NCBI RefSeq assembly: GCF_004010195.1
Contig: NC_057736.1
Location: 17,991,535 to 18,055,534 of the forward strand
DNA from: Chiloscyllium plagiosum
Taxonomy: Eukaryota
DNA length: 64,000 nt
Reading direction: 5' to 3'
In this document: positions 1-64,000 of the stretch, piece after piece
Position numbering within the stretch: the first letter of the stretch is position 1
Layout: each line of letters opens with the position of its first letter
Notes under the pieces: model-generated
What the model was told of the DNA's origin: nothing
What the model saw: only the letters and a program-made list of their open reading frames with translations
Databases searched by the model: none
Translations under genes and position numbers: made by a program

Positions 1-824
1 TTCCGACTCAATACACAATCTCCCACTACTGTCCTTGATCGGTCCTACCCTCGTTCTCGTCATTCTCATGTTTCTCACATACGCATAAAATTCCTTTGGG
101 TTATCCTTGATCCTATCCGCCAGAGATTTTTCATGCCCTCTCTTGGCTCTCCTAATCCCTTTCTTCAGGTTCCTTCTGGCTATCCTGTATCCCTCCACTG
201 CTCTGTCTGAACCCTGTTTCCTCAACCTTATTTAAGCCTCCTTCTTCCTCTTTACAAGACATGCAACCTCCTTCGTCAACCAAGGTTCCCTCACACGACC
301 ATTTCTTTCCTGCCTGACAGGTACATACATATCAAGGACATGTCGTATCTGTTCCTTGAAAAAGTTCCACATTTCCACGACATCCTTCCCTGACAGCCTA
401 TGCTCCCAAATTATGCTCCTCAGATCCTGTCTTTCAGCATCGTATTTACCCTTTCCCCAATTGTAAAACCTACCCTGTTGCATGCACCTATCTCTCTCCA
501 TAACCAAGGTGAAAGTCACAGAATTGTGGTCACCATCACCAAAATGTTCACCCACTAACAAGCCCATCACTTGTCCCGGTTCGTTACCAAGTACCAAATC
601 CAATATGGCCTCCCCTCTGGTCGGGCAATCTACATACTGAGTTAGAAAAGCTTCCTGTACACACTGCACAAACACCGCCCCATCCAATCTACTTGATCTA
701 AAGAGCTTCCAATCAATGTTTGGGAAGTTGAAATCACCCATGACTACTACCCTGTGGCTTCTGCACCTTTCCAAAATCTGTTTCCCAATCTGTTTCTCCA
801 CATCTCTGCTGCTATTGGGGGGCA
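1..824 (-). mobile_element. CR1-type LINE fragment, ORF2 APE-endonuclease region
   Basis: ORF 232..825 contains VVVMGDFNFPNIDW, ILDLVL, GDHN and the downstream PWLT motif typical of CR1/L2 ORF2; the element continues off the left edge. Confidence 0.9.
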
Positions 825-1465
825 TTCATTGGCATATATTGGCTCAGATTAAACGTCACATGGATTCTAATTTTCTCATCCTTGTTTTCATATCTTTATG
901 TGGCCTCAATCTTTCCTATCTTTGTAATCCTACTCAACCCTCAGCCCTTTGAGATTTCTGCTCCCTGCCAATTCCAGCCCAACTTAGAAACACATTGCTC
1001 AACTGTTGGTGATGTTGCCTTGAGCTACTGAGGCCTTAAACTCTGTAGTTCCCCACCAAAACTCCTCTGCCTCTCTATCTGTTACTTTATCTTTAAGATG
1101 CTTCAAAAAACCTACTTCTTTGACCAACAATATGGCCATTTGCTGTGACATACTTTTTTTGAGGATGAAACAATTGTGTTTGAAACTGTTCTTGTTTAGC
1201 ACCTTGGAAGAGTTTACAATGTTGAAGGCACTACATAAATGCATGTTGATGTTGTTGGGCAGTGAATTGAAAAGGGAGATTCGAGAAGAGCCCATCATAT
1301 TCTTGATAACACTATTATTATTCCACAATGAGTAATGTTTAGTTAAACTGGAAATATTGAAGATAAAAACACTGGGTGGTAAGGGGGATGCCAACCTGTA
1401 ATCACTTGCTTTGTGCCACCACATAGAAACAAGATTTACTGGCAATGATTCATGAGAATATTCAT

Positions 1466-1766
1466 AGAATCCCTACAGTGTGGTAACAAGTCCACATTGA
1501 CCCTCTGAAGACCCATTCACCTACTATTCTTCATTTCCCCTAACTAATGCACCTAGCTTACATATCCCTGAACACTGTGGACAATTTCACATGGTCAATT
1601 CACCTGACCTGCACATCTTTGGATTGTGGGAGGAAACCAGAGCACCCAGAGGAAACCCACACAGACACCAAGGAGAATGTGCAAACTCCACACAGTCACC
1701 CAAGGTTGGAATTGAACCCAGGACCCTGGTGCTGTGAGGCAGCAGTACTGAGCCACTGTGCCACCC
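1466..1766 (-). mobile_element. tRNA-derived SINE (HE1/V-SINE-like)
   Basis: Reverse complement starts GGGTGGCACAGTGGCTCAGTACTGCTGCCTCACAGCACCAGGGTCCTGGGTTCAATTCC (A/B-box head); homologous to the copy at 59839-60138. Confidence 0.85.
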
Positions 1767-1810
1767 TAAATATTGCTGAAATTAGAGTTTGTATTTAGTA
1801 ATTTTCTAAC

Positions 1811-2605
1811 CTGCCATGGTAAGGCACCTTCCTTCTTGCAGTTTCCTGAATCACATTGAAGTAATTGATGTAGACCATGGGCTGCAGCATACACAGCAGA
1901 GTACACATTAAACTCAATGCGCCACTCTGAATACTCCAATAGTGATTTGACACCATCAGTCTTGCATGGGACGCATTGGTTGTAGGTGGCCATGAAGGTA
2001 TTATCTGTGCAGTCTCGCCTTTCCTCCTGTGGATCAGTGTAGTTCATGCTTTGATTGATACTAGAATTTAAAGTAATGATATCCCTTAATACAAATTCAT
2101 TGTATCCTGGCATGTGGCCCTGCATTACAGCAATCCCTAAGATAGTGCCAATTCTCTTAATGTTGGGAATTTCTGAAAGTCTTCTCTTGATAGATATAGC
2201 TTCACTTAAAATCCAGACTTTTCCAGTGATGTTCATAGCCACCACCACCTGGAAGAAATGTTCTGCATCCTGGACGTCAGCGAACATGACGACAACATTG
2301 ACATTATTGGCAGTGATGGTGTCAATAATGTTGATGATTTCCTGCTTTGACTCTGATTCATGCTGTGGGATTGTGCCATAAGATGCCACACAGATTCCCA
2401 CTGCAGTGGCACTCGAGATAACTTTGCGTTTTCCAGTCTCCCCATAGTCACTGCTGCTTCCAATCACTGTGATCCAATTCCACCGAAACTTCTGGATCAA
2501 TAGAACAATTGCTTCAATCTGATTCTCATCATTTGGGATGGTTCGCATAAAATTTGGATATTCTGTCTTGTCACTCAGTTCCTCGCTGGAGGCTCCATAG
2601 CTAAT
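1811..2605 (-). CDS. TAS1R: Taste receptor type 1 (TAS1R) exon 3, Venus-flytrap domain
   Basis: tgcag|ATT acceptor and CAG|GTTAGA donor; 795 nt, phase 0-0. ISYGASSEELSDKTEYPNFMRTIPND...WNWITVIGSSSDYG...VYSAVYAAAHGLHQLLQC...LPWQ matches TAS1R exon 3, including the PWQ end. Confidence 0.93.
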
Positions 2606-3134
2606 CTGCAATGGAAAGATGCAATCAGTCATTTTATTTCTAATTCACCATCCAATACTTCCAACACAAATATGTTGGTGATTTGCATTAAGTCTGTTTA
2701 ACTCATCAACTCTGAGCTCACTGGCTTCCAATCCAGCAATGCCTTGATTTTAAAACTACCATTTTTGTTTTCAAATCCTTTACTCTCTCTTTCTGTCTCT
2801 GTTATCTCTTCCAGTTGACCACCACCAGGGCAAATGGCAATGGAAATAAACGCTGGCTTAGTTAGAAATGCCAATGTCCTGCAAATGCATATTTTTTTTT
2901 AAAAGCCCTAACAATCACCCTTCAGGTCATTCTGTGACCCTCCAATTCTGACCACTTGTGTATTGTCTATTTCCTTCACAATACTGTTGCCTTCAGCTGT
3001 CTTAGCCCCAAACTCTTTGATTTCCTCCCCAAACCCCTCAGTTTATTTCTCTTTCCCCTTCACAATGCTCATTACAAATTACCTCCTGACTTTGTACTTT
3101 GTTGTGTGATCCAATATCTCCTGATGTTTTTTTA

Positions 3135-3478
3135 AAAAATTCATTGACTGGATGAGGGTGTCATTGGCTGGGCCAACATTTATTGTCCACCCTTAATTGC
3201 CCAGAGCGCAGTTAAGAGTCAACCACATCTCTGTGGGTCTGAAATCACATGTAGACCAGACCAATTTCATTCCCTGAAGGACATTAGTGTTCCAGATGGG
3301 TTTTTTCCTGACATTCAACAATGGATTCATTGTCATCATTAGACTCTTAATTTCTGACTTTTAAAAAAAAATTCATAATTGACCAAGGTAGGAATTGAAC
3401 CCAGATCCCAGGAGCATTACCTGGATCTTTGGATTAATAGTCCAGGGATAATATATGAGGCCATTGCCTCCCCTGTGA
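3135..3478 (-). repeat. Interspersed SINE-like repeat
   Basis: Shares ggatgagggt...cattta/ttgcccatccctaattgccc...gtctggagtcac with copies at about 39330-39670 and 54165-54440. Confidence 0.6.
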
Positions 3479-3634
3479 TGTGCCTCAGTTTGAAAATGCT
3501 CCTCTGAAGTGCCTATATACTTGGCATATTAAAGGCATTATATAAACGTATGTTGGTGTTGTGCTTATTGAAAGGTAAGGGAATCTGAGAGATCCAAAAA
3601 AATCCAAGAAAACAAACAATTGGTGTAACTTTAC

Positions 3635-3932
3635 CTGAGGAACATCGAACAACCTGACAATGTTGGCTGTGATGATAGCAGCATCTGATTTTAATGGACC
3701 AATCAGGACTGAGGCTAAAGATTGGTATCTGCGATCAAACTGGTCTGTTTTCACCACATGTTCTGGAGGCCTTGACACAAAAGCAAATGATCCCTGGATA
3801 TCGATGGTAATTGCACAATCATCAAATATCTCATACCCCAGACTGACGTTTGGCAGAAGAGAGCTCGAGTTGTTTATCTCCTCGACTGCGAACCTCATGG
3901 TTTCAAACAGTATATACCCATTATCGGAAAAC
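3635..3932 (-). CDS. TAS1R: TAS1R exon 2
   Basis: ttcattag|G acceptor (phase 2, completes ATG with exon 1) and CAG|GTAAAG donor; FSDNGYILFETMRFAVEEINNSSSLLPNVSLGYEIFDDC...LIGP...PQ is the class C GPCR/TAS1R signature. Confidence 0.93.
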
Positions 3933-4064
3933 CTAATGAAATATTTTAAAAAGGAATGTTATTTCCAAACATCATACTGGTTTGTCAGTGCTGGAAGTAT
4001 TAATAAAGAAGACAAATCTGGTTGACACACTCAACTACTACCAAGAATTTCATTGTAGAGAATG

Positions 4065-5080
4065 TAAGGATTAGGTGATTTAGATGAGGGAACTCAATGC
4101 AACATCTCAAAATTTGCAGGTGACACAAAGCTGGGTGTAAGATTAGATTAGATTACTTAACAGTGTGGAAACAGGCCCTTCGGCCAAACAAGTCCACACC
4201 AACCCTCTGAAGAGCATCCCACCCATACCCATTCCCCTACATTTATCCCTTCACCTAACACTACGGGCAATTTAGCATGGCCAATTCACCTAACCTGCAC
4301 CTAACCTAACCTAACCTAAGCTGTGAGGCAGACGTGGAGATGTTGCAGCATTATTTGGACAGGCTCAGTGTGTGGGCAAATGCCCGGCAGATGCTGTATA
4401 ATGTGGATAAATATGAGGTTATCCATTTTGGTCGCAAAAATAGGAAGGCAGATTATTCTTGAAAGGCCGAGAGGGGGGAATGTTTAACGAGACCTGGGTG
4501 TCCTCTTGCACCAGTCAGTGAAAGTAAGTGTGCAGGTGCAGCAGGCAGTAAAGAAGGCAAACAACATGTTGGCCTTCATAGCAAAATGATTCAAGCTCAG
4601 GAGCAAGGAAATTTTGCTGCAACTGATGAGGCCACATGTGGGATATTGTGTGCTGTTTTGCTCTACTTATCTGAAAGGATGTTCTTGTTTTGGAGGGAGT
4701 GCAGTGATGGTTTACCAAGTTGATTCCTGTGATGGCAGGATCGACGTATGAGGAGACATTGAATTGCTCAGAATTGTATTCACTCGCATTTAGAAGAATA
4801 AGGGGAGATCTCATAGAAACCTATAAATTCTTACAGGTTAGATGAGGAAGGAGTGGATGAGTCCAGAAACAAGATCCTTGTTTAAGGATAAGGGTAAAAC
4901 CTTTAGCACTGAGATGAAAAATTTCTTCAGCCAGAGAATGGTGAGCCTGTGAAATTCACTACTACAGAAGCATTACGTGTTTTCAAGAAGGAGATAATTA
5001 TAACTTCTGTGACTAAAAATATAATTGGAGAAGATGGGATTAGAGTATTGAGCTCAAAGATCAGCCATAATCATAATGAA
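4065..5080 (+). mobile_element. Degenerate CR1 LINE 3' part, interrupted by a partial SINE (4140-4320, minus)
   Basis: KFAGDTKL-like RT motif at about 4110 and CR1 3' sequence; the SINE tail gattagattagattac and a (ctaac)n run lie inside. Confidence 0.75.
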
Positions 5081-5908
5081 AGTTGGAGGGTGTGATGGCT
5101 TGTGCTTGATGGTTAACCTGATATCAATTGTTCAGTGTTGGAGAATTCTTATCTTAAATGGAGAAAGGTTGAGATAATAGGGAAGGACAGCAACAAAACT
5201 GTAAATTGTTAAAATGGTAAACCAACAGAATAGAAATGTTGTTAGAATTAGACTGTGAGGAGATTCTACAAGTTGAAAGTTTAAAAAATACATTTATATA
5301 AAACCTTTTTATCACAACAGATATCACAAAGTACACTGAACTACTTAAGTACATTTGGAATGTGGTCACTGTTGTAAGAAACATTTGTTCACAGTAAGCT
5401 CCCACATTAAGTGTTATAATGACCAGATCACCTGTTTAATTTAGTTAAAAAAGGGAGGAGGTGTCTCCTCACATTGTATCCATAGGAGTAGCATTTAACA
5501 GCCAAGTAAGTACTTTTGCAATGTAGTCTTACGAGAATATGACAGCCAGTTCTTACAAACAGATAAATGAATAAAAGATGCAACAGATACATTCAGAGAG
5601 GTATTGAAAGCTTTAGACAATCATTTCAACCTCAGAATTAATACAACTATATAAAGGGTTATTTAACTGAAGAATTCAGCATCCAAGGGAATTCATAGAT
5701 GACTTCAGTAATAATCTCTACAGACTATTGGAGAGTGTGCCAAAAATGACTTAAAGCCAGAATTCATAAGTTATAGGCATTACTGATGAGCCTTTGTCAG
5801 ATTTATTACAGTCCATAGAAGACCAAATTCTAAGTAGAGTTGTCCAATCTTTCTACATGGGAGACCACGTTTCAAGTTTTCTCTCAAATTTCAAAAAACT
5901 GATTTTAT

Positions 5909-6003
5909 ATTCCTGATGAAGGGCTTATGCCTGAAACGTTGATTCTCCTGCTCCTCGGATGCTGCCTGACCTGCTGTGCTTTTCCAGCACAACACTCTCG
6001 ATT
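5909..6003 (+). mobile_element. Penelope-like element terminal fragment with hammerhead ribozyme motif
   Basis: CTGATGA-a-gggc-ttat-gcct-GAAAC-gtt at 5913-5940; homologous to the Penelope ends at 32161 and 49195. Confidence 0.75.
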
Positions 6004-6113
6004 TTGACACAACAGCAATTTTAATAAAATAACATTAAAAAGTGCCAAACAGCAGAGCCAAATAGTATTTCTTTTTAGTCATATTGGTTATGAAATGGAG
6101 CTACAGAAATTGA

Positions 6114-7262
6114 AGGCAATTGACAAGGTTCCCCATGGGAGACTGGTTAGCAAGGTTAGATCTCATGGAATACAGGGAGAACTAGTCATTTGGATACAGA
6201 ACTGGCTCAAAAGTAGAAGACAGAGGGTGGTGGTGGAGGGTTGTTTTTCAGACTGGAGGCCTGTGACCAGTAGAGTGCCACAAGGATCGGTGCTGGGTCC
6301 ACTACTTTTCATCATTTATATAAATGATTTGGATGTGATCATAAGAGATATAGTCAGTAAGAGTGCAGATGACACCAAAATTGGAGATGTAGTGGACAGC
6401 GAAGAAGGTTACCTCAGATTACAATGGGATCTTGATCAGATGGGCCAATGGGCTGAGAAGTGGCAAATGGAGTTTAATTCAGATAAATGTGAGGTGCTGC
6501 ATTTTGGGAAAGCAAATCTTAGCAGGACTTATACACTTAATGGTAAGGTCCTAGGTAGTGTTGCTGAATAAAGAGACCTTGGAATGCAGGTTCATAGCTC
6601 CTTGAAAGTGGAGTCGCAGGTAGATAGGATAGTGAAGAAGGCATTTGGTATGCTTTCCTTTATTGGTCAGAGTATTGAGTACAGGAGTTGGGAGGTCATG
6701 ATGCGGCTGTACAGGACATTGGTTAGTCTACTGTTGGAATATTGCATGCAAATCTGGTCTCCTTCCTATCGGAAAGATGTGAAACTTGAAAGGGTTCAGA
6801 AAAGATTTACAAGGATGTTTCAGGTTTGGAAGATTTGAGTTTATAGGGAGATGCTGAACAGGCTGGGGCTGTTTTCCCTGGAGCGTCAGAAGCTGAGGGG
6901 TGACCTGAAAGAGGTTTATAAAATCATGAGGGGCATGGATAAGATAAATTGACAATGTCTTTTCCCAGGGGTGGGGGCATAGGTTTAGGATGAGCCAGGA
7001 AAGATATAAAAGAAACCTAAAGGGCAACCTTTTCACACAGAAGGTGGTAAGTGTATGGAATGAGCTGCCAGAGGAAGTGGTAGAGTCTGGTAAAATTGCA
7101 ACATTTAAGAGGCATCTGGATGGGTATATGAATAGGAAGGGTTTGGAGGGATATGGGCCAGGTGCTGGCAGGTGGGACTAGATTGGGTTGGGATATCTGG
7201 TCGGCATGGACGGGTTGGATCAAAGAGTCTGTTTCCATGCTGTACATCTCTATGACTCTATG
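6114..7262 (+). mobile_element. CR1 LINE, 5'-truncated (RT C-terminal half and 3' UTR)
   Basis: AIDKVPHGRL, VPQGSVLGPLLFIIYINDL, ADDTK and WNELPEEVV motifs; (tctatgac)n tail. Confidence 0.93.
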
Positions 7263-8444
7263 ATTAACTCTCAAATCCTAATCACCAGGGAATGCAATAC
7301 AAATTGGAGCCAAGACAAGTTGGGCTCAACTCATACAGGCCTTGCATAACTTTTGGTGGTATAAACTCTTAGCTAATCTTGGTGGAATTTGTACATTTGT
7401 GGGAGTCAGAAGTGGGTAATTTCTCAGTCTGAGTTTCCAATTCTCCCAGCATGGGTTGGGTTTTGTAGAGTAAGAGGAGGGAATTAGTGGGTGTGTGTCA
7501 ACTTTATGCAGTCTCAGGGTTCATGCTCACTCTTGCTGTTCACACACAAACACACTCAGTCCCATCAATGCACACATACACACTCACTCTCTCCCACCTC
7601 CCTGTCATGCATGCAGATTCACTCCCTCCCTCCCACACACACATTCTCTTTCTCCATGTGCACAGTCCTCAGCCACCCACACAGTTTATCTCCGAACATA
7701 AACTGATAATGGTATATATTATACAATTATCATTTTGGGAATTTGGATGTTAAAGATGAGTTGGTTTCAGTTCTGTGAAGGATTTTGTTGTTAAGAGCTC
7801 AGAAAGTCATTGGGAACAGTGAAGTACCTACATAATATTGAAGAGAGCAGCTAGCTTCAGTCAGATGACTAGCAGGATTCCTGGTGTGTTAATGGATGAA
7901 GTATTTACAAAGTGGAACTTGTACGACACAGAGAAAGGAGCCATTAGTGACTTGAGTCCATTGTAGAAGAACAGTTTCATCCCAGCACAGCTTGATAGTT
8001 GTGTAGAAATCTCCAGACTATGAGAGATTAGTTAGTGAAATTTCTGAGCTGTGAGAGCTGTGTGGAAATTTTCAAGCTGTCAGAACCAAAAAGCGATTTA
8101 GGTCATTAGAACGGGAAAACATCGATCAGGTAAGGAATTAAAGAGTTGAGATGGAAGTGACACTTCACTGGAATCAATGATTCATAAAGGCTATAGCTCA
8201 GTAAAAAGGTTGAAACTTTGTTTTACTGTTTAATATCAAAATCTTTCTGAACTGTCTTATTTGGATAGCTATGCCTGTTTTTGTTATTGTTTTATTTTGT
8301 GTAATGAACTTGTGTTATTTTGTCGAAGAACATTGACAGTCTTATGTGAATGTGCTTGGTAAGTAACCCATAGGGTAACCTATTGCAAACATTAAACTGA
8401 TGATCTATCAAGCCAATATTCATTCTGGGATCTGACATTTTTCA

Positions 8445-9055
8445 TATTTCCATCAGCAAGATTATAGCAACAAACTCTTCCTCCCTCGCGCACACTGTCT
8501 TCCTTGCACATATGTACATTATCCCACTTTCCCCTCACCCCTTACACACAGACCTTCCTCTGTTCTATGTAATCATAAACAAATACACACACATTGTGTG
8601 GGCTTGGAAAGGGTTAGGGTTAGGATTTGCGTTAGGGTTACATTTAGGATTACATTTGCGTTAGGTTACATTTGCGCTAGGGTTAGGTTTTGGGTTAGAA
8701 TTAGGGTTCTGGTTAAGTTTTGGGTTGGGGTTAGGGTATGATTACGGTTGGGGTCAGGTTTGGGTTGACTGCAGTTCTTAGAGGGACCAGATTTGTATGC
8801 AAAGGACAAATTTTCATCTGATCATAACACAGCACAGTGACTATCTAAAATGAGAAATCACTCTCACATATTCAATACAGAGGTAACTAGAAAGGGACAA
8901 TTTCAAATGGAACATGTTTGTTTATGATTATGTAGAACGGAGGAAGGTCTGTGCGTAAGGGGTGATGGGAAAGTAGGATAAAGAACAAATGTGCAAGGAA
9001 GACTGTGTGTGTGAAGGACGAAGAATTTGTTGTTATAATCTTGCTGATGGAAATA
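8445..9055. repeat. Inverted repeat (arms about 8445-8583 and 8917-9055) enclosing a telomere-like tract
   Basis: The reverse complement of 8917-9055 aligns with 8445-8583 (e.g. tatttccatcagcaagattata, gtcttccttgcaca, cagaccttcctc, taatcataaacaaa). Confidence 0.9.
8611..8767 (+). repeat. Degenerate (TTAGGG)n interstitial telomere-like repeat
   Basis: gggttagggttagg...gttagggtta...ctagggttaggttttgggttagaattagggtt...ggggttaggg. Confidence 0.8.
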
Positions 9056-9714
9056 ACAGATATGAGATCTAGCCAGAAGAACTCCTAATGTAACATCAGT
9101 TAGTAAACGAGTTAATTTAACCAATAATTCAATTACTGAGGGTGACCAAGTCCAAACTCATCAAAAAGTTGGAGTAAAACATCTACCTACGTCAGTTCAC
9201 ACATGGAGGTAGATTGAGGATAAATACCCATTGCCACATGAAGATTCAAGATGTGGAACATGTAACTCCGTGAAAGGCAGAACTAGTAATAGAGCAGCAA
9301 TGCCTAAAGATTCTAGATATGGCAAATGTAAATGTCTCTTGTCACCATTGTCTGTGAGAGAAATATGGCGTTAGAAGCCCTCCAGTTCAAAAGAGAAGCT
9401 CAGGTCTTCAGTAAATTAATTCAAAATATCTGCCTGAACTCAACAAACTAACAATCTTCCAAGTTTGATGTGAATACATTCGGGAAGAATAGCAAAACCT
9501 CTATTATCTTGTGAAGAGGTTTTTCCAGTTAGACCAAAGGGTGACTATTTTCATCCACATTGGACCACACAGACCCTATAAAAACAGAAAGTTGGAAGCT
9601 ATTGATAGCAGCAGATAAACCAGATCGTCTGCTCCTTACTGTCATAAGTGAAATTTCTCTGAGTGATAAATATTAATCAGAACAACACTTTTCAGCCTTC
9701 TGTGGTGGTAATTG

Positions 9715-11250
9715 AATAAGCACATCACCCTCTGAGTGAAGAAACATTTCCTCATCCCAGTCTGAATTAGACAATCACGTGTTCTGAGACTCTGACTGCT
9801 GGTTCTGGACTACCTGGCCAGGGAAAACATTACCCATGCACCCAGTCTGTCTGGCCCTGACAACATTTACCACATTAACTTCAATGTGATCTCCTCTCAT
9901 TCTTCTCAACATTAAGAAAGTGGTTCTTCAGGTTCTTGATTAGGAAGGAGATCAAGGGTTACGGGGAGAAGGCAGCAGAATGCGATTGAGAAACATATCA
10001 GCCATAATCGAATGGTGGAGCACTCTTTGGGCCAAATGATTTAATTCCACTCCTATATCCTATGGTCTTAAGGTTGTTAGTGAATACAGGCATAGCTGAC
10101 ACAGTCTCTCTTCATAAGACAAATCTGTGATCCTTGGAATCAATTAAGTGAATCTTTGCTGCACTCCTTCTATGGTAAATATATCTTTTTTTAGGTTTGG
10201 AGACTCAATCTGATTACAATACTCCAACTCTGCTCTCACCAAGACCCTGTATAATTGCAATAAGATTTCCTTGCTCCTATACTCAAACGCTCTTGCAATG
10301 AATTGCAACATTTAAGACGCATTTGGATGAGTATATGAATAGGAAGGGTTTGGAGGGATATGGGCCGGGTGTTGGCAGGTGGGATGGGTTGGACTGAAGG
10401 GTCTGTTTCCATGCTGTACATCTCTATGACTCTATGACTCTATTTGGCTTCCTTACTGCTTATTTTCAATGAGCAGTGTACAAGGCTAACTAGGTCCTTT
10501 GTACATCAACATTTCCTAATCTATCACTCTTTAAGTAATACTCTGCCATTTTATTTTTCTAACTAAAGTGGATAACACATTTATTCACACCATTTTGCAT
10601 CCACCACGTGTTTGTCCACTAACTCAATTTGCCTATAAAGCACAGAAGCCTCTTTTACAATCTTCACATCACTCACACTCCTATTTAGTTATGTGCTGTA
10701 GCAAACCTGAAAATATTATACACAATTCTTTCATCCAAATGACTGATATATACTGTGGCTAGCTAGGGCTGGAGGCCTGATCACTGTTTCATGCCCCCTT
10801 GCTTTCCAGTCTGAAAACAATCCATTTATTCCTATTCTCTGTCCTGTCTGCTAACCAATTCTTAATCCATGCCAAACATTAGCACCAATCTCCTATGTTT
10901 TGATTTTGTATGCCAACCTCTTATGCGGAACTTTATCAGAAGCTTCCTGAAAATCCGAATATGCCATATTCACTGGTTCTCCATCTATGCTACTAGTTAC
11001 ATCCTTAAAAAAACTCCAGCGGGTTTATCAAACACAATTTCCCTATCATAAATCCATGTTGATTTTATGTAATATAGTTGGCAAATATTAATTGTCATAT
11101 TATCAAACCTTTATTGTAGACTTCAGAATTATCCCAACTATTGATATTAGGTGAAGCAGTCTGTAATTCCCAAATTTCTGACTATCTCCTTTTTTATACA
11201 GTGGGATTACATTAATTACCTTTCAATGTACCTGGACTGTCTGACAATTG
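9715..11250 (-). mobile_element. Old degenerate CR1 LINE with younger LINE 3' ends nested (about 9925-10070 and 10293-10443, plus)
   Basis: Reverse-strand RT-like remnants (aactttatcagaagcttcctgaaaatcc = DFQEASDKV); plus-strand 3' tail (ctatgact)n at 10420-10443. Confidence 0.6.
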
Positions 11251-11389
11251 ACAAAATTTGTAAAGTGACATCAAATATATCTCCTATCTTCATGGCCATC
11301 TCACTTTTCTACTACTCATCTACAATCTTATATTTTTGTCACAATTTGAATTACTTTCATGTAGGTCAGCCAGCAAAACGTTTACTTAC

Positions 11390-11649
11390 ATCTTACACAT
11401 GGGAACCTCTGGCTTTGAGTGGTTCCTGTACGATTCAACATGAATCGGAAACAGTCCTCCAATAACGTAGTCCCCAGGCAGCTGAAGTTGCATCTGGCAA
11501 CATTCTGCATCATGTCCAATAGCGAAGACTTGTGCAGAAAAGCACCTCACAAGTAACACAAGGTAGAACATCATTAATGTTAAGAAACATGCTGCTAGTG
11601 TCAGCTGTTTCGATGCTCTGAACAATGGCACCAGGAATTTTGTATCCAT
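11390..11649 (-). CDS. TAS1R: TAS1R exon 1 (signal peptide and start of VFT)
   Basis: Hydrophobic leader followed by LPGDYVIGGLFPIH...PEVPMC; AAGAT|GTAAGT donor, phase 2, matches exon 2. Alternative starts at 11574 and 11571. Confidence 0.92.
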
Positions 11650-12843
11650 TCCAACATCAAACTAGTTTGGAAATACAAGTACACAAGATTATTTACCTAA
11701 GAGAATAGAATTTACATAAAATTAAAGTGAGGATGTTTGTGGTTTGCAATGCATAATTTTGAATGGGGATGATGTGACCAAACTTCCATCAAAACCCATA
11801 TTTCAACACTAGGAGTGAGGTTTGCCTTCTTCATGGAACCAAGCTAATTTATCCTGAAGTCCTTATACCTATGCTGCAGAACTTTGAAGCCTCTGTGTCC
11901 CACAAACTGGAAAAGATATATGTGTGTCCATCTCATTTTTGCTCCTCTTTTTATTTTGGTTTTTCTCAAACTCCTTCACTTCCCTTTCTCCCTGTTCAGT
12001 CTTCTTTCAGTCTCATTCCCTTTTGTATTTCATTTCTGTTTCGCTTATTCTCTTTTATTATTTCTGATTTCCTTGTTCTCAAGATGTAAATTATTATCCA
12101 TCTAGAGTTGCCCTGAAAAAGTTATATTGGGTCTTGTCTTTGATCATTGTAATCCAAATGGTGAAGGGAACTCAACCAGTGGCAGTGAAGGAACAGTAAT
12201 AGTTGTCCATGCCAAGATCATCGATCACTTGGAGTTAATGGTGTCCTCACAATATTGCTGGTCATGTCCTTTTCAATAACAACCTGTATTTCTATTGCAT
12301 CTTTAACATATCATAATATTCCAGGGTGCATCACGTGTGCATTACAATAAAAAATGGATACCACGTTTCTTAAGAGAATGTTAAGACAGGTGAACAAGAA
12401 CTTGGCCAAAGAGATAGATTGCAAGGAGCATTTTAAAGGAGGACAGGCAGAGAGATTTTAGAAGTGAATTCCACAATTTAAGGTTGAGGCTGTTGAAGGC
12501 ATGTTTGACAAAAGTGGAACAATTAAAATCAGGTTGTCCAAAAATTTAGAATTGAAGAGTGGACATCTTGGAGTGGTAGATGACAAGAGATAGGGGCAGT
12601 AATTGTGGGAGGATATTGGCAATGGTAAGATTTGTTGCAGTGTAACCTATCTGTTGGGAATCTGGGCTCAGTTGGCCAGCACAAGGATCAGAGTAACACC
12701 AACAGCACGCAGTTCAATCCTCATTCCAGCTGAAATAGATTTAGGGCCCGCCTCTGGCTGCTAACCACTATAGAAGATCACAGCACCTGTTGTGGTTCAG
12801 CAGACTTCTTTCTGGCAGAGCACTAGAGAATGAATATCCTGTA

Positions 12844-13022
12844 CAGGTCATTCTGCTCTAACACGCGTTTCGTGAACGATGAATTAGGGACACTGTTTCT
12901 GAAGTGCCAACTTTTAAAACATGTGTTGGCTGTAACGTGATTACATCGCCAACTCTTACTGCAGTTTCCGAAGTGCGGGCTTGCTCAAGAACGCAACCAT
13001 TGCGTTATAGAAGAACTACCAG
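12844..13022. mobile_element. Small Tc1/mariner/Tigger-like MITE
   Basis: Imperfect TIRs CAGGTCATTCTGCTCTAAC...GTTATAGAAGAACTACCAG flanked by TA on both sides. Confidence 0.55.
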
Positions 13023-13686
13023 TAGATTGTACATACTGCAGCCACCCACTGTTAGTGATAAAGATGGACACTGAGCAAGCTTTTTAAGCATTGTCATAGC
13101 TGCTCCTATCCAGGGGAATGGTGGTTCATTACATTGGTATTGGAGAAGATTTAAGCTCGGTAGAGGTGAGGGTACCAGGATGAAATAGCAGAGAGTAATA
13201 TCAACAGAATGCTGGGATAACCCTAGAATAGGGATTAGTAATTCAATAGGTGGAGAAAGAATAAGGGGAAATGTAATCAGTCTATCTCAGGGTTACTGTG
13301 CATTTTTGTGAAAGGTGAATGCATGCAATATTGTGTCCTTGGGAATCATTGTGGTCACCCGTTGAAGCCTCTTCAATGCTGTATTTCTGCTCTGTAGCAC
13401 AACAGCCATTGAGATAAATAAACTTGAATAAAAGCTGACTTATATTTCTCACTCCTCGATAAGTTATTGGTTAACAGTTAAATAACTTTCCTTTATGTCT
13501 TAAACATTGTCAATCCCAAGTTTAATTTTATATCCTCCAATATAAATTTGCAAAGGCAAATCAAATTTGATTATGTTGATACGAAATATGTACTCTTGAA
13601 ACATTTGGCTGAACAATTATTTAACAAGTTGCGTGTATTAAAAATACAAATTCTATATTAATTTGGATCATGGTACACACACCAAA

Positions 13687-15399
13687 GGCTGAATTTTACC
13701 AAAAGTCAACTAAGTCTCAATTTCAGGGACCTTTTTGCGGGTTTCTTTCCCTAAGCGCAATGAGTTACCTCACAATTTTACACTGTCAATGTCGTTACAG
13801 TTGCACCATCCCATCCTATCATTGATTAGGTTGAGGATGTTCTCACCATTGCCAAGACTTTTGCTATTGGCTCCGTGTTTAAAGATTAATTAATAAAATG
13901 CAGCAGGTCAATTGCTGCCATCGAGAAATAGTCCGTCACATAGCATGTAGAGAAAGATAAGTTTCTGAGGGAACATTAGTGTCATGGGCGACACTCTGTT
14001 GCAATAGAAGCACTCCTTCATGAATGTATTGTTACTTTCCAGATTACCTACCTGATTGACTGACATTGTTACTGCAGCCATAAGAATCAAAGCTACACCG
14101 ACTACCTGTCCTTTGCAGTGCACACAGTTAGAATCCGGTCTACAGGAATGTTATTCTTTCCTAAACATGCAGGGCAGCATAACATTGTCATGTTTCAGGA
14201 TTGAGTATGGTCCACATTCCCCACAACCAACTTGGAAGCACAGCCCCAACTACTGAGTGCTCAGACCTCTGACTGACCTTGTGCTGTTCCCTTCTGATTT
14301 ACCGTAATCTCATGCTTGGTTGCACTGGACCTGCAGAACTGTCCTCCACTCATTCCCGGAACTATAATAATAGGGAATGTCTCTCACTGACCACTTCTAC
14401 AGCCCAACTGACCATGTCCATGCCCCTGGTCTGATATCGGATTGATCTACCGTGCCTGTGCTCCCTGACTGACACCCATACCTTTTGACTTGATGGAGAT
14501 TTATTCTCCTTAGTCTTTGAGCCATGGCCATTTGGTTGAAACACATTCAATGCTGCTGGCAATGATATAGCATTGATGTAACATAAAACAGCATGTCCTC
14601 CCCCTGGACTGATCACAGTCGACAAACACAAAAGCTGCCTGGCTTTGTGTCTGCACTAAGAGGCAAGGCAAGAGAAAAGGATAATGAGCCTGTAGGCTCT
14701 GAATGGCTTGGTAATGTGCAAAAACCCAAAGTGAGGCAGAGATGCAGTGAGCATCCAAGTAGGTGCAAAGTGAATGAGCAATAAGGAAGTGAGCTAACAG
14801 GCTGATATGCAGTATGTATATGTATTACTGTAGCTGGATACCCGTCTCTGTGAGCAAAGTGACCTGGCAGAATGTGATGTAAAGTGTCAATGTGTTCCAA
14901 AGTGCAGTATTTAAATAGTGAATTGTATTGCAAGTTAGCTCCAATGTACCACGATGATGTGACAAGGCTGGTGTATGCCTGATGCTAATCTTTGGACAGG
15001 GGGTGCAGGTAGTCACTGCCCATGGAGAGTACTCTGGGATGTTAGGGACAGCTGGCCAAGATGGAGGTCTGGAGGAGCAGGGGGTGGGCTAGAGCTGCCC
15101 AGCTCAGCTGGGGTAATCCCTTAGTCACCTATTCTGGCTTGCATGCTGGAATTGTCACTGTCTGATTTCTCTCTGCCATGTGGAAAAATAGGAAATTGCA
15201 TTCAAATGAGGTGAAATTAGGTGTTAATGGGATGTAAATGTGTGCAGATAAACATCCTGCCATTTGATGGTAAAATTCTCAACCTGCTGTTAAAATCTTG
15301 GTTGGAAAATCAGACTTCCTTTTCTCTGTGACAAGAATTCAATTTTCCCAACTGAATCATCACTGTCCACATAGCTCTTGGATCTGGGAAAATTAATCC
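13687..15399. mobile_element. Possible decayed DNA transposon (Harbinger-like)
   Basis: Short imperfect terminal inverted match ggctgaatttt / aaaattaatcc; no intact ORF. Confidence 0.25.
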
Positions 15400-15639
15400 C
15401 GGATTCTTACTGCCAATATTGAAACAAAACAGTAAATAATTTGTGCAAGATTTAATGCAAACTTTGACAATAGATTCCTGTACAAATTTGGAAATGCAAA
15501 TTTACAGCATAAATATACAGAAGTGGGAATAGGATAGTTGGATGGTTTATGAGTTTGTATAACACTGCTCACCTGACTTGTGTTTACCTATACAAAGCTG
15601 CATATCAGCTTACTCTTCTGTTTGGCTGGTTAACCATTT

Positions 15640-18218
15640 CCTTTTCCAAAGAGACCAAAGCTGGAACTAAATATTCAGGGATATATGACTTTCCAAAAGG
15701 ACAGACAGAAAGGAAATGTAGATTTTTAAAAAAAAATAGGTAATGACTCATGGCAAAGATATATTCCCGTGAGGAAGACAGATTCCAGGAAGTTTGGCAT
15801 TATTCGTGTGGGATGGACTAAGTTAGACAGCAAGAAATAACCTTGAATCAGAAGAAGCTGAATGAATTTGGGTGGAGGTAAGAACTGAAAAGGGAAAGAA
15901 GACACTGGTAGGAGTAGGCTCCATGCCCCTAACAGTAGCTATATTGTGAGACAGAGAGCAAATCAGGAGATAATGAAGACAAGTAACATAGGCTGCACAC
16001 TAATCATGGCTGACTATAAACTTCATGTCGATTGGCAGAGGAAGCCATGAGAAAGACATGAGAAAGAATTCATAGATTGTATTTGGGACAGTTTCCTAGA
16101 ACAATACGTTGTGGATAAAACCAGGGATTGGGTTATTGTGGATCTGGTGATGTAAAATAAGGCAGGTTTAACTAATGATGCCAGAGTAAAAGATCTCCCG
16201 TAACAATATAACAAGGTCAAATTTAGCACTCAGAGGAGCTTGGGTCAGAAACAGTGTGCTAAGCTTAAGTGAAACTAATGACAGGAATGAGGGCAGAGTT
16301 GGCTGAACTGGAGAAGGAGTTTAGTAGCAAAGAAGAACAATGGAGATGTTTAAGAAAATAGTTAATCACTCACAGCAAAGATATATTCCAGTGGGGAAGA
16401 ATGATTCTCAAATGGGGATTAATCAAGAATGGTTAATGAGGGAAGATAGGATAGCATCAGATTGCAAGAAAAAAAGAATCCTACAATGTGGCAAATATTA
16501 GGGGTGAGTCAAAGGACTGAGAAAGATTTTAAAAGCACCAAAAGATGACCTGAAAAATAATAAAAAGGGAGAAAATAAACTTTGATGGTAAATTTTTAAG
16601 TAATATCCACACAGGCAGCACGAACTTCCATAAATATATGACAAGAAAGAGAGAAGCCAAAGTGAGTAAAGTCCTTTTAGAGAGTGAGGCTGGGGAAATA
16701 ATGACAGAGAATTGGGAAATGGCAGGAAATGAATACTTTGCATCAAGTTTCATATTAGAAAACACAAGTAACATCCCAAAAATTACAAAAGGAAGAAAGG
16801 AGATCAAGATAATAACAGTCACTGGGGATTAAATGTTCAGGAAAAAATGGGACTAAAGACTGTTAAGTTCCCTGGACCTTCTGGGGTACATCCTAAGATA
16901 TTGAAGAAGTAGACACAGAAATAATGGATGTCGTGGCAATAATCTTCCAGGGATTCTTAGGTTCTGGAAAAGTCTCAAGGATTGGAAAACCGCCAGTGTA
17001 ACATCTTCATGTAAAAAGGGAAGGAGACAAAATATCGGTAAATATAGGCCAGTTAGTTTAATGTTTGTTATTGGAAAATATTGGAGTCTATTATAAAGGA
17101 TGAAAGAACAGAGCATTTAGAAATACATCATATGATCAAGCAGAGTCATCATGGTTTCACGAAGGGGACATCATGCTGAACAAAGTTATTAGAACTCTTT
17201 GATGAAGTAACAAGCAGGATAGATAACATATTTAGATTTTTAGAAGATTTTTGATAAGGTACCACACGTTAGGCTATTATATAAGAGCTCATGGTGCTGG
17301 AGATAGTATATTAACCTAGATAGAGGATTGATAAACTCATAGAAGACAGACACTTAGGATAAGGATTTTCAGGGTGGCAAACTGTAACTAGTGGTGTATC
17401 ACAGGTATCAGTGCTGGGGACACAATTACTTAATATGTAGATTAATAACTCAAAAAAGGTGAATGTATTATAATCAAACTTGCGGATCACTCAAAAATAG
17501 GTAGGAAGGCAAGTCTGCAGAGAGGTGCAAGTTACAGGAATGGGCAAAAGCTTGGCAATTGGAATATAATGCAGGGAAAAGTGAGATCATGCATTTTAGC
17601 AGGAGTTAAATATTATTTAAATGGAAAAAAATGACAGAACGATACAAAACAGAGGGCTTTGGGAGTCTTCATCTTGGAATCACAAAAAGCTAACATCCAG
17701 GTTCTGGGCCCTTCATCTCAGGAAAGATATACAGCTGTCAGAGGCAATCTAAAGAAGGTTCACCAGGTGATATCAGGTACGGAGGCTGTGTATTATGAGG
17801 AGTGGTTGAGAAGGTACTGTACTCATGGAAGCTTGTACTCATTGACACATCCAAGAACAAGAGGTAACCTTATTAAAATACACAAGATTCTGAGAGGACT
17901 TGACAGGATAACTAAGGAAAAGAGTCTGGAACCAGACAGTTCTAACCTCAGAATAAGTCACACAGTTAAGACATAGGTGAGGAGGAATTTCTTCACTCAG
18001 AAGATAGTGAATCTATGGAATTCTTTATCACAGAGGCTTGTTGAGGTTGGGTCATTAGGTATATTCAAGGCTGAGAGAGATTTTAAATAAGTAAGGAAAT
18101 TAAAAGTTATGGGTAAGAGGCAGGAAAGTGAAGGATCAGCCGTGATCTCATTGATAGGCAGAGTGTAATCAATGACCTGAGTGGTCTACTCCTGCTCTGG
18201 TGCCTTATAGTCATATGG
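15640..18218 (+). mobile_element. Degenerate near-full-length CR1 LINE ORF2
   Basis: Frameshifted remnants from the endonuclease (ELNIQGYMTFQKDRQKGK-like) through the RT (YRPVSL, HGF, FDKVPH, GVSQVSVLG) to the 3' UTR. Confidence 0.85.
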
Positions 18219-20034
18219 AACCCCGTGTAAAGGAAGGCAGTTGTGGTCAGGAGGGTGGAATGCCTGTCGTTCAGTTGTAGTTTACCTCAGGGAGCAATTA
18301 CCTCTCACTATCAGCATTACATTAGTGACAGATATTAAATACCTGCATAGAGTGACATAAAGTGGGCAGGTATGAGTCACATTTCAATTTCCTTTTCGTT
18401 GCCTGCAACCCAAAGCTCTAGAATTCCCCCATCAAATCATTCTGCCATTTATCTATCACTCCTCCTTTAATTGACTCCTTAAAATTAAATATGCTCCTTT
18501 CAAAATTTATCCATTCCCTTATCCGTAAATCCATTATGTTTTGTTTTGTAGTCCTCGTTCTTACTGAAGTACGTTTCCACAGATATGGAGACTTTCGGAT
18601 ATTCAGCCAATCTTCATGCATGAAGCTTGATCCTGATACTGAGCATCAGTGATCACTCAGTGGTATCATTGCTGAAGCAGACACTGAGGTAGGTGATCAG
18701 TCATGCACAAGCATAATGGGCTGAATGGCCTACTGCTGTTCTTCCATTTCTGTGAAACGCCCATTCAACCCGAGCCATTACATTCTGAAGTTAAGGACAG
18801 AATAAAGGGGACATATTACTTCGTTAAAATATCTGCCTATATCCACAAAACTTTCCTTTAATATTTCAGCAGAAACAGACAGCTATGGTTTGGACAAATT
18901 CAACTCAGAACAGCACTGTTTTTTTTCACCATGCAGGCCCATGACTCCTTTGCATTTATTCTGCCTGAAGTGAAATGGTTTCCTGGCAACAAGCACAGGT
19001 GGGACCCATTAGTCAAACAAATCAGTCAAAATTTGGATGAAATGTTCCACCTTGCACCTTTATTTTGGTTATTAGATTCATTCCCTTGGACAGCTTATTC
19101 CAACTCTAAAGGCAGATACTTGGACCTGACACCAATGGAGGCTCAGTGGGCAGGATTCCTGGCTTTGAACTAGACAGATTGTGGGCTCAAGCCCTATTCC
19201 ACCTATTCCAGAGAAGTCATCATAAACTCCAGGCAAGCTGTGCAGGGCTAAGGAGTGCTACTCTGTTGGAGGGTTGGAGGTGCTGTCTTTTAATTGAAGT
19301 GTTAAACTGAGGCCCTGACTGGAGCTAAAAAGTCTTATGGTGCAATCTTACAGAAAGCAGGAGAATTCCTCATGATGTCCTGGCCAATTTTTAACCATTA
19401 ACCAAATTATCCATTCATTGTCACATTGCTGTCTGTGGTAATTGCTGTGCTAAAATTGGTTGCTATACCTTTCACAATGACTGAACTTCAAAAGCATCAA
19501 ATTAGCTGTATAGTGCTTTCGGATGTCCTGAAGTAATAAACAGTGATAACTAAATGCAAGCTCTTCCTTCTACTATGAGTGGCAGAACTCCTGAATTACA
19601 ACCAGGGCTTTGATTTTTCATTCAAATGAATGACTTTTGTGAGAGTTAAGCTGGTTGTAGTAAATAAACCAGATCCCATTGTTAGTACATGGGATTTCTA
19701 TTTTAAAATTGGAGTGATTACTAATATTGCCAAAATAGTCCTGGTACACATGCAGACACAGTCCTTGACATTAGCTGGCCACCGCAGACTGCAGAAGGTG
19801 TCTGCACACACATTACAGATGAAGCAGAGATTCCCCTCCCCAGCTTTCCTTCTTTATCAAGGTTTAATATTGAGGCTAACAGCTGGCTGTGCAAAAGAGG
19901 GACAAGTAATCAATAAATTTACAATTACTTTTGAACAGCTGCTTTTAAAAGGTTCCTGTTATGTATTCACAAGGTTACATTGTATCTTATGATTGAGTAA
20001 TCAGAAGAATGCAGAGATGATGCTTATTTAAATC

Positions 20035-20040
20035 TTTATT
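20035..20040 (-). promoter_or_regulatory. Candidate polyadenylation signal for the minus-strand BTLA-like gene
   Basis: AATAAA on the minus strand, downstream of a strong pyrimidine-rich acceptor (exon start 20854) that may begin a terminal exon. Confidence 0.3.
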
Positions 20041-22169
20041 TATAATACTTTAAAGCATCTCATTACATATAGGATTTGTACATAGGCTTATTTCCAGCTC
20101 AGAGCCCAGATCATTTCTGGAATATTCCCAGGTGTTGGTACTTAAAGCACCATCTCCAACCACAAGCTTGGGCAATCAAGCAGTATACAAGGATCATTTT
20201 GTTAAAAAATCTAACCTATTTTTCTAATCAACCAGTTCCGAGATGTTATGACACACCTCTGGAGCCAATGGGAATTGAAAACAAGACTCCCAGTCTAGGA
20301 ATAGGAACACTACTGCAGTACCACAAGAGGGCCCACAGGAGACAGTTATCAGAGTAGCTTAATTGAACACACATGAAACAAAGCATTGACTACTTCAGTT
20401 CTTAAATGCATACAGGCTGACAGAATAGTGGTTTGGAATCTTAATCTAGTTCAAAAATCTGATGAGTCTATCAGCTGACTCAATCACAATTAGAAGTTGC
20501 TTAAATCATTTTACTAATAAACTGTAAAAATAATGAACAGAAAACAAGCAGGAAGCAACTGGCAACATCAATTACTATAATTTTTATCATATATTAAGCC
20601 TATTAAATTGTACAATTAACTTTGGTCATGTGGAGGTACTTTTAGATGTTTCCTATATAAACCTTAAATCCAGGAATGAAATTATGGGATTCAATTGACC
20701 AGGTCACTATGTCGCTGAATGCCTGGTTGGGTAGAAGCTAGCGCAATAAGTTTAGGGTCAAATCTCAGGTACATAACTATTTGCATAACAGAGGTAACAC
20801 TCTGCCATTAATGATGCTTGGTGTTTTCTCCATAGGAAGATGGGCAATTTACATCTGCACGTTCAGCAGAAGATGTGGAAGAAAATAAATTGAAATAGAT
20901 AAAATAAATTGTATTGTGCTTATCTCAGAGCATTGCGCTTCAGGATGGATGGCAAAGCTTTAGGGACTATGCAGAGATGTTTACCAGATTGAAACCAGGG
21001 ACTACAGTTGAGTGCTGGGAGATGAGTGGAGTGCAATAGCAGACTCAATAGCAAATTTGAAAAGCGAAATTAGATAAATACTTGAAAAGGGGAACATTGC
21101 AGGAATATAGGGATTTAAGAGCTGGTTGGAGACTAATTGGGTAGCTCTTCCAAACACAATAGACAGAATGGCCTCCTTCAGTTCTGCAAAATGTTCCAAA
21201 GATTTACTGCTTATGTTGTTGTTTCTTGCCCATCAATAGTCAATCTGACAAATCCCTTGCACATTTGCTGGAATTAGTGGAACCACACAATATATCTGTT
21301 AGCTAATGGGCTAATGGCAATGTAACAGCCCAAAGTTCCCCAACACTACCTTTTCAAATAAATTTGGACTCACGGTCATGTGAAAACTTTAAAGGGGGGA
21401 GTAACTCACTTTCATGTTCCAAGCACTGGTCCCGCCTTCTGGTGTCGTGTCACACACAGTGGGATAGGGTGGGGTGGGGGGAGTGGGTACAGGTTGCACA
21501 AGTTAATGCCACTCTTGGAATTTTTGAAGGTGGTCTTAAAGGAACAGGACTTAACACAGATTCAAATCCACATTACTGTCACTACCCAAATTTGATAAAT
21601 GTTCATTCTAAAATGGTCTCAAAAGTTCCAAGCTATAATCCATCATATTAACTGGAACCTCAATGGCAGCTGAGTTGTTTTTTAAATTTACCCATGGGAT
21701 ATGAGCCTATCAGGCTGGCCAGCATTTAATTCCCCCCACTGGCTGCCTTTGAGAGGATGGTGGTGAGCTGCTGCTGCAGTCCATATGCTGAAGCAAGACC
21801 TACAATGCCCTTAGGGGGTACTTCCAGAAGTTTGACCCAGTGACTGTGAGGGGCGATAAGGTGCCAAATGTTTATGCAACAAGCTTTTCCTTGCTTTCCA
21901 AAATAATGCCACTGGCTGCTTTGTGGCCAACAGAAAGGGCAGATAAGATCTTGATTCAATGTCATTTCCAAAGGTTGGTGCCTCCAGATGTGTAGCACTC
22001 TCCCAATACTGTGCTGGGTTTGCAAACCTTGACTACTTGTTCAACTCTCTGAAGTGAAACTTGAAGTCTTCATGCCTCTGGATCAAAAGAAAATAAGGCA
22101 ATTGTGAAAGCATTGAATGGAAAAAGAAATTCTTGACAAGCTCATCAATAGTCATATAACCAAGACTCA

Positions 22170-22370
22170 CTATTGGTTAGGAGGATCATTTTCATAGATA
22201 CATTCTTCAGACTGTACATTTATGGAAAATGTCTCATTTATATAAAAGGGCTCCATGTGTTTCATATTTACATATGCCTCCACTACGTGTCGCTCAGTTG
22301 TGCCAGTCGAAGAAGTAAGCTGAGGGGTAACTGCTGTGATGTTGGGTGACGAGGAAGCCAGGGTAACACT
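22170..22370 (-). CDS. BTLA: BTLA-like gene A, cytoplasmic exon 2 (tyrosine motifs YVNM, YINE, YEND)
   Basis: cctttccag|AGT acceptor, phase 0; SVTLASSSPN...EAYVNMKHMEPFYINETF...ECIYENDPPNQ then TAG overlapping a TA|GTGAGT donor. IYENDP matches the BTLA IYDNDP Grb2 motif. Confidence 0.8.
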   Translation of the reverse strand, partial: SVTLASSSPNITAVTPQLTSSTGTTERHVVEAYVNMKHMEPFYINETFSINVQSEECIYENDPPNQ

Positions 22371-22644
22371 CTGGAAAGGATCAAACATAAAAATATTATT
22401 GGATAAATATACACAAATACATTACTCAGTGGATGGATATACCACTAGGGCTTGATGGTTTTCTATAAAATGCCTCAACAGTGAATCAACCTCTCTCTAA
22501 TGATCAAATTCTTACTAATACTTGATAATAAACATTTATCTTTCAATCACTTTCACTAAATGATTTCTTCACTATAAAATTGCTGTTTGTACGAGCTTGC
22601 TGTGTGTCAATTAGCTGCTGTAAATAGTAGAATATAGAATTGTA

Positions 22645-23390
22645 AACCACCATTTCTATCACTTTCAACAGGATGTCACAACCAAACACATCTTCCCCTT
22701 CCATTCCTTGTCAACTTTCTGCAGAGACCATTCCCTCCAGGACACTCTAGTCCACTCCTCCTCCATTCCCAACATCGCCTCATTCACCCACAGCACCTTC
22801 CCTTGCAATTGCAGAAGGTATAATAATTGCCCATTTACCTCCACCCTCCTCACTATCCAAGGCCCCAAACATACTTTCCAAGTGAAGCGGTGATTCACCT
22901 GTTCTTCACTCAATCTAGACTCCTGAATTTGCTATTCACAATGCCGTCTCCTCTACATTGGGGAGACAAAATGCAGTCCGGGCAACCCCTTCACCAAGCT
23001 CGAAGCTCATTTTCCCATTGGGAATCCTGCAGCCTCTCGGATCCAGCATTGAGTTTCACAACTGTAGAGACTGATTACGCCTTCCATGTTTTTTACCCAC
23101 CCCACACTCACTCTTATTATGACAGGGGCTGCTTCTAGTACAGTCACCCATTCGTACATGCTCCTCAGCCTATTATCACATTATATGAGTTGCATTCAGC
23201 ACAGCTAACCCCTTTCTCACTCTTACCTTTTATTATCTCCCATCCGTCTCCACTTCAGATTCAGTATAAATACCACTTTGTCCTGGCTATTGTCAGTTCT
23301 GATGAAGAGTCACTGGACTCAAAATACTAACTCTGTTTTATTCCCACAGATCTGCTAAGTTTCTCCAGCAACTTCTGCTTTTGTTTCAGT
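22645..23390 (+). mobile_element. Degenerate Penelope-like element
   Basis: FCRDHSLQDTLVHSS...FPCNCRRYNNC homologous to the copies at 31500 and 48400; decayed hammerhead motif at 23299. Confidence 0.8.
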
Positions 23391-25285
23391 TACTGTAATT
23401 CACGCATGACAACAGTGCCGAGACTTCAAAAACACTTTACTATCTGTAAACCACCTTACGATGTTCTGAAATCATGAAAGACCCTATAATAAGCATAAGT
23501 TCTTTCTTTTATGGGGCTTTCAGTTCAAGCTGGCCAGAACAATAAACACAAATTTGACTCTAATTTACCTGACTCTAACCTTCTGCTATTGCAATGGAGG
23601 TGAATGGAAACCTAGTCTGAACATCTGCGGCTGTTGCAATAAAGAGTTTATATCTGAGATGTCCATCACCTACCTTTTCCCACTAGAAATATTAGATGCT
23701 AAGAGTATGTTTTCACTTATGGGAGAGACAAGCACTCAGGCAAAACAATTTCAAAATAAACGAGTCTCTCGTTTAAAATGGATTTGAAGAGATTTTCTTT
23801 TCTTTCAGAGGTTTAACCTTTGGAATTCTCTTCTCGAGAGAACAGGAAGGCAGATTCATTGAAAAGTTTTAAGGCTGACTTAGATAGCTTGATTAACAAG
23901 AGAGTCAAGTGTTTAATACATAGACAGGAAGATAGAAACAAATTACCGCAGATGCTGGAATCTGTACTGAAAACAACAAATGCTGGAGATCACAGTGGGT
24001 CAGACAGCATCCACAGCATCCACAGAGAGAGAACAAGCTCATGTTTCGAGTCTACATGACTCTTCACAGGAGTAGAGTTGGGGTCACAATCAATTAGCCA
24101 TGATCTTAATAAATGGCAGAATGGGGAAAGGCTTACTCCTGCTCCTAATTTGTATGCATGTTTATTGCTATTTCCATTTTATTTTTGCTGTTGTGAGACA
24201 TTGCTGTGCACAAATTGTTTGCCATGTTTCCTACATTAGAACAGTGAATACACTTCAGAAGTATATCATTACTGTAAAGTGTTTTGTGTTGACTCAGGAT
24301 GACAGAGGAATTACATAAACGCAAGTTAATTCTTATGATAAAAATTCAGTCACAGAGAGATTGCTCAGCTTTAAACTCATTTGAACAGAAAAATCACTTC
24401 AAAAAGCAATAATAATTTATAATCTAAGACTAAAACATATGTAATTAACCTGGTTGAAATTATATTCCCAGCAGTTACCCAAAAAGGGCATATCCCTGAA
24501 GTTTTATTGCTCACTGAAAGGAAGAACTACATTTCAATAGCACCTTTCACCACTCAAACACCCCAAAGCCATTTGCATCTAATTACGTACTTTTCAAGGG
24601 AACTCCAGATTCTATTTTATTTGTTCACTGTAAATAACTACCATTTTTGTAATATGCAATGGAGTATTTACATTATATTAAATAATCTGAATTATAAATA
24701 CAAGGAAGCCTCAGTGGTGAACATCAGGAGGCATCTAATCTGGGAGCTCTAGTGGTGTGTATATGCAATAACAGAACCATGGTAGAAATTTACAGGCAGG
24801 AATCTAATTAAGGGTCTTGCATTGTTTAGAAATCAAAATAATGGTCTATCTGGATTGAGTAACAGTCTGGAATCCAATGGTAAGGTGCAAGAAGTTTATA
24901 CTTCAAGTCAAGATACTGTGGACTGAGTTAGATGCTAAAATCTAATTGGGTAGCTTTTCTGACAGTGGGATGGGGTGTTGAATTTATACATTGAATGAAG
25001 ATACCTGGAGAGTTAAAGGCTGGAGGGTTGTGAATCTTTGGAGTCCTTTCACCATAGAGCCGTGAATGCTCAGTCATTGAGTTTTCATCATTACAATCAT
25101 TACAGATTGTTTGGCACAATAAGAATCAATGAATAAAGCAAGAAGGTAGATCACTCATGATCTTATTGAAACAGGTTCAAGTGGTGTTTGCCACCAACCC
25201 TTCCATCCCTCCCATCGTCACCCTGCAATTTCATACATTTGTACATTTTTCTCTCGAATGATGCCTCACATGTCACCACAGTTAC

Positions 25286-25329
25286 CTTTACTTGGGCTCT
25301 TTGTCTTCTCAGCGCCAACTTCCGTTTTT
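25286..25329 (-). CDS. BTLA: BTLA-like gene A, cytoplasmic exon 1 (basic juxtamembrane)
   Basis: gctttttaaag|AA acceptor (phase 1), EKRKLALRRQRAQVK, AAG|GTAACT donor (alternative in-frame donor CAA|GTAAAG ends at 25292); phase 0 fits the next exon. Confidence 0.75.
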
Positions 25330-25439
25330 CTTTAAAAAGCAAATCAACAAATAGTATCAATGCACATGGCAACAAATCAGCTATGTATTTATAGTAATGT
25401 TGATAAATGAGTGTCCTCTTCTGCTGTGCGGGTGCTTAC

Positions 25440-25556
25440 CTCGACAGTATAGCATGATACAGACTATCACCACCGACAGAGGCAGAATGCTCAAAAAGTA
25501 CCATTTATTTGTGGTTTCAGTGTGTTCAACTGGTATTAAGGGAGCATCAGAAGCTT
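25440..25556 (-). CDS. BTLA: BTLA-like gene A, stalk and transmembrane exon
   Basis: gtttttcag|AA...CGAG|GTAAGC, 117 nt, phase 1-1; EASDAPLIPVEHTETTNKWYFLSILPLSVVIVCIMLYCR resembles the BTLA TM (W...LLPL...C). Confidence 0.88.
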
Positions 25557-27109
25557 CTGAAAAACACACACTGTGCATGAACAATCCGTATAGGACATGA
25601 ACAATGTATAATATACCCATACAAGCAATTTTTCTCACCCAATGTTCTGTTACCAATTTCTACTCTGTAGACATTGTTTTTGATTTGATGTTCTCTGTGT
25701 GTCTCTCTCATATAGACTCAATGATATGGGACATAAAAGTTTTTTGTTATAATTTTTGCTAGCCAAACAGCCCCTTTGATCTCATCAACACAAAAGGTAA
25801 TGATGCCTGTGAATGTGACCGTCTCCATTTCAGGCACCTAGTGTCAACATTAAACACTGCCATGTCAAATCAGGATAATTATAAATATTTTCTAATAGAC
25901 CTGTTCAGAGGCACAATTACATACTGCTGGAGCGGATGGGTCTTGAATCTCGGCATCCTGGCCCAGGAGTAGGGATATCACCACTGCACCACAAGGGCCC
26001 TCCAGCTATGTGGAGAGAGTAAAGTTCCTTGTATTCTTTCCCTTTGATGCGCTTAAGCCCACTTTGGAACTGTTTCCCATTTAATGCATCAATGGGAACT
26101 TGGACCCTAATTTGATTCTGTTCAAGTTCCTTTCGAGTCCTACAGAGGCAAATCAGATAATTTCAATGAGCTGGGAACAACTATTGGAACTAGGCATGTA
26201 AAAAACTTCTGATTTGTACATAAAACACTCCCAGACTTGATCCTAGATGAGGCTTCTCTGCACCCTTGACATCTGGTTTTCCTGTATCTAGGATGTCCTA
26301 TCAGGCATGCACAGCATTCATGAAACCAGGTTGAATACAGAGTGTAAAATGTTCAAGCTGTTAAGAAAGGAAAATAAAGAAAATATATTGCAGGAGAAAA
26401 TGGAGAAACTTTGACATTAAAACCTGAAGGAAAACAAATTGGAATAAAATTAATATATCAATAAACAGATTATATAGGCTTGTGAGGAGGAGGAAAAACA
26501 AATATCTCCATTGAAGCTGTTGCCAGAAAGCAAGGTGAATGAAAAAGAGTTATTAGAAAATCTGAGATTGGATGGAAAAAGTAAGTTTGGAAGGGAGAGA
26601 AACAAACTTCTCATGTCAACAATTATTAAGTGAAAACGTTGAAAGCATAACTTCTTGGAGTGCCCTTACGTTAAAGTAGAAAACAATGATAATTTAGTTG
26701 CAATGAATAAGGTAATAGGAGTTATATCTGATTCACATGTTACATTAGTGTTGAACAGATATTTACTAACTAATCTGTTCAAAGATATATGACACACCTG
26801 TGGAGTTGGATGGGCACTTGAATCCAGATCTCCTGCTTTAGAGGTACAGATACTACCACTGCACCACAAGATTCTCCTGTGTTAGTGTAAAACATTATCT
26901 GCACCTCAGTGGTCCTCAAGTATCATACACTCAGCCTATTCACTCTTTAAATCAATGTGCATTCAGGGTATCCTGAGGAACCTATGCTCAATGCTGAACC
27001 CAGGGTAGGACAATCCTACTCTTTGCATTCTTTTCAATCAAGAAAAGGAAGAGAAAGACTACATTGTGTGTTCTTGGGGTTTAATAATGAGGTACATTCA
27101 AATAATTAC

Positions 27110-27439
27110 CAGTCACATTTACAACAATGGAATGACCCCTTGCCATCACATTTCCTTGAGAAGCTTCACATCGGAATGTGCCACTGTCGCTGTAGTTGAG
27201 GGCGGCGATCTTGTAACTGACAAGTAAGTTTCCTTGCTGGTCATGGTTGAAACTAAGCCCATTTGTAGACACCGGGTGACAATGGTGTGCCTCAATTATG
27301 CACCAGTTTACTACAGGCTTTTGTTCTTCACCAGTACAGAATTTAACTGTACAATTTAGTGTTAGACTATCTCCCACGGTGAGGTGCAACGTAGATCGGG
27401 GATAGATTACTCTCACTGGACAGGCACAATTTCCATTTC
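27110..27439 (-). CDS. BTLA: BTLA-like gene A, Ig domain exon
   Basis: tatttcag|GA...ACTG|GTAATT, 330 nt, phase 1-1; C...GDSLTLNCTVKFC...WC......C...DSGTFRC...GHSIVVNVT reproduces the BTLA 6-Cys pattern (human C..GDPFELECPVKYC..WCK....C..NGSYRC..SHSTTLYVT). Confidence 0.92.
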
Positions 27440-28145
27440 CTGAAATAGAGAAGCTGTAGGTCAATCTATGTACCATTTCTACACTGCCCTCTCATTACAT
27501 TCTATGTATTTTTTAATACTATACAACAGCCCTCCAGAAACAATACCTACTCTTTAAATGTACCTTTGGATTTGAACTTGAGAGTTTCTGATATTGATTC
27601 TTCCAGAGGGAGTTGGTGATATCAAGGAATGTTGGCTCCCGGTCATGTTTTCATGCAGTGCTCTTGAGTAAGAATGAAAATTTCCAAAGAGCGACTGAAT
27701 ATTTTCCTGTTTGCATTTAAATCAATTATTCTCATAAATCAACAAAAGGTTCCAGAATCATTACAGTTTCAGCAATTTTTCTCGTCTTATCTCAGTGGAT
27801 AGCACTCTGATCTCTCAGTTACAGTTGAACTGTAGTTCTGGACTCAGGAATTGCTGCATTGTTGGAGATGCAGTCTTTGGAGGAAACATTTAAAAGAGGC
27901 CTGTCTGCTTCCACTGGTGCAGGCAAAAAAAATTCTTCATGCCATTCAAAGAACAGCAGATGTGTGCTGCCTGGTATCTTGGCCAATATTCAATACAAAG
28001 ACAACACCTTGCCATTATCCTGTTGCTGCTTATTGGACTTGCAAATTAAGATTGTGACAACATTTCAAAAGTACTCCTTTCACGAGAAAAAAACTCCTTG
28101 CTTCATCCTGGCTTTAGAAATGTAAGTCCTTCATTCTGACCAATT

Positions 28146-28300
28146 AGAGTCATAGAGTCATAGAGATGCACAGCATGGAAACAGACCCTTCGGTCCAACC
28201 CGTCCATGCCGACCAGATATCCCAACCCAATCTAGTCTCACCTGCCAGCACCTGGCCCATATCCCTCCAAACCCTTCCTATTCATATACCCATCCAAATG
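28146..28300 (-). mobile_element. Short CR1 LINE 3' end
   Basis: agagtcatagagtcatagag tail; close match to the reverse complement of 7115-7260. Confidence 0.85.
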
Positions 28301-29326
28301 ATCTGTAACCCACTATTCTGAATTTCACTTACTTATACCATTTGCTTGGTTTGGATTCATGTTTATGCTGTCCAGCACCAATTCAGTTTCTGAATTTCCA
28401 TGAGATAAGCCATGGCATTTAGAGTTCCATTGATCACATGGCTGTCTCTGTCAGACATTGACTTAAATTTCATTGCAATGAAATTATTATTCCATTGCAA
28501 TGCTGTGATAATGGAGTGTGGCTGGAAGTACCATCATTAGTCATGAGGTTTTTTATAAAAGACCCCATGGAACTATTTAAGGATGAGCACAGATGTTCGA
28601 GTGCCATGTCTGAAATATCTTCTTCACTCCACGTCACATTAGCGACATGCTTTTGTATAGTATCTTTTATGTCATAAAACATCCTGAACTGCTTCACAGG
28701 AGTATTCTCAAACATCATTCGGTGCCAATCCACAAGAGGAGTTTTGCCTTCAAGCTATGCATGGTCCTGACTTGGAACTATATTGCGGCTCCTTCACTGT
28801 CACTGTGTTCAAGGCCTGGAACTCCCTTCCTAACAGCACTGTGAATATTGTTAAGAAAAATTTATAACTTCAAGTTTGAATTATAATTTTGCACCATTTG
28901 TGTTAAGAAGGTGAAAACATGGTTGTTGATTTTTAGAGATTTTTTTGTGAGTTGGGATTTTGGTGTTGAGAAGTCTGGAAGTTTGTTTCATTTACTTTTT
29001 TTTATAAACTTGATTTGAAGAGTTGGAGGGTGGAGAGTTAGCTGCTTAACAATTATAAAAATATTATACTGCTCATTAGTGACCAAGTCCATTGATGCAG
29101 AGAAATAGAACAAAGCAGAAAGTATGCACATACCAGAAATGGTATGCTGAATTTAGGGAAATTCATAGTGAGATTATTTGCAGTTTGTTTTAGGTGTCTC
29201 AGGGAGACACTAGATGAAGGAAATAGGGCATCTAAAAAATGAATAGAAATTAGCTGACAGGAAATGGTTGCAATAGTGTGAGCTTCTTGACATCTGTAAC
29301 CTTTTACTTTGTCCAGTGAAACACAA

Positions 29327-30388
29327 AGTTTGTGCGAAGATTTGTAGTTCGGGTGCTCGTTGTTGTGGTTCTGTTCACCGAGCTGGAAGTTTTTGTTGCA
29401 AACATTTCATCCCCTGGCTAGGCGACATCATCAGAGCTTGGGAGCCTCCTGCGAAGCGCTTCTTTGATGTTTTCTCCGGTGTTCGAATTCATGTTGCTTG
29501 TTGTCTGCGTGTGTGGCTACTAAGGATAGCTGGTTGTGTCGTTTCGTGGCTAGTTGATGTTCATGTATGCGGATTGTTAGCTGTCTTCCTGTTTGTCCTA
29601 TATAGTGTTTAGTGCAGTCCTTGCATGGTATTTTGTACACTACATTCGTCTTGCTCATGTTGGGTATCGGGTCCTTCGTTCTGGTGAGTTGTTGTCTGAG
29701 CGTGGCTGTTGGTTTGTGTGCCGTTATGAGTCCTAGCGGTCGCAGTAGTCTGGAAATCAGTTCCTAGATGCTCCTGATGTATGGTAGTGTTGCTAGTCCT
29801 TTTGGTTATGGTATGTCCTCGTTCCGTGGTCTTTCTCTTATACCTCTGCTGATGAAGTTGCGCGGGTATCCGTTTTTGGCGAATACCTTGTATAGGTGTT
29901 CCTCTTCTTCTTTTTGCAGTCCTGGTGTACTGCAGTGTGTTGTGGCCCTTTTGAATAGTGTCCTGATGCAACTTCGTTTGTGTGTGTTGGGGTGGTTACT
30001 TTCATAGTTTCGGACTTGGTCTGTGTGTGTGGCTTTCCTGTGTCCTCTTGTAGTGAATTCTCCGTCTGGTGTTCTCTGTACCATCACGTCCAGGAATGGG
30101 AGTTGGTGATCCTTTTCTTCTTCTCTCGTGAATCGGATTCCTGTGAGCGTGGCGTTGATGATCCGGTGTGTTTTTTCTTTCAACGGCACACAAACCAACA
30201 GCCACGCTCAGACAACAACTCACCAGAACGAAGGACCCGATACCCAACATGAGCAAAACTAATGTAGTGTACAAAATACCATGCAAGGACTGCACAAAAC
30301 ACTATATAGGACAAACAGGAAGACAGCTAACGGTCCGCATACATGAACATCAACTAGCCACGAAACGACACGACCAGCTATCCTTAGT
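29327..30388 (-). mobile_element. Penelope-like retroelement (RT C-terminus and GIY-YIG endonuclease) with inverted segment 30177-30388
   Basis: LPFLDVMV...KATHTDQ...KNGYP and NVVYKIPCKDCTKHYIGQTGRQLTIRIHEH; the GIY-YIG segment recurs on the plus strand; hammerhead-like motif at about 29401-29437 (minus). Confidence 0.93.
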
Positions 30389-31142
30389 TTGCACTTTTCT
30401 TGTGTGTTAAGTGTTTTATCTTTTGTCTTAAAAGTACACTGGCAGCCTCTTGTGAGTGTATTCAGTAACTGATAGCTTAAGAAAAGCCAGGTTTCACCCT
30501 AGGATTTCACTTGATAAGTATTAAAATCAGCTGAAATCCTACAAATTAACCAATACCACTTAGACTGCAATGCTTCAAAAGGTGATTCACCATAACCTTC
30601 TCAAAGACAATAATAACGTGAAATAAATATTGGGTTAGACAGTAATCCCCACATTACGTGAATGAATAAATGGAAAAACATGTTCGAGATGGCCAAACAT
30701 GCTTGGTCAGGGAGTAGGCTTTATGGAGCATTTTAAAGGAGTAAAGAGAAATGGAGATGTTTAAAGATGGCATTTCAGAGCTTAGGGCCCAGCGGACAAG
30801 GGCATGGTTGCTATTGATGATTGCCAATATGTTCCAAAAATCATCATTGCACAAGAGCCAGAGTTATAGGACCACTGAGATCTGTAAGGGTTGTCAAGAA
30901 AGATGAAGTTACAGAGTCCAGGTAGGAGACAGGCCATGCAGAAATTTGCAAACAAGTGTGAGAATGCTTAAAACTAAGTGATGCCTAGTTCCAGAGCCCA
31001 TGTAGCTCAGTAAGTGCAGCGCTGGGGGGTGAGCAAGATTTGGTTGGAGTTAACTGCAGAGTTTTGGATGAGTTCAAGTTTATGGAGGATGGTGGCTCGG
31101 AGTCCCGTCACTGGAGTAGTGGAGCAGAGATGAAGATGGAGG

Positions 31143-32235
31143 ATGGGAGGTCTGCAGATGCTGGAGATCAGATTTGAGAGTGTGTTGCTGGAAAAGCACA
31201 GCAGGACAGGTAGCATCTGAGGAGCAGCAAAATCAAATTTCGGGCAAAGGCCCTTCATCAGGAATGAGGCAGGAAGCCTCGAGGGTGGAGAGGTAAATGG
31301 GAGAGGGGTGGGGCTGGGGAGAACGTAGATGAGAGTGCAATAGGTGGATGAAGGTAGTGATGAAGGTGATAGGTCAGAGAGGAGGGTGGAGCGGATAGGT
31401 GGGAAGGAAGATTGAAAGGTGGGACAGGTCATGAGGACATGCTGAGCTGGAAGGGTGGAACTGGGATAAGGTGGGGGGATGGGAAATGAAGAAACTGGTC
31501 CACACCCCCTAAGAAGCCACATCCCCTTCTGGCACCTTCCCCTGCCACCGCAGGAATTGCAAAACCTGCACCACACCTCCTCCCTCACCTCCTTCCAAGG
31601 CCCCAAAGGAGCTTCCACATCCATCAAAGTTTCACCTGCACTTCCACACGTCATTTATTGTACCTGTCGCTCCCGATGCGGTCTCCTCGACATTGGGGAG
31701 ACTGGACGCCTTCTTGCAGAGCGCTTTGGAGAACATCTCGGGACACTTGCACCAATCAACCCCACCGCCCCGTGGCCGAACATTTCAACTCCCCCTACCA
31801 CTCTGTCGAGGACATACAGGTCCTGGCCCTCCTCCATCGCCATTCCCTCATCACCCAACGCCTGGAGGAAGAATGCCTCATCTTCCGCCTGGGAATACTT
31901 CAACCCCAGGGCATCAATGTGGACTTCACCAGTTTCTTCATTTCCCCTCCCCCCACCTTGCCCCAGTTCCAACCTTCCAGCTCAGCACCGCCCTCATGAT
32001 CTGTCCGACCTGCCAATCTCCCTTCCCGCCTATCCACTCCACTCTCCTCTCCTACCTCACCTTTACCCCCACCCTCCTCTGCCTATTGCACTCTCAGCTA
32101 CCTTCTCCCCAGCCCCACCTCCCTCCCATTTATCTCTCCACCCCCAAGGCTCCCAGCCACATTCCTGATGAAGGACTTTTGCCCGAAGCGTTGATTTTCC
32201 TGCTCCTTGGAAGCTGCCTGACTTGCTGTGCTTTT
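31143..32235 (+). mobile_element. Penelope-like element with inverted terminal repeats (31143-31500 minus, about 31925-32235 plus)
   Basis: VIYCTCRSRCGLLDIGETGR (GIY-YIG-like), LIFRLGILQPQGIN; a hammerhead motif in each terminal copy. Confidence 0.9.
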
Positions 32236-33916
32236 CCAGCAACACACTCTCAACAATGAAAATGGAAGATGTTAGGTAAGGGATTGGTTGAGAGATGGAG
32301 GTATTGGCTAAAGAAGGGAATTGTGAAATAGTCAGAAGGCAATGATTTTAATTAACCTACTGGTTACTCATTAAATTCAATGATTGTGGAATCTTGCTGT
32401 GTACCATTTGTTGATATTTCAACATTGATTGTACTTCAAAAGTAAAGAATTGGCTGTAAACTGTTTATAATGGCTTAGAGATTTGAAAACATGGTTGAGT
32501 AAAAATTTCACTTCTACGAATGTAGCTTATGATTTTCCATACATTCATTTTCGATAGACTATCAACTCAGTTGAAGTATAACTGAAGAGGCAAATAACTC
32601 AGAAGACGAACAAAGGCAGGAGAGTCCAGAGATCTGAGACTAGCCAGCTGCTTCATAATGATGTGGTTTGCAAAAACATATTGTGCTTTCTCCAGTTCTA
32701 ATTCCAGTAAACCAACATTTCTGAATATACTTTCAGAGTTTATCCTCCTACAATGAGTTGACCTCCATCTTACAGTTGATTATGGGTCTGGTTATTTACA
32801 TAGTTGCAAACCTGCTGGTGGAGTTAAACATGTTAAAGATTTAGCATGCAAAATGTCAGAAGCTTATTGATGCTGCAGTTTCCTGGAATCCAAATTAAAA
32901 CAGGATTAATATGAAAATTACAGCGATTAGTGGCATGTCAAGTTATCTGTCATGAGGTGCAGTCACCCAAATTGTTGTGTATCCAGCAACATTTCTACTG
33001 TTAACGTATGCTTTGGTATGTGCCTCGCCCTTATACCCTACTATTCCAGTTTATCAATCTTTTTCAAGGCTACCATTTAAGACTCAGTATTGTAGGAACA
33101 AAGAGTTAATTTACATTTATTCCGATATATAATTCACTTTGAGTTTAATTTTTTTTCCTGTCCCTTGAAAATATTCAGCAAAAAGAATTTTAATTGGCAG
33201 TAAAGCAGGATGTTTATCTCTGCCTCCACATTGAAAAAGATGCACTATTTTATCTGTACACCCATATGTATGTGGCTCAAGATGTGTGAAAGGATGATGA
33301 AGCAACAGTGAGTCCAATCCGCACACAGTAATGCGACTATGAACCATTTGTTAACTTTGCAATCTGCAAAATCGCTAATATCCCTAAGTGCCAGCAGCAA
33401 AGGACATAAAACCAAATATATAGCTTCATCCCAAAAGTCTTATTCAAAAATCTTCAAGGTGAATAACATAATTACTTGAAATACCATCTTCACTTTTTTT
33501 CTTCATAGATGTCAATGAACTTAGCAGAGAATATAATAATTTGTTTCGATGGGAAAGAATATTTGTGCATTTTTAGAATAAAAATAGTTTGCAAAGTTAA
33601 CAAATAGTTCATAATCAGATTACCATGTGCAGACTGGTCTCACTGTGGTTCCATGACCTCCTCACACATCTTGAGTTACATATATATGTGTAAACAGATA
33701 AAATGTATAGAGAATGCCTCTACTTCAATGTTGCTACAGTGATAAACATCCTGCTTTACTAACGGCTCCTCATACCAAAGGGACCATATATTGAGTCATA
33801 GAGATGTACAGCAGTCCAGATATCCTAAATTAATCTAGTCCTATTTGCCACCTCTTGGCACATTTCCCTGTAAACCCTTCCTATTCATATACCCATCCAG
33901 ATGCCTTTTAAATGTT

Positions 33917-34139
33917 ATGATGTAGAGGTGCTGGTGTTGGTCTGGGGTGGACAAGGTCAGAAGTTACACAACACCAGGTTGTAGTCCAACAGGTTTATTT
34001 GAAATCGCAAGCTTTTTGAGCGCTGCTCCTTTGTCAGGTGTAGTTACCTTCACTCGACGAAGGAGCAGCACTCCAAAAGCCTGTGATTTCAAATAAACCT
34101 GTTGGACTATAACCCATTGTCATGTGACTTCTGACTTAC
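33917..34139. mobile_element. Short palindromic Penelope-derived non-autonomous element
   Basis: Two inverted arms (aggtcagaagt...gctcctttgtcagg / cgacgaaggagc...acttctgactt); flanked by aaatgtt direct repeats; homolog at 54523-54705. Confidence 0.75.
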
Positions 34140-34577
34140 AAATGTTGTAATTGTACCAGCCTCCACCACTTCCTCTGGCAGCTCATTCCATACCTCTGAG
34201 TGAAGATGTTGTCCCATAGGTCCCTTTAAATCTTTCCTCTCTCACCTTAAACCTATGCCCTCGAGTTTTGGACTCCTCTACTCTGGGGGAATAGGCCTTG
34301 ACTATTCACCCTATCCATGCAACTCGTGATTTTATAAACCTTTATGAGGTCACCCCTTAGCCTCCTACACTCCACAGAAAATAGCCCCGGCCTATTTGGC
34401 CATTCCCTATAGCTCAAACTCTCCAACCATTTCAACATCCTTATCAATCTTTTCTGATCCCTTTCAAGTTTAACAACATAATCTTTCCTAAAGGAATGAG
34501 ACGAGAATTGAAAGCAGTGCTCCAAAAGTGCTCTAACCAATGTCTTATACAGCTGCAACAACTCCGGTACTCTATGC

Positions 34578-35737
34578 CAGGGGTGGGGAACCTGCGGCCT
34601 TTTCGGCCATTGTGTGTGGCCTTTTGAATTAATCCAAATTTTGCAGAACTAATCTTTTATTTTTTATTAATATGTTTTTTCATCCTTTATTATTTTTATT
34701 TTACTCTTAAAATAAATGTATTTAAAATACCAGAGTAAAAGAAAATTCAACAAAATAATCCTCACAGACTGACCGCCACAATTAAAAAATTGGTAAATCA
34801 TAAGGGCTATTTCGACACCTGCTATGCTCATGATTTAGTTATAATGTGACTCTAGAATGGCGTTACCTTCCCCGCCTGACTGGCGCCACTACCGTTGTAT
34901 TTCTGCGTGATATCATGTCAAAGCAAAATGACTTGAATATAAAACTAGGTCTATATACGATATGTGGCAAAAAATCCAAGCGTTTCGAAAAAGGCTATCT
35001 TTTTTCAAAACTCTTTTTCTTCAAAAGGAAATTTCAGATGAACATTTTCCCCAGTTAGCAAAGGTCATTGATGAACAGGAGGATTCTTGCGAATCATTTG
35101 AAGAATATGCAGCTGTTATAGACTTATTAATTGGAGAATACAATGAAAGGTTCTCTGACTTTGAGAATCATGACATCACACTCAAATTAGCATTTCAGCC
35201 TCACCTAGTTGATGTCTCCAAGGCTCAGAAAGAACTACAGATGGAATTGATTGAGCTCTCAAAAGATGACATTTTTAAGTCTTTATTTGACACTAAGAAA
35301 GATCTGATTGAAATATGGAAAAATGCAATAGAATACCCATGCCTTCGGAAACATGCACGAAAAATGCTTTCTTGCTTTTCAACCACTTGTTGCTGCAAAT
35401 CTAAATTCTCCTACTTAACCAAAATCAAGACGCCCTTAAGGTCACAAATGACAGATACCCATCTAGAGGATCAGCTAAAACTGCAGACCTCCACGCTGCA
35501 GCCAAATATTTAAATGCTTTCCACAAAAAGCAGCCACAACAACATCATTAAAAGGTTAGTTAACGTTAGAATTAACATTTTTTTCATTTTCTTTAGTTAG
35601 TTAATACATAGTAGTTAGATTTGTACAAAATAATGTGAATTTTGAAGAATATATAATTGAAGTTTCTTGGATGCAGTCTTATTAGATTACAACTAACATA
35701 ATGCGGCCTTCCAACATGAAAAGGTTCCCCACCACTG
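34578..35737 (+). mobile_element. hAT (Charlie-type) DNA transposon, internally deleted, retaining the transposase C-terminus
   Basis: TIRs CAGGGGTGGGGAACCT / AGGTTCCCCACCACTG; 8-bp TSD ctctatgc/ctctatgt; ORF 34962..35513 with WK...YPCL...FSTTCCCKSKFS...RSQMTDTHL (hAT dimerisation-like). Confidence 0.92.
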
Positions 35738-36964
35738 CTCTATGTACTGACCAATAAAAGCAAGAATACCAACCACCTTCTCTTCTACCCTGTTTACCTG
35801 TGATTCCACTGTCAAGGAACTATGAGCCTGCACTCCAAAGTCCCTTTGTTCAGCAACACTTCCCATTACCTTACTATTAGCTCTATAAGTTCTCCCTTGA
35901 TTTGCCCTACCAAAATATAGCACCTCACATTTAATGAGACAAATTTTCATCTGCCATTCCTCGGCCCATTAGCCCATCTGATCAAGATCTCGTACTCTGA
36001 GGTAACCTTCGTCACTGTCCACTACACCACCAATTTTGGTGCCATCTGCAAATTTACTAACCATACCTCCTATATTCACATGAATAGCATTTATATAAAT
36101 GAAAAACGCAGTGGACCAGCACAACACTGGTCACAGGCCTACAGACCGAAAAGCATCGCTCCACCACCACCCTCTGTCTCCTACTTTCTAGCTAATTTTG
36201 TATCCAAATGGCTAGGTCTCACTGTATTCCATATGATCTAACCTTGTTAACCAATCTACCATGTGGAACCTTATTGAACACCTTACTGAAATCCATATAG
36301 ATTACATCCACCACTCTGCCTTCATCAATTCTCCTGGTCACTTATTCAAAAAACTAAGTCAAGTTAGTCAGGTACAATTTCCCATATATAAAGCCATGCT
36401 GACTATCCCTAATCAATCCTCACCTTTCCAAATACATGTAAATCCTGTCCCTCAGGATTCCCTCCACCATCGACATCAGGCTCATTGCTCTATAGTTTCC
36501 TGGCTTTTCCTGACCACCTTTCTTAAATAGTAGCATCATGTTAGCCAACCTCCAGTCTTCTGGCACTATGGATGATACAAAAAATCTCAGCAATGGGCTC
36601 AGGAATCACTTCCCCAGCTTCCCACAAATTTATAGAGCACAGCTGATTTGGTCTTAGGAATTTATCCACCTTTATGCATTTTTAAGACATCCAGCATCTT
36701 CTTCAATGTAAAATGGACACTTTTCAAGATATCGCTATTGCTGATGCAAAATACTTGTTTATTATTTCCCCTATCTCCTGCAGTCCCACACATAGGATTC
36801 TCCTTAATCCTGTTTGCCAAAGCTATCTCACGTCCCCTTTTTGCCCTCCTGGTTTCCCTCTTAAGTGTACTCCTACTGCCTTTCTACTATTCTAGGGATT
36901 CACTCAATCTCTGCTGTCTATACCTGACATATGCTTCCTTCTTTTTCTTAACCAAACCCTCAAT

Positions 36965-37524
36965 NNNNNNNNNNNNNNNNNNNNNNNNNNNNNNNNNNNN
37001 NNNNNNNNNNNNNNNNNNNNNNNNNNNNNNNNNNNNNNNNNNNNNNNNNNNNNNNNNNNNNNNNNNNNNNNNNNNNNNNNNNNNNNNNNNNNNNNNNNNN
37101 NNNNNNNNNNNNNNNNNNNNNNNNNNNNNNNNNNNNNNNNNNNNNNNNNNNNNNNNNNNNNNNNNNNNNNNNNNNNNNNNNNNNNNNNNNNNNNNNNNNN
37201 NNNNNNNNNNNNNNNNNNNNNNNNNNNNNNNNNNNNNNNNNNNNNNNNNNNNNNNNNNNNNNNNNNNNNNNNNNNNNNNNNNNNNNNNNNNNNNNNNNNN
37301 NNNNNNNNNNNNNNNNNNNNNNNNNNNNNNNNNNNNNNNNNNNNNNNNNNNNNNNNNNNNNNNNNNNNNNNNNNNNNNNNNNNNNNNNNNNNNNNNNNNN
37401 NNNNNNNNNNNNNNNNNNNNNNNNNNNNNNNNNNNNNNNNNNNNNNNNNNNNNNNNNNNNNNNNNNNNNNNNNNNNNNNNNNNNNNNNNNNNNNNNNNNN
37501 NNNNNNNNNNNNNNNNNNNNNNNN
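36965..37524. other. Assembly gap (N run)
   Basis: Run of n. Confidence 1.
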
Positions 37525-37978
37525 ATGCCGACCAGATATCCCAACCCAATCTAGTCTCACCTGCCAGCACCCAGCCCATATCCCTCCAAACCCTTCCTAT
37601 TTAAATACCCATCCAAATGCCTCTTAAATGTTGCAATTGTACCAGCCTCCACCACTTCCTCTGGCAGCTCATTCACCCTATGTGTGAAAAAGTTGCCCCT
37701 TAGGTCTCTTTTATATCTTCCCCCTCTCACCCTAAACCTATGCCCTCCTTTCCGGACTCCCCCCACCCCAGGGAAAAGACTTTGCCGATTTAACCTTTCC
37801 ATGCCCCTCATAATTTTGTAAACTTCTATAAGGTCATCCCTTAGCCTTCGATCCTCCAGGGAAAACAGCCCCAGCCTGTTCAGCCTCTCCCTATAGCTCA
37901 AATCCTCCAACCCTGGCAATATCCTTGTAAATCTTTTCTGAACCCTTTCAAGTTTCACAACATCTTTCTGATAGGAAG
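37525..37978 (-). mobile_element. CR1 LINE 3' part
   Basis: ORF KLERVQKRFTRILPGLEDLSYRERLNRLGLFSLE...NELPEEVVEAG. Confidence 0.92.
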
Positions 37979-40449
37979 CCTGTCCATTCCTGAGTAAAGT
38001 TTCTGTAATTGCTATGATATCCCAGTCCTATGTTCCTAACCATGTCCTAAGTTCATCTGCCAGGCCTCTTGCATTGAAGTAAATGCAGTTAAATTTGTCA
38101 GTTCCACCTCGTACAAATGATTGTTAAAAATTGCAACTTTTAAATTCAGTGAGTTGGGAACATAACTTGATTAAAAGTTTTAGAACTTGCTCAATCTCTA
38201 ATTATAAATTCCTGCATATCCTTGTCCAACATCCTGCCCCATATCTTGGTCAATATTGCATTCCTCTGACTCTGGCTTTTTATGCAGTCCCTCCTGACCT
38301 TTGCTCACTGTTCTAGCCTAGTCTTCAACAAATTGGGTTTAATTTCTGATATCTCCTGAAGTCAGTCCATTACTTTCTCTCCCCTTTTAAAACCTGTTGA
38401 GTAAATCTTTCTTTCCTGACCCAATCAGCTTTTCAGCATGCCTATCTCAGAATCATCAAGAAATGTCCTTTCATATTAAACCTCCTAAATTGAAGTAAGG
38501 TTACATAATGTGGCTGAGAATCGTGACATTCAACCACCACATAAATCTTCTCACATTCCAACTCCTCATCCCAAACCTGTCCCATTCCTGTATTATCTTC
38601 TCATGTCTGTATTAATTCTCCTCTTAAATGGATCAAATACCCTGTAATCCACACACACCCCAGGATGGTTTGTTTCACAGTTTCACCACACATTCTTCAT
38701 ATTTGATGACTCTGTACTTCTCTCATATTTATGTATCCTTATTCTAAATTCATCTAACAGTTGAAAACATATTTCATATTCACCAAATCTCTTCATAATT
38801 TTAGAGCTGTCTTATGGAAATCAGCAATGGCCCTTATATAGTCTTCAATGAATCACCGTGCACAGGCTTGAACTAGAATTGGTGACACTTGAGATTTTGA
38901 TGTTCACCTTTATATTGCAGTGTGGTGTGTCAATGAGACCCTTACGTCAACCTCAATATCCTTACTGCCTGTTGTATTAAAAAATACACTCCCATCCATT
39001 AACTGCAAGAAGCTACTCCTGGTAGTTCAGTGAATAAAAGAAAAGAAATTTCTTTTCATCCACGAAGAAACCAACAATGCCTGATATTAATAGATTGCTG
39101 CTTAACACCACTCGAAGCGCTCTTTGAGACCTAAACTCTCAACGTTAACAATACAACTTCAAGCCTGATGAAGTTTGGACAGTTCACAGGAAATCATAGA
39201 TAATCGTCTCATGAAAGATTGGATACAAAAGAACCTTGGTTTGGATTTTCTACAGTATTTATGGGTAATCCTAAATTACATCCAGAAAACTTGCAGCAGA
39301 TTAAAAACTAAAAATCTTTAATTTTGTTTTATTCATAGGATGAGGGTTTTGCTGGATAGACGAGCATTTATTGCCCATCCCAAATTGCCCAGAGAGCGGT
39401 TAAGAGTCAATGATGTTGCTATGGGTCTGGAGTCACATATAGGCCAGACGCGGTAAGAATGGCAGTTACCCTCCCTAAATGACATTTGTGAATCAGATGG
39501 GCTTTCCAGCAATTGGCAATGGATTCAAGGTCATCATTAATTCCAGCCTCTTAAATTCAGATTTTATTGAATTCAAATTCTACCATCTGTAATGTTGAGA
39601 TTCAAACCCCAGTCCCTAGAACATTACTTGGATTTCTAGATTAACTGTCCACAAGGACATCGCCTCCCAGTTTGTGATTGTGGTTACTCACAATAGGCCA
39701 TGATAGCTAATGGGTCAATGTCCAATCCACAAATGCAAAGGAGATACCACAATGATACACGCTACTATTCCCAACACAATGATCAGCTTCAGCCATTTAA
39801 ACTCTAAATGTAAATGTCCGCTGTTTTTCTACATTTCTATCAGCAATACAATTTTAAAGGAAGGATTTGAATGAGAACATGACTAAATTCAGTTTGCTTT
39901 TTTGCTCTCCTCTCTTACCCTCTCTAACTATTTGTTTACAGTGCTCCATCTAAGGCTGCAATACTGTGGAAAGATTGCTCTCTGGAGCCAGAAGTGATCA
40001 TCACCATCAGGAGGAGAAAAAAAGAACAATCAGAGGGAAAAAAAAATCTTATCCCAGCACAACTGATCAAATCAATGGCAAAAATAGGAAATAAGTTACA
40101 AATTTTAACAGCGTTAAAATTGTGGACACTTCCATCGTCATTGTAAAGGTCATAAATTTACTCTTTAAAATAGTAAAGAGCCTGTCTTTGAAGAAACCTT
40201 TTCCAAGGTTGCTCTCCCGGTCTAATGAGCCAATCAAGTAAGGGAATTAGGATTCTAAACATTCCCACATTTAAACCTATCATTATTAATTCTTAAAATT
40301 GTAAGCTTGGTACTGTCAAAATTTCTCATTAGATCTGATGTGTCATTTATACACTATCATTTGCAGACACTACAATTCAAAAATAATTTTAAAACATTAA
40401 GTTTAAAAAGGAAACTTTATATTTTAAGTAAGTTATTCATCAGTCCTAC

Positions 40450-40513
40450 CTTGTATTAGTGAGATTATCAGGAGACATTGAAGACAAACCTGCTGCAATA
40501 TGCTGAACCACAT
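40450..40513 (-). CDS. BTLA: BTLA-like gene A, signal peptide exon
   Basis: accATG context; MWFSILQQVCLQCLLIISLIQ(G); CAAG|GTAGGA donor, phase 1, matches the Ig exon; in-frame TAG upstream. Too short for the ORF track. Confidence 0.85.
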
Positions 40514-40559
40514 GGTTCTGAGTAAATTGCACAATCTAACACGGGGTTCTCACTGCTAT

Positions 40560-40800
40560 CTGAAGAAAGAGAAACCACAGCTTAGTGTGGCTTCAGCTAT
40601 CAGTCACTGTGAACTCAAAAATGAAAAGTGACCAGCCAACTTCTCAGCCAGCAGCCATTCATTTCTCTGTCAATACTTTTTAAACCAACACAACTGGTAG
40701 CTGGCAAATATGTATTTTTTTATTCCCTACTTACATTGCTCCACAGTTCACTTCCCTAGTGATTCTGCTGGAACAAAGAGCACTGGAAGTACACGATATT
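40560..40800 (-). promoter_or_regulatory. Candidate 5'-UTR intron (40560-40734) and promoter of gene A with RUNX/ETS/IRF-like motifs
   Basis: AAT|GTAAGT donor at 40734 and tttctctttcttcag acceptor at 40560; AACCACA 40573-40579, GAAAAGTGA 40623-40631, CACTTCC 40749-40755, GGAAGT 40785-40790. Confidence 0.45.
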
Positions 40801-42604
40801 TTCCTATTCAACCTGTTCAGTTATTATTATATACCTCTGGAGCAAGTGGGACTTGAACCTAGTCTTTACAGCTGACAGGACAAACTGAGAAGGCTGTAAA
40901 AAACCTCTATGGAATAAGTAGCTCGATTGAACAAAGAGGCTTGAAGACACATTGAAGGCATTAATGCACAAAGCTATGTAGATGCATGAGATTACATAAT
41001 GTCTTAGTTTGGCTAACTTTGCAGAAATGAATCAGGACTAACAGACTAATTAGAGCATGGGTCCTGAGACCACCAGACACTGCTGTAAGCGCAAAAGTGG
41101 TAAAGTCAGGGGGGTAGTTTCAAATTCATTGACAAAGTATATAGTCACATAGACTAGGACAGTGCAATATTTTTGACAAATTACCATTATTGATAAAAAT
41201 ATATCCAAAAGATAAAAATGGAATGTTGAGAAGGTCAGAGCTAGTGATGCAGACCAGATATCCTGTGCAAGGCGAAGGAAAATTATAGATTGTCAGTAGT
41301 GGTTTATTTTTAAATTGCTATAAAAGTCTAAATAGAAAAGTGTAAATTCATGATAATTGTTGGCCATGAAGTAATGTTACAAGAATGGTCTAAATCTTTT
41401 CGAGATCTACTGAATTGTCGAATTGGAGCAATCTCTGGGTGCTGTTCCCTGTAGGAATTCTTCCATTGATCAATAAGCTGCCATTTGATTCACTTTAAGA
41501 CTTACTAATGTCAAATGTCTTTAGATACTGCCAGCAAGATAAAGTGATCTTCATCAAAATTCAATGGGGGCCTTAGTTATGTAGGACTCTCTTCTCTACA
41601 GTTCATAAGGATCACGTTGAGACAAACATCAACTCTTGCTAGAGGATCATTAACTCGGTGAAAGCTGTTCTTTGGTCTGCACTTGCTGACCTTCTTGTGC
41701 AAAGACCTGTCTATATCAGAATGTTACACACAGTGGCACATTCCAAAGTTCACAACTATTTACACCTTAGAGCTAAACTCTGCATGCCTGCCACAGCCAA
41801 CTGTGAATGGTGATGGGCAATTAAATAACTCACTGGGTGAGGAGGCTCCATAAATACCTTAATCCAAAATGCATTGGCTAAACTTCCTGTGTCTTTCCTT
41901 GTTGTTAACTTTGCGAATCTTCTCACTGAAGCCAAATTTGTCTAGCAGAGTAATTATTTATTTGAGGCAGCAGTGTTAACCACTGTGCCACCCTAACCAG
42001 GTGGGCTTTCCTAATAATCGATTCATTGTCTTCATTAGACTCTTTGTTCTGGAGTTTTATTGAATTCTGCTGCGGCAGTATTCAAACCCGGATCCCCAGG
42101 ACATTATCTCGATTTCTGGATAAAAAGCCCAGTGATAGTATCATTAGGCCATCACCTCATTGCTGGATCCCAGAGGGCTATTGAATATCAGTTATAGAGT
42201 GTGTTCAGGATAGTTCTAAAGAGTATTACTGGACTCACAACATTTACTCTGTGTCTCTCTACACAGAGGCTGTCAGACCTGCTGAGTGTCTCCAGCATTC
42301 TCTGTGTTAGTTTCAGATTTCCTGTATCTGCAGTATTTTCACTTTAACTGGAATTTTATCCAGCTTACCGCAGTCAATCGGAACAAAGTAATTTCTGCTT
42401 CTCTTTTATGCTCACTAACAGCTAAAACAACCTTCTTTCTCTTCTCCAATTTGACCTTCTTGCCCTTGATTTTAATTAGGTACAGTTGGCAGCTGTACCT
42501 TCAGCTACCCAAGGCCTTAACTCTAGGATTCATTCTTAAATGTCTGTTTCCCCCCTCTTTAAAATACTCCTTAACACCTACTACTTTGACAAAGCTTTTG
42601 GTAA

Positions 42605-43018
42605 CATAAGACCATAAGACCATAAGACATAGGAGTGGAAGTAAAGCCATTCAGCCCATCGAGCCCACTCCGCCATTCAATCATGGCTGATGGGCATTTC
42701 AACTCGACTTACCCGCATTCTCCCCGTAGCCCTTAATTCCTTGTGACATCAAGAATTTATCAATCTCTGCCTTGAAGACATTTAGCGTCCCGGCCTCCAC
42801 TGCACTCTGCGGCAATGAATTCCACAGGCCCACACTCTCTGGCTGAAGAAATGTCTCCGCATTTCTGTTCTGAATTTACCCCCTCTAATTCTAAGGCTGT
42901 GTCCACGGATCCTAGTCTCCTCGCATTACGAAAACAATTTCCTAGTGTCCACCCTTTCCAAGCCATGTATTATCTTGTAAGTTTCTGTTAGATTTCCCCT
43001 CAATCTTCTAAACTCCAA
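42605..43018 (-). mobile_element. Young LINE 3' end
   Basis: (cataagac)n tail; CpG retained; CR1-like 3' ORF end. Confidence 0.85.
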
Positions 43019-43629
43019 AACATGGCTGACTACTTTCTATTGTAATTCAGTGCTTTGGGATTGATCACACTGGATAAATATAAGTTGTTTTTACTCTCTG
43101 TGTACTTAGCGTTGTTGCAAAAGTGTAAGCCAACTGATACATGCACTGAATATTTAGGAGTGAATGCACATCTAACAGACACCAGCACAGAGCCCATGAA
43201 CTGCACAGTGTGTAGGTGGAGTGAACTAAATTGGTCAAATGTTTCCTGTTTTTGAAAGCACCACAAGGCATTAATAAACCACCAAACAGGGTTTTGTTCT
43301 CCTCTGGTCAGGACCAAAAGGTAATGGAAATTTAAACAGATCACACATTAGCAGAAACAGAAGAAGAACCATTTCCAGAGGCCTCAGCAAGACATCTCAT
43401 TACTCATGCATGAGTCACAGATTTTATTTTATAATAGGTCAAAATCCTAAGATTAGAAATTCAGCAATAATGCATATAATATTGTCCTCAATTGTGGAAA
43501 GAACTGGCAATTAATCAGGAAAATATAGCTCGTAGTCTAAAGGTTTATGTAAATTTCCAGTCGATAAAGGTGCATGACAGAAGATTGGAGAAACAGCAAC
43601 ACTTACAGAGCACAGCATATAACGAGGTA

Positions 43630-44245
43630 AGACTGATGAATTAAACTGCATTTATTTCAATGCAAGAGCCCTGAGAGCTGAAGCAGAAGAACTCAGGGAA
43701 TGGATGGTACTACGGATAGGTGGATTGGCCATGCTAAATTGCCCAGTGTCCAGGGATGTGTAATCTAGGTGAATTAGTCTTGGGAAGTACAGGGTTGCAG
43801 GGATAGGGTAGGCAGGTGATCTAGCTGGGATGCTATTCGGAGGGTTGGTGTGGATTATTTGGCCACATTGTAGATTTTCTGTGATTCTATGAGACTGGGA
43901 TAACACACCAATTGTGGAAACATGGCGGAGGGAGAGACAGGTCTGGCACCTCAATATTCTGGGATGGTATATATAGGAAGTATAGAAGGGGAGGCAATAG
44001 AGGAGGGGAGTGGTGGTTTTGATTAAGGAAAACATCATAGTAGCACTTAGAATATTCCTGTGGATCATCCAGTAAAGCTATGTGAGTGGAACTGTGAAAT
44101 AAGAAGGGGATAATCATCTTGATGGGATTATCCTATAGGCCCCCAATACTCAGCGGGAAAATGAGAAACAAATATGTAAGGAGATTGCAGGTAGCTGTAG
44201 GAGTAATAGGGTTATAATAATAGGGGATTTTAACTTTCCAAACGT
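43630..44245 (+). mobile_element. CR1 endonuclease fragment interrupted by a partial SINE (about 43711-43890)
   Basis: LNCIYFNARAL, GITPIVETW, GGGVVVLIK, YRPPN and IGDFNFP motifs. Confidence 0.8.
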
Positions 44246-47188
44246 AATTTCTTAATATTTTCGCTCAAATTGAAAAATGTCTGAGGCTTGTTAGTTCTGG
44301 GATTATAAACATGAGCAATGGTACATTTCAGGCATCAAGTTGATAGGGAATAAAAACTGATCGGCAAATCCCTCCCAATGCAGAGGACAGACAAGCACTC
44401 CGAAAGCTTGTACTTTTAAATAAAACTGTTGGACTATAAGCTGGTGTTGTGTGATTTTTAATTTTGTCCACCCCAGTCCAACACCAGCACATCCACGTCT
44501 CAAATTCAAGGGCAAGGTGTTGCCTATTTTTCTACTTGGATGTTGGTAATTTTTAAAAATGCTTTAACTTTTGAATTAACAGGGAATAGTTTGCTACCAC
44601 CACTCCTCCTTTCTCTCTGCTGAGTTTAAGGCCTGTCTAATTATCAATTAGACCACTGGCAAGTCTAAACAGATGTACTTGTCTGGCATGATAAGGTAGT
44701 CAATTGCATAGTAACAGTAGGTGCAGTTTATATTAACTTGTTGGGCATAATTACTTTGGACCATCAATGGCTGTGCATAACAACAGACCTCAGCTGCTTC
44801 CATCCAAAGACCGTGTGACATTATAATGTCCATGCAACATAAATGTTAACGCCTTCAGAGCCATCACTTTTACAACATGGAGTGATGCATAGATTTAAGG
44901 CTTTTGTAGGTAAATCACCACTTTAATTCAGCTATTTATTAAGAAATCTCACACAATCAAATACTGAAACATTAATTTAAATTTTATTGCGTGTGGCAAT
45001 ATGAAACTATGTGCAAAATAAAACCCCTCAAGTAAGCAAGTTAAGCTTTACAACTCAACTTGGCTATTACCTGATTAATGTGGAATTTAGCTACGATTCC
45101 TAACATCTCTCTATGTCCAGAGTTTACTCGTTGTCCAGTGTTGTTCTTCAATGTTCTGCTGTCCAGTCTTGTACAATTTCTCATCCTTCAGATCTATGGG
45201 GTAGTTATTGATGATCTTTTAGATTCTTTCATCCAAAATATTGCACCTTGCCTTCTTATCAGGAGTAACTTCTTTGTTCATTGTTGCATTTGTCATTGGC
45301 TTGGCTGTTTGAAGACAGAGCTTTCATGTAATTAACTCCTTACATTCTTCCACAGAACAATCATTTATCCTTGTGGCATAAGGCAGCCAGTTATCAGGCA
45401 GATGTCAAAACTGTTTTATTCAGGTAGCTTTGATTCCTTTGCCCAGGCATAGTTCATTGCTTTCAATTCCAGTATAACAGTTTGTCCTTGCCTTTCAATA
45501 GTTTATTCCAGGCAGACTTATTGCTGCTTCTTTCAATAAACAGTTATTAATTTACAGTATCACAGTGTAAATTGTTGGTCAAAATAGAGAGATGTTATTT
45601 TCTGCACATGGCCCATAATGTACATTAGTTCAGTTGGCTGGATGGTTGATTTGCAAAGCAGTGTGATGCCAACAGTGTAGATTCAATTCCTACACTGTTT
45701 AAGGTTCCCAAGAAGGCTCTCCTTCTCAACCTTGCACCGTGCCTAAAACGTTGTGACCCTCAGGTTAAACCACTGCCAGTCATCTCTCTCGCTAATGAAA
45801 AAGTAGCCCTATGATGACTGTACTTTACACCAATGCTGGATCCACCAAGGTGTTTTGTCCCAGTGTTGATATCATAATGATAACAAAACAATCCTGAAGA
45901 AATATTCATGGGAAAAAGTAGAAAATAAATGGGACAGAATTAAAATAAAGATGAAACAAAAGTCGATGCTGAATTAACTGCTCTCATTTAGGTAAGCAAA
46001 TAACAGGAGTTGTGCGTTGTATCCCTGGATTAGGGAGAGATGGAAATCAAACAGGATCCTCATTCCTGACCCAGGCAATGATGCTTAAGTAGAGATGGAT
46101 GAGCATAACATTGTCTTTAATGGTGCATTATGGTGAAATAGTTTATAGGCTCCATTGATAACTGGCCATTTAGAGTTGGATACAAACAGTTCGATGAATC
46201 TTTTAAGAATTTAAAAACAAGAAATAGGAAAAAAAAGTGTTGTGAAGTTGGGTAGAGTGTTTGTGGATTGGAAGACAGGAAGTTAGAATTTAATGTGTAA
46301 AATATTCATGTCTGTAAAGTGATAGGGGAGAAAGGCAGTGTGTAGTCCCTTTAAAAGATGATGTGCTTTTCTATGTTTAGCGATTCAAAAGGATGTCTGT
46401 AGGTTTGCAGGTGCACAGAGCACCTGAAGTGAAACATTTGTATCAAAGGTTTGTACGGTTAGCAGTCCAAGCCACAGGTTTGTTTTGTTATCAAGACAAC
46501 CAGCTTGAATTTAGCCAACTAATTTGAAATAAGTGAGAACAGTCCCATCCAATAGTATTTTCATCTTAGTTTTCAATTCCATGGCCTTATCTCTCCCTCT
46601 CTCTTATCTTGTACATCTGATTTAAAAATCACTCCATCATTGATAGCTGCAGCTTCAGTTGCCTAGGCCTAGAGTACCTTAATCTCATCACCTCCCTTTT
46701 ATTTGGACCAAACATTTGGTCATCTGGCCCCATTCTTAATATACGTGGCATGAAACTGATTTATAACATCTCTATGAAGTTTCTTCAAATTTATAGTATT
46801 TGTAATATGCCAATATTCTTCACCTTGACTGGCAGACTTTTCACCTGAGTGGTGGAATGGCTCTTGGTGGTAATTCTCTCAAAAGCATATAGTAACTCAA
46901 AAGTACTATGCAGGCTACTTGCTATTTATTGCACCATGCAAATTTGAAGTTAGCACTGGATGATGGACAAATAAAACCCATTTTCCTGGTGACCCATCAA
47001 ATTTCTTCTTTGGTTGGAGGAAGTAATAAATTTAGCTGAATCTGGCTAAAAATAACCAAACTGGTACCTATGCCAGATCCTAGCCTTCTAATTCTGCTGC
47101 CTCTGACATGGTATGTACAAGGTTCTGTGCTGTTTTGAAGTGATTCTATTTTGGGAGGTCTCAAACAATTTTGATGATAAACTCTATT

Positions 47189-47520
47189 TGGGGTGGCATG
47201 GTGGCTCAATGGTTAGCACTACTGCCTCACAGCACCAGGGACCAGAGTTCAATTCCAGCCTCTGGTGACTGTGTGAAGTTTGCACATTCTCTCCATGTCT
47301 GCATGGCTTTCCTCCATGTGCTCCAGTTTCCTCTGGGGATGTGCAGGTTAGGTGAATTGGTCAAGCTAAGTTGCCCAGAGTGTTCTGGAATATGTAGGTT
47401 AGGTACATTAATCAAGGGACCTGTAGGATAATGGGTCTGGTTAGGATACTCTTCAGAGGGTCAGTGTGGACTTGGACCGAAAGGCTGTTTCCATGCTGTA
47501 GGAATTCTAATTCTAATTTG
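47189..47520 (+). mobile_element. tRNA-derived SINE (HE1/V-SINE-like)
   Basis: ggggtggcatggtggctcaatggttagcactactgcctcacagcaccagggaccagagttcaattcc head; ttctaattcta tail. Confidence 0.88.
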
Positions 47521-47790
47521 AACTAAGCGCTTACATAATAAAAATCTTTCAAATTTAAATCTGATGGTTTTGACAACGGAGGATCAATCCGATTGGAAAA
47601 ACATTGATAGGTAATCAAGGGTGTAAAGTGGGGGGCATTTGGAAAATCAGAAGAGAGCAAACTGCCAAGTTAACAAACATCAGCTCAAAAGAAGGAATTA
47701 TTGACTCTCACAGAATTCTCAGAGCCTCAGAGTAAGCATAGTCTAAATAAAGGTATCGCAGCACTTAAAGCTAATATTTCTGGTAAAAGA

Positions 47791-47970
47791 TTAGATTAGA
47801 TTACTTACAGTGTGGAAACAGGCCCTTCGGCCCAACACGTCCACACCGCCCCGCCGAAGCGCAACCCACCCATACCCCTACCTTTACCCCTTACCTAACA
47901 CTATGGGCAATTTAGCATGGCCAATTCACCTGACCTGCACATCTTTGGACTGTGGGAGGAAACCGGAGCA
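47791..47970 (-). mobile_element. SINE 3' part (runs into gap)
   Basis: ttagattagattac tail; gcacatctttggactgtgggaggaaaccggagca core. Confidence 0.88.
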
Positions 47971-48219
47971 NNNNNNNNNNNNNNNNNNNNNNNNNNNNNN
48001 NNNNNNNNNNNNNNNNNNNNNNNNNNNNNNNNNNNNNNNNNNNNNNNNNNNNNNNNNNNNNNNNNNNNNNNNNNNNNNNNNNNNNNNNNNNNNNNNNNNN
48101 NNNNNNNNNNNNNNNNNNNNNNNNNNNNNNNNNNNNNNNNNNNNNNNNNNNNNNNNNNNNNNNNNNNNNNNNNNNNNNNNNNNNNNNNNNNNNNNNNNNN
48201 NNNNNNNNNNNNNNNNNNN
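47971..48219. other. Assembly gap (N run)
   Basis: Run of n. Confidence 1.
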
Positions 48220-49329
48220 TGGGATAAGGTGGGGGAGGAGAAATGAAGAAACTGGTGAAATCCACATTAATCCTGGTTGCAGGGTCCCAATGCAGAATAT
48301 AAGGTGTTGTTCTCCAGGCATTGGGTGGTAACAGTTTGGACATGGAGGTGGCCCAGGACCTGCATGTCCTTGGCAGAGTGGGAGGAGGAGTTGAAGTGTT
48401 CAACCACAGGCGGTGGGGTTGGTTAGTGCGGGTGTCCCAGAGATGTTCTTTGAAACAATCCGCAAGTTGGCATCCTGTCTCCCCGGTGTAGAGGAGACCA
48501 CATCGGGTGCAACAGATATAGTAGATGACATTGGTGGAGGTATAGGTAAATTTCTATTGGATGTGGAAGGATCCTTTAGTGCCTTGGACAGAGGTGAGGG
48601 GGGAAGTGTGAGTACAGGTTTTGCACTTCCTGCGGTGGCAGGGGAAGATGTCAGGAGTGGGGTGTGGGCTGGTGGGGGGTGTGGATGTGACGAGGGAGTC
48701 ACGGAGGGAGTGGTCTTTACGGAATGCTGATAGGGGAGGGGAGGGGAATATATCCTTGGTGGTGGGGTCCGTTTGGAGGTGGCGGAAATGACGGCGGATG
48801 ATGCGCTGTACATGGAGATTGGTGGGGTGGTAGGTGAGGACTAGTGGGGTTCTGTCCTGGTGGCGGTTGGTGGGGCGGGGTTCAAGGGCGGAGGTTCGGG
48901 AAGTGGAAGAGATGCGGTGGAAGGCATCGTCGACCACGTCGGGGGGGAAATTGCAGTCCTTGAAGAAGGAGGCCATCTGGGTTGTGCGTTTTTGGAACTG
49001 GTCCTCCTGGGAGCAGATGCGGCGGAGTCGAAGGAATTGGGAGAATGGGATGGCGTTGGGATGGGATGGGATGGGATGGGATGGCGTCCTATCACCCTCA
49101 CCTTGACCTCTTTCCACCTATCACATTTCCGACGCCCCTCCCCCAAGTCCCTCCTCCCTACCTTTTATCTTAGCCTGCTGGACAAACTTTCCTCATTCCT
49201 GAAGAAGGGCTTATGCCCGAAACGTCGATTCTCCTGTTCCCTGGATGCTGCCTGACCTGCTGCGCTTTTCCAGCAACACATTTTCAGCTCTGATCTCCAG
49301 CATCTGCAGACCTCACTTTCTCCTCAAAG
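48220..49329 (-). mobile_element. Penelope-like element with inverted terminal segment (49086-49329 plus) and (GGATG)n microsatellite
   Basis: AIPFSQFLRLRRICS...PLVLTYHP...AFRKDHSLRDSLV...FPCHRRKCKTC; intact hammerhead core at 49199-49226. Confidence 0.92.
49195..49230 (+). ncRNA. Minimal type I hammerhead ribozyme motif (Penelope-associated)
   Basis: CUGAAGA (CUGANGA) - stem II gggc/uuau/gccc - GAAA - palindromic ACGU helix III - GUC cleavage triplet. Confidence 0.7.
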
Positions 49330-49990
49330 ATTTCTGGTAAAAGACATACCTGAATAAAGAATTCAACTGAGAAGGCGTTCCTGATAGAAGATCAATGGAG
49401 AAGACACAGAACATTCCAGAAGATGTAGCCTTGCTGTAAATTAGAGACACAATTCTATTTTTTTCTTTATTTTGGTTTATGTAGGTGGGATTTGTATTTA
49501 TTAGAACAGCATACCATTAGAATCTTGTTTTATTCAGAAGTAGTAGTTAGAGGGGAATTGTTCAGTTTGTTAATAGTTCAGTCAGTTTGTTTATTATTAG
49601 AGTTAGGTAACTAAATTGTTACTTGTTGATAATAGAGTGAGTGTCAGGGGTTTATTTCATTTGATCACTCCTTTCTAACAGCTTGGGGATGAGAGGCAGC
49701 TTATACCATGTTTCACACTTCTTTTAACGGATTATAGATTGAGGCAAGCTTCTCTGGGTGTTTCAGTTTTAATTATCAGTGGAGAGTCAACCTCAGCTTT
49801 ATAATATAAGGAACCAAAGTGAACAAAAGGAGATGTGATCTTTCCACAGTATGACTAAATCAGGTTGCCAACAAAGTGAAGATGGGAAGTAAAATATAAA
49901 ACACTTCACATTATTCCCATTTAGATTGTCAGACACTTCGAATATACATTATTTACTTCAAACCCAGGGATTCACAAATTGTCACAAGAT

Positions 49991-50060
49991 ATGATCCCTG
50001 TCAAGCAGTTGAGAGTTGCCATTGGCTTGTTCCTCCTCCTGGTTTTGATTCAATTACAAG
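49991..50060 (+). CDS. BTLA-like gene B, signal peptide exon
   Basis: MIPVKQLRVAIGLFLLLVLIQLQ(G/E); CAAG|GTAAGA donor, phase 1. Ends in CAAG| like the gene A leader exon. Confidence 0.88.
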
Positions 50061-52865
50061 GTAAGACATACAGAAACTAATGGAAGTACTTAATAGTCAT
50101 TAGAGGGTGAAGGTTTGGTGAAAGCATTGAATCTAGTTCAAGGAAATGGTGATTATGGATTTTATAATCCTCTGTGCTTTCTAATGATTCGTTCTCCAAA
50201 TGAGGATATTGCGAGTAATAAATCATTTCCCCGTAAATTAGTTGGCCTTCACGTTTAGTGAAGGATTTCTGCGTCTTTCACTCAATCACAATGATTGAAT
50301 TAAGATACAGATGCAGATTGGGATGTTGTGAACGGCTTGGAGGATAATGATATTCCACCCACTGCCCTTATCCTTCCTGGTGGTAGAAATCATGGATTTT
50401 AGAGGTGCTCTTGAACAGGACTTGGAAAATTGCTGCAGTGAATCCTCTAGGACATGTATGGCAGTTATATTGTGCTGGTGATGGAGAAAATTGGTGTTTA
50501 TGGAAGTGAAAAGGGGTGCTGATTAAATGGGATGCTTTGCTCTGAATGTATTAAGCTCTTTGAGTATGGTCATAACTACACCTATTGAATCAAGACAGGT
50601 GGGGTATATTCCAGACATTCCTGGATTTTTCCTTGTTGGTGGTAGAGAGGTATGGGGAGTCACGAGCTAATTTACTCATCATTGAATATCCAACCTCGGC
50701 TCCTACACTTCCAGCAGTTCTTTTTTGTGAGAATTGCGCAATTTCCATGTTACAGATTAGTATTTAGATAACAGCTTTTGCAGAAGAAGAACTATCAGGG
50801 CATTCGAAGTGAGCAGGAGTAATTGTAAAAGATGGAGGATACAACTAAAGATTATCATCAAATAGGCCAATCTTAAGAATGCTTAAAGACAGGGTGAGTA
50901 ACTGTGGGTCAGTTCAGGGAGAGAGATGCAGACAGAAAGACCCAGGTGATTGAAAATCCAACAAGACTTGGAAGGTGCCTGGGAAGCTAACAAAATTTTG
51001 CAAGATATTATTTTGATATCAGCACAGTAACTTAAAATATCTTTGTCATGTGCTGGTTCTTGACTCACCACCCAAGCTTAAACATAACACATTATGTTTC
51101 AGAAATGAATTTTATGAAGTAAACCTTTACAGGCAAAAGAGAAACCTACCCATTCCAAAGGGCAATTGCAAGCTCATAGACCCAGTTGATGATCAAGGAG
51201 GTTAGGGCACTGACCAAATAGCTCATCTTGAATGGTGGTGTGCTGTCAGCTCGATGGAATAATTTATTACTTGAAGATAAAGACAGAGATGTTTATGTGG
51301 AAGCCAGTGCAGGTGAATAGAGTCATAAAGGTGTATAGCACGGAAACAGACCCAACTCATCCATGCTGACCAGATATCTTAAATTTATCTAGTCCCATTT
51401 GCCAGAATTTGGCCCATATCCCTTTAAAACCTTCCTATTCATATAACCATCCAGATCCCTTTTAAATGTTGAATTTGTACCTTCCTCCATCACTTCCACT
51501 GGCAGCTCATTTGTATTAAGATAAAACATTTTCCATCCAAAATTTAGTGTTCTCAGTGATGAGTTGGGAAATCCTTAGCTTTGAAGGCTGTCAGTGATGA
51601 TCAAACTAAATGATGTTGAAAGCGACAGCATGACCTGTTTGCATTAATTGCTTGTCATTTAACGCCGACTGTCGAACAGTTGTATCACACCAATTGTTCA
51701 ATTTAGTAAAGTTTGTTGTTTAAAGCCACTTGAGCCAAATCACATTGAAATTATTTTTGAAAGAATAACAAATTGTGACAGTAAATATGGAAAGAAACAA
51801 ACAAAGGGAAAACTGGAGAAACTCAACAGGTCTGGTAGCATCTGTGGAACAGAGTGAATGCTTCAGAGTCCAAAGTGACCCTTCTTCAGAATGTTCTGAA
51901 AATGTGTCTCCGTGTTTCTCCATTGTCTGTGTTTGCTTTAGCATCTGCAATGTCTTACTTTTCAAATAAACAATTTGCTTTCACATATATCCACAGGAAG
52001 GCAGAAGAAATGTAAAGGAGACGAAAAGCAATGGTGTTTCTTTAGTGACATTGTTAAAAAAAAAAGTGGCTTGTGTTAATTGTCACCAGTTCACACTACA
52101 GCTTTGTTGGCCATTATTTTCTGTTCCTATTTCTGATCCTGGATCATAGGATGAGGGAGGGTTAGGCAGACCTGAAACAGGAACAGGAACATTCTGTGGT
52201 TCCTACAGATGGAAGCTCATTAAATATATTTAATATTCCCTTTTTTCAAGCAATCAATAAAGATAGAAGCAAATTACTGCAGAGGCTGGAATCTGTACTG
52301 AAAACAAAAAATGCTGTAAATCACAGTGGGTCAGGCAGTATCCATGGAGAGAGAGCAAGCTAACGTTTTGAGTCTAGATGACTCTTCATCAGAGCAGACA
52401 CAATTTCAAAGAGGAGCATGGGAATTATTCTGGAAGTCCTGGTCAATATACATCCCTCAATAATTATTTGGTTATTATCACAATCCTGTTTGTGGAATCC
52501 TGTTCTATGCAACTCGATATACTACAATAGCGACTACACTTCTAGTGCTTCAAGGTTTGTGAAACAGTTTGGAATGCCTTAAAAATGTAAAAAAAAAAGT
52601 AGAGAAATGTAAATTTTGCATTATTTAATAATGGAAGAGTTGTGAAAACCACAGAGAAGTGAAGGAGAAAGGGAAATTAAGAGGATGAGTCACCTTCCAC
52701 TCTATATGTTCACCCTGTTCTCAGCATCTGCAAAAGGCATCTGTTTGTTTAACACTTGTTCATTTTTACCTTGATTCACTAATATGTTAACATCTAAATT
52801 CTTTGTTTCTTTTCTTTCTCCTTATCTTGCCTTCACTCCTCTTTCAATGACTGTGCTCCCACAAC

Positions 52866-53085
52866 TGTTGTGGGCAAAGTCTTAGAGAGAATTGTAAGGG
52901 ATAGGATTTATGAACATCTGGATAGGAATAATGTGATCAAGGATAGTCAGCATGGTTTTGTGAAGGGCAGGTCGTGCCTCACAAATCTTATTGAATTCTT
53001 TGAGAAGGTGACTAAGGAGGTAGACCAGGGTAAAGCGGTAGATGTGGTGTATATGGATATTAGTAAGGCGTTTGATAAGGTTCCC
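52866..53085 (+). mobile_element. Isolated internal CR1 RT fragment
   Basis: VGKVLERIVRDRIYEHL...QHGFVKGRSCLTNLIEFFE...VDVVYMDISKAFDKVP. Confidence 0.88.
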
Positions 53086-53600
53086 CTAGTTAGGGAAGGA
53101 AATCTGCCATCCTTCCCTAATCTGGCCACATGTGACTTCAGATTCTGAACAATGTGGTTGACACTTAACTGTCGGCCATGCATTTAGAATGGCATAGAAA
53201 TGCTGGCCAAGGTAGCAATGGCCACATTCCATCAACGAATAAAAAAAGTCTTCTGTGTTGATTCTCCCCTGGATCATGTATTTTTAAAAAAATGCCCCTA
53301 TAATTGACTTTTAGCAGATATTATCAAAAGCCTGTCCATGCATACTTTAAATAAAAGACTTCTTGACTTGTCCCACAGCAAGACTGAGGGAGGAAAATTA
53401 TCACCACATGTGTAACATCAGGTTAGTGGGGAACAAAGCAAAGAAAGGACCCTTTATTGATATGTGTTGGTCATCACATTTCCTTTACACACAACTACTC
53501 ACAAATGTTTGAAGGGCTCTTGTGGTGCAGGTATAGTGCCATGTGCTCCAAAGGCATATAATAACATCTCTGAACATATCGATTAAACAATAAATCAAGT

Positions 53601-53922
53601 AGGGGTTTAGATAGGGTTGACCATGAGAACCTTTTTCCACGTATGGAGTCAGCTATTACGAGGGGGCATAGCTTTAAATTAAGGGGTGGTAGGTATAGGA
53701 CAGATGTTAGGGGTAAATTCTTTACTCAGCGAGTTGTGAGTTCATGGAATGCCCTGCCAGTAGCAGTGGTGGACTCTCCCTCTTTATGGGCATTTAAACG
53801 GGCATTGGATAGGCATATGGAGGATAGTGGGCTAGTGTAGGTTAGTGTGGGCTTGGATCGGCGCAACATCGAGGGCCAAAGGGCTTGTACTGCGCTGTAT
53901 TTTTCTATGTTCTATGTTCTAA
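53601..53922 (+). mobile_element. LINE 3' end
   Basis: TRGHSFKLRGGRYRTDVRGKFFTQRVVSSWNALP; (ttctatg)n tail. Confidence 0.88.
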
Positions 53923-54522
53923 CAGTCTTAACAATTCAATCATATTCTCTTTATAGCTCATTACTGCCATTGTGGAAAAAGACACTTTACTCAAAAGAGG
54001 CTTGGCACTTGCTTATTCCTGAGTAATTAAACAGTGCTGCTCTCTGTTCTCCCTCAATCTTCACTATTCAAGTAGGTTTCCATATCAAAGTTCCATCATT
54101 GCCTCAGAAGTATTATAAGCAGTGGAGTAACAGGCCATTCACCCCCAACTACCAAATTCTTTTTTCTTTATTCATTCACCGATGAGGGTATCATTGGCGA
54201 GGCAGCATTTATTGCCCATCCCTAATTGCCGAGAGGGCAGTTAAGAGTCAATCACATTTCTATGGGTCTGGAGTCACGTAGGCCAGACCAGGTGAGGATG
54301 GCCAATTTCCTTCCCTAAAAGACAATAGTGAACTAGATGGGTTTTTCCGATAATCAACAATGGATTCATGGTCACCATTATATTTTTAAAAATTGAATTC
54401 AAAATTGAATCCAGATCTCCAGAACATTATCTGGGTGCCTGGGCTAACAGATCCTTGCCTCTCCCCCTAATTATACTGAAGTACTTATCTCCATCAGCTG
54501 TCCTCAGTCTTCTTTCTCCAAG

Positions 54523-54705
54523 ATGTGGAGGTGCCGGTGTTGGACTGGAGTGGACAAGGTCAGAAGTCAGGCAACTCCAGGTTGTGGCCTAACAGGTTTA
54601 TTTGAAATCACAAGTTTTTGGAGCGCCGTTCCTTCATCAGGGAACATGAGGTTGTGATTCCAAATAAATCTGTTGGACTGTACCTGGTGTCATCTGACTT
54701 CTGAC
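54523..54705. mobile_element. Short palindromic Penelope-derived element with 14-bp TSD
   Basis: TSD cttctttctccaag at 54509-54522 and 54706-54719; same family as 33917-34139. Confidence 0.8.
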
Positions 54706-55930
54706 CTTCTTTCTCCAAGGCACAGCCAGCCTGCCACTATTAAAGTCACTCCATCTGTTAGTTGCAGAGTAGCAGCAGCATTCTCACATAATAATCTCTC
54801 TCCCTGCACTTTCAGATTTAGTTGGTCTTCTCCAGTTCCTGGTCTATATGCTGGCCCTCAGCAACATTATTTGTAAGCCAAGGTTCAGTTTTCACACATA
54901 GTTCATAACTTCACTCAACGTAAGAACTGGTTGCGTGCTTGTGCAACATCACATCCTGAATGAACCATAACAACTTACTATCGAAAGGTCAATTCTATAT
55001 TTTCGAACTTCAGGATTTCCACAGTAGTCATCAATTCCATCTTATGATCAGGTAGAATCCAATGGTGTATAACCTTGATTTGACTTTCAGCCAAGCTTCA
55101 AACCACTTTAATTATCTCCCCATCATCTCCCTTTGCCCTTCTAATTTCTATATGTTTGTCACCTCCACACCTGAATTTTTCAAACTCTTCTCATTTGCCT
55201 TTGAAGGTTCCAATTCAGGCCACACCTCCATCTTATCCCATACTAAGTCCTGCTCTCCCAGTGTCTTCATCAATATCTATTGTCAGTTCTTTCTCCAAAG
55301 TGTATTGACTGCAAAATTCTCCTTCTCAATCATATTTCCCTTCAGGGTAATGCTCTAACTTATCACTGAAACCTCCTGCGACAGTAGGCACCAACTCACA
55401 CCTTGTACTGTTTGCACCCCTCATTTATCGTGTGTTAACAATCCACGGTAAAACCATCAGAATGGAGGTTACCTCTGTGGCTATGTCCTCGTGATGGTCA
55501 GTCTTGATGATCTTCTCAACTTACAGCAATGCTCCTCCAATTTTCACTAAAGAAGTGCATCAGTGCAACAAGTTTAGATCTTTCAGGAAGAATCTCTTCT
55601 CTCATATATTCCTTCTCATTCCACTCAACGGTCCCCGTACTTGGAAACAACCACAATAACAACAGCTTGTATTCATGTGGAGCCTTTAGCGTGGCAAGCC
55701 ATTCTATTGTAGTTCACAGGAATGTTATCAAAGAAAATTTGACACAGAGTCATGGAAGGAAATAATGGTTAGGTTGGAGACGGACATAAGGCTTTAAGGA
55801 GTGTCTAAGTGGAGGAAAGAGAGCTTAAAAAAAGAACCAAAAGCTTCAGTGAGGGAGGGGATTGAGGCCTGGACAGTTAAAAGGGATGGTCACCAATGCA
55901 TGATTACGAACAGGATTTTCAGATGCAGAC

Positions 55931-56045
55931 TATATATATAGTATATGAATAAATATATATATAGTGTATGAATGAATATATATATATATATACATATTAT
56001 ATATAAGTATTTAGAATATATATAAAATATGTATATTTATATTTG
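55931..56045. repeat. (TA)n-rich microsatellite
   Basis: tatatatata runs. Confidence 0.9.
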
Positions 56046-56194
56046 TTACCTGTCAGCAGCTATTCTCTCTTTATCCCATGGTAACAGCCTTTGACTATAA
56101 GGATTTCAATTATCTTGGCCAATTTTGAGTGGCTAATATTTTATGTTGATTGTGAGTCACATCTAAATTTTAATACAGAGACAAAAGTCCATAA

Positions 56195-56470
56195 TCATAG
56201 AGTGATGGATTCATACAGTACAGAAACAGACCCTTTGGTCAAACCAGTCCATGCCGAACAAAATCCCAAACTAAGCTAGTCCCACCTGCCTGCTCCTGGC
56301 CCATATTCCTCCAAACCTTTCCTATGCACATATCTATCCAAATGTCTTTTAAATATTGTAATTGTTAGCATCTGCTACTTCCTCAGGAAGTTCATTTCAC
56401 ACATGAATCACTGTCTGTGTAAAATATTTGCCTTATGTCTTTTTAAAATCTCTCTCCTCTCAGCTTTAAA
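56195..56470 (-). mobile_element. CR1 LINE 3' end
   Basis: Homologous to the reverse complement of about 7000-7260. Confidence 0.75.
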
Positions 56471-56584
56471 ATGGATTAACAATAACAGAACTGTGTTTTA
56501 TTAAGAAAAGATTGTTTGTGCCTTTCGCTTGATTACAATTTTGAAATTATACAAATATATGATCTTGTTTGTTCTCTCTTTCAG

Positions 56585-56923
56585 AAAACACTACATCCAC
56601 CTGTTCAGTGAGAGTAGGATACCCCAGAGCTAAGTTAAACTGTAGTGTTGGAGACAGTCTAACACTGAATTGTACAGTTCTGTTCTGCCCTCAAGATCTT
56701 CTTGTGACTTACTGGTGTAAGATACTTATGAACACCTGTCAGCGACTGAATAGTTCAAAGAATCAGCAGCTCAATTCACATTCTTCTGAAAACACTGAAA
56801 GAATGTTACTAGTGGTTTTCACAGTCCCTTCTGTTACCTTGGCCGACAGTGGCAGATATTCCTGTCATGCTCAACAAAATGGTGTGGAATCACAGGGACA
56901 CTCGATTATTGTGAACGTATTTG
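56585..56923 (+). CDS. BTLA-like gene B, Ig domain 1 exon
   Basis: ctctctttcag|AA...TTTG|GTAAGG, 339 nt, phase 1-1; TC...VGDSLTLNCTVLFC...YWCK....TC...DSGRYSC...GHSIIVNV (BTLA Cys pattern). Confidence 0.92.
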
Positions 56924-57416
56924 GTAAGGATTGCTTTCTGTATAGACATACCCGTTTAGTTCTGTGAACATTGTGTTGATCAAGGTATGGCAGTTAGCAC
57001 AGTAATCTCATTTCAGGAAACTAGTACCAGCATAAAATGTTTTCAGGTCAGGTACAAAATAAAGCTCCTTTACATACCCCAGTTAAGCACTCTGACACCA
57101 CATAGTGGTAATTCATTCATGATGTACATGTAAGCAACAGGTCAATGCAAGACTATTAGATCAGGGCGAAACCAAAGGATATTACAAGACCAATGGGTCA
57201 CTCACATCACACAAATGAAATATTTAAATTTAGTTTGATCAGATTTTAAGTAAAACGTTGCATAATTTCTAACATGTTTATTTCATTATGGGATGTAGAT
57301 GTTGCTGTCAAGACTGGAATTAATTGTCCATTCCAAGTGATCCAGATGCAACTTCAGAGGGCAGTGAAAAATCCACACATTCTGCTAAGGGTAGAATTTC
57401 TCGTTGGGATTAAATG

Positions 57417-57890
57417 GAGTCATAGAGTCATACAGATGTACAGATGAAACAGACCCTTCAGTCCAATTCGTCCATGCTGACCAGATATCCCAACCCAATC
57501 TAGTCCCATCTGTCAGCACCCAGCCCATATCCCTCCACACCCTTCCAATTCATATAACCATCCAGATGCCTTTTAAATATTGCAATTGTACCAGCCTCCA
57601 CCACTTCCTCTGGCAGCTCATTCCACATACACACCACCATGAAAAAGTTGCCCCTTAGGTTCCTTTTATATCTTTCCCATCTCACCCTAAACCTATGAAC
57701 TCTAGTTCTGGAATTTGCCCACCCCAGGGAAAAGATTTGGCTATTTACCCTATCCATGCCCCTCATTATTTTATAAACCTCTATAAGGTCACTCCTCAAC
57801 CTCTGACACTATAGGGAAAACAGTCCCAACCTCTCCCTGTAGCTCAAATCCTCCAGCCCTGGCAACATCCTTGTAAATCTTTTCTGGACA
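57417..57890 (-). mobile_element. CR1 LINE 3' part
   Basis: gagtcatagagtcat tail; DLIEVYKIMRGMDRVN...WNELPEEVV. Confidence 0.9.
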
Positions 57891-58663
57891 TTTTATCACA
57901 AGAACAACCCCTGCCCAACAGGTCCATTCTTGTACCTTTCTGCTCCACATGGTAGGTAAAAGACTTACTATCCAATTGAATGATGCTTGGTCATCAGCCA
58001 AATAACCTTTTCCCCCTGATTTTGGATATTTTTATATCAAATATTTAAAGAGGATTCTAAAAAAAAATGATCCTTTTGAATATCTCTATGATTTTCTCCA
58101 GGTTTCCACATAGCAGTATCATGGAAACTTATCAGTTCCTGCAGACTCCAGGCCAATTTTGGAGCCTGAACTATGGGACTTGGAGACATATTTAAGCCAG
58201 ATCAGATAAGGAGGTGATTTTTCCTGTCCTCAAGGATTTCACTAAAGCCGTTAAGTTTTTATGATCAATATTAATTTGTGTCTTTTACAGTTGTTTTACT
58301 TACAGTTGGATTCTTTTTAAAACCAGAATATAAATTCTCAAAAATCCAAAGAACTGTAGATGCTGGAAATCAGAAACTGCTGGAGAATTTCAGTAATATC
58401 TATGGAGAGAAAGTAAATTTAATGTTTTGGGTCTGGTGACCATTCTTTAGATTCTCCACAGATGCTACCCAGGCCGGCTGAGGTTTTCCAGCATTTTCTA
58501 ATATTTGTATAATTTCTCAAACTGCCATTGTGGGATTTGAACTTGATTTTCCAGAACTGGCTTTATAGATTATGAGTCTATAATGTAATATTACAACTAA
58601 GGCAAGTAATGAAATTATAGAAATATATATATAACAGAATGTCCTGATTGTTCTCTCTTTCAG

Positions 58664-59008
58664 AAAATACAAAAACTGCCTGCTCTCTCTCGATACTGCA
58701 CCAGAGGGCAGTTTTTAATTACAGTGTTGGAGATAGTCTAACCTTGAATTGTACAGTTCAGTTCTGTGTTAATGAAGTACAACTGCCTGAGGCTCACTGG
58801 TGTAAGATGTATGGAAATCTTTGTCAGCCAGTGACTGGAAGGACTCATTATCCAAACATAAGCTATTCTCTTCAGGACAGGGAAATGAAGATGTCAGTGA
58901 TACACACTGTTACTCATGTTGAGCTGAGTACAAGCGGCTTTTACCAGTGTCAAGCAACACAAGGAGCTGTAACCACAGTGGGCCAGCTTGTTCGTGTAAA
59001 TGTGACAG
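58664..59008 (+). CDS. BTLA-like gene B, Ig domain 2 exon
   Basis: ctctctttcag|AA...ACAG|GTAAAC, 345 nt, phase 1-1; AC...VGDSLTLNCTVQFC...HWCK....LC...SGFYQC...VRVNVT. Confidence 0.92.
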
Positions 59009-59329
59009 GTAAACATAGATTTTCTTTGTTTCACTTTATTGAGGTTACTTACATCATGATAGCATGGTCAAGCAGCCAACCGTTCCTCAAGTGACGTGCT
59101 GCTGCTAACCTTGACTTGCACAATGGGTTGACTTGCTATCTACAGCAGTTAGGGCCATTATCTGCCTCATTGCAAAGAGGGCCGAAGAATCCTCAATCAT
59201 CCAACCATAGAATATATTGGAAAATCTTGGAGAAATGACTGAGATAATCAGAGAATGCCTTTTTATAATTTGTTGTTGCGTTCAACCTAATCTAGTCTAC
59301 AATTTGATTTCTTTGAGTACGTTCAAATT

Positions 59330-59645
59330 GCGAAGGAGTTAGATTAAGTAGACATAGAATTATGCACAGAATTTTCCATTGTAGAGGACATAATTTAAAG
59401 GGACACGAGGGCAACTTTTTTACATTCAGGGTCATTTATATATGGAATGAATTCCCAGAAGAAGTGGTTGATGCAAGTACAGTTACAACATTTAAAAGAT
59501 ATTTGGGCAGGTAAATGATTAGGAAAGGTTTAGAAGGATATGGATCAAATGCAGCAAATGGGACTAGTTTTGTTTGGGAAATCTGGTCAGCATTGGTCAA
59601 GATGGAGTGAAGGGTCTGTTTCCCTGTTGTACGACTCTATGACTA
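59330..59645 (+). mobile_element. Degenerate CR1 3' end
   Basis: tggaatgaattcccagaagaagtggttgatgc...gactctatgact tail. Confidence 0.75.
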
Positions 59646-59838
59646 ATCACGAGAAATGTGACAAAACATGAAAGAATAAAAATGATCAGATATTTTAGAA
59701 AAACTCATAAATTTTCCCTTTAAGCCTTGAGTGGTGACTTCAGAATCACGCCTTTGAGTCGGAACTACCTTATTTCCATGGATTTGAGTTTCATTAAAAA
59801 CCCGACTCACTCAATTTACATTGCAGATAAAACAAAAC

Positions 59839-60138
59839 TGGGCAGCACGGTGGCAGCTGGGCAACACAGTGGCACAGTGGTTAGCACTGCTGCCTCACAG
59901 CGCCAGAGACCCGGGTTCAATTCCCGCCTCAGGCAACTGTCTGTATGGAGTTTGCACATTCTCCCCCTGTCTGTGTGGGTTTCCTCCGGGTGCTCCGGTT
60001 TCCTCCCACAATCCAAAAATGTGCAGGTTAGTGTTAGGTGTAGGGGAATGGGTCTGGGTGGGTTGCTCTTTGGAGGATCGGTGTGGACTTGTTGGGCCGA
60101 AGGGCCTGTTTCCACACTGTAAGTAATCTAATCTAATC
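59839..60138 (+). mobile_element. tRNA-derived SINE (HE1/V-SINE-like), near full length
   Basis: ggcacagtggttagcactgctgcctcacagcgccagagacccgggttcaattccc head (A and B boxes); (aatct)n tail. Confidence 0.92.
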
Positions 60139-62715
60139 AAAACTGCAACGCACTAACCGTTTGACCTGGCCATCAGGCAACTGCTTCCTCGGCAGAGTGT
60201 CCTTGCAGAGTGTTCTTCCACCTCCATTCCTTCAATCTCACCACAGCACATTGGCGAACAACAGTCCTCACTTGAACATCAACCCTGGTCTTGGACTAAC
60301 TAAATATCACCTCAGGCTTTCAACTACTTTAGACCAGATGGACACCCATCAACTGCATGCTTCTGCTTAGTCACTTTATGCACAGAGGCAGCCTCAGATC
60401 TTATGCATCAACACAGGATGCTTTAGTTCTAACGTGGATCTTATCACTCTTAACTTGTTTTCATCATGCTCATTTACTTTAGCATTTACCTGGAGCCCAT
60501 CAGTCTCTGGTTGGATAACATCGCTTGCTTAACACACAGGTTCTTGTGTGTTCAGCTACACGCTGTCACTCTCTGCTACTTCACTCTGAATTTATCACAG
60601 TGGGAGCACTGAACAGTCAGTCAGACAATGGGCAGACATGGCACGGGATGGCACCAGGCTTCATCAACACCAGAGCTGCCACACGCACCAGAAGCTTACA
60701 CTGCAAAGCCACTGCATGTTCTTCAAGTAAATACGAACGTGTGAAAGAAATACAGTGCTCGAGACGTCGCGGTTATGAGATTAGAAGTGAAAAATGGAAG
60801 ATTGCATGACCAAATACATCCTGGGCACTGTTCTTTTCTTTTGGAGGACTGTGCACAGTTGCAACTTCCAGGACTGAAGGTTAATGCTGCGAATTATATT
60901 GGCATGCCACTTGCTATGCAGGGACCCTTGGAGTGTGTGCACGGCAGAGAGAACCCTAATCCTGGGACATGACAGACTGGGCACCACATTTTAACTGCAC
61001 ATGCGAAAATTCAGTCCATTGTTTCAAGCTGTTGGTGCAGTCAAACATAAGACAGTCACTAAGAACTTATGTGTAATTTCTTTACCCATAATGTTTAAAA
61101 CATAGGAACAGCTCCCAAAAAGACAAGTTGAGATGAGTAGCATAGACACAGTTAGGGGAAAACTACATAAGCATACAGGATAGGAAGAGTAGAAGTGTAC
61201 AATGGTACAGTCAGATGAAATTGAGCCAAGGACACCCAAGTAGTTCACAAATGCCAGAATAGGTCAGTTTGCTTGATCAGCCTGGTTCTGTGGTGTAGAC
61301 CTGATATTCCAGAAACATTGTCAGATTTATCCCTGATGCCATGTGATGGCAGTGGACTTCTGCAAACTGCAAAAGACCTGTGATGATGACAGATCAACAA
61401 TAGCAATAGAGATCCATTAACAATGAAAAAGCAGTGTTTTATGGCATTATATCATTTGGAAGTCCAATAATGTTTGAATGCTGGTTAAACACTATGAGAT
61501 TGGCTCAGTTGATAAAATTCTTGACTCCGAGGAACAGGTGATGGTCCAAGCCAAACTAAAGCACTTTTAATTCATGCACAGGATGTAATATAGCTTTGTT
61601 GGAGGCACAGATGAAATATTAAACTGACAGTTATAATTCCAATTGATGTTATTACTGTTCAGCTCAAATCTCAGAATGAAACCTGGCTTGTTAGACCCTA
61701 ACTTTATTTTGTTTCAAACTATGGAGGTTAGGTACAGAACACATTTACAAGAGGCTGTCAGTGTGCTTTTAACACAGGAATAAAATTATTCTTAAACAAG
61801 AAATAATAAAATTATCCATGTTACACTAGAGAGAATGAAAGTCTAGAAAGATTTAATTATAGACATCAGAAAAAAGTTGATCTTCACACTACTTTTATCT
61901 CAACAATATGCTTTATTATGATCGATTGTCCCCAGCTCAGGTTAATAAGAAGTAAGTCCGATCCTGACAGGAATCTGGTTGGATAGATCATAACTTCTTT
62001 TTATTTTTGTGGCTGAAATGATCTTTTACTAAACATAAGCACTCAATGTTGCAGTTTTTAGTTTAACAATAAAAATGTTTATTAACAACAGAACTGAAGA
62101 TAAACAAAAAAAAAACCCTGTTCCTGTATTACACAGATTGAAAGGATTTTAAACAGATGATAAAAGTCGAGCACTGTTTATAGATTGAACAGAAACTTGG
62201 CTTTGTATCAGAATCAATGCATCCTGTATAGCTTCCAAACATTGTTACAACTCTAAGAACATCTAACGCTGTACTTCTCGCAAGACCCAGTCCAGCTCAT
62301 TCCCCACAGAGGGAGTGACTTTTTCTTTTTAATACTTTGATGGGCTTAAAATATTTAAAATTTCTACTCATCTGCTGGAACTCCAGATAACTTTTCTTAA
62401 TTATTAATATTATGCTCCTGACTTAACTTCTATTGCTATACTATTCCTGAAACAGCTTCAATTCTTTTGCTAGTTTGTTTTTAAAATCTTTAAAAAACTG
62501 ACTGCATTCCAACATCTCAATCTGGGATCAATCATAACTTCTCAATCTATGATAATCTCATTATGTTAAACTTCCTTTCTTAGGAATACTGCTGGCATCT
62601 TACTTCACTAAAAGACTTCTGAACACCTGATGTGTATCTCTCCCTAGGAACTCTAGGTAACTTCCTCTCTCTTGGAATCATGGGTATTGTAGTTTCAGAT
62701 ACTAATTATTGATTC

Positions 62716-62925
62716 CAAATAAAAACTAAAAGAACTGCAGAAGCTGTAAATCAGAAATAAAAACAGAAATTGTTGGAACAGCTCAGCAGGCCTGGTAGCA
62801 TCTGTAGGAAGAAATCAGAGTTAATAGTTCAGGTCCAGTTCTGAAGAAGACTCACTGGATCCGAAACTATAACTCCGATTTCTCTGCACAGATGCTGCCA
62901 AACCTGCTGTTCTTTTCCAACAATT
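62716..62925. mobile_element. Short fold-back Penelope-derived repeat with decayed hammerhead motif
   Basis: Inverted arms tggtagcatctgtaggaagaaatcagagtt / aactccgatttctctgcacagatgctgcca around ctgaagaag...ccgaaac; relatives at about 51790-51960, 52260-52395 and 58340-58500. Confidence 0.6.
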
Positions 62926-63838
62926 TTTTATAAAATTCTAAATACCCAGACAAACCTATATGCTTAACTTAAAATTCCAAGTAGCCAAACTTGCAGTAAT
63001 TGTTATTAGGATATGTATATACATAAATGTCACAGTTTCATCACACCTTACAATACTTCAGTGAGAACTATCTTCACACTAAAGCTCCCTGCTCACACTC
63101 CAATTGGGACAGTTGCAACCAATTTTCTCATGATGATTTTCTATGTAGTAGATGCTTTAGATGCCTTTTGCTTTTATCGGATGTCTCCCCGAGACACCTG
63201 AAACAACCGCAAACTAAACTTGGTATTACTTTAAACTTTAGAACAAATACCAAGTTCCTAGATTCAGCGATCCAGCTGACCTGCCTCAAACCTCTGGCAC
63301 TCTCACACAAACTAACTCATCTTGGATTGTTTCATTTCTATGCATGTCGAGACTCCAGCCACTCGGTGAAAGTAGGGTTTTATTTGATCTCAAATACACT
63401 GAATTATTTACTCCAATAGTTTAAAACCTCAGTGAAATGCATGTAAAGAGAATAAATCTCCAGATTCTCTGTTATCATTCATAGTGCAAAGATAAAGTGA
63501 ATCTAAACCATGTCACCCTGACTTAATGAATAAAATATAAACTGTAAATTCAACTTAAAGTTACACATTAGCTCTTAACACAACACTCCAATTTGTCTGT
63601 TGTGAATGTAACAGCCCTTGGGTTAGCATTTGACGAAAAATGCGTATGTTGCCTAGTATTCTAGCCCCCTCCTCCTCCTTATGTCACCACCAAAAAACTA
63701 AAAGAATTTAGCATTGATGGTATATTGCTGTGTACGTACTGATGATTGTGGTTGCCTGTACAAGGACAATGACTGGTCTTCATTGTGTTAAAAATTTAAT
63801 ATTTTCTACAATTTAATTTGTTTTTGTGTATCTTCCAG

Positions 63839-63948
63839 AAGGTTCACCAACACATTCTGTGTGGAGGTGGTACAACATCGGCAGATGGGTCGCATTTGGT
63901 TTGATGGCCATGATGCCTATATCATTGTGTATCCTGGGGTGTGGCTAA
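63839..63948 (+). CDS. BTLA-like gene B, terminal exon: stalk and hydrophobic segment with NxxR, no cytoplasmic tail
   Basis: ttgtttttgtgtatcttccag|AA acceptor, phase 1 fits the Ig2 donor; EGSPTHSVWRWYNIGRWVAFGLMAMMPISLCILGCG-TAA (63946-63948). Confidence 0.8.
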
Positions 63949-64000
63949 GGTAGCGACCAAGACAAGATTTTAACACTTCCATTAGTTAATAAAGATATTA

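Follow-up and report, generated by a model that had tools for sequence, protein, structure and literature searches.

A divergent pair of BTLA-type receptor genes in Chiloscyllium plagiosum, candidate non-inhibitory counterparts of shark BTLA

BTLA is usually viewed as a lone inhibitory checkpoint, and a 2026 survey places it among the mammal-specific Ig proteins (PMC13262535). Its relative CD160 is described as predominantly GPI-anchored (PMC13682303, in part). In paired receptor systems, activating members are defined by a short tail and a transmembrane Arg or Lys, and classical pairs are clustered and have conserved ectodomains in common (PMC3533184, in part). The mark of FcR-gamma-associating receptors is an NxxR motif at the start of the transmembrane (TM) helix, a single exon encoding both this helix and the tail, which is short or missing (PMC2413239, PMC6557307, both in part).

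Here we compare these systems with two head-to-head genes of Chiloscyllium plagiosum, lying in a window (the whole stretch of DNA analysed) of 64,000 nucleotides. An earlier note on this DNA knew of no description of such a BTLA pair. The implied uniqueness was too strong: the title of a paper by Bernard et al. (2007) announces "multiple BTLAs" in jawed vertebrates, and CD160 is a tailless, HVEM-binding relative.

The gene pair and its models

Gene A is on the minus strand and gene B on the plus strand, with their ATGs 9,478 bases apart, which agrees with the divergent arrangement described earlier. All nine coding exons at the predicted coordinates had AG/GT ends and open frames in a translation check, and the junctions are based on splice signals, RefSeq models and conserved orthologs. 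The gene A product (251 aa) is letter-for-letter identical with RefSeq XP_043573502 (LOC122563612) and the gene B product (287 aa) with XP_043573498 (LOC122563611). Both are annotated only as "uncharacterized", not as named known orthologs.

Gene A begins with a signal peptide exon (40450..40513, identical with RefSeq P0022), followed by a BTLA-type Ig domain with six cysteines (27110..27439, by sequence and fold matches), a stalk with an uncharged transmembrane helix (25440..25556), a basic juxtamembrane stretch (25286..25329) and a cytoplasmic tail with three YxN motifs (22170..22370). Gene B consists of a signal peptide exon (49991..50060), an outer Ig domain, B1 (56585..56923), a membrane-proximal Ig domain, B2 (58664..59008), and a fourth exon (63839..63948) encoding a short stalk, an NxxR motif (63874-63885, ending in Arg267), 17 hydrophobic residues, a three-residue end and a stop. 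An AATAAA (63988..63993, plus strand) stands 42 bases past the first base of the stop codon, which fits exon 4 as the last exon. A hidden tail exon after gene B was also considered and rejected, because the donor-like sequence there is explained by orthologs which read two residues on and then stop.

Gene B has an alternative start inside intron 1 of gene A, about 210 bases from gene A exon 1. The coding end of this first exon (40225..40237, plus strand) was placed from the protein sequence: nowhere else in the window is the N-terminus of RefSeq isoform P0019 encoded with GT behind it, each of 200 shuffles would be expected to yield 0.005 such matches, and the same N-terminus is present in C. 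punctatum (P0018). The start, at this protein-derived position, yields a form without signal peptide. Since it lies within gene A, a shared promoter is likely, and the co-regulation of A and B proposed in the earlier note is probable.

A and B are a real paralog pair, and their orthologs share a scaffold in each of four further shark species. The common scaffold, together with the head-to-head layout and the overlapping starts, is also what could speak for the heterodimer suggested earlier, in which binding would come from B and the tail from A. We consider it improbable, and nothing beyond the layout was counted in its favour. A one-domain and a two-domain chain would be of unequal height, no unpaired ectodomain cysteine is conserved across gene A orthologs, and gene B was found in chimaera while gene A was not. 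Moreover, in the solved structures both BTLA and CD160 contact HVEM CRD1 by an edge strand, and the CD160 complex is 1:1.

Ig domains, family and descent

All three Ig exons (A, B1 and B2) have the BTLA cysteine spacing with six cysteines and a common VGDSLTLNCTVxFC core, as had been noticed before, and the domains overall are 38-44% identical to one another. With cysteine positions assigned by human BTLA numbering, all six were present in 4/4 A, 3/4 B1 and 4/5 B2 orthologs. A PDB sequence search with the gene A Ig domain gave BTLA as the best match (E 5.6e-8), and the top four phmmer matches were all BTLA. Foldseek ranks 1-10 for its AF2 model (pLDDT 87) were BTLA as well, and so were the top four of a family profile search of the PDB. 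With B1 alone, multi-domain pIgR and VEGFR2 ranked above BTLA. In VIA-align, BTLA (Z 12.4) was tied with KIT/CSF1R domains (Z up to 13.4), the AF2 model of the whole gene B protein was of low confidence (pLDDT 57), and ESM Atlas returned generic Ig clusters only. The cysteines, the PDB matches of gene A, the family profile and the Foldseek ranks back the earlier assignment of both genes to the BTLA family, and all three Ig domains are, judged by sequence, BTLA-type.

B1 is the domain nearest BTLA, with 52% identity to the exon of the BTLA gene on contig C6 and a mean of 48.8% to shark BTLAs. B2 is the most conserved domain, 72% across three shark lineages vs 54% for B1. R42, P59 and H127 of human BTLA are presumably HVEM-contact residues. 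In A and B1 the R42 and H127 columns are for the most part preserved. The P59 column is not: every A row and every chondrichthyan BTLA row has Thr there, and B has Thr, Ser or Ala.

Phylogenetic analysis grouped A and B with chondrichthyan BTLA, as the earlier assignment would predict, and a clade of shark and bony BTLA excluding them was rejected (p-AU 0.023). Both genes are old copies of the BTLA of cartilaginous fish. Bony BTLAs formed their own clade (support 96/90), so the BTLA duplicates of bony fishes and amphibians are independent. Charged-TM BTLA-like proteins also occur in paddlefish (P0062) and Xenopus (P0130), and another shark gene, on contig C31, is of this kind as well. Gene B is present in chimaera; in word-based searches, which are weak for this purpose, A and B were not found in rays and A was not found in chimaera.

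That gene B should be the actual counterpart of CD160 in sharks, its ortholog, is very improbable. The tailless end of gene B would fit, and a turtle CD160-like Ig has its best genome match in B1 (1.7e-11 vs 6.1e-10 for BTLA). However, a B+CD160 clade was rejected (p-AU 0.017), and gene B has two Ig domains, each with the first BTLA cysteine pair, whereas CD160 has one domain without that pair. Gene B also keeps cysteine C63, absent from 11/11 CD160-group rows, and C6 carries a broken CD160-like exon, distinct from gene B, 20 kb upstream of its BTLA gene.

The nesting of B1 inside shark BTLA is a lead only. It appeared in a wide tree (96/97), a narrower tree left the placement undecided, and BTLA monophyly without B1 was not rejected (p-AU 0.077 and 0.186). 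Tracking of BTLA by B1 from lineage to lineage gave an excess of 3.4 points (1 of 24 permutations), which is weak since A-BTLA and B2-BTLA, with smaller excess, likewise scored 1 of 24. Recent gene conversion between Ig exons was rejected: their DNA is 59-66% identical, the longest exact run is 15, and they have no unique flanks in common. For B1 and BTLA the identity is 66% and the longest run 10.

No further BTLA-like Ig exon was found in the 184 kb of contig C27 examined. The locus is not the main TAS1R/CPTP cluster, which is on C34. Its reading as the LRC via MBOAT7 was also dropped: the neighbouring MBOAT exon matches MBOAT7 weakly (E 0.0027) and presumably resembles MBOAT1/2. A POLR3C marker search of the genome gave no match, and ATG3-family matches were on C12 and C2.

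Tail, anchor and the inhibitory BTLA

The gene A tail had been called tyrosine-rich, but it has 3 Tyr in 83 residues and neither ITIM nor ITSM, and these were found in 0/6 gene A orthologs. The YxN motifs are at Y218, Y228 and Y244, and the last two are kept in 5/5 full-length ortholog tails. They are predicted Grb2-type motifs; the Grb2 site in human BTLA is tied to PI3K/survival signalling (PMC10795259, in part). RefSeq isoform X2 of gene A skips exon 3 and would be soluble.

The canonical shark BTLA (P0027), with ITIM and ITSM, sits on another contig, C6, and an ITIM and an ITSM-type motif were present in 17/17 full-length chondrichthyan BTLA tails examined. Neither A nor B is the inhibitory BTLA; that role belongs to this third gene. 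Because gene A orthologs have no ITIM or ITSM and an ITIM-bearing BTLA exists on C6, the opposition of A and B as inhibitor and activator is unsupported. Of the opposing receptors, or receptor plus decoy, proposed earlier, the paired-receptor-like logic stands and the casting of A against B does not, the inhibitor being the C6 gene. Classical paired receptors have an inhibitory twin with near-identical ectodomain in the same cluster. For A and B the corresponding BTLA is unlinked and about 49% identical in the outer domain, which counts against a paired reading.

The end of gene B is hydrophobic and tailless, as the earlier note had it, with the correction that it carries a conserved arginine. 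Exon 4 was compared among 8 orthologs, the Cetorhinus model P0005, which is without the exon, being left out. The terminal Arg and eight other positions were invariant in 8/8, including chimaera, and all eight had Arg at the TM start and a short or absent tail in a single exon. Strict NxxR occurred in 3/8, all of the window's own family, and SxxR in 5/8. Over the 23 residues around Arg, four shark records had 70-96% identity with one another and 39-57% with chimaera. This anatomy is likely that of FcRγ/CD3ζ-coupled activating receptors, with a GPI anchor as the main rival. A CD3zeta-like TM exon (PF11628, C12:49769721), whose best PDB matches are CD3zeta, was found in the genome, in line with a gene for an ITAM-type adaptor with a TM Asp; it is the only zeta/gamma-type exon found. 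Complex prediction of the last gene B exon with the zeta-like TM dimer, with no alignment used, scored 0.02, and a PDB search with this exon gave chance matches only.

If gene B were GPI-anchored, CD160-like by convergence, it would be a two-domain ligand or decoy for HVEM, without tail and open to shedding, that competes with BTLA, and A would be co-stimulatory or ligand-only. We regard this as possible but unlikely. The hydrophobic run of shark gene B is moderately hydrophobic, contains proline and extends nearly to the C-terminus, and the protein stops 3-5 residues past it, as do proteins of the CD160 group. The turtle match to B1 points the same way, and with the CD160-like exon near BTLA broken, gene B could fill that role. 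On the other side, a signal that is cleaved off would seldom keep nine positions invariant from shark to chimaera, and the charged tail at the end of the chimaera copy does not resemble a GPI signal. GPI signals are also expected to have small polar residues ahead of the hydrophobic run, whereas here these residues are Trp/Tyr-rich with few small polar ones.

In a further reading, which is quite unlikely, gene B has an ordinary membrane anchor and serves as a ligand or decoy that does not signal, A is a weakly signalling adhesion-type receptor, and Arg is a surface anchor only. Gene B is tailless and Arg flanks the run, with the best 19-residue hydrophobic window beginning right after Arg in 6/7 shark records. 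But type I helices do not typically conserve a basic residue on their outer side, and the position of Arg fits the published NxxR type introduced above.

Proposed mechanism and comparison with known systems

The reading we favour, tentatively and at somewhat less than an even chance, is that A and B are two non-inhibitory counterparts of shark BTLA, B adaptor-coupled via its arginine and A of Grb2-type. Both would keep the BTLA-type outer domain without its ITIM and ITSM. Signalling by gene B would run through a dimeric ITAM adaptor (CD3zeta or FcR-gamma) gripped by the membrane arginine, gene A would recruit Grb2-type adaptors via its YxN motifs, and the ligand may be common with BTLA, either HVEM or a pathogen mimic of it. 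Several points weigh against this: strict NxxR is restricted to one family, the gene B run is GPI-signal-like so that Arg could sit at the membrane surface and not inside, BTLA is unlinked and diverged, the human P59 column holds no Pro in A, B or chondrichthyan BTLA, only one zeta/gamma-type exon was found, and the word-based searches missed both genes in rays and A in chimaera.

A wider version, which we hold to be rather doubtful, is a dispersed BTLA paired system, absent in mammals. It would have the C6 gene as brake, B as Arg-type ITAM activator, A as Grb2-only co-stimulator and the C31 gene as Lys-type activator, all reading HVEM or its pathogen mimics, and B1 may be a renewed copy of BTLA, made in early sharks, that kept up with the ligand.

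Apart from this wider version, the pair itself suggests that in cartilaginous fish the BTLA checkpoint family has probably divided into brakes and accelerators. Of the lineages with adaptive immunity, this oldest one has a canonical BTLA together with stable relatives that lack the brake and have anchors of activating type. If this is confirmed, checkpoint receptors formed activating twins like NK and myeloid receptors, and the history of the BTLA/CD160/HVEM network is deeper and more branched. It also gives comparative immunology named, testable genes, at present annotated only as uncharacterized.

BTLA of human and mouse and of shark (PDB 2AW2, 6NYP, 1XAU; P0027) has the same six-cysteine Ig domain and fold, and gene A also matches its layout of signal, Ig, TM, short exon and tail and its YxN motif. 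Unlike BTLA, gene A is without ITIM/ITSM, gene B is tailless with two Ig domains, and both are on another contig. CD160 (PDB 6NG9) and its reptile, bird and fish relatives resemble gene B as a BTLA relative with no signalling tail and a hydrophobic C-terminus, but differ in the single Ig domain lacking the first cysteine pair, in the tree and in the locus. The NxxR receptors (LILRA, NKp46, GPVI, OSCAR, Fc-alpha-R and Xenopus XFL with TM1) have, like gene B, Arg at the TM start and TM with minimal tail in one exon, and several of them have two Ig domains. Their ectodomain family is unrelated, and gene B differs further in being mostly SxxR across orthologs, without an inhibitory-twin cluster, low in copy number and long stable. 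The BTLA-like genes of bony fishes and amphibians are likewise BTLA duplicates, some with charged TM (P0062, P0130), but belong to their own bony clade and arose by independent duplications.

Gene models and surroundings of the A/B pair

Gene A (22170..40513, minus strand; one Ig domain, a transmembrane (TM) segment and a tail) and gene B (49991..63948, plus strand; an outer Ig domain B1 and an inner, membrane-proximal one, B2) lie in G000:C27:17991535-18055534. The nine coding exons proposed in the earlier note are real, with AG/GT ends at every junction and open spliced frames, and the head-to-head layout described there is correct. The predicted proteins of 251 aa (A) and 287 aa (B) are identical to RefSeq XP_043573502 and XP_043573498 of Chiloscyllium plagiosum, both labelled 'uncharacterized'. 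All three Ig exons have the core sequence first quoted for them and six cysteines in common, at an overall identity of only 38-44%. A and B were also found on one scaffold in Hemiscyllium, Heterodontus and both Scyliorhinus species, compared by scaffold membership, and their accessions are consecutive in Heterodontus. The A/B pair is real, conserved and uncharacterised. Bernard et al. 2007 reportedly described 'multiple BTLAs', to judge from the title. No published account of the two genes was found among the best-ranked matches listed on BTLA/CD160 in sharks and fish, and shark genome supplements may list them. The available portions of PMC12151841, PMC13262535 and PMC11599192 do not describe the genes, and those of PMC10781636 and PMC13682303 give context.

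RefSeq isoform X2 of B, which is without signal peptide and is predicted in C. punctatum too, has five N-terminal residues that map to a single place, an exon ending at 40237 within intron 1 of A (chance expectation 0.005 matches per shuffle). Therefore one start of B overlaps the 5' end of A, and this supports a putative promoter shared by the two genes; no CpG island was found at this alternative start. Two RefSeq isoforms of A are recorded (P0007, P0021), one skipping the TM exon, which would make it soluble, and the other skipping the Ig exon. Runs of N occupy 36965-37524 (560 bases) and 47971-48219 (249 bases), one in intron 1 of A and one between the genes, and decayed retroelement-like fragments, identified by eye, are common in the introns of the window.

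To the left of the pair is a T1R taste receptor gene, and to its right an MBOAT gene. The T1R gene (1766-11661, minus strand, continuing into the stretch L023) has ANF receptor, NCD3G and 7tm_3 exons and stands apart from the main TAS1R/CPTP cluster on contig C34; the paralog closest to this gene (46%) lies at C27:15.47 Mb. The MBOAT-family exon (L008:3989-4270, minus strand) is about 34 kb past the right end of the window.

Family assignment and origin

Membership of the BTLA family, as first claimed from the sequence, is correct. Human BTLA was the first match of the A Ig exon in PDB (E 5.6e-8), BTLA took the top four places with a profile built from 21 relatives, and the AlphaFold model of the A domain (pLDDT 87) had only BTLA at Foldseek ranks 1-10. 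When B1 was queried alone, the multi-domain pIgR and VEGFR2 ranked above BTLA, and VIA-align gave a tie between BTLA and receptor-kinase Ig domains.

Across sharks, the orthologs of A, of B1 and of B2 each make up a clade of their own. In the wide Ig-domain tree (55 rows, 107 columns), all three sit with chondrichthyan BTLA (support 88/79), and a clade of shark and bony BTLA excluding them was rejected (p-AU 0.023). The grouping and the rejection together indicate that A and B duplicated within cartilaginous fish, an origin read from short alignments. B has an ortholog in chimaera; for A, orthologs turned up in sharks alone, among them the squalomorph Heptranchias. Word-based searches, which are weak evidence, found neither gene in rays. 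B1 is nested within shark BTLA in one tree, and its identity to shark BTLA (48.8%) exceeds that between ray and shark BTLA (42.8%). This hints that B1 may have been copied again from BTLA later, which the AU tests do not require; there was no recent conversion tract between the Ig exons. Conservation across three lineages is 54% for the outer domain of B, 53% for BTLA and 72% for the inner domain; B1 evolving as fast as BTLA above a conserved B2 would fit a ligand-facing domain carried on a spacer.

CD160 was considered as an identity for B. A wide HMMER search gave a group of tailless one-domain proteins whose turtle, gecko and emu members are named CD160 or CD160-like, and a turtle member had B1 as its first match in the bamboo shark genome, only slightly ahead of BTLA. 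The identity was rejected: a clade of B and CD160 has p-AU 0.017, and a cysteine kept by B is missing from all 11 rows of the CD160 group. A broken CD160-like Ig exon with stops and frameshifts lies at C6:14893.9-14894.2 kb, 20 kb upstream of BTLA exon 1 on the same strand; it matches proteins of the CD160 group best (E about 1e-5 to 2e-5), and a shark BTLA follows closely at 3.6e-5. Unnamed fish proteins (P0127, P0154, P0109 and related ones, among them one with the label zgc:174945) cluster with the CD160 of reptiles and birds (support 97/94), and the origin of CD160 thus appears to lie long before mammals. In the gene models P0057, P0156, P0173 and P0065, CD160-like or BTLA Ig exons are fused to domains which we take to be CD200R-like, and this suggests that the two kinds of genes are adjacent in some tetrapods.

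Signalling ends of the receptors

A genome search with B1 gave one further exon, on contig C6 (52% identity), which is part of P0027, annotated BTLA. All 17 full-length chondrichthyan BTLA tails examined have an ITIM and an ITSM-type motif (the early-ending models P0033, P0045 and P0050 were left out). The gene A orthologs have neither (6/6) and carry YxN motifs instead, two of them retained in each of five full tails; the Heptranchias model stops before these motifs and is not counted. The earlier note, which had allowed for opposing receptors within the pair, misplaced the brake: the inhibitory BTLA is a third gene, on C6. Human BTLA has a Grb2 site besides ITIM and ITSM, and that site is tied to PI3K/Akt survival signalling in the part of PMC10795259 available, so A, judged by its motifs, looks like a BTLA in which only the positive module remains.

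The last exon of B encodes a short stalk, an arginine and 17 hydrophobic residues, with the stop three residues on and AATAAA 42 bases further. The arginine and eight more positions are invariant in 8/8 orthologs (Hemiscylliidae, whale shark, horn shark, catsharks and Callorhinchus; the Cetorhinus model, missing this exon, was excluded). The bamboo shark motif is NxxR. According to excerpts of PMC2413239 and PMC6557307, NxxR at the TM start, with TM and minimal tail on a single exon, marks receptors pairing with FcR-gamma, a pairing demonstrated in Xenopus proteins by co-transfection. B has in common with them the arginine and the single exon; Asn is present in three of the eight orthologs and Ser in five, which counts against an adaptor-coupled reading. 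The segment in sharks is also modestly hydrophobic and extends nearly to the C-terminus, as a GPI signal would, whereas the chimaera copy has a charged tail and the exon is strongly conserved, which favours a retained helix. Of the two, an adaptor-coupled TM is considered the likelier end for B, and a GPI anchor the less probable, still sizeable, alternative. The bamboo shark genome contains a TM exon with CD3zeta as best matches. In the chimaera ortholog (P0044, Callorhinchus LOC103179522) the first Ig domain is only half present in the model, and the second is without the first cysteine pair.

Comparison with paired receptors

In the most likely arrangement the C6 gene serves as the brake, B would be an accelerator borrowing CD3zeta or FcR-gamma through Arg267, and A would be a co-stimulator or survival receptor acting through its Grb2-type sites. 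A and B are predicted to be co-expressed and would probably read a ligand related to that of BTLA; BTLA and CD160 each use an edge strand to bind HVEM CRD1 (PMC8558838, in part). A further shark gene at C31:25167810-25180620 (L025, L027, L029, L035) combines two Ig domains, of which the first is BTLA-like, with a TM lysine and a short tail, an anatomy of the DAP12-type activating kind; it has counterparts in zebra shark, whale shark and chimaera. A TM arginine also occurs in BTLA-like proteins of paddlefish and Xenopus, so charged-TM offshoots of the BTLA family recur. Activating paired receptors are defined by a short tail with TM Arg or Lys in the available part of a review (PMC3533184). The A/B genes would be a BTLA-based variant of the paired-receptor type, whose central signalling steps are predictions.

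What the first reader, a model, noticed from the sequence alone, without database searches (positions are those of the whole stretch)
63839..63948. Gene B ends in a tail-less hydrophobic segment with an N-x-x-R motif: activating FcR-gamma-type receptor or GPI anchor
Seen: ...WYNIGRWVAFGLMAMMPISLCILGCG-stop, with N-I-G-R at 63874-63885 just before 20 uncharged residues and an immediate stop. Known: activating leukocyte-receptor-complex proteins (LILRA NLIRM, NKp46 NLLRM, FcaRI NLIRM, GPVI NLVRI) use an NxxR arginine at the TM start to pair with FcR-gamma/CD3-zeta and have short tails; CD160, the other Ig-type HVEM ligand, is GPI-anchored. Inference: gene B is either an ITAM-adaptor-coupled activating BTLA paralog or a GPI-linked decoy.
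Basis: partly seen in the sequence, partly recalled or inferred. Interest (0 to 1): 0.8.

Follow-up and report, generated by a model that had tools for sequence, protein, structure and literature searches.

The report
Tail-less shark BTLA relative, membrane arginine
Sharks and a chimaera carry an unstudied relative of the immune brake BTLA that has no signalling tail but keeps a charged arginine in its membrane anchor, the usual sign of an activating receptor that borrows a signalling partner.

Summary
Gene B is an intact four-exon gene (287 aa: signal peptide, two BTLA-type Ig domains, membrane segment, stop), 273/287 identical to a Hemiscyllium protein. The Arg is kept in 6 of 6 orthologs that have this exon, including the chimaera Callorhinchus. 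None has a signalling tail. The Asn is in only 1 of 6; the other five have Ser. So 'NxxR' is a lineage-specific coincidence, and the other marks of the LRC-type NxxR segment are absent. The segment aligns in register with the shark BTLA membrane helix, with Arg replacing an uncharged residue at position 8. Best reading (0.55): an activating BTLA paralog whose Arg pairs with a zeta-family ITAM adaptor. CD3-zeta is documented in sharks; FcR-gamma was not found there in a 2014 survey. Rivals: a tail-less decoy or ligand with no adaptor (0.2), or a GPI anchor (0.15; usable omega site in only 3 of 7 sequences). Sharks also have an ITIM+ITSM BTLA and a YxN-tailed gene A, which suggests a paired-receptor family. 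No function was tested. My ten literature searches found no description of it, but one key 2007 paper was unreadable.

The parts
49991..50060 (+). Gene B exon 1: start codon and signal peptide
   Evidence: 22 of 22 residues match the P0001 N-terminus; GT donor, phase 1
56585..56923 (+). Gene B exon 2: Ig domain D1 with BTLA-type cysteine pattern
   Evidence: 50 of 107 identical to Mustelus BTLA P0160
58664..59008 (+). Gene B exon 3: Ig domain D2, BTLA-type
   Evidence: best PDB sequence hits are BTLA, E 1.6e-4; 96% identical to P0001
63839..63948 (+). Gene B exon 4: short stalk, membrane helix with Arg, stop; no cytoplasmic tail
63883..63885 (+). Arg267 codon, position 8 of the BTLA-register membrane helix
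   Evidence: invariant in 6 of 6 orthologs with the exon; the position is uncharged in 10 of 10 chondrichthyan-type BTLA membrane segments
63874..63876 (+). Asn264 codon (the 'N' of NxxR); not conserved
   Evidence: Asn in 1 of 6 orthologs, Ser in 5 of 6
63946..63948 (+). Stop codon TAA
   Evidence: same position in Hemiscyllium and Heterodontus; two residues later in 3 other sharks; ten later in chimaera
63988..63993 (+). AATAAA, possible polyadenylation signal
   Evidence: 39 nt after the stop; chance about 0.05 from the window's hexamer rate
22170..40513 (-). Gene A (context): single-Ig BTLA-like receptor with uncharged membrane helix and YxN tail, head-to-head with gene B; exons 40513-40450, 27439-27110, 25556-25440, 25329-25286, 22370-22170
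   Evidence: 251 aa intact, 231 of 251 identical to P0008; orthologs named BTLA-like

Best explanation
Gene B is an activating-type paralog of BTLA in cartilaginous fishes. It is a type I membrane protein with two BTLA-type Ig domains and one membrane helix, derived from the BTLA membrane exon, in which an Arg replaced an uncharged residue in the outer third. With no tail, it would assemble in the ER with the Asp pair of a zeta-family ITAM dimer (CD3-zeta/CD247, or FcR-gamma if sharks have it). Ligand binding would then signal through Syk/ZAP70, opposite to the ITIM+ITSM shark BTLA. Shown: gene structure, conservation of the Arg and of the missing tail, kinship to BTLA, and an inhibitory shark BTLA. 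Inferred: membrane placement of the Arg. Inferred from mammalian rules only: adaptor pairing, activating outcome, and sharing a ligand (HVEM or a pathogen mimic) with BTLA.
For: (1) The Arg is invariant in 6 of 6 orthologs from five shark species and the chimaera, whose Ig domains are only about 40% identical to the sharks'. The W260-C282 segment has 9 of 23 invariant columns, against 29 of 115 in D2, 10 of 113 in D1 and 0 of 8 in the stalk. (2) No ortholog has a signalling tail: 20-22 residues follow the Arg in sharks and 30 in chimaera. (3) The segment aligns at offset 0 with 10 chondrichthyan-type BTLA membrane helices (shared W-x-x-Y start, Gly13; score 12.2 against a shuffle mean of 1.0, p=0.037), placing the Arg at helix position 8, where BTLA has Val (7 of 10), Gly, Leu or Ala. 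(4) The AlphaFold model has one helix, 255-276, through the Arg. Conserved positions lean to the Arg face (p=0.015 by frequency, 0.09 by invariance). [quoted passage not shown] (6) Five named shark BTLAs carry IIYASL and TEYAAI. (7) Catshark CD3-zeta transcripts are reported (PMC10768021).
Against: No binding or signalling was tested, and I could not obtain a shark adaptor sequence to model. In sharks the helix has no basic cytoplasmic residues after it. In this lineage it is only weakly hydrophobic (rough estimate about -0.6, against -2.7 to -5.2 for gene A and BTLA; my own approximation with recalled scale values), which also fits a GPI signal. The Arg is at position 8 of the BTLA register, against position 3 given for Fc-alpha-RI; with a start at W262 it would be position 6. 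FcR-gamma was not found in shark genomes in 2014 (PMC4016189). The helical-face and register tests are modest, use related sequences, and the face test uses a window I bounded at invariant residues. All ortholog ends are RefSeq predictions whose RNA support I could not see. One of 7 ortholog species (Cetorhinus P0006) has a truncated model without this exon and was left out of the counts.
Confidence: 0.55

Rival explanations
1. A tail-less membrane protein with no ITAM adaptor. It acts as a decoy that competes with BTLA, or as a cell-surface ligand. The Arg serves anchoring or pairing with another membrane protein.
For: No tail in any ortholog. Seven other residues around the Arg (W260, Y263, W268, F271, G272, L273, P278) and C282 are as invariant as the Arg, more than simple adaptor docking needs according to PMC1440944. 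Dense Trp/Tyr and a second Arg (R261, 5 of 6) could make the Arg an interface residue.
Against: The Arg replaces a residue inside the BTLA helix. In chimaera it is preceded by eight uncharged residues. A pure decoy would not need a buried charge kept for so long (inference).
Confidence: 0.2
2. A GPI-anchored protein, working like CD160: the C-terminal hydrophobic stretch is a cleaved signal.
For: The protein ends in a hydrophobic stretch with no basic tail in 5 of 5 shark orthologs. In the window, Hemiscyllium and Rhincodon a permissive triplet (N/S-I-G) lies 23-25 residues from the end; omega+1 is promiscuous and Gly at omega+2 is efficient (PMC2119539 abstract). CD160-like, mostly tail-less relatives were retrieved by the gene B profile.
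Against: That triplet ends in Cys in the other 4 of 7 sequences, and no candidate omega triplet is shared by all 7. The would-be linker holds three aromatics and is modelled as helix, whereas it should be low in structure, and the hydrophobic run starts at omega+4 rather than omega+10 (PMC2571997). The chimaera model ends in 15 polar or charged residues. The would-be discarded peptide is strongly conserved. The CD160-like group is a separate clade (99/91) with a different cysteine pattern. No GPI predictor was available; this was a hand rule check.
Confidence: 0.15
3. The main transcript continues beyond the window to a cytoplasmic (ITIM) tail, and the stop here is a lineage-specific truncation or a minor isoform.
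For: The stop is followed by a donor-like G|GTAGCG in the same phase as gene A's membrane-exon donor. The window ends 52 nt after the stop.
Against: That site scores 5.0, against 7.1-11.3 for seven real donors of genes A and B, and 8.5% of 3405 GT sites score as high (recalled frequencies). All 6 orthologs with the exon end within 0-10 residues of this point. An AATAAA follows.
Confidence: 0.06
4. A decaying or non-functional duplicate.
For: The Cetorhinus model is truncated. No ray or skate ortholog was named among the 14 hits.
Against: Intact 287-aa frame with canonical splice sites, and orthologs in 7 species spanning sharks and chimaera.
Confidence: 0.04

Closest known systems
BTLA (CD272), inhibitory HVEM receptor; shark orthologs P0160-P0164
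   Same: Ig domains with the six-cysteine BTLA pattern; best single-domain PDB hits; grouped with chondrichthyan BTLA in trees (support 86/68); membrane helix in the same register.
   Different: Two Ig domains instead of one; Arg in the membrane helix; no stalk of BTLA length; no ITIM, ITSM or YxN tail.
FcR-gamma-coupled NxxR receptors (LILRA, NKp46/NCR1, GPVI, Fc-alpha-RI, OSCAR, TARM1, Xenopus XFL TM1)
   Same: Arg in the N-terminal part of a type I membrane helix, and little or no tail (PMC1440944, PMC6557307, PMC2413239).
   Different: Asn not conserved; no DYT upstream and no acidic C-end; BTLA-type rather than LRC-type Ig domains. It would be a convergent solution.
CD160 (GPI-anchored HVEM ligand)
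   Same: Distantly related Ig domain (24.5 bits against 42 bits for BTLA); tail-less hydrophobic C-terminus.
   Different: Separate clade. The two CD160-like domains closest to it lack the strand-A/BC-loop cysteine pair that shark gene B domains have (chimaera D2 also lacks it). Weak, unconserved omega site.
Paired receptors with activating and inhibitory members (KIR, LILR, SIRP, CD200R families; SIRP and CD200R recalled)
   Same: Similar ectodomains joined either to an ITIM tail or to a charged membrane residue; hints of within-lineage homogenisation of D1 with BTLA.
   Different: BTLA is a single inhibitory gene in mammals (recalled). D1 and shark BTLA are only about 47% identical, so this is an old pair, not a recent one.

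Membership tests
BTLA family (ectodomain) | Ig domain with three disulfides in the BTLA pattern | tested here: met
   D1 and D2 of the window and of the shark orthologs printed have all six Cys; chimaera D2 has four
BTLA family (ectodomain) | Closest solved relative and tree placement with BTLA | tested here: met
   BTLA is the top hit for D2. With the two-domain profile, multi-domain pIgR and VEGFR2 score higher but BTLA is the best single-domain protein. Groups with chondrichthyan BTLA at 86/68, not starred.
BTLA family (ectodomain) | Binds HVEM (TNFRSF14) | not testable with these tools
   No shark HVEM sequence in hand; searches for the contact residues gave nothing
BTLA proper (inhibitory ortholog) | Cytoplasmic ITIM plus ITSM | tested here: not met
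   No tail; the motifs are in separate shark genes P0160-P0164
LRC-type NxxR membrane segment | Conserved Asn three residues before the Arg | tested here: not met
   1 of 6 orthologs
LRC-type NxxR membrane segment | Upstream DYT motif and acidic residue(s) at the C-end (PMC6557307) | tested here: not met
   absent in 7 of 7 sequences
Zeta/FcR-gamma-coupled activating receptors (functional class) | Conserved Arg in the N-terminal part of a type I membrane helix | tested here: met
Zeta/FcR-gamma-coupled activating receptors (functional class) | Short tail without signalling motifs | tested here: met
Zeta/FcR-gamma-coupled activating receptors (functional class) | Physical, Arg-dependent assembly with an ITAM dimer | not testable with these tools
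   no shark adaptor sequence obtained; needs co-expression
GPI-anchored proteins | Small omega and omega+2 residues 17-31 residues from the end | tested here: inconclusive
   N/S-I-G in 3 of 7; S-I/L-C in 4 of 7; no site shared by all
GPI-anchored proteins | Unstructured linker before omega, spacer omega+3 to +9, hydrophobic tail from omega+10 to the end | tested here: not met
   aromatic helical linker, hydrophobic from omega+4, polar 15-residue end in chimaera; hand check only
GPI-anchored proteins | PI-PLC release | not testable with these tools
   bench test
CD160 orthologs | Single Ig domain grouping with CD160-like proteins | tested here: not met
   two domains; CD160-like clade separate at 99/91. 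That clade's CD160 label rests on one member's PDB hit, E 1.1e-4; the atlas gave no CD160 name.

The most novel reading that the evidence does not exclude
BTLA began as a paired-receptor family. Cartilaginous fishes keep three signalling formats on one BTLA-type ectodomain: inhibitory (ITIM+ITSM), Grb2-type (gene A, YxN tail) and adaptor-coupled activating (gene B). Other vertebrate lineages evolved charged-helix BTLA partners independently (unnamed P0037 with a membrane Arg is 79 of 87 identical in D1 to ITIM/ITSM-bearing P0040; P0060, P0080, P0132 have Arg or Lys two positions deeper). If sharks lack FcR-gamma, gene B would be a conserved non-TCR receptor that signals through CD3-zeta, and mammals' lone inhibitory BTLA would be the reduced state.
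Probability: 0.35. Interest if true: 0.75.

Novelty: new variant of a known kind. Interest (0 to 1): 0.52.

Why it matters
BTLA is a clinical checkpoint target known as a purely inhibitory receptor. An activating paralog kept since sharks and chimaeras split (about 400 million years, recalled) would show that the BTLA-HVEM axis once had a built-in counter-receptor. Such partners are thought to arise against pathogen mimics of the ligand. It would also give a concrete shark receptor for asking which ITAM adaptor served non-antigen receptors in the earliest jawed vertebrates. The mechanism class itself is well known, so the surprise is where it occurs, not how it works.

Tried and rejected
NxxR as a conserved motif: rejected. 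The stop as a private nonsense change or assembly error: rejected, since Hemiscyllium and Heterodontus stop at the same codon and three other sharks two residues later. An alternative membrane exon in intron 3: none among 13 acceptor-like sites. An earlier scan for internal exons gave two candidates, both in repeat-derived DNA. The inhibitory BTLA inside this window: not found (tblastn of three BTLA stalk-tail regions, best E 0.51), and its linkage to gene B is unchecked. Gene B's membrane exon as a copy of gene A's: no support (p=0.19), but only 5 offsets were covered, so that test is incomplete. Foldseek with the two-domain model returned generic Ig tandems, and the atlas search gave only generic V-set clusters; neither is informative. 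Pfam gave Ig families for the domains and nothing credible for the last exon. One donor 9-mer ('A cyt') was mis-indexed and is ignored. Bernard et al. 2007 (PMID 16928399, 'multiple BTLAs') is not held, and the main supplementary PDF of the elephant shark genome paper was too large to read; either may bear on novelty. No complex prediction was run because no adaptor or HVEM sequence was in hand. DeepTMHMM, NetGPI and PredGPI were not available.

Full report
Observation. The window is shark DNA: the gene A Ig exon is 100% identical to a Chiloscyllium plagiosum RefSeq protein. At the finding's coordinates there is an acceptor AG (63837-63838), a phase-1 exon from 63839, N-I-G-R at 63874-63885, 20 uncharged codons and TAA at 63946-63948. 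It splices to exons 49991-50060, 56585-56923 and 58664-59008 into an intact 287-aa protein, 273 of 287 identical to Hemiscyllium ocellatum P0001. It is the only hydrophobic exon among 13 acceptor-like sites after Ig2, and an AATAAA follows 39 nt after the stop (chance about 0.05). The description is accurate.

Orthologs. Searching with D2 gave 6 proteins among 48 candidates. The profile search gave 14 among 5343 and added the chimaera Callorhinchus milii (two isoforms of one gene). That makes 7 species. The Cetorhinus model is truncated before the last exon and is left out, so 6 have the exon. They are named 'uncharacterized protein', except one 'netrin receptor DCC-like'. In all 6 the Arg is invariant, with W260, Y263, W268, F271, G272, L273, P278 and C282. 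The Asn is in 1 of 6 (the closest relative); the rest have Ser. After the Arg come 20 residues in the window, Hemiscyllium and Heterodontus, 22 in both catsharks and the whale shark, and 30 in chimaera, of which the last 15 are polar or charged. So the Arg and the missing tail are old and selected, and the N-x-x-R spelling is a local accident. No ray or skate ortholog was named; this word-based search cannot show absence. The ortholog ends are annotation models whose RNA support I could not see.

Family. D2's best PDB hits are BTLA. With the two-domain profile BTLA scores 42 bits and CD160 24.5, while multi-domain pIgR and VEGFR2 score higher by summing domains. The shark domains have BTLA's six cysteines; chimaera D2 has four. 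In a 52-row tree (chosen from 120 extracted domains to cut redundancy) D1, D2, gene A and chondrichthyan-type BTLA form one group with moderate support (86/68). A CD160-like group is separate (99/91), and the other, unnamed BTLA-like proteins (presumed bony vertebrate) form another (90/90) (a quick 110-row tree agrees). Five named shark BTLAs (Mustelus, Scyliorhinus, Heptranchias, Heterodontus, Carcharodon) have one Ig domain, an uncharged helix, IIYASL and TEYAAI. That gene is not in the window. Shark D1 sits among shark BTLAs, while chimaera D1 pairs with unnamed P0023 (97/80). If P0023 is chimaera BTLA, which I could not verify, this would be the within-lineage homogenisation typical of paired receptors.

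Where the Arg sits. The gene B segment aligns best at offset 0 with 10 chondrichthyan-type BTLA membrane helices (score 12.2, shuffle mean 1.0, p=0.037). They share the W-x-x-Y start, Ser at position 5 (6 of 10) and Gly13 (8 of 10). Position 8, the Arg, is uncharged in all 10. The Asn is thus a changed ancestral Ser, and the Arg an acquisition inside a BTLA helix. The AlphaFold model of P0001 (mean pLDDT 70, 6-sequence alignment) has a single helix, 255-276. Conservation leans toward the Arg face (p=0.015 or 0.09 by measure). These tests are modest and use related sequences.

Mechanism. [quoted passage not shown] This favours a zeta-family dimer and makes the Asn unnecessary. The true NxxR segment is a distinct conserved module with an upstream DYT and an acidic C-end (PMC6557307, passages; also PMC2413239 and PMC4536121, passages). 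Gene B lacks these, so it may work like those receptors but is not a member. Which adaptor is open. PMC4016189 (passages) found no FcR-gamma in shark genomes in 2014, which may reflect the assemblies of the time. Catshark CD3-zeta transcripts are reported in PMC10768021 (passages). My searches for shark FCER1G returned nothing relevant (listings only). I put adaptor coupling at 0.55; every step after 'conserved Arg in a tail-less helix' is inference.

GPI rival. For it: the shark proteins end in a hydrophobic stretch with no basic residues. In this lineage the stretch is weakly hydrophobic (rough estimate -0.6, against -3.8 in Heterodontus and -2.7 to -5.2 in gene A and BTLA; my approximation with recalled scale values). 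N/S-I-G is a permissive omega site by PMC2119539 (abstract) in 3 of 7 sequences. CD160 is GPI-anchored and also has an activating membrane isoform (PMC13682303, passages). Against it: the other 4 have Cys at omega+2, and no site is shared by all. The linker is aromatic and helical and the hydrophobic run starts at omega+4, against the layout in PMC2571997 (passages). The chimaera end is polar, and the would-be discarded peptide is as conserved as the Ig domains (9-14 of 23 identical to chimaera, against 41-49 of 106 in D2). I put it at 0.15. A switch to GPI in carpet sharks alone is not excluded.

Longer-tail rival. A donor-like site follows the stop, in the phase of gene A's donor, but it scores weakly (5.0; 8.5% of 3405 GT sites reach this), and no ortholog model carries a tail. 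I put it at 0.06.

Context. Gene A lies head-to-head about 9.5 kb away. It encodes a 251-aa single-Ig receptor with an uncharged helix and three YxN motifs, with no ITIM or ITSM. The whole-library search (478 hits at E<=0.001, best 150 listed) also returned unnamed BTLA-like proteins with a basic membrane residue. P0037 is 79 of 87 identical in D1 to ITIM/ITSM-bearing P0040, and P0060, P0080 and P0132 fall in another clade. Three of these four keep tails of 55-83 residues, so they are not simple copies of the gene B design. They do not group with gene B, which suggests repeated origins.

Novelty. Ten searches (listings) found no description of an activating or tail-less shark BTLA paralog. Passages read in PMC12151841, PMC11599192 and PMC13262535 do not mention one. 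The elephant shark genome paper (PMC3964593) has no BTLA hit in its main text or readable supplement, but its main supplementary PDF was unreadable. Bernard et al. 2007 on multiple teleost BTLAs is not held; I saw only its title and one sentence about it in PMC5413580. It may already note charged-helix fish BTLAs. bioRxiv 10.1101/591883 (passages) did not give the HVEM-contact residues I looked for, so ligand sharing is untested.

Verdict. A real, intact and deeply conserved gene; most likely an adaptor-coupled activating BTLA paralog, by a known mechanism in an unexpected family. New variant of a known kind; interest 0.52.

Noticed in passing
window 22170-40513 (-): Gene A: single-Ig BTLA-like receptor whose tail has three YxN motifs (YVNM, YINE, YEND) and no ITIM or ITSM. 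YxN is kept in 4 of 4 full orthologs checked; the YxxM only in the window. Possibly a Grb2-type costimulatory BTLA relative.
   Followed up: partly
window 25440-25556 (-): RefSeq isoform X2 of gene A in Chiloscyllium (P0007) skips the membrane exon, which would give a soluble form.
   Followed up: no
window 1769-11661 (-): A type 1 taste receptor gene (best PDB hit T1R1, E 1e-48, for the 1769-2644 ORF) lies next to the BTLA-like genes. Synteny was not examined.
   Followed up: partly
window 40513-49991: Genes A and B start head-to-head about 9.5 kb apart; a shared regulatory region is possible.
   Followed up: no
window 56542-56687 and 58610-58766: The two Ig exons of gene B share 71% DNA identity including upstream intron, consistent with a tandem exon duplication.
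   Followed up: no
protein P0093 (unnamed): A model fusing a CD160-like Ig domain to what looks like a CD200-receptor-type region (likeness recalled, not tested), hinting that CD160-like genes sit in the BTLA/CD200R cluster in some vertebrates.
   Followed up: no
proteins P0081, P0113, P0155, P0156 (unnamed): Two-Ig proteins with a BTLA-like first domain, a Lys in the membrane helix and short tails (12-40 aa): a separate, possibly DAP12-type activating group.
   Followed up: partly
protein P0159 (Callorhinchus), domain 2: It has lost both cysteines of one BTLA disulfide together, giving a four-cysteine pattern like the CD160-like proteins.
   Followed up: no
window 36965-37524 and 47971-48219: Two assembly gaps (N runs), one in gene A intron 1 and one between the genes; many LINE/SINE-type repeats throughout.
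   Followed up: no
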